From Camelus dromedarius (taxonomy: Eukaryota): a DNA stretch of 64,000 nucleotides. Where the stretch lies: assembly GCF_036321535.1 (NCBI RefSeq), contig NC_087461.1, positions 19,468,001 through 19,532,000 on the forward strand, read 5' to 3'. Both the position numbers and the translations under genes were made by a program. Below, one piece after another: positions 1 to 64,000 of the stretch (the stretch's first letter is position 1; every line of letters begins with the position of its first letter). The notes beneath the pieces were generated by a model, which made no database searches, was not told the origin of the DNA, and worked only from the letters and a program-made list of their open reading frames with translations.

Positions 1-411
1 CCAAAATTTTATGGTTTATTTGTTCTTGCAGTGAAGCCTATCCTATCCTTGCTAACTTAAAGTCTGCCCTATTTTTTTTTGAAGTGCGTGGCGGAGGAGG
101 GAGAGGGTGGAGGTGGGCTGCAGGTGCCTGTTCTGCTCTGCGCAAGTCTAGTGCAGTGAGGTGCTAGGGGTGTCAGGGAGCTGACAGAAAGGAACCGTGG
201 GTATAGGAGCATGAAGTATCTCTGTGCTGTATGGTGTTGCACCGCGATTGCCTGCATTCCCCAAGACACGGGCCTTGTGACTGATTCGGGTGTGAGAGAA
301 ACACTTAGCAAGAATGATCAAGTATGGTCTTCCCTCCCTTGAAACAAATTTCAGTGTTGATTCTGAAAAAGCCTTTAGGTATTTGACCCTATTCATTACT
401 TTTATATTCTT

Positions 412-521
412 TTTTTTTTATTTTATTGATTTATAATCATTTTACAGTGTTGTGTCAAATTCCAGTGTAGAGCACAATTTTTCAGTCATACATGAACATA
501 TATATATTCATTGTCACATTT
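412..521 (-). mobile_element. Very short L1 3'-end insertion (about 110 bp)
   Basis: Poly-T followed by the reverse complement of the same terminal segment seen at 25200-25440; perfect 16-bp TSD ttacttttatattctt (396-411 and 522-537). Confidence 0.85.
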
Positions 522-1914
522 TTACTTTTATATTCTTGAGAGCATATAATGTACAATTTTATACTCTGCTTTTATTCACTTTAATATAACATTTCATCAT
601 GTTTTAACCAAACTCTGCAAGGCTCAGTGATGTGGCTTTATCAGCATGAACCTGAGTGATCAAGCAGTGGGAATTTTAAATCCTGCCTCAAGTTGCCCTT
701 CCTTTGAGCAGAACTGGGCTAGGAGCCCAAGTGGAATCTCTTCTTGGAAATAGACTGACCTGTGCGATGTCTGGCTCTTGATGAAGATGCCTGCCTGCAG
801 GATGGATATTCTGGGAGGGCTAGCAAGTCAGTAGTTAACTAGTCCTCTGTTGAGTAGGTGCAGCCATCAGTTTTGGATGGAACTGCAACATCTTCTGCAT
901 TTTCTCAGCGCCTTCTGTTTTGGTCTGCTTCAGGGAAGGCAGATCTGCAGCAGTGGTGCCCTGGCCCCTTACAGACATTTAATTGCATATTGTGGCTTCA
1001 CCAGATCCAGATCTCAAAGCAAAGCTGTCAGGTCTCCAGCCAGCAGTTGAAGGGAGAGCACCTGAGGCCAATGCAAACTCAGATCATCTTTTAAATAACT
1101 GGTTGTGGTTCATATGCACAGACAGACAAATACATCTTTTCATTCTTCCTTGAAAGTCCTACTAATGGTAGCCAGGCATCTGTCTGGGTACTTTGGGGAC
1201 AAAATAAGGATTAATATCTAATCAACAGGCATTTCACAGGGTTTCTCAAAATTTTGCAGTAGTGCTGAATGGCTTTTCGTTGGCCTCCCAGTTTCATTTC
1301 TCTCTCCTTTAGCTGATTTGAGTAAACTGTGGGAGTGCCGTGTAGAAAGATAATCTTCACGTGACCCCAGACTTAATTTTGTTTCCACCAACTATCTTGT
1401 TTTGGTAAGGCACCAACAGGGCCCAGTTTAAGACACAGTCACTCTGTCCTCAGCTGCCGTCTGAGTCCTTTATGCAACCTGCATATTTAGATGTTGAGGT
1501 GATGAGGATGTCTTACCCAACTGTTCACGACAAGGTTAATAACGTCTAGTTAGGGCATATTTAAAGAAAAAATGGATTAAATTCCTGAATAAAGTAATGT
1601 AAAAATGATATGCATGTGCTAAATCATGGGATTTATGTACTTAATGATCGACACAGAAGAGGAATGCCAATCCACAGCAGCACGTGGGGGGAGCCCGTGT
1701 GGAAGGAGCAGCAGGCCTGCGGAGCTTCGTGGGGAATCTGGAAGCAGGGCTGCTCTTACTTCCTGGCGGGTGCTTCTAAAGCTGGAGAGCTGGAGGGACT
1801 GCTCCGGCAGGAGTGTGGGGTGGCAGGATAGCAAGTGGACCTGAGTTACGGTAGCTCCGCTGTGGACACCAGCGTGAGCGCCACGTGACTTAAATTGGAT
1901 AAAGCATTCTCCAA

Positions 1915-2235
1915 ACAGTAGGTGACAACATAAAGGAAAAGTTTGACAAATTTACATATGACACTGGATGCACAAAGTGAAACAGAAAACATATCAAGAA
2001 GTCTTTGCATCAAATGTAAGAGTTAATACTATGAAATATTTTTAAAATTCATCCAGATTTTAGGGGAAATGTCAAAACATGAGCAAATACGTAGCCAAGG
2101 AAATGAGAAACAGTTCATACAAGGAAGAAGGAATATAAACCATCTGGTGGAAAATTGTTCTTCATTAAGATATTCTTAAGGACTTACAGAGAACATTTAA
2201 AAAATCATACTATCCATTATTTGGTTATTTGGATG
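1915..2235 (+). mobile_element. Old L1 (L1M-type) fragment
   Basis: A-rich, weak resemblance to the ORF2 3' region (aacagttcatacaaggaagaa, aaatcatactatcc). Confidence 0.45.
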
Positions 2236-2482
2236 GTAATTTAAATGAACCTTTTAGAACTCCATGAGTACTCCTCATTCATCAGAGCTGAGCTGGAGAG
2301 GTGATGCCCGGCTGGAAGATGCGAGGGCAGGTGTTGACTGAAGCCTCCCCTGGGAGGGCAGGAAGCCAGGATGCTGCAGATGCAGGCTGACAAGCCCCAC
2401 CTGTCAGCGCCAAGAGGCTGAGTCGGGCCGGCGGTGGGGTTCACGGCTGCGCGCTGTGTGCCAGGCATGGCATGAGCTCTTA

Positions 2483-2600
2483 TTCACATTTTCTCGTTGG
2501 ACCTTTACTGCAACACTAGGATGTAGGTTCTACCAGTATTCTCGCTTTTCAGGTAAGAAAACCAAGGCTTGGGGATCGGAGTAGAGTCAGCTACCAGCCC
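2483..2600 (-). mobile_element. MIR SINE fragment
   Basis: Weak match to the MIR core (caacactaggatgtaggt...ttttcaggtaagaaaaccaaggc). Confidence 0.5.
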
Positions 2601-2943
2601 GCACATCAGTAAGGAAGTGTGTAGCATTCAGTCACGATTGCCAAGGCTCTGTGGAAGTGCAAGGACACGCATAGTGCCAAGTGGGAACAGCAAAAAACCA
2701 AGTGTGTGCAGCAGGGTAGTTTTATCTGTGAAAATACGTGTCATTGTGGAGGATCACGTGCAAACAGCAAGGGCGGTTGCAGCCTAGTGTGTGTCAGAGA
2801 TGGCCCTGGGTGAGGTGTGTGCCTCCCACATAAGTCAGAGGAGGAGCGTCAGCTACTTACTAAAACATGTTTTTTATCAATGACCCTAGTTTTTGTTCCA
2901 GTGGCACTGTCAGTGGTTAATCCCTCTTGCTTTGTCACTCAAG

Positions 2944-3054
2944 GTGGAGCTGGTATTCCCCAACAATGACCCTGCAGCATCCATGGTGGCTTTCTATGGC
3001 TGCCTGCTGGCTGAAGACGTTCCCTTGCCCATCGAAGTGCCCCTCACGCAAAAG
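2944..3054 (+). pseudogene. DIP2C: DIP2C exon 10 (111 nt)
   Basis: cactcaag|GTG...AAG|gtaaag; VELVFPNNDPAASMVAFYGCLLAEDVPLPIEVPLTQK vs recalled human VALVFPNNDPAAFMAAFYGCLLAEVVPVPIEVPLTRK. Confidence 0.93.
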
Positions 3055-6000
3055 GTAAAGAACTGGATGTCCGCTCGGCTGTGCCGGAACGTTCTGTTGT
3101 GGGGTCAGACACCTAGGGTGTCTCACTGGTTCTCAGCAGAGGGGCAGCACTGACACCATGGCGTAGCTCAGCTGCCAGGCGAGCAGAGGTGGACCTGCCT
3201 TGCCGGAGCTAAGTGATCCGCTAGTGAGCACGGGTTCCAGGATCCCGTTCCTCCATGTCACTCCACTGAAACCTGGGTAAACGAGGGATTTTCACTTACT
3301 TTTATTTCAGGGGTCATGGTTGTTGCATTTGTTCAGGTGCTCAGACATTGTCAAGTCCCAGGCTCACCTATGATTTGTCAGATCTTACTCTGTAACTAGA
3401 ATAAATCACTAATCTTGCTGTTACAGAGTAGGCCAGTGTCAGGAATGAACTTTGTGCACATCCTGCACAACAGTGTGTGTGTCTTTGTCCTTGTGAATAG
3501 CACGTCTCCCACTGCCACTTTCCTGTAGAAAATGATTGTGGAATGGCTGCTGTATCCGTTTCTTGGGTACAAAATCTGCACATTCCCTGCTTGGCCTCCT
3601 GGGCGTGTGCAAGTATCAAGGGGGCTGCGGGCGGCCCCCGAAGGGGGGAGAGTGAGCCCTGCAGCCCTGGACCCCAGAACCCCCCCAGTGCCCTGAGGAG
3701 GAAGCACTGGCATCTGCAAGGTTTGCCTCCAGCACCTCACCTGCCTGCAGTCCTGGGGGCAGGCCCAGTGTGTCTCACTGGCGTGTCCTAGGCTTCTGAG
3801 ACTTGCCTGCCAGCTGTCTCTGTCATCCCAGGCTGTGACCTCCCAGGTCCACTCACACCTTCATGGTGTCACTCTGGATCTCAGGACCAAAAAGCCCCTC
3901 TTGGAAGAAACAGTGGTTCCCTCCTGGCCCCCTCTCCCTAACGTTGTGCTGGGACAAAGCAAGAGGCACCAGATTCTCAGGGAGCCGGAAGCTGTGCATT
4001 GGGCCTCGGTCTGTGACATCAGGGATGACATTCATTCTTAGAAATCTTCATATTTTTAAATAAAAGAATCTGTGGGTGTGGTGCCGTTCAGCCTGGGCTA
4101 AGGTGTGCACGTGAGCATAGGTGATGAAGTTTATGGCTCCTCTGTCCACCTGTCCTGTGCCCAGCAGGCCTGTCTCAAAATAAAGGGCCTAAAGATAACC
4201 AAATTTTCCAAATCCTAACTGTTGCTTAATGACCCTCACCAAAGTCTCCAGCCCAATGTACGTGTATTTCTTCCCTGTTCTGATTCTTGGGGTGAAAGGA
4301 GAGGAGTTCATAGCAGGAGAAGTCAGGGTTTCTCCAACAGTTGAGCCGTGTAGTGGACAGGCCGAGAGAGGCACCTGCAGACGTCTGTGCTGTGATGGGC
4401 AGATCTGGACAGGGCCGGCCAGTCCTCTTGAGCTGGCCAAGCAGATTTCCCTCTGCCCCCACCCCACTCCGGGGAGAAGCAAGGCCATCAGGGGCTGCGG
4501 TTGTGCGTATTCTGAGTGCCGTAGGACCGGAGACACAGGGGGCCCTGAGGCCACAGTCGTCCAGCCGGGCAGGGCCTGGCCCATCAGTGCTGGCCTCTGT
4601 GTAGCTGGAGCAGCAGGACGCCTCTGCTCGGGGGAGTCTCCTGTGAGAGGCACCACCTCCAGGAGGCTCACCGTCCTGCACCGATGGAGACCGTCTTCCC
4701 TAGATTCTAGCACATGGCCCATTTGTTTGCTTTAATAAGGGTTTCACATATCCTGTTAGAGTGGAACATCTCTGGAGGGAGGAACAGTGATGTCTTGTCC
4801 CATACTTAAAACCTCATGTGAAGCAGCCCATGAGCCCTCCCCCGGGAGTGCGTTTTCCTACAGGAAATCAGAGGGAGTCAGTGGGGAGGGAAGGAAACGG
4901 GGCAGCCAGAGGGGAAGGTCCACCCAGCTGATGCGTTTGTGGGATTTGTCTTAGAATTCTCCAGTCTGCATGTGTGCCTGTGTTTAGGGTAAGAGACGAG
5001 ACCAGATGTACCAGATGTTGATCACTGTTGAAGCCAATGATGGGTACATAGGATTCTTTCTCCTTTTCTCTACCTTTGTGTGTGCTTGGAAATTTCCATT
5101 ATAAATAAAAAGTTCAAAATTAATTGGCAAAAAATACATTAATGACATATTTGTGTTGGTATTGATAAGGAAAATCCCTGGTGTCAGATTTCTTTGATCC
5201 ACTTGATTATGTGGCCGTAATAATCTTCAGACTGACTGGTCTCCAGCCTGCCCTGTGCGGACCCTGCAGGGCAGTGCGTCTGGAGTTCAGCTCTCCTTTT
5301 TGTCTCTGTGTTACTGTCTTCCCCCACCCCCTGAGGCTGCCAGCTGATAGGTCGGGGATCTGGGCGGACAGGGGTCAAAACTGAGTGAGCACCAGTTGGT
5401 AGTTGTGGGGCCACAAGCTCTTGACTGAGACTTTCCGTGAACTCACCTCACATTTATTAGGGAGAGAATCCTTTTCAGGGTAGGATTGATGCTTTCTGTC
5501 TGGGAGACTGAGATGGAGTTGGGGCAGGGGTGACAGTGGAGTGCCCCAGAAGTTACCTGCAGAGCCTGCGGGTGCAGAGAGACTGCCTGGCAAGGGACCT
5601 ACTGACGCAGCTCCTGTACTGGAGAACGATTGGAAGAGAAAGAAGGCTTTTAACTCAGGTGTGGTCCAGCTCTTTGTGAACAACAAAAGAGTCCTTCGTG
5701 AGAACTTGTGGTCCTTGATGGCTCAGCTCTTCAGAGGAAGGGCCGGCCCCCAGCCCAGGCCAGAAACAAGCCATTCCAGGGAAAGGCACCCAGGAAACAC
5801 AGGGGGAAGTGTCAGGGCCCGAGAGCTCCAGCCGGGAGGGGCAGTTCCTTTTCTTCCCAAGAGGGAGTCTATCCGACAGTGGCATGGGCTTTCGCATATC
5901 ATGGCTCAGGACCCTGTCCCCAGGTCCCTTTTGGGACTGGGGGCTCTGCTTCAGGTTCTGGGGTCAAGATGGGTTTAGTTTCAGGGACCCCAGCACAGGC

Positions 6001-7347
6001 AGGAGACACTCCGGCCACTCTGAGAGCCGGTGCGGGGTCTCATCTCAGCCTGACGGGGTGGGTGCGTGGGGCTGTTTCTGCAAAGCTGGTGACTGACTGG
6101 GGCTCCAAGTGGGAGTTTCCAGACCAAGAGGACAGGGAGGAGCAGGCGTGGAAGATGAGGTTCCCAGAACCTGCGGGTCTGGGTGCCGCCGCTCTCGTCC
6201 CTTCCTCTGTAACTGAGGGTCTTTAGGGCAGACATTAGGAAGACAGGCCCAGGGGACAGCAGGCCTCCATGTGAGCCGTGGCAGTCGCCCCTGTGCTCCC
6301 TCTCCTGAGCCACTCCGAGTGGTCTTCCCTTGACTGTCCCAGAAATTCACACTCACGGAGGAACGCCCTCCTGCCGCTAACCCTGGCGTCAGAACTTGTC
6401 TCCCTGCCCCTTTTCGAGGTCATGGCTTTTGGCAATGTGATTTTCAAATTCACGCTGGAGTGACTGAAAAAGCACTGCTTGAAGGAAAAGTCCCCCAGGG
6501 GCCCTGGAAATGGCACAGTCCCCGTCCGCCGAGTGCCAGGGCTACAAGGGCGTGGGGGGCTGGCTGTGATAATTCCACGTGGAGAGATGTAGCTTTTATA
6601 TGTTTGGTGAGACTGGTGTGAAGCAGCCCCTTGGACGAGCAGTTGATGCTGAGGCTGCCGGTTTTACGCAGGTGAGAACCGCCTTCTCACGTGAGAGGGA
6701 AGACGGTGTCAGCTCAGAGTCCTGACGCCTCTGTTCTAGGAGTGCTGGCTGCTTCCTGCTTCATCTTATTCTCTGACTCGTAGCCGCTGGGAGTGCTGGG
6801 AGCGAAGAGAGTGCGTTGAGCTGGCTTGTGGGTGGCTGGGTTCCATCAGCCCCAGCACACTTGGTTCCCACAGCACCCGCCCCGAGCCATGCTGGTCACG
6901 CAGAGACCCCAAGGCTTGTGCCCCAGAGCCCTCACTCCACAGGATGGGCATGCTCTTCATGTCTGTGGTCCACGTGGGTGTCCAGCCCACCAGGCCAGAT
7001 GTGGTCAGAGATTTTCTGGGGTGCAGAGGCATGTTCTTGGACCCTCTCTGTCCCTCAGTCATAGTCTCGCACAGCTGGAGGGAGCGCCAGCCCGTACCGC
7101 GCACCTTGTGGGCTCTCCTGGCGTGTCCCTCCCAGCAGGCTCAGGAGATGGCTGTGCTTTACCCTCACAGCACACATGAGGAGCCAGGGCCAAGCTAGTG
7201 CCCTGTTCACGCAGGTCACACAGCTGGCAGGTGCATCCCTGTCGTCAGGGAGGTTTGTGCCATCCCAGGGCCCAAGAGCAAGCCAGGTTTGCTGGGAGAG
7301 CAGCACCACCGTTTCTTGTTACCCTTCCCCCCTTGCCGCCCTCCCAG

Positions 7348-7471
7348 GACGCAGGCAGCCAGCAGATCGGGTTCTTGCTGGGAAGCTGTGGGGTGACGGT
7401 AGCCTTGACGAGTGATGTCTGCCACAAAGGGCTGCCAAAAAATCCGACCGGGGAGATCCCACAGTTCAAAG
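7348..7471 (+). pseudogene. DIP2C: DIP2C exon 11 (124 nt)
   Basis: ctcccag|GAC...AAAG|gtgagc; DAGSQQIGFLLGSCGVTVALTSDVCHKGLPKNPTGEIPQFK. Confidence 0.95.
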
Positions 7472-7716
7472 GTGAGCCTTGGCCCCACACCCCCCTGCCC
7501 CGCACGAGTTCTCTGCCAGCATCCTGCGTGCGTTCAACCCGAGCCCTGAGATCCCGCTGCCGGGGCTGCGGCCCGTGGGCATGGTCTTAGACTCAGTGGA
7601 AACCCCGGGGGTCAGCCTGGCTGTGCATTGTAAAGCAGGCAGCCAGCAGGAAGGTGGTGGTCACACCTGTCTTCTGGAGATGCTTGTCTAACAGGAGTTT
7701 GTCCTTTATTCCCAAG

Positions 7717-7826
7717 GTTGGCCAAAGCTCTTATGGTTTGTCACAGAGTCAAAATTTCCCTCTAAACCTCCTCGGGATTGGTTCCCACACATTAAGGATG
7801 CAAATAATGACACTGCATATATCAAG
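7717..7826 (+). pseudogene. DIP2C: DIP2C exon 12 (110 nt)
   Basis: cccaag|GTTGG...ATCAAG|gtgaat; GWPKLLWFVTESKFPSKPPRDWFPHIKDANNDTAYIK. Confidence 0.95.
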
Positions 7827-7948
7827 GTGAATCGCTGGGTCTGGATGAGGTTGGGGAACTGAGCAACAAGTACTGTTATGGGTCAGGGCCCGGGGTCACT
7901 GGTGGTGTGGGCCCTCGCTTCACCCCGACATCACCACCACCATTGCAG

Positions 7949-8051
7949 TACAAGACATGCAAGGACGGAAGCGTGCTCGGGGTGACTGTGACCGGGATCG
8001 CATTTCTCACCCACTGCCAGGCCCTCACCCAGGCCTGTGGCTACATGGAAG
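7949..8051 (+). pseudogene. DIP2C: DIP2C exon 13 (103 nt)
   Basis: attgcag|TAC...GAAG|gtacag; YKTCKDGSVLGVTVTGIAFLTHCQALTQACGYME. Confidence 0.95.
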
Positions 8052-8184
8052 GTACAGGCAGGTCCTTCCTGTGGGACCCTGACCCCAGCCCTGTGGGATG
8101 TGCATTGTTCCCACTAGTTACAAATGGGGAGTTGTGATGAGTTTGCACCCGGCTGCATGGAAAGTCAGTTTGTCGGATTGTTCA

Positions 8185-8524
8185 GTTAGTGTCTTTGCCC
8201 TGGTGGCTAACGGACACTGCAGACCGCGGCTTAAACAACCGACATGGCTGTTTCACAGTCTAGAGGCCGAAGTCTGAGATCCAGTGCCGGAGGGTTGGTC
8301 TGCGGACAGTGCCTCCTCGCTGTGTCCTCACACGGCCTCTGCTGTATGTGTGAGCAGAGAGCTCTGATGTCTGCTCCTCTTCTTGGAAGGACCCTAGTCC
8401 TCTTGGATCAGCCCCCACCCTGTGACTTTAGTTCTTTCCTTAGAGCCCCATCTCCAGACACAGACATACTTGGGGTTAGGGCTTCAATGTGGGAATTTGG
8501 GAGAAAACAGTTGAGGTTCTAACA
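8185..8524 (-). mobile_element. MaLR LTR (MLT1A/B-like)
   Basis: ggcttaaacaac...cacagtctagaggccgaagtctgagatc...cttggggttagggcttcaatgtgggaatttggg...ctaaca matches recalled MLT1 consensus motifs. Confidence 0.75.
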
Positions 8525-9744
8525 GATAGTTGACACCATTGGTATGTGTTAATGCCTGGGTGCAGGTCAGAATGTCTTCGGGAGTTTTAAAAAAAGTGCC
8601 CACGCTTCAGCCACCACCCTCTACCAGCTGACTCGGGGATTCTGGGGCTGGGTTCCACGGTCAGAGAACTGGTTTCTTGATGTGCTTTTTTTGCCGTTTG
8701 GGATGGTCCTGCGGGCCCAGAGCTAGGGTGACCAGAGGTAACCAGGTTGACAATGCTGACGGGCTCATGGAAGGAAGGGTCAGGCCATGTACCCTCCGCT
8801 CCTTCTGCTGGAGCATCTGGGATCAGGGCGCCACCTGAGCCACGTCGCAGGCGCCCACCGTGCTGGAACCTTTGCGGTGCGGAGGAAGCTGGTGTGGCAT
8901 CTGTCACACGCTGTGGAAGGAGATGCTTCCCTCTTTTTGCTGTTCTCGTTCTCTCGCTCCCTCCATCCCTCTGTCGTCTCCCCTTTTAGGGGCAGTTCAC
9001 TTGTCTCGCAGAGATGTTCTCCTGATGTTTGGTCTCTGGGCTAGTTTCCCAGATGCTTTCAACACGTCGAGACACGTCTCCTCTAACCATCACACCCTTG
9101 CGTCGGTGTATTCAGTTTTAGCCCCAGCTTTTCTTATAAGCTCATGACCTGTATTCCTTGCCCTAATTTCTTGAAGATCCAGGGCTGTTGCTCTTGAAGG
9201 GCGGGGGAGGAAAGATACATGTATTTACTCCGTTTATCCACTTTAAAAAATCTCACATAAAATAGGACACAGGCTGTGTGTTTTGAACATCTGTCTTCGA
9301 AAGGGGTGAGGCACACGGGACTGAAGCTTTGGTGAGCGTTCTGGTGAGCGTTTGCTGGAAATCACCAGTTCCTGCAAATACTCAGTGTTTCCTTCTCCTT
9401 CCTGCATGTGTGATGGAAATGAAAAGAATCTTTTAAAAAAGAATGGGCATGGAGAAGGAAAGCAAATATACAAAAAGAGAAGGAGCAAGGTGTTTTAAGT
9501 GATGGTGTGACGAGCCGTTGCTGTTAGGTTACGTGTCAGAATTTCACCTGGAAGCACTTTCCAGGTGGGCCAGCATTTTTAAATGGCTCTGACTGGAGGC
9601 TGAGGCATTTATGCAAAGACAGAGTGAAATGGTATTTTCCCAAAACCCATTATTTCCCACTGATGTGATACTGTGTTTTCTTTGTCCTTTGGTCTGCGCT
9701 CATCTTTTGTAAGTAAAAATCTTTGACTCTTTTTATTTGTATAG

Positions 9745-9809
9745 CTGAAATGATTGTGAATGTGTTGTATTTCAAGAAAGACGCTGGGCTCTGGCATGGA
9801 ATCCTAACA
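9745..9809 (+). pseudogene. DIP2C: DIP2C exon 14 (65 nt)
   Basis: ttgtatag|CTGAA...CTAACA|gtaagt; AEMIVNVLYFKKDAGLWHGILT. Confidence 0.93.
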
Positions 9810-11196
9810 GTAAGTGTGGCGCCTGCCCCACTGTGTCCTGTTTACCTTTGAATGTGCTCAGTGTCGGGGTTAGAGTTGTGATCTGTGTGCGGTGCGTCCT
9901 GAGGAAGCCCCTTCCTCCCCTGTTATAAAGAAAAGCCGCCATTGTTAGAAGTGTTAAGTTGTCAGCTGACACAACTCCCAGAAGCACAGCAAACCAGTGA
10001 ATCAGTAGCTCCTCGCCTGAGTCTTGGGCACGCACTCTGAGGTTTTGGCTGTAAGGGCCTTTCTCAGGCTCTGGAAGTTCAGTATCTTTCTCCCCACGGT
10101 TGCACTGAAGATGCACAGAAGTGATGTTGACGTCTCGCACGTGGGTCACTCTCCCGTACATCTGATTTGGCTGCCACATTCTTGTTTTTATTGCCTGTGA
10201 GTCATTGATAAATGAACATGTCAGTAATCTGCTGTTTCTTATGCTGCAGGGGAAAAGTATCTCACACGTTTTCCCCTTGGCCGAAACTTCAGCATGAGCT
10301 GTGTGGAATGTGTCTCACTGTCGCCAGTGTCACTTGGGCAGTGATGACCATTCAGAGCTGTAGGCATCTTTAATGGAGGGGTGACCGTATTACTTACGAC
10401 ATGCTCAGAGCTCAGGAAATGTGTGGTGTAGCTGCCGAGACGCTCACTGTGTCTGATTTATATATGATAATTTCCACTCACCCACTTTTCTTTTTAAGTT
10501 TCTTATTCTGAAATTATCTCTTCTGAAGGAAAAAAATTCTAGTTGTTTCATGTGAGTGATAGGAACATAAATACGGAAAGTGGGATTTGTTATTTCCTGA
10601 TAAACCAGAATTTGTTAGAATAAGAGCACGCAGGCATCGCACAGGCAGAAGCTGGGGCTCCGGCCCAGCCGGCTTCTTTCCCTGTGACCATCTGGACGCT
10701 GGTCAGTGAGACACAAGCACAGCCTGCACGCGCACTCCGGAGCCGGCTGGCGTCGGGGAGAGAGCGTGGCACAGCGCACCCTGGCTGGAACTCGGTCCCT
10801 CCTTCTGTAGCTTGTAGCTCCAGGCAGGTCACCTGTGCCCAAGAATCGTCTGCTGCCCAAGTTGCTCTGCACCTCAGTTTCCCTATCTGTCCAGGGGAAA
10901 TGACGACCCAGGGGCAGGAGCAGTGTTGAGAAAAGGGATGGATGGTTGGGCAGAGGCTCTGCTGTGGGTTAAACAGTGCTTCTTACTATCACTGACGCAG
11001 GAAAGTGGACCTCGTGACTAAGCCAGCAGACTGTGCGGTGCTGGGTCATAAAAAAACTTCCCCTCCTGGCGTCTCAGGTGCAACCTAAGTTCTTAAATCT
11101 TCCCATACCTGGCGTGTGTCACAGCTAGTCCAGCATTTTGCTTTCATGTGGCTTTTTACAAATAAAAACAGGTGTACTTTTAAATTATTACTCAGA

Positions 11197-11580
11197 GTAT
11201 TCGTTTGCTAGGTGCCTTTAAACAGTAGAAATTCACTACCCTGGTTCTGGAGTCTGGAAGTCTGAGGTGAAGGTGTCACAGAGTGGCTCCCTCCGGGGCT
11301 CTGAGAGAGACTGTGTTCCAGGCGCCTCTCCCGCTGCCGCTGGTGCCGCAGCCCTGGGCTTGCGGGTGCACCTCCCGGGCTCCGCCTCCCCCAGCCTGCC
11401 TTCTCCCTGCGTCTGTCTCTCTTGTCTCTTCTTAGAGGGATGCCAGTCATTGGATTTAGGGCCCCTCATCTTAACTCATCGCACCTGCAAGGGCCCCGTT
11501 TCCCAGGAAGGTCACACTTAAGGTTCACAAGGTCAGGACTGGGACACACCTTTGCGAGGGACACAAGCCAACCCATGGCA
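11197..11580 (-). mobile_element. MaLR LTR (MLT1B/C-like)
   Basis: gtattcgtttgctagg...gttctggagtctggaagtctgaggtgaaggtgtc...cagtcattggatttagggccc...ggtcacac...acccatggca. Confidence 0.75.
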
Positions 11581-13111
11581 GACACTGAGGGTTAAGGTTT
11601 CTGACTCTCACGTGGAGTCTTGATTGAGAATGGGGGTGAGGGTGTCCTGGCAGCAGAGGGTTCCTGCCTGGCTCCTCTGTCTTCCATCTCAAAGTGTCGA
11701 TTTGTTGGGGTCTTTAGAAAAGAAAAAGCCAAAGAGGGGATCAGTATCGATTCCAGTGTTTGGGGCACATTTCCAGGTATTTTCACGTGGGTCTTACTAT
11801 TTCAGAAGACTTCTTTTATATCCCGTCAGCGCTGTTCTTTTCTATTGTGACAGACAGAAAAGCTCTATTTTCAGACTTTCTTACGCTTCTTTATTTGTTT
11901 TTTAATTGAGATGTAATTGACATTGGACACACACTTCTTTCTAAAATGCACCAGTTACTTAATTCAAAGGAGATCTTTTTGCAAATTTTAACTTTTATGT
12001 TTGCCCATTTATGTTTTTAGTTTCATTATAAACCTTGTTGATATTTTAAGGCCAAGTAGGAAACTTCTATTTTAAGTCCATGTTTTAGATCCTAAAACTA
12101 CATTACGCACTTGTATGTGGAAAATTACAGAAAGAAATGTGATGTTTACCTGAATTGCACTCTCTAACTTTGCTCACACTGAAGAAACCTTAGTTTGCAG
12201 GGGTAAAGTCCATGTTCTTGGAAATGTGTTATTATTCACTGACTGTCAGAAGACGTTTATTGTGATATAATACACCAGGGGTGGGGTCCAGCAGTGACCA
12301 AAAGGAAACCCTGCCGCCCACAGGGAGCTCAGACCCTGATGGAGGCGGCCTGCATGGATGGTTAGATGATGCTTGCTGTGGAGACAGCAGTGGGCGGAGC
12401 TATTTTGGTGGAGGGATGAGCAGTGAAATATTGGGGCCACCTTGGAGGATAGTGAGGGAGAAAGCCACGTGGCCACCTGCCAGAAGAAGGTTCTGTGGAG
12501 GCAAGAGTAAGGGGCTTGAAGGGAGAGCAAGGCTGGATGCCACGTGGCCTTGGGAGGAACAGGGTGGAGGCGAGGCCGGGACAGCAGAGAAGGCAGAGCA
12601 TGGGAGTGGCAGGACTGTGCTTTCCCCAACACCTCACAACTCGTCTCATCAGACAATTCCCAATTCTCACAGGAACAACAGAGCACGTGCCTACACAATG
12701 CGCATCGGGCCTGGAGGCTGGATGCACTGAGCTGCCGTTTCTCCTCACTGCTGCCCTCTTTCTTGGGGATGGGATTCCCCTTCTTAGCACTTCTCAAACT
12801 TGGAAAATCCGACCTTGCAGAGAGAGGGAGTGGGGAATGGAGAATGGGCCGTCTGTGGTGGAGGCAGCGTGGTGAGGGAGCACTGCAGGGTCTTCATGCT
12901 TGAGGCACTTGGAGGTAGATGAGTCGATGTTAGTGTCCCCTAAACAGAGAGTGGGTGCTAAGAATGGTACGAGGACATGTGGCAGTCATGCTGGCTTTCA
13001 GAGGCCTTCAGGACCAAGGGTGCAGCCCCGGTCTGCGTGAAGCATGTTTACACACATGTCTGTGCTCTGACAGCTGGGGTGCTTCTAATCAGACACAAAC
13101 TGCTGTTACGG

Positions 13112-13251
13112 GCCCACAGACGACAGCAACCAGCTCCCGGGCCGAGGCGTTCTCTCCATGAATGGCCTGACCTACGGGGTCATCCGAGGGGACTCGGAAG
13201 AGAAGCTGCCTGTACTCACTGTGCAGGACGTCGGCCTCGTGATGCCTGGAG
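13112..13251 (+). pseudogene. DIP2C: DIP2C exon 18 (140 nt), acceptor mutated to GG
   Basis: tgttacgg|GCCCACA...CCTGGAG|gtgagt; PTDDSNQLPGRGVLSMNGLTYGVIRGDSEEKLPVLTVQDVGLVMPG; 13110-13111 read GG where AG is required. Confidence 0.92.
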
Positions 13252-14099
13252 GTGAGTGTGGCCCCAGGCGCGGGTGGTGTGTGCATGCGGGTCAGCCCCT
13301 AGCCTGACCTGTAGTCTTCTCAAGTGTTTGCTAAGCTGCTCCATAACACTACCTCACCTGACAGAAGAAAACCCAGAATGTTCGTGAAGCTGAGGAAGGG
13401 CCTCTACACCGCGTGTGCCCTGGGACCCCTGGGGGCACCGGTGCTGCCCTGCACTCCCAGTGGCACCTGGGCGGCTGGCCCCCTGAGCGAAGGTCCGGCT
13501 CCCACCGGTCATCCTGGCATGTTGGGCTCCTGGATCCTTCGCCGGGTTTGCCTTCAGCACGAGAGACCTTTTTTAAAAGTCAAAAACCATTTGCATGTTG
13601 AGCAGAGGTGAGACCCTGGGAGAAGGGTCTGCCTTGCTGAACCCCTTCTGCCTCTCTCCCCTTCCCTGTGCTGGGGGCACCTCCTGCAACTTGCTGGTGG
13701 GAGACAGAGCCTGGTTTGGTTTGGAGGGTCCCTGACCTGTCCCATCTCTCCCCACGTGGTGTTCCTGGGGAGAGGATGGCCTTTCCTGGGGCAGTTCCTC
13801 CAGGATCTGGGCCTTCCCCTCCTGAGGGTCCTTGTGCTCTCAGGTGTGGTCTCACCTTTGAGGGGAAGGGGGGGCTTGCATCCACATGCAACCCCCTGCA
13901 GCTGGCCATGTGCCCACACTGCTTCTGCCTTGGCCAGGCCTCCAGCCTCCATTCCTTTCTTGCTTTAAAAAATACTTGTTTTTCAAATAAATAATAGTTC
14001 CCCAAGTTTCCAGCCTCAAAAGATGAGATGGTTATAAAATATAAAAAGCCTCCTTTTCCACGGGAGGCAACCGCAGTGGAGACACTTGTGGATGTGTAC

Positions 14100-14180
14100 A
14101 GACTTATGGATATACACACAGTGTAGACATGCACACATACAGGCATGCACATACACGTACAGACATGCACACACTCACAT
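14100..14180. repeat. Degenerate (CA)n-like low-complexity tract
   Basis: atatacacacagtgtagacatgcacacatacaggcatgcacatacacgtacagacatgcacacactcaca. Confidence 0.6.
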
Positions 14181-14680
14181 ATTTTTTCCTGTTTCTTTCT
14201 TTAATTTCATGTGATGATCGAGCCCTGCATGAGTCCTTAGGTCCTGCATCTTGAAGCTCATTTGTCAGTAGCACGTGAAGAGCTCGCAGGTTCCTTTCCA
14301 GACCGAGTAGTATTATAGTGTCTGAACACGTAATAGTTTATCCAAACCCTCCCGGTTGGGCAGTTTCCCACTTTTTGCAGCTGCAGGGTGTTTGACGCAG
14401 GGTATAGCTCGCCTGTGCTCCCGTCCCTGGATGGGTGAGCAAGAGTGGACGGGCACACGCCCACGGAGCTGTCCACCCCGAGTGTCCCCAGGCCGGCTGC
14501 GGGATTCACATTCCTGCCACTGGTAGGGGTACCCTCCTTCTCCATCCACTCCCTCGTCCTTGGCACACTTTCAGACTTTCTGACTTTTACCAACCTGAGG
14601 GGTGAAGAATATTTCAGTGTCATGTTTCCTTGAACTTTTCTTAGTAGGAGTGAGCTGAGCATCTGTCTCCCCACACTTTA
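14180..14680 (-). mobile_element. Old L1 (L1ME-like) 3' fragment, antisense
   Basis: tttatcca...gggcagtttcccactttttgc; ttttaccaacctgaggggtgaagaatatttcagtg...gagctgagcatct resemble antisense L1 3' consensus. Confidence 0.5.
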
Positions 14681-15268
14681 GCTGGCTGGTTTTGATGCAG
14701 CACGTCCTGTCCCCTCAGTGCCAACCACGGGGTCACGGGAAGCCTTGTTAGCTCTTCCTGCAGCTCAGCCTTCGCAGTGTTCATGCCGCCTCCCTGAGCT
14801 GCATCCCCAAGCGCCTGTGCTCTGCGGGTCACCATGGGCGGGGTGTGTGCTGTGGGAATTTAAGATAGAAGACTGAGCTGCCCATGGCCATTGGGAAGTG
14901 GTCCGTTTAGAAGAGCTGAAGAGGTGCTCTGTGCTCTCCGGTCTCAGAGTGCAGGCTGCATCCCGGGGGCTGTGTGCACTTGATAATGACATGCAGTGTG
15001 TGGCAGTGACCCTCAGGCTTATTCTAAATGTCACCCTCATATTGGGATGGCAGAAAGGGTTACTCCCTTAAATACGATTTACACACTAAAATTAAAGCGG
15101 TTGGAATTATTTCCTGATGTTACAACTGTGAAATTTGATGTTTTGCTGTAGACACTGCTCCGTGCACTTGCGCTCTCTTTTGAATCCATTTGTTTCTTCT
15201 CTCTGCCTCCCTTCCTCCCCACTGTCTCCTCTCCCTGACATTCCCCGTGCTGCCTGTTCTGCGCTCAG

Positions 15269-15405
15269 CCATCATGTGTTCGGTGAAGCCGGATGGGATT
15301 CCTCAGCTGTGCCGGACGGACGAGGTCGGGGAGCTCTGCGTGTGTGCAGTTGCTACGGGCACATCCTATTACGGGCTTTCGGGGATGACCAAGAACGCCT
15401 TCGAG
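15269..15405 (+). pseudogene. DIP2C: DIP2C exon 19 (137 nt)
   Basis: cgctcag|CCATC...TTCGAG|gtaggt; AIMCSVKPDGIPQLCRTDEVGELCVCAVATGTSYYGLSGMTKNAFE. Confidence 0.95.
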
Positions 15406-16430
15406 GTAGGTGGGAGGTGACAAATGGCCACTACCAGGTGCATGAGACACGTGAGAGAAACATAAGTCATGTTCACAGTCATTTAAATAGCTGGATTTCT
15501 CCTGCCATTTTTTATGGTTTTCAATAAATTTGGCTTAGTAACATTGTTTCCACCTCATAACCGGAGCTGGAAAAGAGCAAGTAGTTTCTTTAAAAGGGGC
15601 CTTTTAAAAATTGCTCTCCTCACCTGTTTATTACGAGCACAGCTGACAGACAGGTGGGTGGCTGGGAGCCTGCAGTGCAGGCTCCGTCTTGCAGGGCCGG
15701 GAGCAGCGGCCCCTCAGGGCCTGTCATCCGGAGCCAGACTTGGCCGGGTGTGAACAGACACACACACTGCACAGGTGACTGCCTGCGCCACCCGAGCGTG
15801 CGCGCATGTGTGCGCACAGGTGTGGCGCACGGTTAGCGTGGTGGTGGGAGGCTAGGGGGTAAGGCCAGTGGGCTCAGCCTCAGCGCTGCACCCGGTTTTC
15901 TCAGAAGTTGTGTCCTTTGGCCACGTGATTCGCAACCCTGGGAGGAGCACATTCTGCCTAAGTCGTGTGTGAGAAAATAAGAATTGTTTGGGGATAAGTT
16001 TCTTAACATGTAGATTTTGGACATGAACACGTGCAATATGGTATCTAGTCCAGACAGCTTTGCTGAACATGGATTCAAGTTTCTAAAATGCCCCTGAAAC
16101 TGAGTGAGACACAGTCCAAACAAAACCGGTCTTTTCTGTGTGACTGACTTGTCGGGTTGGAGGAAACTGGGGTCGAGTCTGAACTTGTGGTGGGGCTTGC
16201 TTCCTCTGTATGTTTCTTTCCAGTGCATTTTCAATAAGGAAAAATAGGGTTTTAATGAATAGGGAGCATTTCACAACTGACAGATGTCGTTTAAAAGGCA
16301 CTTTTCTTCTCCACTCACTTTTATGCGGTGGTTTTATTAGCAGAAGATTTAGTTGGTTTTAGACCACCACAGTCCTCTTAAGAGGGGCTGGGGCTCCTCC
16401 TTGGGTTCAGGTGAGGAGCCCCCCTGGAGG

Positions 16431-16462
16431 AGGGTGGAGGGCAGGGTGGAGGGCAGGGTGGG
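16431..16462 (+). repeat. 12-bp G-rich tandem repeat (agggtggagggc, 2.7 copies); G-quadruplex motif
   Basis: Six GGG runs with loops of 1-4 nt, about 30 nt upstream of the exon 20 acceptor. Confidence 0.7.
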
Positions 16463-16491
16463 ACCCCCCGGCACTCAGCCGCCTGCCCCAG

Positions 16492-16700
16492 GTGTTCCTG
16501 GTGATGAGCTTGGGGGCCCCGGTCAGCGAGTACCCCTTCGTGAGGACAGGCCTGCTGGGCTTCGTTGGCCCCGGGGGGCTCGTCTTCACGGTGGGCAAGA
16601 TGGATGGGCTGATGGTGGCCAGCAGGCGCGGACACAATGCCGACAACATTGTGGCCACTGTGCTGGCCATGGAGCCCATGAAGTTTGTCTACCGAGGAAG
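16492..16700 (+). pseudogene. DIP2C: DIP2C exon 20 (209 nt)
   Basis: gccccag|GTGTTC...GGAAG|gtgagc; VFLVMSLGAPVSEYPFVRTGLLGFVGPGGLVFTVGKMDGLMVASRRGHNADNIVATVLAMEPMKFVYRGR. Confidence 0.95.
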
Positions 16701-17644
16701 GTGAGCGCACTTCTCTGCAGACCACACTTTCTAGATAAAGCTCATAAATTGCTCTAACGGGACAACCTGTCCTCTTCTGTGAAGTGAAGCCACTGGAGTC
16801 CATGACTTCTGAGATTCCACAAGGTTCTGAATGTCCTGAGCCCATAAATACATTTTTGGTAACTTCCGTTCCAAGTTAAATAAGAATATGCATTTGAGAA
16901 ACATACTTTTCTAAGTAGCTACACAGGAAAGAGCCCAGCATATCTTGCTGCAACTCATTTCAAATGACCCAGAGGTGATGGTTGAGCCCCAGCTGCCTGG
17001 AAAATGGCTCTCAGGCTTCCCCCGACCCAGCGGTGCCCCCACCCACCTTGGCACATGGTCAGCACTGAGCCACTGTCCACGGCTCCTGAGGGGTTGCTCA
17101 CTTGGAGGGCATGATCGCTGCTGTGGATCTTCCTCAGGTTGCCAAGCAAGTGGGTGTGGGACGAGGTGATGCTGAGGGTTGCATGTGCAGAGGGCACCCC
17201 AGAGGTCCGGTTGCCATGGCCCATCCTTCCTCTGAGAGGCAGACACGTCTAGTGGAAAACTGGCACATTAGCTCCCAGATGACAGCTTCCTGCTGATGGG
17301 GAGAGAGTTGTTTCACAGGTGCAAACTCAAGATGTGACTTGCACGGCTCGCCAAGTTTCAGCCATTCTAACAACGGCTCCTTCTGTCTATACTGAGAGGC
17401 AGAGGCTGGCACCCAGAGCCACAGGCTGGCTCCATGGGAAATGTGAGTGGTTCTGCCCTCATGCCCCCAGGCTTCCCCTAGAGCTGTGCTTACCTTGCTG
17501 AGCGCGTGGGAGTTGAAGCTGCAGTTTCCTTCCAGAGGCCACTGTCACCCTGGGAGCCAGCTGCGAAGCTCCTTCCAGCAGGGCTGGTGCTTCCGTGAGC
17601 ATCTGCAGTGCGTGCTCACTGCACTATCCTGTCTGTCCCCACAG

Positions 17645-17759
17645 GATCACCGTGTTTTCGGTGACCGTCCTACACGACGAGAGGATAGTGATTGTGGCTG
17701 AGCAGAGGCTGGACTCCACGGAGGAGGACAGCTTCCAGTGGATGAGCAGGGTGCTGCAG
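17645..17759 (+). pseudogene. DIP2C: DIP2C exon 21 (115 nt)
   Basis: ccccacag|GATC...CTGCAG|gtagtt; ITVFSVTVLHDERIVIVAEQRLDSTEEDSFQWMSRVLQ. Confidence 0.95.
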
Positions 17760-18166
17760 GTAGTTCTCCTGGCACCCCCCCCCCGCGCCCCTCACCTCTG
17801 GGGGTGTGGCTGCTGTGCTCTCTGGTCATCCCTGCACTCACCCACCAGCTGTATTGACCGTGAACTCACAGTTGTGTCCTAGGGAGGTGGCTGTACAGAC
17901 TGAGATTCGGGTCAGGGTTCGGGGATTTGCAGAACTGGCTCCCACTTGCTTGCGGAGTCTCAAGGGGACGTTTCTGTTATGACCTGGTGCATGTGCATGC
18001 TGTTCCACATGTCCCGCGGTGCATTCTGCTCAGTGACGTGTGGTGAGCCAGGGGCCCCGCTTGTGCCGTGTCAGCTTCTGTGTGCTGGCTTTGCACATCT
18101 GAGGATCTGCTACAGGGCTTTCCATCACACCTGGTTTCACACAGTTTCCTCTCCATGACTTTGCAG

Positions 18167-18368
18167 GTGATCGACAGCATACACCAAGTTGGGGTTTACT
18201 GTCAGGCCTTGGTTCCGGCCAACACCTTCCCCAAAACCCCACTCGGGGGGGTCCATTTGTCCAAAATGAAGCAGCTTTTCCTGGAGGGCTCGCTTCATCC
18301 CTGCAACATCCTGATGTGCCACCACACGTGCGTCACCAACCTGCCTAAGCCTCGGCAGAAGCAGCCAG
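18167..18368 (+). pseudogene. DIP2C: DIP2C exon 22 (202 nt)
   Basis: tttgcag|GTGATC...CCAG|gtatgt; VIDSIHQVGVYCQALVPANTFPKTPLGGVHLSKMKQLFLEGSLHPCNILMCHHTCVTNLPKPRQKQP. Confidence 0.95.
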
Positions 18369-20760
18369 GTATGTCCAAATGTTGTGCAGGCCCGGGTCAC
18401 TGCCAGCAAGGCCTCAGCCTCCCCCTCCGGCCACCATTCACATGCTCCTGGGGAACTCAGCTCCCTCCCATGCAGCCCCTTTCTCCCCAGGGTGCGGTGG
18501 GATGTAGCATCTCTTCTGGGTGCAGCTGGGGCTCAGACCTCGATCTCCTGGGTGGCCCTTGGAACAGACACTCTCAGGGTCACAGCTCCCTTGTGCCCAG
18601 ATGAGCATGAGGCTTCCTTCCATGTTTTGTGAGTCAAGCAGTTGACACGTGGAAGCCTGTGAGGAGTTGCGCTGCTCTGCCACTTGGGGAGCATGGGCAC
18701 CACTTCCGAGTCATCCTCCACACAGCTCATCGTCCTGCACTTCGGGCTGCACACGGCTGTCAGTGGAGAATTTATTGCAAGAACATGGGTGGTGGGGGAG
18801 CAGCCCCTCTGCCAGCACAGTAACGGGGTCCCGGCCTCCAACTTGACATGCCGACCTCAGGCAGGCAGGGTGCCCTCAGGCCAGGGTGCTAGGATGACAG
18901 ACAATGCATACATGGCACAGATTTTACAAGGAAATGAGTAAGCTATGCCACAGGGAGGTCAGGAGCTGACCCAAGGCTGTGGGACCAGGCAGGAGAGACA
19001 GGCCCAGACCTGACGGCTCTCTGCTCCCCCGATAGGATGGCAGTGGGGCCCGGTATAGGGACAAGTCAGCTAGAGGTGGTCAGGGGCACGGGGCCCAGCG
19101 CAGTTGGTGGTGGCTGTAGGAACCAGCCCACCCCCGGGCCCACCCCCGGGCAGGGAGCTTGGCTGAGATGGGGTGGGCGGCCTCTCCAGGTTTGGGTGAG
19201 GAGGAGCGTGGGCACCGGGGCTCTGACTCCAGGCCGCTCGCTGCTGTGCCCTCTGAGCACAGCATCCGTGGGGTGGTTGTGATCCTCTCCTGGCACAAGA
19301 CCTAGAAAGTCACAGCATGCCTGCTTTCCTGGCACCTTGGGTTTGTGTTTACAGTGACAAACACTGCTCTTCCTCTTAAATTATTCTCTTGTATTCTGAC
19401 TCCTTAACTTCTCCACTTCTTTCCTCTCACCTCTGTTGCACCCTCTCAGTCCTGGCTTGTGTGACTGTCGTGTAGAACAGAGTCACGTCTGACCGAACCA
19501 TCCATTTCTTTATTCTACGGGCAATTGCTTCAAGTGACAAAGCCACTGAAAGACACAGCTTGCCCTTCATGAGCCTAGGAAGTGGATGAAAAATAGGCTC
19601 TCTTGTCTCCTCTGGCCTCTGGGTGTGAACAGCACTGGGACTGACACAGGGGGGCTCTCGGCATGGATTTGATCAAGCCAGGGATGAAACACAAGCTGGC
19701 CGCGTGATTTTTCTGATTTTTATACTGCAACTCTTTTGGTGAAGCTCTCCCAGCCTCCTGTCCTGCTCCCCCCCCATCACTGACCCACACTCACACACTG
19801 GCCTGGTACTCTGCAGCATCTGACCTCCTCCTGAGGTCTTGGTTTCTATGCACGTGTGTAGTGAAAATGTGTGAATGATAATATAAGAAAGGTATCTACG
19901 GTTTCTTGCAGTCAGAAATTTTGAAAAAGTTTCTATAGTTCTTTAAGAAACTTCTTTCATTAAAAAAGAAAAGAAAAGCTGTCAGGATGGATTGTATCCG
20001 CTTTTCCCTTTTGAAATGCTTCATACACTGTGGAGTGAGCGTTGGTGATCAAGTCAGTAACAGAGACTAGGAGGGGTGTGGTCCGTGTAGGAGCGGGTTG
20101 GTTTGCTATTGCCCAGAGACCCCGAAGCCTTCACAGTGATGAGTGAGTGACTATGTCCTCCCCCTTCTGCCATGTTACTCCTTGAATTCATTCAAAGAGG
20201 CACTTACTAAACATGTACAATATTTTGTTGCTGTTGATGGTCAGCTCTCGCTGACATGATAACAACAGGGAACAAGATGCACGTCTTTACCTACTTTGAA
20301 ATATGTCACATGCTAAATTTCATACTTGTCTTCTGCATTATTTTCATCGTCACTGAAGTGAGTAGGTCTTAGCAGCCCCCCAACTGGAAACCAAAGGCAG
20401 CAGACTCTGTAGAGCCCGGGAAGTTTGGTAGAAGTGTGGCTCTGTGGACCCTTGTCAGGGCTTGTTCCCATTTGCCATCATTGTCATCCCAGTGACTGAC
20501 TTGAAGCCCTGTTCTCGTGAGACTTTTCAAAGCTGGGTCTTCGAGAAGATTCTCCAGAGTGAGCTCTGTACCGAAGTGGGAGGTCGTGTTTTCAGGAACT
20601 TCATCACATTTTCCTCACATGTGTGCTGCTGCTTCTTTCCAGAAATCAGCCCTGCCTCTGTTGTTGCGGAAAAATGTGTTACAGCTCGGTTGTGACAGTT
20701 GTGACAGCAACCTGGATCCGGGCGAGAGACCAAGCAGCACTGGAGAGTTGGAGAACTAGG

Positions 20761-20766
20761 TTTATT
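20761..20766 (-). terminator. LTR polyadenylation signal AATAAA
   Basis: + strand tttatt, about 70 nt downstream of the TATA box in LTR orientation (R region). Confidence 0.7.
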
Positions 20767-20832
20767 ATGCCAACGGGCCCAGAGGAGTTAACACTTCAAG
20801 CTCTGGACCCCGTCTGTAGGTTTACACAGGCC

Positions 20833-20839
20833 TTTTATA
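20833..20839 (-). promoter_or_regulatory. LTR TATA box (TATAAAA)
   Basis: + strand ttttata; lies downstream of the CCAAT repeats and upstream of the AATAAA in LTR orientation. Confidence 0.7.
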
Positions 20840-20869
20840 GGCTGCCAGTTTTATACTTTGCAACATCAT

Positions 20870-21034
20870 ATGCAAATAAAGTACAACAGAAGTTGACCAA
20901 CCAGGAATAAGCTTTGTAGAAACAGAGCAATCAGGAGTGAGCTCCATGCAAATGAAGTGCTACAAATGAACCAATCAGAAGTGAGAGTAGTAACCAATCA
21001 GGAGTGAAGGAAATAACCCATCAGAAGTGAGCTC
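20870..21034. promoter_or_regulatory. LTR U3 enhancer: two perfect octamers and four CCAAT-like repeat units
   Basis: ATGCAAAT at 20870-20877 and 20946-20953; units resembling aaccaatcag(a/g)agtgag at about 20927, 20969, 20992 and 21015 (exact CCAAT at 20971 and 20994). Confidence 0.6.
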
Positions 21035-22544
21035 AGGGAACTAATAGAATTCTAGGTGTAAGTTAGCCTCTTTAGAGGCAAAAAGTGAGATAGAGCCTCT
21101 GGGCCAGGGAACTGGACGATGCTAAGAGGAGAGCAGCGACCCTGCCTAGGGGTCCTGCTGGTCTTTTTATGGGGCTTCCCACCTCACTGTGATGGTGGGG
21201 AACCTGATGTCTGGGAAGCAGATTGCACAGGCCAGTGGCAGAGACCTGGGCCAGACAGAAGACAACAACCAGGCCTGGAAGGTGAGCACAGAGAGCCAGA
21301 CCTCACCAGTTCCTCTCCACCTGGTACCCAAGGGCCGGACCACAGACATCATCGACTTCCACTCCCTCTCTGCCAGCCCAGTCAGTGTCCCTGTCTTCCA
21401 CCTGCCCTCCTGGTCCCGCAAGCGACACCATGTGGCTTTATAAGGAAAGCGTGTTTATTGGGAGATGCAGTGTTGGGGGACACTTGACAGTAGCACAGTC
21501 CCAGGACTGGCAGGCTTGGGGCCAGTGTGAGTCCCTTCCTGTCCTTGTATCCCCTGAGCACTTGTTCCTGGTTCTCCCACAGCCCTGATGTGACACCCAG
21601 GCTGCCTCACAGCCACATTATTGTGAAGCTACAGTCCTTTCTTTGATTGTCGGAATTCAAGAAAACATCAGTTCAGAACCCAGGTTTGGGAGGCAGACAT
21701 TCTTAAAGCAGCCTTGGGATATGTGGGAGAAACTCCACATAAACATGAAAATTGGTCCCATGTGGTTGTGAGTCCCCATGATGAACATTCAGCCCCAGAA
21801 CTCCTCCTGCTCTCCCAAAGGTAGCCCTGCTGTGTGGGGGCTCCCAGGGAATGTGACAAAGAAGTCACTTAAGATACTGCCAATTTGGTAACACATGATA
21901 ACGTGTTCAGTGAAAGCACTGGATCACCATGTTCCCCAGCTCGTGGTGCATTTCTCTCAGTGGTGGATTAAGGTGAACATGTGGGTATTTGCTATATCCT
22001 GACCCTAGTGCTGTGTCCTGGCATGAAATAGGGCCATCCTTGTCACCAGACTGTCAGCCTGGTGCCTACATTCTGTGTGCTTTGCAGTGCTGTTGAACGA
22101 CTTCAGGGATGACCATTGAAAAACAAATTTAAGAGATTCCATTCTTAAAACAGGATAGATCTGATTCTGTCACTGCAGCCCCCAGACATCACTGTTGCAT
22201 CTTCTGGAAGCCCAGGGGAAGGGGTTTTCTGTGTCAGTTAACCTGTCTGTGAGGGGAATGAATGGAGTCTTCCCATCCATGAGGAGATTTCAGAACTCTT
22301 CCCTAATGGAGGCAGGGCACCAACCCTCTGACCCGTGAGTCTAAATCAGGCACGGTGAATTCCAGGTTGCTGCCAGGAAAGCATTGTAAGCACCTGCTGG
22401 TTCTGTCGATTATATTCATCAGGGACGATCCCCTCACTGTCTGGAGGCCCCCTGAAAGCACTCAGGCAGACCACACCAGTTTAAGTGTTGCAATCAGCCC
22501 GGCCCTCGGGACAGTCTGGACCTAACGGCTATGCTCTGTTCCAG

Positions 22545-22624
22545 CTCCTGTTCCTCTCGGAGGTCCTGCAGTGGAGGGCACAGACCACCCTGACCACGTG
22601 CTGTACACGCTGCTCAACGGCAGG
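22545..22624 (+). pseudogene. DIP2C: DIP2C exon 24 with a 1-bp deletion (80 nt; 81 expected)
   Basis: gttccag|CTC...GGCAGG|gtgagg; LLFLSEVLQWRAQTT, then ACCACCCTGACCAC lacks one C of ACC ACC CCT GAC CAC; DHVLYTLLNGR continues in the shifted frame. Confidence 0.92.
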
Positions 22625-23102
22625 GTGAGGCCCTGGGTGTCCCCGTGGGAGCATGTGCCTGCTTCTGTGTCTCTTTCTCAGGCCACACCTTCCACTGAAG
22701 CCTTCCCTGACTCCTGTTATTTACGTCTTTGTATGTTGCTGTTTTGACTGAGACCTTTTCACCTAGGAAAGGTTGCTTCTAAATATAAGGGCTTGAGCAT
22801 TTGGATGCATGTGTGTAGTATATTTTAGCAATTATTTTGCAATGTTTTCCCCCCAAAGTGAGTTACTGAATGTCTACAACAGAGAACAGTTGCAGACTTA
22901 TGAGGTATTAATGTCTTTATTATTATCATTTTTTTTACTAAACTACATTTTTATAAGATGTCATGTTTTAATTATAGGCTTTCATTCTTAGGAATGAAAA
23001 TCATTTCTATTTTATCATTAAAGTTTATGTGTTCACATTTCAGATTAGAAAAGTAAACATCAGATATTTGTTCCATAATAGTATTTAAGAATGAGACCTT
23101 AA

Positions 23103-25442
23103 CCTGCAGCCAGCATAGTACTCAATGGTGAAAANNNNNNNNNNNNNNNNNNNNNNNNNNNNNNNNNNNNNNNNNNNNNNNNNNNNNNNNNNNNNNNNNN
23201 NNNNNNNNNNNNNNNNNNNNNNNNNNNNNNNNNNNNNNNNNNNNNNNNNNNNNNNNNNNNNNNNNNNNNNNNNNNNNNNNNNNNNNCACTATATGCTGAC
23301 GACATGTTACTATATATACAAAACCCTAAAAGGTCCACACAAAAACTACTAGAGCTGATCGAAGAATTCAGCAAGGTAGCAGATTACAAGATTAACGTTC
23401 AAAAATCAGTTGCATTTCTTTACACTAACGATGAATCAACAGAAAAAGAAAGTAAAGAAACAATCCCCTTTAAAATAGCTCCCAAAGTAATAAAATATCT
23501 GGGAATAAATCTAACCAAGGAGGTGAAAGAATTATACACAGAAAACTATAAACCATTGATGAAGGAANNNNNNNNNNNNNNNNNNNNNNNNNNNNNNNNN
23601 NNNNNNNNNNNNNNNNNNNNNNNNNNNNNNNNNNNNNNNNNNNNNNNNNNNNNNNNNNNNNNNNNNNNNNNNNNNNNNNNNNNNNNNNNNNNNNNNNNNN
23701 NTTTCACAGAACTAGAACAAATCATAATAAAATTTATATGGAACCATCAAGGACCTAGAATTGACAAAGCATTACTGAAGAGAAGGAAAGAGCCTGGAAG
23801 AATAACTCTCCCAGACTTCAGACAATACTATAGAGCTACCGTCATCAAGACAGCTTGGTATTGGTACAAAAACAGACATATAGACCAATGGAACAGAACA
23901 GAGAGCCCACAAATGAACCCACAAACTTTTGGTCAGCTAATCTTCGACAAAGAAGGCAAGAATATACAATGGAATAAAGACAGTCTCTTCAGCAAATGGT
24001 GTTGGGAAAACTGGACAGCAGCATGTAAATCAATGAAGCTAGAACACTCCCCTACACCATACACAAAAATCAACTCAAAATGGATCAAAGACTTAAACAT
24101 AAGACAAGATACAATAAACCTCCTAGAGGAAAATATAGGCAAAACATTATCTGATATACATCTCAAAAATTTTCTCCTAGAAGAAATAAAAGCAAGAATA
24201 AACAAATAGGACCTAATGAAACTTACAAGCTTCTGCACAGCAAAGGAAACCATAAGTAAAACAAAAAGAGAATCTATGGAATGGGAGAAAATTTTTGCAA
24301 ATGAAACTGACAAAGGCTTGATCTCCAGAATATATAAGCAGCTCATACGACTGAAGAAGAAACAACCAAACAACCCAATCCAAAGATGGGCAAAAGCCCT
24401 GAACAAGCAATNNNNNNNNNNNNNNNNNNNNNNNNNNNNNNNNNNNNNNNNNNNNNNNNNNNNNNNNNNNNNNNNNNNNNNNNNNNNNNNNNNNNNNNNN
24501 NNNNNNNNNNNNNNNNNNNNNNNNNNNNNNNNNNNNNNNNNNNNNNNCACAAATGACAAATGCTGGAGAGGCTGTGGAGAAAGGGGAACCCTCCTACACT
24601 GCTGATGGGAATGCAGTTTGGTACAGCCACTGTGGAAAACTATGGAGATTCCTCAAAAGACTAGGAACAGACTTACCATATGACCCAGGAATCCCGCTCC
24701 TGGGCTTATATCCAGAAGAAACCCTACTTCAAAANNNNNNNNNNNNNNNNNNNNNNNNNNNNNNNNNNNNNNNNNNNNNNNNNNNNNNNNNNNNNNNNNN
24801 NNNNNNNNNNNNNNNNNNNNNNNNNNNNNNNNNNNNNNNNNNNNNNNNNNNNNNNNNNNNNNNNNNNNNNNNNNNNNNNNNNNNNNNNCCATTTGCAGCA
24901 ACATGGATGCTCCTGGAGAATGTCATTCTAAGTGAAGTAAGCCAGAAAGAGAAAGAAAAATACCATATGACATTGCTCATATGTGGAATCTAAAAAACAA
25001 AAACAAAAAAAAGCATAAATACAAAACAGAAACAGACTCATAGACATAGAATACAAACTTGTGGTTGCCAAGGGGGTGGAGGGTGGGAAGGGATAGATGG
25101 GATTTTAAAAATGTAGAATAGATAAACACGATTTTACTGTAAAACACAAGGAAATATACACAAGATCTTATAGTAGTTCACAGAGAAAAAAATGTGACAA
25201 TGAATATATGTATATGTTCATTTATGACTGAAAAATTGTGCTCTACACTGGAATTTGACACAACATTGTAAAATGAGTATAACTCAATAGAAATGTTAAA
25301 AAAAGTTAAAAAATAAATATAACCATTGTATGAATATATATATGTTCATGTATAACTAAAAATTGTGCTCTACACTGGAATTCGACACAACATTGTAAAA
25401 TGAGTATAACTCAATAAAAAAAGTTAAATAAATAATTAAAAA
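23103..25442 (+). mobile_element. 5'-truncated LINE-1 (ORF2 RT/C-terminal part plus 3' UTR), inactive, sense to the + strand exons
   Basis: ORF2 peptides [48 protein letters not shown] and HCGK. In-frame TAG at 24207-24209 (INK*DL for INKWDL) and a later frameshift. A-rich tail. Degenerate 16-bp TSD aagaatgagaccttaa (23087-23102) / aagaataaggccttaa (25443-25458). Confidence 0.95.
23135..24888. other. Four N runs inside the L1 (23135-23286, 23568-23701, 24412-24547, 24735-24888); a fifth at 40598-40744
   Basis: Lengths 152, 134, 136, 154 and 147 nt, counted directly; all lie within L1 sequence. Confidence 0.95.
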
Positions 25443-27189
25443 AAGAATAAGGCCTTAAACATACAAGCAAATAGTATTAACAAAATATTTAAATGCAAAA
25501 ATCTTAATATGCTTGTTAACTTTTCATTTACTTTGGAAATAAAGCCTGGAAAATGGGTTTAAAATGTAGGTCTTCTTGACCAGTAAGAGTACTTGCAACT
25601 TTAAGAAGTGATGGTTAATCAGTCTCTTAATATTAAAATCTTAGTGCACCAAGGCACCTCTTGCCATTTAAAGGAATAGATTAAAGTCAAGTAAAAAGAA
25701 ATGCTAATAATATAAGTTACTCCCCAAATCTCTAGTTCGGATATCCAGCTTTCTGATCAGTTTGCATGATTTAGTTCACAGAAGTAACCCCATCCTCCTC
25801 TGTCACAGCTTGTCTTGAGTTGCCCTGAGAGCTGAATTGATCCCAGCAGGTCCTTGTTTGCTGTGTCTGTTCAAGGCGACCCCGCTGGAGGGTCTTAGAA
25901 ACCACTCCTGCACCCTGGCCCCCTTGAGCAGAGTTTGGTACCCCACCTTTTGGTGCCTACCCTGGGGCCTCCTGGACCCTCTTCCCAGGATTAAGGCTCC
26001 CGCTGTCCCTTGAGCTCACAGGTGCACGGCAGGAACCCCGAGGACCTTGTGGTTGCTAGGAGCCCTGCATCTGAAATGCGCCCACTTTCCTTGTCTTTCC
26101 TCTGCTCCTTCCTCAGCCTGTGAACGTGGACAAGACCACTTCCCTGGCTCTGCTGCCCAGCCGGCCCTTGGCTCTGATGCTGCCTGTGTTTCTCTCGTGT
26201 TGCCCTTTCTGACTCCTCCGTCCTCTGCATGACGCACTTCCCCTGGAGGCTGCTTGTGGCTTTGCCTTCTTTCTCCAGAGCCTCTTGTGGCCTCAGGAGG
26301 TTTCCAGCAGCACCTGCAGGGTGTCAGCTGGAGCCGCACTCCAGCCTGTCCCCCAGCCCCTGGGAAGGACGCCTGCTCAGATGGCCTCCACTCGGCTCCC
26401 TGAGCGGTGCAGTGGCGCTGCCCAGCAACGCAGGCCTGGACACATGGTGTGCTGCCTCCGGGAACTGCAAGCAGTGAGAGTCAGGCTGGGGTCACTGTCA
26501 TACTTCAGGCTAGGTGAGGCGAAGGCCGCCGTGCCTGCCCCAGATACTCTGGAGTGTAAGCGGTCGCCTAGGAAATAGTAGCCACCCCCCCCAGACACAG
26601 AGACCCAAAAGTGGCTCAGGCAGGTTCACGGACTACATCCCGTCAGTGGGAGGGAACAAGGGGACAGAGCTACTCTGACTGCGTCTCTCCTGGGGGTCTG
26701 CCGTCAGCGGGGCAGACCTCAGATTGCCGGTAGGGTGATGCAGGCACACCCGGCTTGTTGTCAGCAGGTGTGACCTGTGGGACCTGTGTCCCCATTCCCA
26801 GACCCTGTGTTCACGGTCCTATGCTCCAGCTGGGCACTGCTCATTAGGGGAAACGTGGTCATTGGGAACGACTCATACTCTGAAAAGTGCTTCATCCTGC
26901 AGATCAGCAGAGTGAGTTGTGGAGCTCAAGGCTGTGAGAACATCTGCTTCAGGTCAGCACTGATATCGTGTGGCCCACAGTGGCCTCTATCTCTTGAGGC
27001 TTTCCTGATGTGGAGGCAGCCACAGCCTGACCACCTGGAAGGGTCAGATCAGAGCCAGACATCCGTGTTCACTCCCACCCTCTCTGACCTGCTATGTGCA
27101 CTTAAAACAAATGTCCAACTGGAACCGAAGGTCAGGAGCATCATGTCCATCGTCATTATGATGTGGTTTCCACTTAACCTTCCAGTTTA

Positions 27190-27320
27190 GGACTGTCCAA
27201 CAGAAATAAAACACAAGCCACACCCATAATGTAATGTTTTCTAAAAGCAATATTTTAAAAAGGTAAAAAGAAATAGGTGATATTCATTCTAAAATGTTAT
27301 ACTTAAGTCAGTAAGCTCAA
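27190..27320 (+). mobile_element. hAT-Charlie DNA transposon fragment (MER33-like)
   Basis: ctgtccaacagaaataaaacacaagccaca...aaaaaggtaaaaagaaataggtgatatt resembles recalled MER33. Confidence 0.55.
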
Positions 27321-29507
27321 ACACTGTCCCTCCAGCATGTGGCCCCAAAATGCTTCCAGGCTTCCACCACCCTGGAGAGCTCCTTCCATCAATTGTGAAT
27401 TCCCCAGCTTGGTCATGGCTCACCTAAAACGGGGACCCATTTGGTTCTTGCCTGTTGCAAACGGTACCACTCATTGGTCTCCTCCCTGGCAATGCAGTTG
27501 GTGGGGGTAAGAGTTGTGTGAGATTTGCAGTAGGGGTGGGGACGTGATTCATGGCAAATCATGGAAGACTTGCATCCTTGGAACTTAGTTCATACAAAAG
27601 AGCATCTGTTATTTTTTTAAAGAGAAACACCAGCCAACTCTAAACCTTTTTTTCTTCTTTGGGATTTTAAAATGTAAATTTTATTTGGCTTTTTCTTCAT
27701 TCTTCATTATATGTTCAGTTGTCATTATTTAATTTAATGTAAAACTTGTAAATGGTGCTAAATTGGCAGTCGTTGACGCTGAAAGCTGTTGTCTTCAGAA
27801 CAGGGGTCAACGTGGTAGATGACCCTGCACTGCCATCCTGTCATGGCACCAACCAAGACCTCTTTTGGGAAGACTCAGCCCTAATTTCCTGTGAGGTACT
27901 TTTTCATAGAACCTCCTTCTTAGGCAGTGGGCTTCCCCGTGGAACATCCAACTTTTCCCAGGAATGTTGAGGATGCCAGGCAACCAGTGGCCTAAGGATA
28001 AATCCCACTACTTCATGGACCCCTGTGACATTCATGTTTGTCGTGACAGCGAGTGGAAAATATAAAGTGTGTAGCTGAAAACCAGCGGCATTTCTCCCAA
28101 GGTGAAAGGTGCCATGTTCCAGCATTTGGGCTAGATTTCTAGACACCGGTCTTGGAGATCTCTCTGTATTGACCCAGCTTTGCCACATTCTCCTCTCTGG
28201 TTCTTCCACTTTATGTATCTCTTGCTATTATTTTTAAACCTTCCTCAGAAGGAAAATAGTTAAGGGATGAGAAGGTTCAGTTCAGAGACGTGTAAGCTCA
28301 GCCTGTCCACCACATGAGGGACCGGTCCTGGCATAGCAGGACAGGGATGGAGCCAGACGGGCAGCTGCCTGGGCAGCCTCTCTCAGCTAGGCCCCTGTGA
28401 GTTGATTCCCAGGGTGGTTGCGGCCACCCGGGACCCTGAGAGTAACACCAGGCACTGGCAGTTCTGTCCTGATGCCTTGTAACCAGTTCTCCCTCCCTCT
28501 GGGTCCCTCCTGCCTGGGCATGTGTTCCATTTGGGTGGGAGTTCTGTATCTTCCCACACGTCATCACCAGGTCCCCAGTGTTCCTTAATGGCTCTGAAGG
28601 TTCTGGTCTCTTCTGTCCACATGTTCTCCTCCCGCATGACCAGCTGCTCCTATGGACTCCTTTCTGCACATGTGACAGTGTTTTCCACGGCTCCCCACTG
28701 GCTCACTCACGCTCCTTGGAAGCTCCCCACCTAATAAAAGTGTCTGGCCTGGGCTTCCACGGTCACTGTTCACCTGTGGGGCTTGCTGACCTGACGCTCC
28801 TGGCCAGTTCGCCTGCTGCTTAAGGAAAGGTCATTCACCCTGTCCATCCCTGTGAAGTAGGATGTGATTATAAAGAGCAGTTTTTAAATAGCTTGGACAG
28901 TGCTCTCTTCTTCCCTGGGAATGTGTGCAAATGAAAGCCTCGTCCTTAGGAAAAACTTTCTTTGGCTACTTATGTGTTTATAACTTGCAGCTTATTCATG
29001 CTTTTCTTTTTGGTATAAAGAATAAATGTATGTATTTTGGTATCTCTTAGTACCTATTTTGCTACTGATTTTCCCTATTAGTGCTTTTCAAAGGTGCTTT
29101 TCAATCTAAGTGTGCTTTACATTTGCTTCTGCATGTTTGGAAAGTCTACGTTAGATAAACTTGACTATTCATTTTTTTCTTTTGTAGTTTGTTTTTTGTT
29201 TTGTTTTGTTTTGCCTGTTGCTTGTTTGGAGGCTTGTCTTTTTTCTGACCTCCCTGACTTTTGATGTGGTCCTTCTTAAAAATATTTTTAATGAGTCTTA
29301 TTTTTCATAGTATGAGTCCTACAGATTTACTACTAATTTGTATTGCCCATGACAGGTACACTGAAGTCCCAGAATTACTAGGTTGATTTTTTTTTGGTAA
29401 TTTTAGCTATTTTTGAGGTCAAATAATTATTTCTTTAAATATCTTGTTAATACAAGTATTTCTAGATGCCTCTTCAGTGTTGCGCTTCTTAGCTGGTGGG
29501 AAGAAAA

Positions 29508-29672
29508 GGAGAGTGAATACTAATGATATGGGGGTCTTTTGAGGGGGTGACAAAACCTTCTAAAGCTGACTGTGGTGGTGGTCACAACTCTGTACAGACA
29601 CTAGCAGCCATTTAACTGTATATTTTAAACAAGTGGGTTGTATGATATATGAACTATATCTTAACAAAGCTG
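29508..29672 (+). mobile_element. Old L1 (L1MB/MC-like) 3' end
   Basis: gggggtgacaaaaccttctaaagctgactgtggtggtggtcacaactctgt...tatatgaactatatcttaacaaagctg. Confidence 0.7.
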
Positions 29673-29715
29673 GTCTGTTTCTAAAGTCCTCCCTACTTGC
29701 TCTTGTGCTACTCAG

Positions 29716-29839
29716 GGAACGATAGCAAACTCGCTGACTTGTGTCCAGATGCACAAATGGGCTGAGAAGATAGCCATGATGCTGATGCAGAGGGGGCACC
29801 TGCAGGACGGGGACCACGTTGCTCTGGTCTACCAGTCCC
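29716..29839 (+). pseudogene. DIP2C: DIP2C exon 25 (124 nt)
   Basis: tactcag|GGAACG...CAGTCCC|gtaaga; GTIANSLTCVQMHKWAEKIAMMLMQRGHLQDGDHVALVYQS. Confidence 0.93.
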
Positions 29840-30326
29840 GTAAGAAGCAGGCACCTACTGGTGCTGGGTGCCGCTGCCGTGTTAGCACCAGAAGTGGGCG
29901 CTGGCTCCTGCCTGGCTCCCTGTGTCTGCTCACTGCCAGTTGGGACTGTGCTGCTTGCTGTATGACTGGTAATGGGGGCACAAATAAAGCAGTGATTTTA
30001 CACAGATTTTTCTATCTAAATTTGTTCTACTCGATATTTGAGGGAGTTCATTTAATCTGTAGTTCAGAGTTGAGTAATCCTTAGAGAAACGACAGCAAGT
30101 AGCTTCTTGGCTGCTTTGGTATCTTGTGCCTAAAAAGAAAGGACTGAGCGGAAGTTGTCCCCACAGTTTAACAGACCCGTGAGGGTGAGGAAAGAGTCTG
30201 TTAAAGGTCACCATTACCTGTGAGCTGTCTGGCTTTTTCCAGGATGGTAGTTCTGCTGACGGGCATGACAGCCATTAAACAGCTTGATTTGTTTCAAGTG
30301 AGAACTTTTGCTTTCCCCCCGTGTAG

Positions 30327-30448
30327 GAATAGACCTCATCGCAGCGTTTTATGGCTGCCTGTACGCAGGGTGTGTGCCAATAACTGTCCGTCCTCCACAC
30401 CCGCAGAACATCGCAACCACGCTGCCTACGGTGAAGATGATCGTGGAG
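30327..30448 (+). pseudogene. DIP2C: DIP2C exon 26 (122 nt)
   Basis: gtgtag|GAATA...GTGGAG|gtaacg; IDLIAAFYGCLYAGCVPITVRPPHPQNIATTLPTVKMIVE. Confidence 0.95.
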
Positions 30449-31267
30449 GTAACGTGGCCTGCATGTGGGCCTGCAGATCACAGCCTGGGCTCTCACGGCA
30501 GGGCCAGGTGCGGGTGTGGGGTCGTATGAGAGCCTGCAGTCACAGCTCCTTCCCTCAAGGAGCTCACCATCTAGTTCTGTGAGCAAGGCTGAGACTTGTG
30601 CCTGGAAGTGAGGACTAGCGGGCAGCTTTGCCACGATGCTGCCTAATCGAGGCAGCTCCCCAGACAGGGCATCCCTGTGGGTGCTGGGAGCTTCCCCACC
30701 AGACCCAAGGAACAAACCTAACCAAACCAGGTGGAGAAGTCATACGTTTTAGAAAGTTCTTTGCTCAAGATTTAGAAGTGTCCTGTGCCTTTTTGAAAGT
30801 ACAGATTTGTTTTAATTTTTTTGGCCTGGGGAAGTTTAAGAGTGTTAGATGTTTTTCCCCTTGAAGGAGGAACCACGAGGGACATCACAAGCGGATTCTT
30901 CTTTGTAGTTGTGTGGGAGGAACTTCGTGGCCATTACTCCCCATAAAAAGTGTTGAGGGTGTACGTGGAAATGTGTCACTTCTGGTGGGACAGAGCTGGC
31001 GGTGAGAGCAGTGAGTGTGGGTGCTGCTTTCTGAGTGTGGACACTGCTCAGGTCTGGGAACCGCAGGGGCTCGGCCCTCACCAGCCCTGGTCGTGTGCTT
31101 GGTGGTCCAGCTCCTGGCCACGTGCACCTCTGGTGGCCGACACCAGCCCCTGTGCAGCAGCTGTGTGCCAGGCTGAGCCCCCTCCAAGCTGCCCGGCCTC
31201 CAACTGGAGCTCACACCCACCCCGCCCTTTACCCCCACCTCTCTGCTCTTTGCTCTCTGACCCTCAG

Positions 31268-31379
31268 GTGAGCCGCTCTGCCTGTTTGATGACAACACAA
31301 CTGATCTGTAAATTGTTGCAGTCCAGGGAGGCAGCTGCAGCCACAGATGTCAGGGCATGGCCCCATATACTGGACACAG
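31268..31379 (+). pseudogene. DIP2C: DIP2C exon 27 (112 nt), donor disrupted
   Basis: ccctcag|GTGAGC...GACACAG|tttggt; VSRSACLMTTQLICKLLQSREAAAATDVRAWPHILDT; TT instead of GT at 31380-31381. Confidence 0.92.
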
Positions 31380-31467
31380 TTTGGTCCTCAAACTAGCCCA
31401 TTTGTTTGTTTGCTTAAATGATTTTCTGTTAAGTCAGAAATGCTAACAGCTTTGTTTTACTCTCCAG

Positions 31468-31577
31468 ATGATTTGCCAAAGAAGTGGCCCACCCAGATCT
31501 ACAAACCTTCCAACCCAGACATGCTAGCCTATCTTGATTTTAGTGTGTCCACAACTGGGATGCTAGCTGGAGTGAAG
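31468..31577 (+). pseudogene. DIP2C: DIP2C exon 28 (110 nt)
   Basis: tctccag|ATGAT...GTGAAG|gtgaga; DDLPKKWPTQIYKPSNPDMLAYLDFSVSTTGMLAGVK. Confidence 0.95.
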
Positions 31578-32164
31578 GTGAGAAATGAAGTCTGCATCAC
31601 GTGTAGTTAGCAGACCACACGGTGATGGTCAGTTTTCATTCTTACACACATGGGGCTCTGGTGGGGCCTGGCAGTGAGATACGCAGAGAGGCACACTTGT
31701 GTGTTTTGTTCAAGCCATAAAATGCATGACTGTTTCAGTAGTTAGCGAGGCTGACTGGTTCCTTCTAAATGCTCCGACTGCTTTGTATGTGAACACAGCC
31801 TCACTAGCCCCTGATAAAAAAACTGCTTATGTTTTTCTTTCTTGCTATTCTCAAATCCCGCTATTCTGTCTATTATGAAACTCTGTACGCTTGAAGTTCT
31901 GGCCTTTTTAACATGGGTCTCATGGTAACTTGCCAGGATGCTGCTCGTTGCAGCCACAGTGATCCTTCTTCCTGCTGAAGATGGAGCCCACTGTGTGTGC
32001 CACCAGAACTAGGGCCCTGACAACTCAGGTGATGTCCTTGTCAAGGGACCATTAACAAGTTCTCTGCCCTCAGGAAGCCCTTCCCCTATTACCCACCTCC
32101 GAGTTCTGACTGCTGAGTTTGCATAATTTTCCTCATTTAGTTCTCTTACTTCATTGACTTTTCC

Positions 32165-33080
32165 CCAATTTTTAAATTGCTGCAAAATACCCATAACATA
32201 AATTTACCACTTAACCCACTTAAGTGAACTGTTCAGTGGTACTAAATACGTTCAGAATTCTGCACTGCTGTCACCACCACTCATTCCCACAAGTCATTTC
32301 ATCTTATGAAGCTGAATCTCTTTCCCACTAAACACTGACTCTCCCTCAGTGACATCCGCTCTGTTTTTTGTCTCTGTTTTTGATTGTTCTGGGCACCATA
32401 CATATGTGGACTCGTACATGTCTTCTCACATCTGGTTTACTTCACTGAGTGTGGTATCTTCAAGGTTCATCCACATTGAAGTATATATCAGAATTCCTTT
32501 TTAAGGCTTGAGTTCCTATTTCATGGTACATATTGACCACATTTTGCTTATCCGCTCATCCATCAATGGACGTTTGAGTTGCTTTCACATTTTAGCTGTT
32601 GTGAGTGATGCTGCTGTGAACATGGGTGCACAGACGTCTCTTCGAGACCTTGCCAACAGTTCGTTTACATAGATTCCCAGAAATGGAGTTGTTGGGTCAT
32701 ATGGTAATTATATTTTTAATTTGGTGGGGGGGAATTGCCATACTGTTTCTCACTGTAGCTGTCCCATTTTACTGCCTCACCAACAGTGCACAGTTGCAAT
32801 TTCTCCACATCCTTGTCAACACTTTTATTTTTGATTGTTTTTTTTAGTAGTAGTCATCTTAATGGATGTGAAATAGCATCACATTGTGGTTTTGATTTGC
32901 ATTTCACTGAAGATTGGTGATGCTGAGCATCCTTTCATGTGATTACTTGCCATTTGTATCTTTTCTTTGAGAAATTTCTATTCAAGTCCTTTGCCATTTT
33001 GAATGCATTGTTTTCTTGTTGAGTTTTAGAAATTCCCCATGTATTATGGGCATTACTCCCTTGTCAGATAATCGATTTAC
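32165..33080 (-). mobile_element. L1 (L1MB-like) 3' region, antisense
   Basis: tcttcaaggttcatccacattgaag, catcaatggacgtttgagttgctttcac, gctgctgtgaacatgggtgcac, gtggttttgatttgcatttc. Confidence 0.88.
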
Positions 33081-35019
33081 AAGCATGCCTGCAGGATGTC
33101 CTAGTGCTTCCCCAAGTCTGCTTCTGGAGCACGCTCCTGCTCACGGCAGCTAGTGTGAGCTGATGTGTGCCCCAGGCGTGGGCACTCCATGCCAGCCAAA
33201 GCAGGACTGTGCTGGCAGGGAAACCTGTTGAAAGCATCACAGACACATCCTTAAAATAAATACCCTGGCCTCAGCCCTGACTCCTCCACCTGCTCTCAGG
33301 GATGTATCTGCTCTCAGTGTCTCCTTCAGAGCACAGTGTTAGAGTTTGTTGTTTTGGGCTTTTGGAAAACTAATTCTTTATCCAAGTACAAGGCTGTAGG
33401 GGTTTCTCTTACTAAAAGATTCTGGAAAGGCATTCCAGCTTGGGCTCTGAGTTTGTGGTAGGTCCAAGACTGGAATGAGCTCAGTGATCCACATTCACCT
33501 TTCCTAGTTGCTTTTTTCTTAACCTGTTAGCTTTCTGGTCACTACATTGAAATCCTTGCCCCTGAGAGCCCAGACACCTCTGAGCCCCACCCCTGGGGGG
33601 TGAAGATGGCCCTCTGTTGTCTCTGTCCTGGTGCTCGCTGGCCCTGCCATTGTCAGGTCTCCCAACTTCCCACTAGATGGCAAGCTCCTGAGGGCAGAGG
33701 CCATGTTCTCCTTTCCACATCCCAGTCACTGACCCGGTGCCCGACGCACACAAGTGCTCTGGAAGCATGTTAGTGCCTGCTGAGCTGAGCTGGAGCTCAT
33801 TTCTCAAGCTGTGAGTGGCACCTGCACCGAGCAGGGTTCACTGAAAGTCTGTTTCAGATGCTGATCTGAGAACGTGGGTCGTTTTGGCAGTTGGGATCTT
33901 ACTGACTCCTCCTGATGCTGCAGGCAGGAGGTTGGAGGAATGTTTGATAAACCTAGCCTCATTTCTTCTTTAAACAAGTGTTGTGGCTTTGAAAGCAAAC
34001 TAAAAAGAACTGCTCACGTGTTAGATTGTAGAGTAATTTTACATTTCCTTGTATGAACTCAGTAAAATATCTATGATGAAGCCGTCTTCTGGGCAAGGCT
34101 TCGCACAGCGACCCGACAGGCGAGGATGCAAGTCTCCCCGCAGCTCTGGGTCTCTCTTCTCTTTCCCTGCAGTGGCTGGTGAGCGCTCTCCCATGCCTGT
34201 GGCTGGACTTCCCGGGACTCTGTGCTGCTCCACCCTGGTCCCTTCCGCAGCCCAGCCCTGGGGGGCGCGCATGCCGCACTGGCCGGGAGCATGTTCAGGA
34301 CCGTGAACTTGTACTGCCTTTACTCTCCTCCTCTCCCCGGATCCTACTGACTAGAAAGCCTCTGTGAGAAAGTTGGTTTCATTGGCTCCATTTTACAGTA
34401 CTTTAACAGAATTCCCATCACATACTCACTGTAGTAGGACTGGTTCTTGGGATTGGAGACGCTCTTTCCTGTGGCTTCATGGAGAGGGAGTGAGGTTGGG
34501 TCTTGCTGCCATCAGATGGCCAGCACATCTCAGTGCACAGGCGTGTGTGGTCTGCAGCAGACCTTTACCTTTTGAGCCTTGTTTCCTGATCCTTGAGACG
34601 GGAGTTGGACATGCAGTGTGCTCTGCTGGCGCCCCTTTGGCACAGCGGGTGCAGTGCTGGTGGGCTGCGGAGAGGGATGCAAATGCTCGTGCACCCCCAA
34701 CTTCATGGGGTGCAGGGGGCATTGCAGCAGGACCTGCCACTCAAGTGCAAGACATCCTCACTTCGCTTCCTAGAATTTCTAGGTGCCAGGGGACCCGGAA
34801 GGTTTGCTTGTGGTTTGCTGGTTGAAAGTGAGAAGACTAATGAGAACGTCAGCAGCCCACTCTCTGCTAACAGAGCCAAAGCTTGGCCACAGCTGCCCTC
34901 TGTTCTGGAGTCACCTGTGGGCATTGGACGCCAGGTCCTGTGCACTTGATGTGGCCCGTTCTGTTCCAGGTGTCCCTGGGTGGGTGTCTGTGCACTAATG
35001 CGGCCTTGCTGTCTTGCAG

Positions 35020-35150
35020 ATGTCACACGCAGCCACCTGTGCCTTCTGCCATTCCATTAAGCTGCAGTGTGAGCTCTACCCCTCTAGGGAAGTGGCCATC
35101 TGCTTGGACCCTTACTGTGGACTCGGGCTTGTGCTCTGCTGCCTCTGCAG
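35020..35150 (+). pseudogene. DIP2C: DIP2C exon 29 (131 nt), donor GT mutated to AT
   Basis: cttgcag|ATGTCA...TGCAG|atgagt; MSHAATCAFCHSIKLQCELYPSREVAICLDPYCGLGLVLCCLC. Confidence 0.94.
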
Positions 35151-35399
35151 ATGAGTTTCCTCTTGCGGGTCTTTACAGTGATAAACACACCACACACCCT
35201 TTTCCATACCACTTGTGGAGGAATGCTAGTGTCTGGGGAGGGCCACCGCCTGCAGGAGGGGCTGCTTGCAACGGGGCCTCCCCTCAGCCCTGCTCCCAGG
35301 GTGCCAGGGAATGCTGGCTGTGGTCTCCACGTTCTCTGTGGAGCTGCTGAAGCCAGCAGAGATGCAGTCTGCACCCATTCCCAGAAGCTGTCTGTGGGG

Positions 35400-36195
35400 A
35401 ATCCATCAGGAGATATTTCATCAAAAATACAAATAGCCAATAATTACTTGAAAAGATGCTTAACGCTTACTAGGAAAGGCAGATTAAAACCAGTGAGATA
35501 CCACTTCACGCCCACTGAAGGCTGTAACCAAAAAGACGAAAAATAATGAAGTCAGAGGACTCAAATTCCACGCTTTCAAGACTACACTGTAAAGCATGGT
35601 ACCCAGGGGTGTGCAGAAACTGCAATTCTCACACATTGTCATGGGAATATAAAATAGTGAAACCACAGTTTAGCATGTCCTTAAAAATTAAACAAATCTA
35701 CCACATGGCCAAAAAGTTCCTCTCCTGGGTATCTACCAAAGAGAAGGGAAAACGTATGTCCGTAAAGGCTAGAGGCTTGAAATTTTAATAACAGCCTTCA
35801 TTTAAAAAAAAAAAAAAAAAAAAAGGAAACAATCCAAATATCCACCAGCTGGTGAAGGGGTTTGTCATACCCACACAGTGGGATTCAGCTACAGCATGGA
35901 TGGACTTCAGAAGCACTGTGCCACTTGAAGCACGTATATGATTGAATCGCATGGTGCCGTTGAGGGAAATGTTCAGAAAAGGCAGATCCGTAGAGATGGA
36001 GAGCAGGCCGGCTGACTGGCCAGAGCTGAACGCGGGGCTGACTGCAGGGAATCGAGGCGCACCTTAGGGGGATGGAGTGTTTCACAGCTGCATTGCAGTG
36101 GCTGTGGGGACCAAGTTCTTTCAGTTCTCTACTGAAAATAGGCAGGTTTATGTTACGCAGATTACATCTAAGTAAAAGAACTTTTAAAAAGAAAA
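35400..36195 (+). mobile_element. Old L1 (L1MC/ME-like) 3' region
   Basis: aaaaccagtgagataccacttcac, acattgtcatgggaatataaaatagtg, ccaaatatccaccagctggtgaa, ttcagctacagcatggatggac; interrupted by an A run near 35805-35824. Confidence 0.75.
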
Positions 36196-36474
36196 CACCT
36201 TTCCTTGGAGTAGCTGGAGTGCCTGGTGCCAACACGAGCCTGCCAGTTCAGGGGGCCGACCCACGTGACCCTCAGGGTGACGTGCCATCATGAGTCGTAC
36301 GACTGCCTTGCTCAGGGTGCCCAAGCTGTGGTAGTACCTGTTTTTGTATGTTTTATCAGGCTAACACTCTGAAATCACTGAATTGTTACAAATATGCAAA
36401 TTTATGTTAGTTATCAAAATGTCTTTTTTTCTCTGTCTCCTGGTCAACCGTGTTTTATTTCTCTTTTTCCATCT

Positions 36475-36910
36475 AGACTTTATTCCTCAGAACAGTGCAG
36501 AGAGCCCAGAAATAGACCCATGTGTGAATAGTCAACTGGTCTTTATAGAAGCTCAAAGGCAGTACAGTGGAACAAAGATGATCTTGTCAACACGCGTTGC
36601 TGGAACAACTGAACATCCACATGCAAAAAAATGAATCTAGACACAGATGTTACAGCCTTCACAAATGTCAACTCAGAATGGACCATAGACCTGAATGTGA
36701 AGCATGAAGCTATGCAGCTCCTGGAAGGTCACCTAGGAGAGGTCTCAGCGAGCTTGGGCTCAGCAGTGCCCTTTTAGACACTACACCAAAGGCATGGCCC
36801 ACGGAAGAAGGAGCTGGCAGGCCGGACGTCGCTAAAATGACACATTTCTGCGCAAGACCCTGTTGAGAGAACAGAAAGGCAGGCCACAGCCTGGAGAAAG
36901 CGTTTCCAAA
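36475..36910 (+). mobile_element. L1 ORF2 fragment
   Basis: cagagagcccagaaatagaccca, catccacatgcaaaaaaatgaatctagac, aactcagaatggaccatagacctgaatgtgaag. Confidence 0.85.
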
Positions 36911-39900
36911 GCGCTCTTTAAATTATTTTACTGCTTTTGAAGTTAAGAGCTAAATTAGGATAGCTCAGGTTCCAGAAAGTCACAGGAGATACTCTTCACT
37001 GTGTACAGCCTGCGGTTAAGTGGGGGGATGTTCATTGCCAAGAGATCAATATTGGTTAATATAGGAAACAACTAGTCAACTTCTGTTGGATTAAGCCAAA
37101 AACGGGCAAGTAGAAAACTGATGAATCAGATTTTCTGTTTGTCCTCAATTATCAGGATTTAATGATTTTTTTAATGTTGACTTCCATCCTCCTTAGGAGC
37201 ATGAGGAAGGAGGTGAAACTGTGTCTGATTTTCACTGGTGTGCTTCTGTTCTCCAGCCGTGAGCTCCACGCTGTGGACCCTGCCCTTTCATGTGCTAACG
37301 GTCTGATCAAGGACGTCATTTATCCTGATGTATATTCTTGAGAAAGCTGGTAGTCGGTGATTTGTATTTCACTTTCTTTGTTTTGCACATCCTTATGATA
37401 GTATTTACAAAGTAAAATGCTGGGAATAATATGGAAGTGATAGGTAGTCATAATGAAGAAGACTCTTAGCACTGTTGATTCCCTAAGATACGGGGCTCCA
37501 ATGTCATTAACTGGATTTGGTCCCAGCCTGAAACTGTAAAAGTCCTGGATGACAGAGTAGCTCTGTAAATTGGCACTGCAACAAAAGTCATGCAGGGAAA
37601 TGCAATTCAGGTGTTATTGTTAACCCTGATTCGTGAACGGGTTGAGTAACACTTGGTGCTAACAGAAAACCGTGCCCCAACACTTCCCAGCGGTAAAAGG
37701 CATGTTTCCTGGTGGATAATTATGATTTATATGTCGTGTGATGCTCAGGTTTGTTAGATCTTGGGCTGTTACCTGGTGTTACGATCCCATTTTTGACTCA
37801 GAATGTTCTTTTAATAACCATTCCGCAGAGGTAAATTTTCCATTATTTTTATTTCTTCTTGCTTAATGCTGCCTTTAGGCTTCTGATTGCAGTTTGCTCT
37901 AACTCAGGGTCATGCAGATGTGGTGTGCAGACTGATTCCTGAGGACCGTGCTGCCAAGGGCAGAGGGCCGGGCTGCCCCTGTGGAGCAAAGCAGAGCACA
38001 GCCTCCGAGGAGCCGTCCTCATGGGGACACCACTGCTTGTGCCAGTGTTCTTGAGGCAGGGGTCTTAGTGACTGAAGGGAGAGTGCTGGGTCCCTCTTAG
38101 CTCTCATGGCCCCTGGAAAAAGATGTGTCCCGACATGGCCCGCAGGACCTCTGCATGAGGGGCAGCCCTGGGTGCACTGTCGGGGCTGAGGGATGTCGGT
38201 TTGTCTTCAGGGCCCGAGATACGTTCTTGGAAAGTTGAGAGCAGCGTGGTGGTGTTCAGCTGGCTTTCTCAATTAGATGGCAACTCTGATTTTAAAGCCC
38301 CTCGGTGTGGAACACAAGGACTTGCGGATGAAAGTTTGTTTTCACAAGCTGCGAGGGCTAGGCTGAACGTGTATGCAAGTGTGTTTGATAGCGTGTTACT
38401 TGCAGTAAGCAGTTGTTTGACCAGAGTGTCAGTATTTTGAAACGTAGATGTATTTGTTGTAATATTATTTGCTCTCTTAAATAAGTGATCTTTAAAGGCC
38501 TAAATTAATTTCCCAAGGACAAATCTTAGAGAAAAGTTGACAGATTTTTGAGAGTTATAATTATTGGAGTAGGATCTTACTGATTTTTATGTATTGACTG
38601 TACAAATAATTTTTATGCCTTTCCATGGGGCTCCATTGGAATGTGCAGTTTTGTATATTATGTGCCTAACCAAACTTTCACATCAGCAGGATTTCTCAGG
38701 AAATGTGGAAGTCTGGGGCGTGATAGTCCCTTCTCCTGCTTACTGAGCAGTCAGTGCGTCCTCAGAGCTCTTTGAAGTGCATCTGAACTCCATTTAGACC
38801 CAGTTCTTACTCTCTTCTAGAGTTTCACTTCGTTCTTTAAATACAGGCGTCCCTGTTTTCAGATTATCAAATTTTATTACTCAGAAGGATTAAGTAAAAT
38901 CCAAAAAAATCCCCACATCCCCACTGACAGAGTTTCCACCTGATTATCCAGCATCCTTCCTAGAATAACACTTACGTTTTATCCCCACACACTGGTGGTT
39001 GGTCGTCTGATGTTTTGATATATTAAACTCCAGTAGAAGAATCTAAAGCAAATGTATGATTGAGGTTTTCCAGGACAGAAGTATGTGTGAGTGTGTGTGT
39101 GATATTCTGTGGAAGCAAGTGTCATGAGAACTGGCAGGTGGGGGGAGGGATGCCTGTGTCCTGTGCCTGCCCCACCCCTGTTAGCCTCCTTGTGTGTTTG
39201 CTCCTGTGCACTCCCTGCTTCACAGCTGTGGTCGTAGTTTGTGTGTGATTCCACATCCTGCCTTATCCTTTTAATATTAGAAATGGGAAGCTTTTAAACA
39301 TGCTTCTTGGATTTAAGTTTTGTGGAACCCGTCTTTAGAATCCAAGTTAGAACATGTCTGCCAGTAAATCCCTTTCATTAACTGAAAGGACTGCATTGTT
39401 CATAGTGCTCCAGACGGGGAGTGTAGCACCCCTGGAAAGCCAGTGTTTCCATTTGTGAACCAGAAAGGTCCTTGTGAGGTGGGGTTGGCGGGAGAGGTTT
39501 GTCGGGGTCATACCTGTTGAGGTGAAAAGGAGCAGAGGATTGGACAGGGTGCGACCAGGAGCCAGCCCCACGCAGAGCTTCTGAGCGAGGGAGTGAGGGC
39601 CACGGGTTGGGTGGGTGGGGGCCTGCTGGCCAGGCCTCAAGCCCCCACCTCACATCACAGGCTCATTCCTTCCTGAAGGGACATTTGTATGAAGGGAAAA
39701 CATGGTATTTATTCTAATGTATCCAAAGAGCATGTCAGTTACTTGTACATACAGATGTAGTCTAAGAACCTGCTTTTTGAAGTTCTTGCTTGTGATCTTC
39801 ACTTGCTCAGCTGGGATCCCCAGGGTGGTGGCAGGAACGTGGGCAGAACCTTAGAAAGCCTTCAGCTTGCAGGTGTCTGTTTGCTCTGAGCCCATTACTC

Positions 39901-40299
39901 GCTCCTCCCTTGAAGAAGCACTCTCCTTTAAGAGGAGACAGCGGTGTAAATGGGCTTCTGTTGCTCTGCCGTACCCATGGCATGTGAGTGTGCTGAGATG
40001 CCTCAACAGACTCGGTGAGCCCGTGCAGTGGATGCTCAGCAGCACAGAGTTGTTGAAGTGACGTGGCAATATCTTCTTTGACTTACTCTGACGTCCCTTC
40101 AGAAGAGAGCAGAATAATGAGCATTCCCGGTGTGTACAGCCTACACAACTTCAAGTAATGACTCAAAGGGAAGACCAGTGCGGCATGACAGCACCAGCTC
40201 TAATGGTGGACTGCCCGCTGTGGGTGGCTTTTACACCTCTGAATCTTTGTTTTCAACAGATGCCTTAAGATTCCTCAGTGATACAATGAAAGCCAATTG

Positions 40300-40960
40300 T
40301 ATTTTTAAATGGGCAAAGGACTTGATCAGAGATCCCTCCGGAGAAAACATACAGGTGGCCAATAAGCACATGTCAGGGTGCTCAGCATCATGGGTCATTC
40401 AGGGGAGTGCAAGTCAGACCCACAGTGAGGAGCCATGTCACCCCAGCTGGGACGGTGATACTCAGGAAACAGAAACTGGCAGGTTGGGGAGAATGTGGAG
40501 AGACTGTGATCTTTGTACATTGCTGGCAGGAATGTAAAATGGTGCAGTTCCTCAAAAAATTAAATGTGGAATTACCATATGATCTTTTGGGCATATANNN
40601 NNNNNNNNNNNNNNNNNNNNNNNNNNNNNNNNNNNNNNNNNNNNNNNNNNNNNNNNNNNNNNNNNNNNNNNNNNNNNNNNNNNNNNNNNNNNNNNNNNNN
40701 NNNNNNNNNNNNNNNNNNNNNNNNNNNNNNNNNNNNNNNNNNNNGCGTCATTCAGCCTTGGAGAGGAAGGACATTCTGACACAGGCTACAATGTGGAAGA
40801 ATCTTGAAGGCAATGCTAAGTGAAATGATCCAGTCAGAAGAGGACAGAGATTGTACTTCCCCTAAATATCTGGAATAGGCAAATTCAGAAACAAAGTAGA
40901 TGGGAGGTCACCAGAGATGGGTGTGGTGATGGTTAGGGATAAGTTTGTAAACACTTTTTG
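40300..40960 (+). mobile_element. L1 (L1MB-like) ORF2 end and 3' UTR; contains an N run
   Basis: aaatgggcaaaggacttg, gtggccaataagcacatg, ttgctggcaggaatgtaaaatggtgcag, ggcaatgctaagtgaaat. Confidence 0.85.
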
Positions 40961-41289
40961 AAAGAGAGACCTTAGCAGAAAAGCATGATTATTAAGAAAT
41001 TAAAAAAAAAAAAACAAAACAGAAAGACCAATTGGTTATTCAAATTACTGTTTCTCTTTCTCTTTCTGAACTTGCCCCTTATAAATTCCAGGTTTATCTG
41101 CTTTAAAAAAAATGTTCTTACACTGTGAACATCTGTCAACTTTCCTTAGATTATTTTTTTAGCAGCTTATGTAACTTGAACTGAAATGAGCATTTTTGTT
41201 CTCTCCTAAAACTGCCCATTTAGTGTCTTTATAACACTGTTTTTGGCTTTAATAGATTTCAGTAAATTGTAAAGATGTACAGAAGATTT

Positions 41290-41390
41290 AAAAATATATA
41301 CATATATTTTTAATGACGGTGCTGGGGATTGAACCCAGGACCTCGGGCACCCCAAGTAAGCACTCTACCCCTGAGCTCTACCCTCCTCCC
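41290..41390 (-). mobile_element. tRNA-derived SINE, camelid Vic-1-like
   Basis: Reverse complement GGGAGGAGGGTAGAGCTCAGGGGTAGAGTG...GAGGTCCTGGGTTCAATCCCCAGCACC with A/B boxes and an AT-rich tail; 9-bp TSD agaagattt (41281-41289 and 41391-41399). Confidence 0.85.
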
Positions 41391-41599
41391 AGAAGATTTT
41401 TGTTGACATTTTTGCTGGCTTGTTTACCTCCACAACATTTTTAAATGATGCATGCTTTGACTTGGCTGCAATAAACTTTGTGTTGTAAAGACAGAAACTG
41501 AAAGCCTTTCCTGGAGGTAGTTTTCTTTCTGCCTTGTTAGTTGCTTTGTTTTGAGTTTTGTTTTTGGACTTTGGTTTGAACAGTCCAACAGCAGTAGCA

Positions 41600-42500
41600 A
41601 TTAAAGCAGATTAATATGTGGTCCATACTTAAGCTTGTGCATCTCAAGATGTAGCTTAGTTGGCTACAAGTTGAAACCAGCAGAGTGGTCTGGGAGTGCT
41701 TCAGCCCTCCCAGGTCCCAGGGTGGTGGTCCCGGTGTAGGGGATGCAGGAAGGTGGTGTGGGGGGACAGGATGGTGTGGAGGCTGGGAGGGAGAGCGTCC
41801 TGACCGTAGCAGGACCCTGGTTTCGGCAAGGTTTGCTGGCCGGTGCTCCTTTGGAAAGACTCCTCCCACACTTTAATGGAAGATATTGCTCACAGGGCTC
41901 CCTGTTCCTGTAGATGTTGCTTTGGTGACAGTGCTGTGCGTTCATGTTGGTCTGGTGGGGAAGGCTGACAGCCAAGGTGCAATCTGGGAAGATGCAGCAC
42001 ATGTCCCAGGTTCTTCTTCACATGGACAAAATCCAGCTGGTACTCTGAATCCATGAGGAGGTCTTTCTGTGATCTCATCACGAAACTACTCTTCAACAGC
42101 AATCTTATAAGCAGAGATAGAAACTGGGACAATTTCAGGCTGCTGTCTGGGAACAAACTCAGATCAGCTGCAAGCTGCTGAGGTCTTTAACAGGAAGGTG
42201 TGTGCGTCAATCCCTGCTTAGGAAACAGCATGTGAAAAGCCCAGGTAAGGCAAAGACTGGTTGTCTGCCTTGGGCCAACAGGCTCATAGGAGGGGTTCAG
42301 GAGGTACTGCTGAGACAGTAAGTGAAAATTTCAAGGCTCGTACAGAGGGCTGTAACATGTCCATTTATACACAACACTCTTGGTGACTTTTTGTTTCTGC
42401 TAGAACTGCAATGGGACTGTAAATAGAACTCTTCACCAGGGGAAGGAGACCAGAGACATGTACAAGGAAAAGAGGAAATAAAAGGGGACTATAGCAGAGA
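41600..42500. other. Approximate inversion or rearrangement junction between + strand DIP2C intron 29 and - strand DIP2C intron 2
   Basis: The junction must lie between 35151 and 47954, the nearest opposite-strand exons. By eye, intronic T/G-rich skew on + switches to A/C-rich skew around 41.6-42.5 kb. The position is approximate. Confidence 0.45.
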
Positions 42501-43057
42501 GTAAAATACCTCATCCTGCCACCGGGCACACCCTCCAGGGACTCCACACTTCTGCAAGGGGTACCCAGCTCTCCACGCCTCGGGACACCTTCATCCCCGT
42601 GACTCCTCTCTTCCCCACCTGACACTTTGTCCTCAAGGTTAGAGGAGCCACCAGGCTTTGCGCTCAGCCTGCCCAGGCCCCTCCCCACCACCAGGGCCAT
42701 CACAACTCCAGAAGTTCAGGTTCTCTTCAGGCTGAGCAGGGCTCTGACTGATTCACATCTGCATCCTGTGGACCACAGAACAAAGCCCTGGCTCCTTCGC
42801 CTGGTCCTCAGCCTCCCTCCATCACACCCACCTTCTCCTCCAGCCCCCTTCCACCTGTGCCCCCACGTTTCAGGCAGACACAGTCACTATTCCCAGGTCT
42901 TGGCCCTATCCCATCACTATTCACTCCTCCAAATGCCTTTTCCCCTCCAGATGTGAAAACTTTGTTTAAGCTCAAGGGGGAGAAAGCAGAGAAATAAGCC
43001 ATTTTTATTAGAACTTCAAGTAATTACTTCCAACATGCTTCAGAAAGGGTCCCCCAA

Positions 43058-43099
43058 ACTAACATAATACTTGTAAATCAACTATACTTCAATAAAAAA
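43058..43099 (+). mobile_element. Minimal L1 3'-end insertion (about 42 bp)
   Basis: ttgtaaatcaactatacttcaataaaaaaa flanked by imperfect direct repeats agaaagggtcccccaa / agaaaggttccccaaa. Confidence 0.7.
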
Positions 43100-43499
43100 A
43101 GAAAGGTTCCCCAAAGAAAATTCCTAACAAGATGTTTCTGGCACCTACACAATCCATCAATTTCAGATTATTAAGTAACACAGTCATTTCATTAACGCTG
43201 TGGTAAACCAGACACTAGAAATCACAATAATCCTCCTATGTTAACCTAAGAATAAGATCCACAGGGGCTGGTCTATCACTCTGACACAATGGTGTGGTAC
43301 AAGTCAGGAGACCTGCAGTGTAGAAAACATGGATACTCAGAACGTTAAATATTCTAGAAAAAGTAAGAATATCTCAATTCAGACAGTAAGAGAAATACAT
43401 TGAAAAACCTTGGTTTTCAACATATTTTTAAAAAGAAATCATAAAGGATATGTAAAAGATACCTTGAATAAAAATGTATATAACAGTTAAAACCAAAAG

Positions 43500-43582
43500 A
43501 TCTTGGTCCAAATTCTGGTATTATTCTTACTGATTGTGGAGCTGGACAAATCACTCAGCCTCTGAGCCTCAGGTCCCGCATC
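43500..43582 (+). mobile_element. MIR SINE fragment
   Basis: gtccaaattctgg...ctggacaaatcactcagcctctgagcctcag. Confidence 0.5.
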
Positions 43583-44792
43583 TCTGGGGTGTGGGTGTGG
43601 ACATCCCAGCCACCGGGCTTTGTTCATCAGGCAACGTAAGTTTGCAGGCAATGGGAGTACATGTAGGATTGAGGCTTCAAATTTTTGCATTTTTCTCATA
43701 CACTTCCCACAAAAACCTGTATGAGCCGGTCCCAAGCAGACATCACTCCCACTGTCCGGGTGGATGCTCAGCGATCCCATGCCCAGTTCTGCCTGCTCCA
43801 GGAACAGCTCAGCTGTTCCCAGTTAACTACTGGTGTATGGGGAGGGACACCTGATTGGTTCAAGGCCACTAAAAGGAATAAGAAACTCATGCATCAAGCC
43901 AGGAGCTGTGACTGACAAAATTAAAACGACTTCTTAGACACCTGAGAGCAGCAAATTGTGTACCAAGATCATGACCATGGCTGACCTAGGGCAGCTTTGG
44001 CTGATGGAAGTGCATTTCCCATAGCAACTCAGTCTGGAAAGAATTCATGCAGTCACAGGGCACCCTGATTTAAATACTCGTATTTCTCTTCTTCTGGCAT
44101 TTAACCCTGCACCTCACAGCCCACCCATCATGAACAGATGGCACGGCATGACTCCTGACTTGAGGAAGTCCCCTGGGACCAGCTCTGTGTCCCTACCACC
44201 CCAGTCAGGATGGGCATCACACTTTTGTGCCCAGGGAAGGGAGGCTGCACTCTGGGAGATCAAAACTCCAGGGCAGGATACAAACACAAACCAAACCGTG
44301 CCCCTGGCACCAGAGAAGCAGTGTTTAATATGCAGAACCAGAGGCAACAAACCACAGCAGTGCCGGCAAGCTTCATTTTCTGAGGAATATAGAACACAAT
44401 GGCCTTGGACTCAGGTTTATGTCCTTAAATATAAAACAGTTCATCTTGTATGAGACCAAAAGTGCAAATTTCACAAGCTATACTCTACCAACTCCCCAAT
44501 AACCCTCAAACAGGAGAGTCTGCACCTGGGTTGCAGATACAGCTCTCTCCATGCGGGTCATTCCCAGGAACAGAACTACATCAGAACAGTATTTCTTCAT
44601 TTACAGCAATAAATACCAGGGTTTTCAAGCTGAACTCCCAAATTAGTAATAAAATAAATCTCAACTGACTGGAATATGCTTAGGTCCAAAATTACATTAT
44701 CCTTTAACTTTTCAGATATGGAAAAATGATCAGCACTTACATGTTACCACTGCATTTTACCAAAATCAGAAATCAAAACAAAACTGATCACA

Positions 44793-44906
44793 TTGTACAA
44801 CACATTGTACAACACAGGGAATATACAGCCAATATTTTGTAATAACTGTAAATGGAAAGTAATCTTCAAAAATTGTACAATTTTTTTTTAAATTAAAAAA
44901 AAAAAA
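44793..44906 (+). mobile_element. Short L1 3'-end insertion (cetartiodactyl-type)
   Basis: acaacacagggaatatacagccaatattttgtaataactgtaaatggaaagtaa plus A tail; tgatcaca on both sides; 12-bp local duplication cattgtacaaca at the 5' junction. Confidence 0.7.
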
Positions 44907-47900
44907 GTTGTGATCACAGATAGAAGATGCCTGAGGCAGTAAAAGGTCTGTTTGCCTGAATGCGCAAGGCAGACCTGAGCACTACGCAGCCCCTCTGCAT
45001 TTGTCCTTGGCTGGACCAGCTCTAGGAAAGATACCCCACTCTCTCAGAGTGAACATGGCACCTGGATGGACACACTGGCGTCTGCACACATGGGGCCTGT
45101 GGGAGGATGTGGGTGGGCAGGTAACTCAGGAGAGCTGCCAGATGGCCTCCCACAACAGGCACTGGCATAGGTGGCCTACACTCCAGCTGCTGGTCTGTAT
45201 GTGCAGACCATTCCCAGTTCATCCTTCAGTTAATGTCTGGGAGTTGTCACTTGCTGTGGAAAGGACACTGGGGCTCTGACTGCAGGTCAGGGTAGGGCAG
45301 AGATATCGACTATTCCACAGGTCCATACATCTACAGCTGTGCATTTCAGAAGTAGGATGCCATAAGACCAGGACAGGAGGGCCTGTCCTAACCTCAGGGG
45401 TCAGGGAAGGAATCCCTATGGAAGTGACACTTTCACTGAGCTTTAGCCAATCCATGGGTACAGGCGGAGGGGCGAGCACATGCAGAATGCCTTGTGTGCA
45501 GACAGCGTGAACATCGGATAAAGGCTGGAGGAGCCGAAGAGAGGCCAGGCTGCTGCGTGTGAGGCCCCTCTGATGCAGACAAGTCTACGCTCCCGGAGAG
45601 GCCATCTGCCATCTCCAGCCAGAGCAAATGGGGACAACAGACTCGCCCTAACCAGAAGAGGCTCCTTCTCTGAGGAGGCTGTTACCCTGGATCCCACAGC
45701 CAATTCCCAGAGAGTAGGAAGGAAACAGAGACTGCCCTCTGGTCACCATAGCCAAATTCACCAAGATTTTCACAATGACTCCATCACTGTAAATCGTTTT
45801 AACTGAGCAGAAGCCGCCTGCTGCTGGGGGAGAGCCGAGCTGGACTTGGAGAAGACTGGATCTACATAACTCCGCCCCATTCAGCAGCGTCTGATGCCAG
45901 CCACGTGGAAAGCAATGCCTAGCCAACATACACAACATCAGAAAAAGGGACTATATTTGGTCAAGGAAAGTTTTGCTATTTATGGTAAGGCTGAAATTTT
46001 ACTACCTCACCTCACCACAGCCTTGTCATGAAAGCACTGAAGACTCAATTACAGAGGCTAAAATCATTCATTAAGATAACCCTCAAGATACTGCTACTGA
46101 GTGGGTTTTATCTTCTACTTTTACAAGTGTTGTCAGGTTAAGAGATCAGTACAAGAATTTATAGCCAAAACACTGCAAGAGAACCAGCACCAAAGAATGC
46201 AGTTCTCCCGAAGAGTATTTTCTCTTTGCAGAGGACTTTCAATGTATTCTTTCTGACCCCCTCCTTCACTGAATACATCACCTTCATGTTCTGTCCAGCT
46301 CTGGCACTCTTCCTCATCCAGACTTAGGTGAGCACTCGACGCTGCGCTCCCTAAGACAGCGTATCTTTGACTGGGTTCCCCAGCCACCCACCCCTGCACA
46401 GAGAGGAAGGCCAGGAAACAGCCGGCTTCCCCACAGCCTTCCTGAGGATGGGTAATGCTTGGCATCTCCAACTCAGGGCTGAGCTTTTGCCGAAGGCTGT
46501 ACCAGGCGTCCTAATTCATAATCGTGTGTCCCAAAGAAATCCCAAAAGTTCCTTTGAAATATTTTTAAAATACTGTTTTAGAAAAATCATAGTATTTCCT
46601 CTAAATAAAAATATGAAAAAAGAAGTTCATCAAAACACAAACCCCCTTTAGAAAAATTTATGGCAGAATAAGGTGACTGAAAAGGAATCAAGAAGTTTCT
46701 CAGGAAGATCCTACACCAAAAGAATCATTTCTAAGACCGAGCTAATCCAGAAAGATCTCTCTCTGATTTAGAGCCATGGGCCCTCCTTACTGCTTCCCAG
46801 GGGCAGTTTTACGTAACGAGTGACTGTTCACCCAGGCAACTCCTCAGAAATAAAGATCAGTAATAAGAACTGCAGAACCGCCTGGGCATGTGGTCTCCCC
46901 ATCCCCAAATCACAGTTGAACCCGCCTTCTCCTTCCCATGGGGATGGAGCGGCCCTCGAGGCCCACAGAGCATAAGCAGCCCTCTTGGCCTCACACTTCA
47001 ACAGGTGCGTGAGGCTCACAGAATGGTGACGGGGACCCAGAGCTAAGGCCCAGCCCCACTGCCTGCCTGTCCGCCCTCCGTCCTACCCACAAGGACACGC
47101 ATCACATCTGTCAGCAAGCTGGCCCAGGGAGGGGAACAGAGCCACGGCTGAGAGACCAGGCCCAGGGCCCTAGTCTAAGATCCTGGGGGCTGACAGTAAC
47201 ACCAGAGCTTACCCACCACCTGTGCATGATTCTCAAGCAGTGTCTCTTATGTGAGGCAAAATCCTGAAGCTTCTACATGCTTATTTCATTACTGTACTAG
47301 AAGTTGCATTGAACGCATCTTTTTGGGCATCTTATATTCAAAATACTGCTCCCAAATAATTCTGACCTCTTAGTAGGATCATGACCTCAAAGAATACTCT
47401 TTGATTAACTGGTTCAATGTTTGTATTTCAAAAGGCCACAACTGCCCTTTGGAGAATGCCCCTAGGAACATGACGAAGGTGCAGACCTTTCTCTCTGAAG
47501 CATATCAGAGGCCAGGAGTCATTAGAGTTCATCCTTCACCTAGGTCTCTGGCTATGAGACAAAGGTTAGTGGAAGACCAGCAGTTTTTAAGAAAAACTGT
47601 ATAATTTGTTATGTATTCCTTTTTGTTAAGTGTTTTGTAAGTGGTGCTCCAACAGTGAAAAGAGGGTAGTAAAAACGGAGTATTATATTTTAATAGAAAA
47701 CACTCAGAAATGGGCCCTGAGTCAGTGGGACAATCATGATCCAGGGTCTGTGACAAGCTCTGTGACCAAGGAGCACTGTGGCCTCAGTAAGTCACATGAG
47801 CTCAAATGGAGAACAGGGGCTCAGAAATAGGATCTTCTGGGTGCCACCAAGGCTAAGCCCTACAACGCTATTTAGAATTGTGTTAGCTGGACAGTCCATT

Positions 47901-47954
47901 TCAAACGTGTGCCTGTCTTGGGGTCTCTCTCTCATCTCAGTTAAGTGCATTCAC

Positions 47955-48122
47955 TGAAGCGAAAGTAAAACAGTGGCCAGTTTCCTGCAGTGCTGGCCAC
48001 CCGCTCTCTGACCGCGGCATCCCGGATGTCACACACCCCGATGTTGCCTGCCTGCAGCATTCTTCTCGGGGCTCCTTCACTGTGCTGCCATCTACACCGG
48101 ACCACGGCAGCTCCATTCGCTG
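47955..48122 (-). pseudogene. DIP2C: DIP2C alternative cassette exon downstream of exon 2 (168 nt, phase 1-1)
   Basis: Minus strand: ttttttttcaacttgttacag|CAGCGAATGGA...CGCTTCA|gtgaat. Open in frame with exon 2: (T)ANGAAVVRCRWQHSEGAPRRMLQAGNIGVCDIRDAAVRERVASTAGNWPLFYFRF. Resembles a 56-aa insert I recall from longer DIP2C isoforms. Confidence 0.8.
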
Positions 48123-49688
48123 CTGTAACAAGTTGAAAAAAAACTAATTAATTCAAACTTTAGTCTTTTTTAAATTTGTTACAGCGCCAAGCAGAGCCGC
48201 CGACCCCATGCAGAACAGCACACAGAACACCAAAGGGACCATGCCACACAGGGCCACCGTCAGCACCCAGCCGACGTGGATCAACTGCGTCCTCAGCCCT
48301 GCAGTGGCTCCAGGCCCATCTTCCGGAAGCACACAGAGCTGCTTCTGTTTCACCTTTGTTTGCTAAGGCCCAGAAATTAAAATCCAGCAACATGAGCGCC
48401 TACTGTCTCCCTGCCAGCCTTCCTCTGAGACCAGGGGGGCCACCTGCAGATGGGAATGCACGACGATGGGCTGTGCAGACGGCCGTCCCCACAGCAGTCC
48501 TGCTCGAGGTCGAGAAGGGAGGCGGGAGAACATCTCTGAACGTCCGCCTGCGTGTGCTCTGAAGCCTCCCACACAGGGTCAGCCGGCCAACACACTGACT
48601 TTTCGTTCACTCAGACAGCGTGGCTTCTTCCTCTTATAAACCAGAGAGCAGGAAACTCAGGCTGTCAGCAGGCAGCCCGCACAACGGGCCCATCTCCATG
48701 TTAACTTTCTCAAGTACAAAGGAGAGAAAGAAATCACACGAAGTCAAACAAAGCTACACAACAGCAGAAACTCAATATCCAAGTTCAGTGCCCTGGAACG
48801 TGAGCACCTGCGAGGACGCGCCATCTGTGCTGGTACAGCACTGGAGGGGCACAGCCTGGAGGGCACGGCCTGCACTGTGCAGGCGTGTGCAGACCTAAAC
48901 CTCACCCAGCAGAGCCTCGCAATGGGGCTTTAACTGTGCCCCAAAGTGATCACTGCAGAGTCCCTTTCTGCCACTGTCCTCCCTCCTCCTGGAGGGCCTG
49001 TGTTAGCTCTGAGCCTTTCTTAACCCAGAAAATTCTCAAGGTCGCCCTCAGACTGCACTAAGCTTCCCCCAGAACACAGGTGTGACAGCTGCAGCCCGTA
49101 TCCTCTTCCTTCCCCTAAAATGTACAGAACCCAGTTGAGTGCAGAGAGTCTACAAACCTGCACATGTGAAAACACTGGAATTTAACAGAATGTGTACTTG
49201 GGAAGAAATCATAACGTGGACAATCACATTTCAAAACACAACCAACCTTTACGATTTCATAATCCCAGGCAGGATGTTACACTGTTTTCTAGAACTGCCC
49301 CCACCAATGACATCAACAAAAACCTTGGACTGATTAAGCCATTATCAATCATTTTAGCTCACTAAGCCAAAAGTCATGTTTAAATCATAAATGCTCATAT
49401 TTTTTATGATTATAGCATTTCAAAGTAATCAAACATATTACTGCCCCCTACAGATGTAACATCTATTAAATTTATTAGGCACATTTATAGAAAACCTCTA
49501 TGTTTCTTCTCCATTCACAGAACACCCTGCAATCACAGGAGGGAGCTGGATGTGGCTCGTGCCACCTCAACATCATGATCTGCATGCAGACCAGGGACCG
49601 CGGAAGTACCTGTGCTCAGCTGTTCTCTTGCGTGTGGCAGTTAACTTTCAAAGCTGACGCTTCATGCTGCTCATCAAGGTTTACGTAC

Positions 49689-49760
49689 TTGGAGGCTGGG
49701 GCAGATAGGCACCAATCAACTTCGATCTCTTCTTTTCATATACTTTTTGTGTGATGTCAC
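49689..49760 (-). pseudogene. DIP2C: DIP2C exon 2 (72 nt; DMAP1-binding domain), opposite orientation to exons 10-29
   Basis: Minus strand: cctttccttctcttacag|GTGACATCACACAAAAAGTATATGAAAAG...CCTCCAA|gtacgt; GDITQKVYEKKRSKLIGAYLPQPP vs recalled human GDITQKGYEKKRSKLIGAYLPQPP. Both splice sites are intact. Confidence 0.93.
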
Positions 49761-51789
49761 CTGTAAGAGAAGGAAAGGAAAGGAAAGTTCAGAATGGTTC
49801 CAAGGGTAGAGCTGATCACTCAACTAAGAAGAAACAGTCACATCTATGTGTCTTCTGTTTCCTTATGATTATAATTTAAGAAGACTTCACCTTGACTTTT
49901 CCTCTGCCCACAAACACATACTCATTTAAGTTACATAAAATCCTCTGCTAGGCACACACTCGTCCCAGCCCTTCCTCTCAGGGTTTCAGCTCTGATGGGG
50001 TCCAAAATTAGATTCTTGCAATCTCACTCACATCTGCAGGGCAGGAAACCTCCCCAATCCACACAGCTCTCATTAACTTAACCAACAACAGATTTTTGTA
50101 GGCATCTACCCGAGTAAGAGCGGGCCCAAACCGCCACTGATTAGCATTTTCCCTAGTAGGTGTGTCAGTCCCAAGGACTATATACTGTTATGGTATTTTT
50201 GAAAGTAAATGACTAACATTGAATGAAACAATAGATAAAACAAAAGCAAGAGAACATAGGGCCTATGGAATCCAAATATGAGAAAGGTATTTATCATTAA
50301 AACAGGAATTAATTTGCTAAAGCTAGAGATTCAAATGCCATAGCTAGGCTGACATTTTTTCCTGAATGCCAAGTTCCCAGGACAAACCACCTCTACAATG
50401 TGCAACAGCCTTTCCCAATTACAAACTTGAACACATCCCAAATGCTGATTTGCGTCCTTGAATTTTTCATAGTCTGTTAATTTTCCCCCTAATATTCTGA
50501 TCAAATCATCATTCTTCAAAGTGCTAAAAACTCAAGCTTTAATAAAAACATAGCAAACAAGTGGAAAGTTTTATGAGTCTTACACAAGTTGGTAAATCTT
50601 TTCCTAGTGACAATGCTCCTAGTGACAATGTCTGATCAAACCACAGGGCACCCGACTTGACCAGCTCATGGCTCACTGTACAGTCTCAACAGTCTTAAAA
50701 GGCATGAAGAGTGCATGCCCCTGCAGCCATAGACAACACGGACACATGAAAACGCCTCTGCCATCAACTGTTGAGCGTTTTGGGCACTAAACAGGCTGAC
50801 CACTCTTTCAAGATAATAAACCATGGAGAAAACTAGTTTTTGTGTTAATTGTATTGCTGCTCAGCAATTTAGAAATTCAAAACCAGTTTGCTTCCTGCAG
50901 CTGAGGACGCCCAGACCAAAATGAAAGCAAGCAACAGGGAAAGGAATGCGTGCATGAGGGTGCGCTGGTGGGAATGTGATCCATAAGCACAGGGTAGGGA
51001 CCCACTGTTTATCGGGTATTTCCCTCCAGTGCCTGCCCCTTTCCCACTGGCCCCATGGCTGCTCTGCACAACCCTGCACCGAGTCCCAGCCCTGGTGAAC
51101 CAGCCCTTCCAGCTGTGCTTCACCAGAAGCTCAGCTCAGCTTCTAAGGAGACCATGATGGCACTGCATCCCATGAGCAAATCAAAAATACCTCTGCACGT
51201 GGAACAATTCTCACTGAAAAATGACTGGAAACTGGCAGAAAGAGTCCTGCCTGACTGAGGTTGGTGGGAAGACCCACAGAGAATCCGGCAGAAAAGGAAG
51301 AGAAGTGGGGAGGTTGGGGCCTGTACCCCGAGGAGGAGACTCAGGAAAAAATGGGAGAGCCTGGGCAGAGCTCCTTCCTGGGGAGTGAGTGAATTGAGCC
51401 ACAGCCTGGGCACCCTGGTCCTGGGGTCAGACACAGTGAAGGGACGAACCCTCCTGAGGGGTGCGCCTGCTCCCAGCCACTCTGGCTCACACCCAGCCAG
51501 AGCCAAGCTGCTTCAGCCCATCATCTTCACAGTGGGAGGGCCCGCACATCAGTGGCCCTGCACAGACAACTCTGGGAGGGGATCCTGGTGTCAGGAGGGG
51601 GAAGAACATACACTTAAAGGGAACAGAGCAGGCTTGACCCAGCCCTCAGGGCTTCTGATCCTGCAACTTGGGACCCGACCCTGTGATGGCCACTGAGCAG
51701 TAGGGGGCCCAGCTCCCACCTGGCTCAGCCCCTCCTCCTACCAAGATGACCACTGCCAGCACACCCTGGGGGAAGACATGACCTGGGCT

Positions 51790-52740
51790 CACAATAAATA
51801 ATAAAACAAAAATTAACAACTTACCAGATAAAGAATTCAAAGCATTAATAGTAAAAATAAAATACTAACTGAACTTGGGAAAAAAATAGATGAACACAGT
51901 GAGAATTTTAACAAGGAACTAGAAAATTAAAGGAAAAAAAAAAAGACAAAAACCACTCAGAACTGAAGAATATGATAACTGAAATGAAAAACACACTAGA
52001 AGGAATGCAAAGCAGACCAGATGATACAGAAGAACACATCAGCAATCTGCAAGACAGAACAATGGAAATCATGCAGTAAGAAGAGTAAAAAGAAAAAATT
52101 TTAAAATGAGAACAGTGTAGGATATCCCTGGACAACATCAGCTGTACTAACACTCACACTCCAGGGGCCCCAGAAGAAGAGAGAGAGAAGGGGTTAAATA
52201 TGCATTTGATGAAATTATGGCTGAAAACTTGCCGCTGTCAAGAAAGAAAGATATCCAGGTACAGGAAGCACAGAGGGTCCTAAACAGGATGAACCCCGAG
52301 ACACCCACCCCAAGACACACCATAATTAAAATGTCAAAAGTTACAGACAGAGAATTGTAAAGGCAGCAAGAGAAAAACAGTCAGTTCCAGGGAACCCTCA
52401 CAAGGCCGTCAGCTGGTTTTCCTGCAGGAACTTTGCGGCCAGAAGCAAGCGGCTCGATATATTCAAAGTGCTGAGAGGGAAAAACCTGCAGCCTAGGATA
52501 TGCTGCCCAGCCAAGTCATCACCCAGAACTGAAGGACAAAGAACTTCGCAGACAAGCAGAAACTAAAAGACTTCATCAGCACCCAGCCTACCCTAGAAGA
52601 AATGTTGAAGGGTCTTCTCTAAGTGGAAAAGAAATGCCTACAACAAGAAGAAAGAATCTATAGGAAACACAGAGTAAAGGCTGAGAATCACCTGCTTAAA
52701 TAAGCTGGTACGAAAATTAAAAGACTAAAATTCAGTCAAG
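51790..52740 (+). mobile_element. L1 ORF1-region fragment, decayed
   Basis: cagataaagaattcaaag, aactgaaatgaaaaacacactagaaggaat, ccaggtacaggaagcacagagggtcc, cataattaaaatgtcaaaag, tattcaaagtgctgagagggaaaaacctgcagcc. Confidence 0.88.
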
Positions 52741-55700
52741 TTTTAAAAATTCCTCAGATGAGCATTAAACTAAGGTCGGGGTGGGGGGGGGGCAGTTCCC
52801 TTGAAGCTAACCTCAAAGGATACTCACTCCTCACTCTCACTTAGAATTTGGTCTTACTTTGGAATGCTCCAGTTAAGACCTGGACTTAAAGGGAAACAGG
52901 CACTTCCCCCCTGAAACCATGGCTCCTCTTAAAGGGATAGTGTCACCGTGAGCCTCGTGGGGTGTCTGCTCCAGTTCCTGACCCCGGGACTCAGGAGGGG
53001 CTGGTGGGGGCGGATCCAGCACCCCACACGGGCGACACAGGTGCTCAGTGCAGCTCCACTGCCAACTCTGCCACTGAGCAGTCACCCCGGAGAACCTCCG
53101 GATGCCACTTGGAAATCCAGGCTTGCCATCCTCTCTCGAAACCCAGAAGAGGGGAGATGCTACTGAGTAACTTCTGTGCCTCCCAAACTCCAACTGAATC
53201 GGGGGCTGGCAAACTGCACATCCAGCCTGTGGGCTATTTCTGCAAATACAGTTTTACCAGCAGACACACAGCCGTGTACCTCGTAAGCACCACACACACT
53301 GTACGCCCTGCAAATCCAGAAGCATTTACTCCCAGGCCCCATCCTACGTGTCCTAAATCATCTCTTTTAATTCTTATAAAAACTGCTACTTTGGTAGGAA
53401 ACTGAGGCACAAACAGTAATTACGTTTCTCACCCAGGGCCCCGAAGGAAACAATCTCTGTCCAAGTCCCAGTCTGTTACCGTGGAAGCCACACCTGGAGT
53501 CTACACTCCAGCCTCCATCACACAGTCAGCTTCTCACCACCTGGGTGTCCTTCTCAGCATGCTCTCCCCAGGGACACCCTTGCAGCCCACTGCCTGCTTT
53601 CAGCCCCCCAGACCCTGTCCCATCTTACTAACCTCCCTGCCCTGAGCTTAGGCCACACGGAATTCTGCACAAGTCTTGGTGGTGGTTTCCTCGTGAGGCC
53701 TCAGACAGCTGCTTCCAGTTTATTTCTGTAACATGTATGAGTGGCTTATCTTCAAAGACAGGTGTGACACCTTCGTGAGTCAGTGTACTTCAGAACCAAG
53801 TGACCCCTCTGTTTTACAGACCAGGACTGTGTGCTGAGGGAGTTAGTCACAAAGGAGTAAAGGACCATACGGAGGGACTTCAAGGAAGTCACTGGGCAGG
53901 AGCTGCTTTCCTAACCAGCGCCCCCACCTGGTGGTAATTTAACTGTTCAGGGGCCACGTGGAGAAAGGGCAGAGGGGAAGCCAATGTTGGTTCCATCACT
54001 AAAGTGCTTGTGTGTTACCCAGAGCATCCCGGTTCCTTAGGGGCTGGAGCATTGGGGCTACCGTGGTGCCCTTGCTGCTTCTCCTTCTCCGGTCACTCCA
54101 ACACTGGGGCTACCTTAGCGTCTTGTCGACAGAGGCCCAGCAGATTACAGCAAACTCATCGTGAAGTGGTACAAGTAGGGGTCTTATGTTCTGAAGCAAC
54201 CAGTGAGGACTTGGGGAAAACACAGCAGTGAAGACAGACAGATTAGACACATGTAGAAAGAAGACGTAAACTGAAAGGACAATGACTGATAGACGGAAGG
54301 AAGAGGGATGGAAGACGGAAGCTGCCTGGCTGGCTTCAGACACAACTCTATCCACCCAGGGCGCCTCCTTGGTTTCTGTCTGAGGTTGGCTGCCATGCTA
54401 TCGCCATGGAAACACAGTGTTTCTCCTTTGTTTCATGTCCGTTCAGGCTAAAGGATCGGCCAGCTGCACCTCCCCCTGTTCCTCACTCTGGGTCTGGAAA
54501 GAGCAGTCTTCAGGGTGAAACTTTGTAAACCAAGGAGAGGAACCCTCCTCCACATCTCACATTTCTAAGAAAGGTTTTACTAAAACCCATCCATCTGCAA
54601 AGACTGCTCCATGGTTTACAGCAGGTTAATCAGTATTCTTTCAACCTGGAAGCCAGAAGAACATGCCAAGGAGACATGTGGATCGCTTCCCCCATGCTGC
54701 ATCCACACAATTCCGCTCCTTGAAAAGCAGCAGATGTTGCTGATGTTGAAGGACAACGACCACAGGACTCCCTGTTCAAGAATTCCCCACACAAAAGTCC
54801 GAAGAGCATACCTTCCATGCTTCAATACTCAAGATATTCACTTAGCTCTCTTTTAATTTTAGGAATAAGAATGTATGACAGAAAAGTAAAATGCAAGATG
54901 GTTTGTAACCTCAATGAGAGGAAAATATAAGTGGTCTTTTGAAACATTTTCTCCTTTATCAAGATGTTATTCATATCATTATCCTCGGACAAAGAAGTTC
55001 CTTAAGACTTAGAATTTCAACGGTAGAAATTAAAGTTCTCATGTGTTCTATAACAAAGAAAGAAATTTACAGACAAGTCATAAATTTAGGCTGAAAATGC
55101 AAGTCAAGTGAAACCCCCAGACACCGATGAATCTCACTGAGATGGAGACCTCCACCAACCCCCTCCCCCAAGGAAGAATTCTTCTCTTACTTATACTGTA
55201 GTCCAGAGCTTCCAGGCAAACCCCGAGTCTTAGAAAAGTGAAGGAAAAAACAGGCCCGGGAAATGTAAAAGGGGACAATGCAGCTCCTCTGTTTTTCCTT
55301 CCTGGCCTCATTCTGGCAAACTAGGACCCCACAGGAAACTGCACAGAGCCCTGTGGGTGTCTGGTCAGAATGGGAAATCCGCAGAGCTGGAGTGCCCAGG
55401 AGTGGGGTATGTGCCCCAGAGCCACCTCCACAGCTGGCTCAGCACAGAGCAGACAGACAGCCTAGCGTGGATGGTTTCCATTCTTGGTGTCAGGAGTTTA
55501 TTATTCAATGCTGGAATGAATGCTTTATATAACAAAGCAATCATTTCCATGTTTGGAATTTCATGGCTGTCAGGAATCTTCAGAACACTTCTCTCCTATG
55601 CCAATGGCTTTATAAGGCTCAGGGAGCACCCCTGATGGCCCTCTCAGTTGCTGGAGGTGCGTTAGTCATCTCTGGGACAAGTTTTCTTTTCTGCAGAGAA

Positions 55701-56959
55701 AAGAAAGAACCCACCTGTCCAGGGGAGAAGCAGCAGGCAGACCAGGGATCTCTCCCTGACTGAACACTGGGTGGGAGCCCACGCGTCAGCTAACTTCTTG
55801 GGTTTCATGTTTCTCGGAGATAAAATATTGATAGTAACACCTACTACCTTCCGCCATAGTTGAAAAGATCAAACACATGGATCAAAGCATGAAGCAGGAA
55901 AGAAAATGCAGTTTAAAAACCCAGTACTCATGTGGTATCCATTACATGTTTAAACCTGTGCATGGCTCCAGCTCCAGAGTGCCTCCCGCCTGGGCCAGCA
56001 AACAGGAGAGAGGAGGAAACTCCAAACAGCCACCTCTCAGGTGTCCACCTGAGTCTCTTATCCTCAGGGCCCCCGACCCCAGGTGCCATCAGCTCTGGAT
56101 CTCAGTCCCCTCCATCCGCCACTCTCTGTGTGGCCAGGCTGAACTCTCGCTAAGAGGGCAACCAAGCCGAGTGACTCACTCCCCAGAGCCTGTCAAGGGC
56201 GGCTCACCGCTTTCAAGGTGGGGCACAAAGCCAGCAGCAGGACCTAGTCTTTCCAGAGCCTGGGCCCACATCTCAATGGCATCACCCCACTTCACAATTA
56301 CTGTGTTTTCCTTCGTCACTGTCTGTACTGCCGTATTTATGGTGCTTTCATTTTTCTTGGTTTATGCCGCATTTTCAATGTAAAAATTAGATATTTGAAT
56401 TTCATAAGGATATTTTAAATAAGAGAATCAGGATAAATATAGACCTTTCTCTAGGATTATAAAATCACCAACATTTACTCAACTACTCAATATGATGGGA
56501 AAAAATTCCAAAGAACTACATATTAACGTGAGTGGGATTTTTATGTTTATATGAATGACCATAAAGTTCCTTAAAATATTTAGTTAACGGCATGATTAGA
56601 AAGAGAAATATATATATTTTAAATATGCCCTGTGTTGAAATCTTGACTGTAGCCACTAAGGTCTGGATACTGTCACTTCACTCTGACCCCTGTCAGAGTC
56701 AGGAAGAGCGAGTGAGGTCCATGCCTCCTGCCTCTCTCACCTGCAGTTCACTTTTTCAGACCCATTTAAGACGGTGCCCTGAGGACCTGCAGCAGCTCCG
56801 GCCTTTGCTCCCCTGCTTTTATTCCAGCACCAGGGAGTCAGAGTCCCAGGATGCAGCCTCAGAGCGTGGTGCTCAGGGGGAGACAGGCAGGAGCCGGGGT
56901 CCCAGGCAATGAGGAAGCACAGACCCCAGCAGTCCCCGCAGACAGTGCGTCTGAATCTT

Positions 56960-58075
56960 CGCCAGGGTCTGGTGTCACTGCTATTCTCACTTCTGCCAAT
57001 CTGACAGGTGCACAGGGACTCTTAGCAGTTTTAATCTGCTTTTCCCTAAACCCTCCCTATCCACACGGAACTCGTCCTCATGTTGTCTCCACCTGCATGT
57101 CCTCTTTGGTGAGATGTCTGCACGTGACTGTGGCCTGTTTTCTGCCTGGATTTTTGGCAACACTGTTGAGTTCTGGGAGCTCTTTGCACACCGTGGATAC
57201 AAGTTCTCTGCTGGGTGTGTGGGCTTCCAGCTGCTGTGTCTTTTCATCCTCTTCCAGGGGCTTTCCCAGAGCAAAACCTTTCATCTTGATAAAGTCCTAT
57301 TCGATTTTCCCTTTGAGGGATTGTGCTTTTAGTTTCGATTTAAGAACTCTTTGCCTAGTCCTTAGACTTGAAGATCTGTTTTTTGTTAGATGTGTTGTAG
57401 TTTTACATTTTACACTGAGATCTCTGATCCTTAAGTTAATTTTGTATATCAGGTGTGGGATTCAGGTCTAAATTCTTCCTCTTCTTTTTTTTTTTTTTTT
57501 TTTTTTTTTTGGTCTATGGATATCCAATTGCTCCAACATGATTTATGGAAAAGGTCATCCCTCCTTCATTGAATTGCTTTTGTTTCTTGGTCAAAAATTA
57601 ACTGGGCATTTTGTGTAGATCTGAGTTGCCCACCCCATTCACTCAGCTGTGGGTCTGTCCCTCCCACACTCCGGATGACTGTGGCTACACAGTAAGCCTC
57701 AGCCCTGGGGGAGAGACTTCTCCCACTTTAATCTTTGTCAAAGTTGCTTTAGCTATTCCACGGCTCTTCCCTTTCCACATAAATTTTAGGAAAAGCTATT
57801 TCTACCAAAGACTTTGCTGAGCACTTGACAGGAGTTGTCTTAATTCTGTAGGTCAGTTTAGGGAGAATTGACATCGATACACATTGGGTCTCCTGATCTA
57901 TGAACATGGTATTTAACTCTGATCTCTTTCACCAGCACTTTGTGATTTTCATCATCCTGACCCGTAGATAAAGCACATGTCCACATGGAACCTCGATTCT
58001 TAGGTTCCCAAAGAAAACAGTCTAACTCCAGGTCAGCTCCAGAAAGCATGTGCCTGGTTCATCCCCATTTGGTCA
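56960..58075 (-). mobile_element. L1 ORF2 fragment, antisense on +
   Basis: ttgatcttaagtt-like, atggatatccaattgctccaacatgattt, ttccacataaattttagga, tagggagaattgacatc; 26-nt T run at 57485-57510. Confidence 0.8.
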
Positions 58076-58692
58076 TTTCAGATGACACCCTCTGAGCCAT
58101 CAGCTGGGATGGAGAAGGGAGGGCCCACCCCTGACCTCAGGTAATCCTACAGGAAGGGCCACCATGGCACAAGCAGCACAACCCTGTGTCGTGGAGAAGA
58201 CACCAGGGGTGGGCTTGGGAGGTGGGAGCTTGGTTCCAGAGGTCACTGCCCTGTTGGTGAGCCTGCCTGGATCACAACCTCCCCAGCCCTCAGTTTTCCC
58301 ACTTGTGCAGTGAGGATCCCGACTCAGATCTGCAACGTCTCAACATGCTCGGCAGTGAGAGCAGGGGTGCAAAGCAGACCCAGAGGGGAGGGGCTGACCA
58401 CGAGGGCTCCCCACTGAGAGGTGAGACTACAGAGAGATGACATGAAGGAGAGGAAAGCACACACGCCTGCAAGATGGCCCAGGAGAAGGTGGGGTCCAGT
58501 CCTGCTGAGACTGGTAAGGCTGGGGTGAGAAGGGGAGAAAGGGAATGCTGAGAGGACCTGGGGTTCAACATGAGGATGGAAGGGGGTTCACCACCAGATC
58601 TTGAGAGAATGGGAGGGAGAAAGATAAGAAAACATGACTTATGGAAATCAGATCATTTTAATTAACCCTAAAAATATAGGAGCAAACATGGT

Positions 58693-58830
58693 GAAAAAGA
58701 ATATGAAAATGAATACAAGTATATTCATGTATGATTGAAAAATTGTGCTGTACACCAAAAATTGACACAACATTGTAAACTGACTACAACTCAATTAAAA
58801 AATAAATAAAAATAGGAAACAAACAAAATA
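58693..58830 (+). mobile_element. Short L1 3'-end insertion, same family as 412-521 and 25200-25440
   Basis: aaaaattgtgctgtacacc...ttgacacaacattgtaaactgactacaactcaat plus A tail; degenerate flanking repeat tatagga(gc/ata)aaacatggt. Confidence 0.8.
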
Positions 58831-59406
58831 TATAGGAATAAAACATGGTTTAAGACTCCTCTTTGAGTGTGTGGCAGTAGGTTGCTGACTAGGGTGTCCA
58901 GCCCACAGTGAGGGGTGCTTTCCTGACGTCCGGGAGGGGCTGCCATCCCTGCCCAGTGCCCAGGCAGATCCCCCACCCCACCTCAGGCCACCAAATCCTC
59001 TTCTTAATCAGAATCCCAGTCTCCTCCCTGTGCCCACCAGGGGGGTGGTCTCATTGCCCCCACCAGGAGCCTGCAATCCCGCAAGGCCACGGCATGCCAG
59101 GTGAGCCCAGGCCCAGGTTCTGTGCACCAGCTTCTTGGCCCGAGGCAACCACACTCCCCCTTTGCACTTTCACCTTCTTGTCCCCCCATAATCAGCAGAC
59201 ATCACAAAGTGAACACACCCACCACACGGAGCCTTGACAGTGGGGGCCACCCCTGGCCTGCCCCTTGTGGGTGGTAGAGGAAGGGCTCCCCCGCAAAAAT
59301 CAGACAACCCTTTTATTCAGGAGTGGAACAAGGGTAAAAACTGGGCTTCTTTTGAGCAGCAACAAGGCACTGTTACCACCAGAACTCACATGGGCTACAT
59401 GCAGGA

Positions 59407-59501
59407 GGACATCTAGCCACTGCACTAGCTGGACATCAAGCCACTGCACCAGCTGGACATTGAGCCACTGCACCAGCTGGACATTGAGCCACTGCACCAC
59501 T
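59407..59501. repeat. Minisatellite, 24-bp unit, about 4 copies
   Basis: ggacatctagccactgcactagct / ggacatcaagccactgcaccagct / ggacattgagccactgcaccagct / ggacattgagccactgcaccact. Confidence 0.9.
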
Positions 59502-61380
59502 GGGTAAACCCTGAACACCCCCTTCCTTTGTGAGTAAGTACTTAAATGCACACTCACACACACTTACTTTCTCATTTATGGCACAATGAGCTTAAGTGTT
59601 TAAGTGGAAGTAAGTGGGGGGGGAACCCCAAAACAACAGTCCACCCTGTGAATCCTTCCCTCCCCACCCCTAGAAACTGTTTATAGATTTTGAATATCAG
59701 TCCAGTGGAAAGAATTCTATATTTTTTCAAGTAGATGATTCTTTCACTGAAGAAAAAAAAAAAAAACAAAAGATACTCAAGTATATCTTGCACATTTTTT
59801 TAAAGCTTAGCAGGCAAGGAGACAACACACATTTTGTCTCTTCCAGTCCTTTCCGGTCATTCCTCTTTGGCAGCTACTTTTCTTTTTACAGACTTCAGTG
59901 CAAGTCCTCACCAACAGCCATCTCAGCTTGTAACCCTGTTTGGTGCTGCAGTCAGCTGACTACTCTGTCTTCTCCCAAGTGCTTACACTCTACAGACTTA
60001 CACGTGATCAATCCTGTAATGCACATCAATTACTTGGGTCTCAATAAACCTGGTTTGTGGAAGCCAGATGCCCAACACCCCTCTAGCAGTCACAGTGGTA
60101 AGACGAGCTTCGCTATGACAGTCCTCAGGGAGGGGTTTACACCATCCTGGGAACATGGATGGAGGCAGAGGTGGTATTTCTTGAGGCAACTATCATATAT
60201 TGGGAAGTGGAATCTCAGAAGTGCCACAAAATTAGTTATTTTGGAACAGGCTAGGATAGGGAAGATAACTGTGAAGACTTTTACACACACTTAGGTTTTC
60301 TGACATCCCACTGTCTGGGTGATTTATTTCCCAGAAATCTTTTCTGTACTCTTCAGGCCAATATCTCTTCTTGCCTCACTGAAGGCAGGGAAAGGAACAA
60401 GACATCTATAAAGTGTTGTGTCCAAGAAAGGATTCTTGGTCTGAACATGAGATAATCAACTGAAGGAAAGTCTCTGCAGCATTTCTTCTGAACCCTGCTG
60501 TTGTAGGCAGGGGACTTCTGTTGCCAGCTGGATAACTCACTCTCTCTGACAGCCCTCCAGTCCCCATTCCCCAGCCACCTCCTACTCCTGCAGGACGTGG
60601 TAACCAGCCAGGAGTGCACTTTCTGTCCATCAATAACTGTTTGACTTACATTTTATTTACCTGAAATTCAATTTCTGCCCATTTCTTCTCAGCTCAATAA
60701 AACTCTTCAAGTAGGAAGTCAGCTCACCTTCCGCCGTATCTTCCCGAGTGTTTAATCTTCCATCAGCAGCTCAGTGCCAACTCACACTTTACCCCAGGGA
60801 CAGGTGAAGCCAAAAAAAAAAAAAAAAAAAAAAACTATCACTGTGCCACTGAGTTAAGAAGCCTATGAGAATTTGTTGAAATCTACTGGATAATAATTGA
60901 CAAAAATTTTTGAAACTCCATGAATGATTATTAAGCTTCTCTGTACTGTATGATTTACTTGCAAACTGATTACTTCTTATCAAGGTTACCCAAGCTCACA
61001 AAGAACTGTGGACACATGGAGAATGGCTTCCTACTTTCATGGAAGGCATTAATTCTGGAAAAGTCAGTGTAAACAATTTCCTCCTTTCAGTGAGCCTGAG
61101 ATACTGGTCAGCATCCAGCCTGTCCCAGGCACAGGAAGCCTGGTTTTCCTCCTTGAAATGAGGCTTCTTCTAACAGAGGGGACAGAACACTGCATCAGAA
61201 GGGGCCCTGTGACCTAGGAATCCAGGATCTGAGGAGCACACTGCTGCTGCCCAACAATGAATCACATATGAAGCGGCTACAAACACGCTTTCACTCAGCC
61301 TTGCTGAATAAGCTTCACTCATTCCTAAGCTTTATCTCAAAATTCCCGAAAACCATGGAAGGGATCCTGACTTTTATTTT

Positions 61381-61470
61381 CACATTCATTCATTCTCTCA
61401 TCCAGCAGATACTTATGAATACCTACTATGTGCCAGAAACAGACACAGACCCTATCACTGAACATTTGCT
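61381..61470 (-). mobile_element. L2 3' end fragment
   Basis: cattcattcattc...atacttatgaatacctactatgtgccag. Confidence 0.6.
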
Positions 61471-64000
61471 GAATGAAAGATTAAATAAGTTGTATTCTTA
61501 CTTTTAAAACATTTTTAAAGGTTGACACAAGTCGGCGCCTACAGGAATGACTGCAGTGAGCTTCTTAAACAAATTGCTCCATCCAGGCAAGTAATGCGAA
61601 TAAAATGGAGACAAAGACTTCATCAGAAAGGTAATAATGACTGAACATTATCTCCATCTTGTAGCTTTCAAGATGCAGAATATACTAGGATTTTTATATC
61701 ATTTTATCTTCAAGTTATATATGTATTTAAATACTTACGTACACATACACTTAAAAATCTTGCTTGCTTTCTAAAATAATGGTTCTGTTCTAAAAAGGCT
61801 TGCAGTCAAAGAGGGTTTTGTTTTTTTGTGGTTTTTTTTTTTCGGAGGGGAGAGGGTGGGAGGGCAAATAATACACTAGAATTCACGTGCAGCAGACTAG
61901 TTATTTTGAATGAGTCTGTACAAAGGTTATTTCCCTGTGAGACCAATGAGCTGCAGGAATTCTTCCAGCACACACCCTGAGGCCTCCTGTGCAAAAACCA
62001 CTTTCAAGGTCAAAATTACCCTGAGCTATTGGGAATAGAATACCTGGACAATCCTGGCACATAACATGTGATAAAATTTTGATGAATCTGCTACCTAATT
62101 GAATAATAACAACCATGATAGCACAAATCTCTATCTTATGGAAACACTGTGCTTTCTAAATATCTTGCCCAACATTGATCAAGTGGCAATTATTAATAAT
62201 ACCTTTTATTCAAAAGGTAAACAATAAAGCGTAATGTATACAATCCTCTAACCACTGATGCTTTATTAGAGGTGGAAGGCACTGTAAACAAAGATCTCTC
62301 CTTTACTGTTGGAACCAACAATCTCTGCTGGATATTCAAGTACCTGTGTGTTTAGAGGAAATCTTTACAAAGTAACATGTGTATCACAATATATGCACCG
62401 CACAACCAGAGAATAAGGAGGACAGGGGAAAACTTTTCATTTAAAATAAGGAAAAACCATGAGTAATCAAAGCCTAAACCAACGTACAAAGACAGCCTGA
62501 AAACGTGGCGTTGCAAACTAGCCTGGACAGCAAAGCAGTTCAGACAAGCCAAGGATGAGGTGGAAAAGAACACCGCCTCAGGACGGACAACAGGATTCGC
62601 CCACTGAGTCCACAGTATCTCTTCAACACCTACTGCGTGTCCAGAACTGTTCCCAGTACTTGGCACTTAAGTTCAAATTCCCACACAGCAGTAACTTTCA
62701 TGTCACCACATACCAGACATCAACCATATGCCTGATAAACTCGGCTACTCTTATTTACTGGTCAAGGCACAGAATGTGAAAATGTTATGGAGCAAATGCA
62801 GAAGACAAACCTGCACAAATTTTAATCTTGATCCGTAGCTACAATAAAATTTGGAAGAACCACATAAAATCTGCCCTCAAAAATCTACACTCAAAAAGCA
62901 AACTGGTATCACTAGCAGAGCAGTGATCTGGAAGAAATCTGGGTCCCTGCACAAACTGGTGGAGCCGACAGCAGCCTTGTGTGAGAGAGGAGCACTTCTT
63001 GGTCCTTTAAGCTGCTGTATTATGGAGCCTCTCTGTCCCAGCAGCCCCACTTCACCCTAGAGCACCCACTGTTTGTGCCATTATTAAGTAAGAACAAACT
63101 ACTAAAACATGCCCGTGTACTATGAATGCATCCTTGCAAAAACCCACTGTACATGACCCAGCACTCCCACGTGGGGGTGTACACCCAGGGGAGCTGAAGC
63201 AGGGAGGAGCAGACCTCAAGCACTTCTGGCTGCTCCCACCCCGTGTCCATTCTCTTCTCTGTGGAGAAACAGAAATCGCACACTTCAAATTCCAGCCCAG
63301 TCTACCACTACTCGGCCACTTGACCTCAGACAGTTATTTCATCTCTCAGTATTTCTCATCTGCTGGGTGATCTGCGATTTTAAATTACAATCATCCTCAA
63401 AAGCCAAATCTGTAAGAACAGTAAGCAGCTAGTTTCGGGTCGAGGGGAGGAGGGAACCTTGCCCACTATTCTGTTCCACACCCACTTCCTGGACAATGCG
63501 AAGCTGCCTCAGAATCCTGGGGTCCACAGAGCAGGCCACAGAATCAGAGCATCTTTCAAGCCTGCAGTATAGGCAGCGAACTGCACGGGTTCAGGGAAAA
63601 TGGCAGCGCAGCTCAAAAGAGACCTTGTGCCTGAGGGAGTGCTTCTCACGAGCCTCCTGGCCCCCCAGTAAAGCGTTCTGCCCCAAGAGCCGTCCCCCTC
63701 CCCCCTACCCCCGATCAGAGGCAGGCCTAGAGAGAAGGGAAACAAACGCTGGTATGAGAAAGGAGCTGAGAAAGTCACTGACGCTGACGTGAACCATCAG
63801 CTACGCCAACGTGCCTGCCAAACCCAAACTTCTCACTGGTCACCTGACCCGAATTCCTCACGGGCATTTAAGCTCAGCACTAAACCAGCATCATCCAGAA
63901 TTCCTCGCAGCACGCACACTTCCCGAGGAGGCCAGCACTTGGTGGTAGCGTCCTCTGCGTTCCCTGGGCCTTCTCTTACATATTTCACCCTGAACTACAA

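Follow-up and report, generated by a model that had tools for sequence, protein, structure and literature searches.

A decayed, intron-containing partial copy of DIP2C, very probably a dead duplicate, in the genome of Camelus dromedarius

The window analysed here, a stretch of 64,000 nucleotides of the Camelus dromedarius genome, carries a series of 17 DIP2-type exons on the plus strand (2944-35150), which was delineated by tblastn with a full-length DIP2 protein (P0049, a fish DIP2A of 1603 aa) and is colinear with residues 432-603 and 713-1241 of this query. The series begins with a decayed DIP2C exon at 2944..3054 (aa 432-469), whose ag/gt splice sites are intact, as are those of the three decayed exons that follow it (7348-7471, 7717-7826 and 7949-8051; aa 470-581); a further decayed exon at 9745..9809 (aa 582-603) is the last before a missing block. 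Beyond this block lie a decayed exon at 13112..13251 (aa 713-759) and four others with intact splice sites (15269-15405, 16492-16700, 17645-17759 and 18167-18368; aa 760-980), the latter four differing by 24 residue changes from the locus in another mammal (L001). They are followed by an exon split by a long terminal repeat (LTR) at 20643..21281 (parts 20643-20661 and 21187-21281; aa 981-1017), an exon with a 1-bp loss at 22545..22624 (aa 1018-1044) and five more: 29716..29839 (decayed, aa 1045-1083), 30327..30448 (decayed, with the AMP-binding core, aa 1084-1125), 31268..31381 (ending in ACAG followed by tt, aa 1126-1161), 31468..31577 (decayed, aa 1162-1198) and the final plus-strand exon at 35020..35152 (aa 1199-1241), in which 4 of 43 residues are changed. 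On the minus strand, at 49760-49689, lies exon 2 of DIP2C, which encodes part of the DMAP1-binding domain (aa 42-63 of P0049) and retains intact ag/gt sites.

Members of the DIP2 family consist of a DMAP1-binding domain and two fatty acyl-AMP ligase (FAAL)-like domains (PMC9342972). The exons in the window resemble this arrangement in that they match, in colinear order, the DMAP1-binding domain, the first FAAL-like domain and the start of the second one; in Pfam, the plus-strand exons match AMP-binding and the Mug62-like domain of DIP2 weakly. The window holds only part of DIP2, with the end of the second adenylation domain lying outside it, and it differs from the family in having neither the N-terminal linker exons nor the last ~360 residues. 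Unlike a working family member, the copy has no open reading frame and its core motifs are mutated; in the exon at 29716..29839, for example, the conserved VYPPG is changed to VYQSR, and the base at donor position -1 is altered as well. A homologue search with P0049 returned fish DIP2A proteins, at least 120 of them. In the phylogenetic tree, the window sequence falls outside two clades, that of fish DIP2A (support 100/100) and a DIP2B-like one (100/72), and the rows closest to it by path are named fish DIP2C, although the branching among the DIP2C rows collapses into a polytomy. The identities of intact mammalian exons, 82-88% to DIP2C as against 78% to DIP2A, agree with this, and the assignment to DIP2C rather than to DIP2A or DIP2B is tentative. 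No structure of a DIP2 protein was found in the PDB, and a search of the literature for duplicates or pseudogenes of DIP2C, and for work on this gene in camels, returned nothing relevant. The protein collection likewise contained no near-identical open reading frame of the window copy or of a paralogue; since the best exon identity there was 88%, with unrelated intron flanks, the contigs of this species are absent from that collection.

The sequence-only reading of this locus had listed a three-exon deletion, an LTR within an exon, a 1-bp deletion, three dead splice sites and an inverted exon, all of which are present. In five other genomic loci, aa 604-634, 635-674 and 675-713 are each encoded by an exon of their own, and none of these three exons was found between 9809 and 13112 of the window; the exon-less interval expected to carry them (9810..13109, plus strand, aa 604-713) is, from 12271 rightwards, colinear with the intron that precedes the next exon in L003, a locus of another mammal. 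A weak minus-strand similarity between 12200-12304 and aa 666-694, with an E-value of about 1-2, was dismissed as a chance match; it overlaps this L003-colinear intron sequence. The plus-strand acceptor at 13110-13111 is GG instead of the AG present in L003; the donor at 31380-31381 reads tt, which is equivalent to the loss of one G at the junction; and the donor at 35151-35152 reads at, while open reading frames of more than 10 other animals show AG followed by gt. The 1-bp loss affects the C-run at 22588-22590, for which independent sequencing runs contain both the deleted form and a form with one more C; the extra C is present in the second genomic copy, described below, and in mRNA. The same reading had estimated that about 1 in 10 residues is changed, and comparison with the exons of another mammal gave a very similar figure of ~10.6% (34/322).

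The exon for aa 981-1017 is interrupted at 20662..21186 by an element of 525 bp (minus strand) with TG...CA ends, flanked by a 4-bp target duplication, CTGT, at 20658-20661 and 21187-21190. Read depth over the element reached 18,000-48,000, about 1000 times the ~20 seen in its flanks, which indicates that the LTR belongs to a very high-copy repeat family, and the repeat boundaries in other genomic copies of the LTR coincide with 20662 and 21186. The terminal dinucleotides, the short target duplication, the many copies and the lack of internal genes together identify a solo LTR. Judging from the order of its CCAAT-type repeats, TATA-like box and AATAAA, the LTR is probably oriented antisense to the exon. 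It is absent from L001, a colinear locus of another mammal.

We compared the window with DNA reads of the runs X1, X10 and X11, which come from three studies and two organisms (A and B), and with the RNA run X15, over ~5 kb. The contigs of each DNA run fell into two forms, one of which matched the window with 0-2 differences, whereas the other differed from it at 18/307, 38/401 and 16/399 positions (4-9.5%). The second form has an extra C behind 22587, with which the reading frame stays open; one of its contigs runs across position 21189 and continues for 164 non-LTR letters, so the second form appears to be free of the LTR. The depth of the second form was one third of that of the window form in X1 and approximately 1:1 in X10 and X11. 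In X15, depth was 150 and 121 in exon bins, compared with 10-35 in introns, where the signal may derive from DNA in the library. At 17675, 17699, 17710, 22587 and 22619, this RNA run contained essentially the second form only (158/158, 150.5/156, 156/156), and its letters restore the consensus, namely RPD, the reading frame and LLNCR. Since the second form is in frame and enriched in RNA over the exons, a working DIP2C exists and the gene has not been lost.

These results also bear on whether the lesions are real. It could be argued that they are draft errors in a working gene and that the inversion is a misjoin at an N run; the window does contain five N runs, and its base at 17765 differs from all four runs compared. 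However, both the 1-bp deletion and the junction of exon and LTR are found in raw data of independent studies. The window form, 1-bp deletion included, is recovered with 0-2 differences in contigs of independent runs, and the LTR-exon junction recurs in a contig from an RNA library. Moreover, the locus of the other mammal shows the LTR to be a true insertion, and all five N runs lie inside L1 ORF2-derived sequence with colinear flanks, with no DIP2 exon expected beneath them. Assembly or consensus error is hence a highly improbable source of the lesions, and this concern, raised in the sequence-only reading, can be set aside. One N run, at 40598-40744, was considered as the inversion junction and rejected: it sits within a single L1 (minus strand), and its flanks are colinear with the 3' part of a second L1 in the window (185 nt vs 198 nt), which indicates that this run is not a scaffold join.

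The other proposal of the sequence-only reading, that the orthologue itself was lost and the window copy is the only, decaying DIP2C of this lineage, is refuted. Many independent lesions and ~10% residue change would agree with such a loss; against it, a frame-keeping form with consensus residues occurs in three DNA runs and dominates the RNA over exons at a depth of ~150, leaving this scenario a negligible probability. The window copy shares its kinds of lesions with unitary pseudogenes, but these leave no intact copy, whereas an expressed, in-frame second form is present in these genomes. Nor is it credible that the two forms are highly divergent alleles of one locus. The near-1:1 depth ratio in X10 and X11 is what alleles would give; yet three individuals, two organisms and a ~1%-diverged relative all show the same pair of forms with the same difference counts of 18 and 38, the divergence of 4-9.5% far exceeds allelic variation, and one of the forms is a dead gene.

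We therefore conclude that the plus-strand series is very probably a dead, unprocessed partial duplicate of DIP2C which drifts neutrally, while a working DIP2C survives and is spliced and expressed. From 12271 to 22975 the window can be aligned colinearly with the locus of another mammal, in the introns as well as in the exons, and introns are present throughout the copy, which distinguishes it from a processed pseudogene (no introns, a poly(A) tail). Retained introns, disabling lesions, the absence of constraint and a functional second copy, seen intact and expressed over 3-4 exons within the ~5 kb compared, are the marks of an unprocessed pseudogene. In the tree, all residue change lies on the branch of the window (0.11 vs 0). 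Non-synonymous divergence from the consensus amounts to 4.9%, compared with ~3.3% per lineage in introns, and thereby reaches roughly one half, or more, of the ~6.5% by which the introns of the two copies differ; this value fits a lack of constraint since the duplication. With assumed mutation rates, the intron divergence would place the duplication at ~15-30 My ago. The data support the earlier suggestion of a duplicate that escaped selection long ago, with a second copy that is 4-9.5% different in introns in all three DNA runs. Nothing in the data compared spoke for the sex-limited or heterochromatic setting that had also been suggested. The window copy is an ordinary decayed duplicate, and the idea that this lineage has lost a neuronal gene under strong constraint proves to be a false lead. 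Annotation pipelines and gene-loss screens should be aware that such a dead copy could pass for the orthologue.

The position of the copy relative to the working gene depends on the minus-strand exon 2. Its translation (23 aa) is 73% identical to aa 42-63 of P0049 in tblastn and matches PF06464 with an E-value of 4.4e-5; the score of 24.7 bits stays under the 27-bit cut-off because only a fragment of the domain is present. At one codon the exon encodes Val, whereas 114/114 DIP2 proteins have an invariant Gly there. Three words were sampled from this exon, and all of them occur in at least 10 RNA runs, which stem from 4 or more studies, although the Val codon may fall outside these three words; some of the positive RNA runs are small, covering only 0.12-0.15 of the 5-kb stretch, approximately the share of the LTR. 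The junction between plus- and minus-sense DIP2C intron sequence necessarily lies in the zone 35153..42420, and the cumulative (G+T)-(C+A) skew turns at ~42420. In L007, the locus of another mammal containing the last plus-strand exon, we found almost no intron similarity to the window, and the next exon was absent within 2.5 kb. Three further loci, L004-L006, turned out to be of marine eukaryotes and contributed nothing to the comparison.

An intragenic inversion had been proposed earlier, and the inverted orientation of exon 2 stands. A simple inversion does not, because the inverted segment exists twice, and the arrangement is better read as an inverted duplication. Our favoured explanation, to which we give somewhat better than even credence, is that the partial duplicate lies inverted inside intron 2 of the working DIP2C, as is suggested by the exact words of exon 2 in at least 10 RNA runs. 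According to this model, a block comprising at least the exons for aa 432-1241 would have been inserted in inverted orientation into intron 2 of the working gene; exon 2 on the minus strand would be part of the live gene, together with its introns further right in the window, and the gene's pre-mRNA would carry the dead exons as antisense passengers. Both splice sites of exon 2 are kept, in agreement with this model, while the Val at the invariant Gly is a better fit to a decaying copy. The latter would be expected without constraint if the window held a separate, rearranged pseudogene locus, derived from a large duplicate with promoter, exons 1-2 and exons up to at least aa 1241. Such a locus would have arisen by duplication elsewhere and would then have undergone decay and an inversion with one end in intron 2 and the other in the intron that follows aa 1241; its 5' end would still be transcribed and spliced, or its exon 2 words would be shared with the live exon. 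The variation of the two-form depth ratio between individuals would also be easier to explain by an independently varying copy number. We nevertheless consider a separate locus rather unlikely, as it calls for a duplication of far greater extent, for an additional event, and for a pseudogene exon 2 in mature RNA of at least 10 runs and 4 studies, while the other exons are not RNA-enriched. A location in intron 2, if real, would make the copy a clear natural case of an inverted duplication within a gene that has tolerated it for a long time. Possibly, though we regard this as doubtful, the antisense copy in intron 2 places an inverted repeat of tens of kb (~91-97% complementary), made up of the gene's own exons and introns, in every primary transcript, which might form very long double-stranded RNA; if so, such RNA could affect how a dosage-sensitive neuronal gene is edited, spliced or expressed in this lineage.

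A comparable arrangement is known from human PMS2CL, which lies beside PMS2 and is an unprocessed pseudogene that arose by a partial inverted segmental duplication near its parent. Like PMS2CL, the window copy is partial and intron-containing, comprises an internal-to-3' block of exons, is inverted relative to parental sequence and is riddled with frameshifts, splice defects and insertions, its parent remaining functional. It differs in that it may reside within intron 2 of its own parent, and it is much more diverged, by ~6.5% in introns.

Six-frame translation of the window, together with alignment to it of the full-length fish DIP2A retrieved with one of its exons (P0049, 1603 aa, to which residue numbers refer), revealed 17 colinear exons on the + strand (2944 to 35150), corresponding to residues 432-603 and 713-1241, and a further exon on the - strand (49760-49689) matching residues 42-63 and the DMAP1-binding domain. 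These exons belong to the DIP2 family, whose architecture comprises a DMAP1-binding domain and two fatty acyl-AMP ligase-like domains (PMC9342972). Judging from the tree, the paralogue is most likely DIP2C: the window falls outside the DIP2A clade (100/100) and outside the DIP2B-like clade, and its nearest rows are named fish DIP2C, the DIP2C rows themselves being without resolution. No window exon contains an internal stop.

Every lesion named in the sequence-only reading, i.e., the loss of exons, an exonic LTR, a 1-bp deletion, three defective splice sites and an inversion, was found in the window. Residues 604-634, 635-674 and 675-713 form three separate exons in five other genomic loci, where they lie between the '...GLWHG(I/V)LT' and 'RP...VLSM' exons; in the window, the exons for aa 604-713 had no match anywhere from 9809 to 13112, and the right-hand portion of this interval aligns colinearly with an intron of another mammal (locus L003, with intact DIP2 exons). 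The C-run at 22588-22590 holds three C where four are needed for frame, which results in a frameshift. The acceptor at 13110-13111 (+) reads GG (AG in L003), and the donors after the exon ends 31379 and 35150 (both +) read tt and at, respectively, the latter at a border that is AG|gt in more than 10 ORFs of other animals; the remaining splice sites of the decayed exons are canonical. Exon 2 is oriented opposite to all other window exons. Moreover, the strand asymmetry (G+T over C+A) climbs until about 42.4 kb and declines beyond, and therefore a junction of opposite-sense sequence lies within 35.2-42.4 kb, its position being blurred by L1 insertions.

The exon encoding residues 981-1017 is interrupted by a solo LTR of 525 bp (20662-21186), which has TG...CA termini and is flanked on either side by CTGT; L001, a colinear locus from another mammal, skips it exactly and is thus without the element. 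Its read depth reaches 18,000-48,000 vs about 20 alongside, and 20662 and 21186 are the points where contigs from other copies depart from the window sequence; the LTR is a member of a very abundant family. It is also abundant in RNA runs. Its probable orientation is antisense relative to the exons, as indicated by the order of its repeats, a TATA-like box and AATAAA. Three 23-bp CCAAT-type repeats lie at 20969-21037.

The stretch 17600-22650 is present in many DNA runs of organism A (ten studies), in one run of organism B and in RNA runs. Contigs of the DNA runs X1, X10 and X11 (three studies) and of the RNA run X15 were aligned to it at 80% likeness. Wherever contigs were listed, each of the three DNA runs held two forms: the first is that of the window (0-2 differences), while the second differs from it at 18/307 (18663-18969), 38/401 (20123-20525) and 16/399 positions (21189-21587) and is free of the frameshift because of an extra C behind 22587. 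One second-form contig extends to 21189, followed by 164 letters outside the LTR sequence. In X15, depth was 150 and 121 in the exon bins (17645-17759 and 22545-22624, respectively) and 10-35 in introns, and the ends of the high-depth contig lie no more than 3 nt from exon borders. At the coding differences, this run carries the second-form letters almost exclusively (158/158 at 17675, 17699 and 17710; 150.5/156 at 22587; 156/156 at 22619); these letters restore the frame and yield the consensus residues Pro (of RPD) and Cys (of LLNCR). Given two forms in DNA and exons of the second form in RNA, these genomes also possess a DIP2C that is in frame, spliced and expressed, and the window is a dead duplicate of that working gene. 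Hence, of the two origins proposed earlier, the segmental duplicate is borne out by the second, in-frame form in three DNA runs and in RNA, and loss of the orthologue, the surprising reading, is excluded; the locus is a real but ordinary unprocessed pseudogene.

Raw reads free of the lesions had been named as the sign of assembly errors; independent runs instead show the window form with its 1-bp deletion, which refutes that explanation. In X1 the second form had a depth of about 5.8 vs 15-18 for the window form (about 1:3), and in X10 and X11 the ratio was about 1:1; the imbalance in X1 may reflect varying copy number, sex linkage or an effect of the library. Position 17765 is T in the window and C at full depth in all four runs; this is either a variant private to the window or a minor error of the assembly.

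Since two copies exist, a simple inversion is insufficient, and the event must have been a duplication, either inverted from the start or inverted later. At least 10 RNA runs, drawn from at least 4 studies, contain exact words of exon 2 (3/3 sampled); some of these are small runs with just 0.12-0.15 of the 5-kb stretch, roughly the fraction that the LTR itself makes up. Together with the retention of both splice sites, these matches suggest that mature mRNA includes the window's exon 2. In that case, the sequence on the right of the window would be that of the working gene, whose intron 2 would house the dead exons as an inverted partial duplicate, an arrangement that we favour by a modest degree, its RNA support being the three sampled words. 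Against it stands the exon 2 codon 49741-49743 (-), which encodes Val where 114/114 DIP2 proteins have Gly (GDITQK-G-YEKKR). Alternatively, though this is less likely, the window may hold a rearranged copy at a separate locus whose 5' end is transcribed.

Compared with the intact exons of L001 and L003, which are other-mammal host contigs in ENA metagenomes, the window has 34/322 residues and 106/966 bases changed (dN 0.051, dS 0.385), in line with the one in ten residues estimated previously. Branch lengths in the tree are 0.11 for the window and 0 for the other mammal; in exon 18167-18368, all mammal-like ORFs in the collection share one consensus, and the window carries 8 private changes. 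The two forms differ at 72/1107 intron-dominated positions (6.5%), which, at assumed rates of 1.1-2.2e-9 per site per year, would give the duplicate an age of roughly 15-30 My. Non-synonymous divergence of the window from the consensus (4.9%) is no lower than the per-lineage intron divergence (about 3.3%), which argues that the dead copy was probably at no time under constraint. The window form and the exon-LTR junction also occur in an RNA-library run, in contigs that diverge from the window by about 1-3%; a related species thus appears to share both the copy and the LTR, assuming that these contigs represent that species' own DNA/RNA.

All five N runs lie within L1 ORF2-derived sequence (23135-24888 and 40598-40744). 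Four belong to one 5'-truncated L1 (~23.1-25.1 kb, +), in which a piece between two of them matches the reverse-transcriptase family (RVT_1), and the pieces follow what we take to be the usual L1 order, with spacings that agree with the N-run lengths. These four conceal no DIP2 exon, because the exons on either side of the intron encode adjoining residues (aa 1044 and 1045). The fifth (40598-40744, -) lies in an L1 3' part, and its flanks align in the same order with another L1 3' part, 32458-32999 (spacing 185 nt vs 198 nt). The run therefore represents sequence masked or left unread inside one element; unrelated contigs are not joined there. All five have lengths that suit the absent L1 sequence and look like masked stretches in continuous L1 elements, not assembly gaps.

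An A-rich unit of ~125 bp forms two tandem copies at 25200-25449 (region 25186-25452) and recurs at 387-523 (-) and 58695-58832 with 79-92% identity; it is a dispersed short repeat that may represent a SINE or the tail of an L1. At 59407-59503, a 24-bp unit is repeated in tandem about 4 times (93% matches). Finally, in three marine metagenome contigs (L004-L006), compact marine-eukaryote DIP2 genes adjoin a gene of FtsH-type AAA/peptidase M41, which has no bearing on the window's DIP2C copy.
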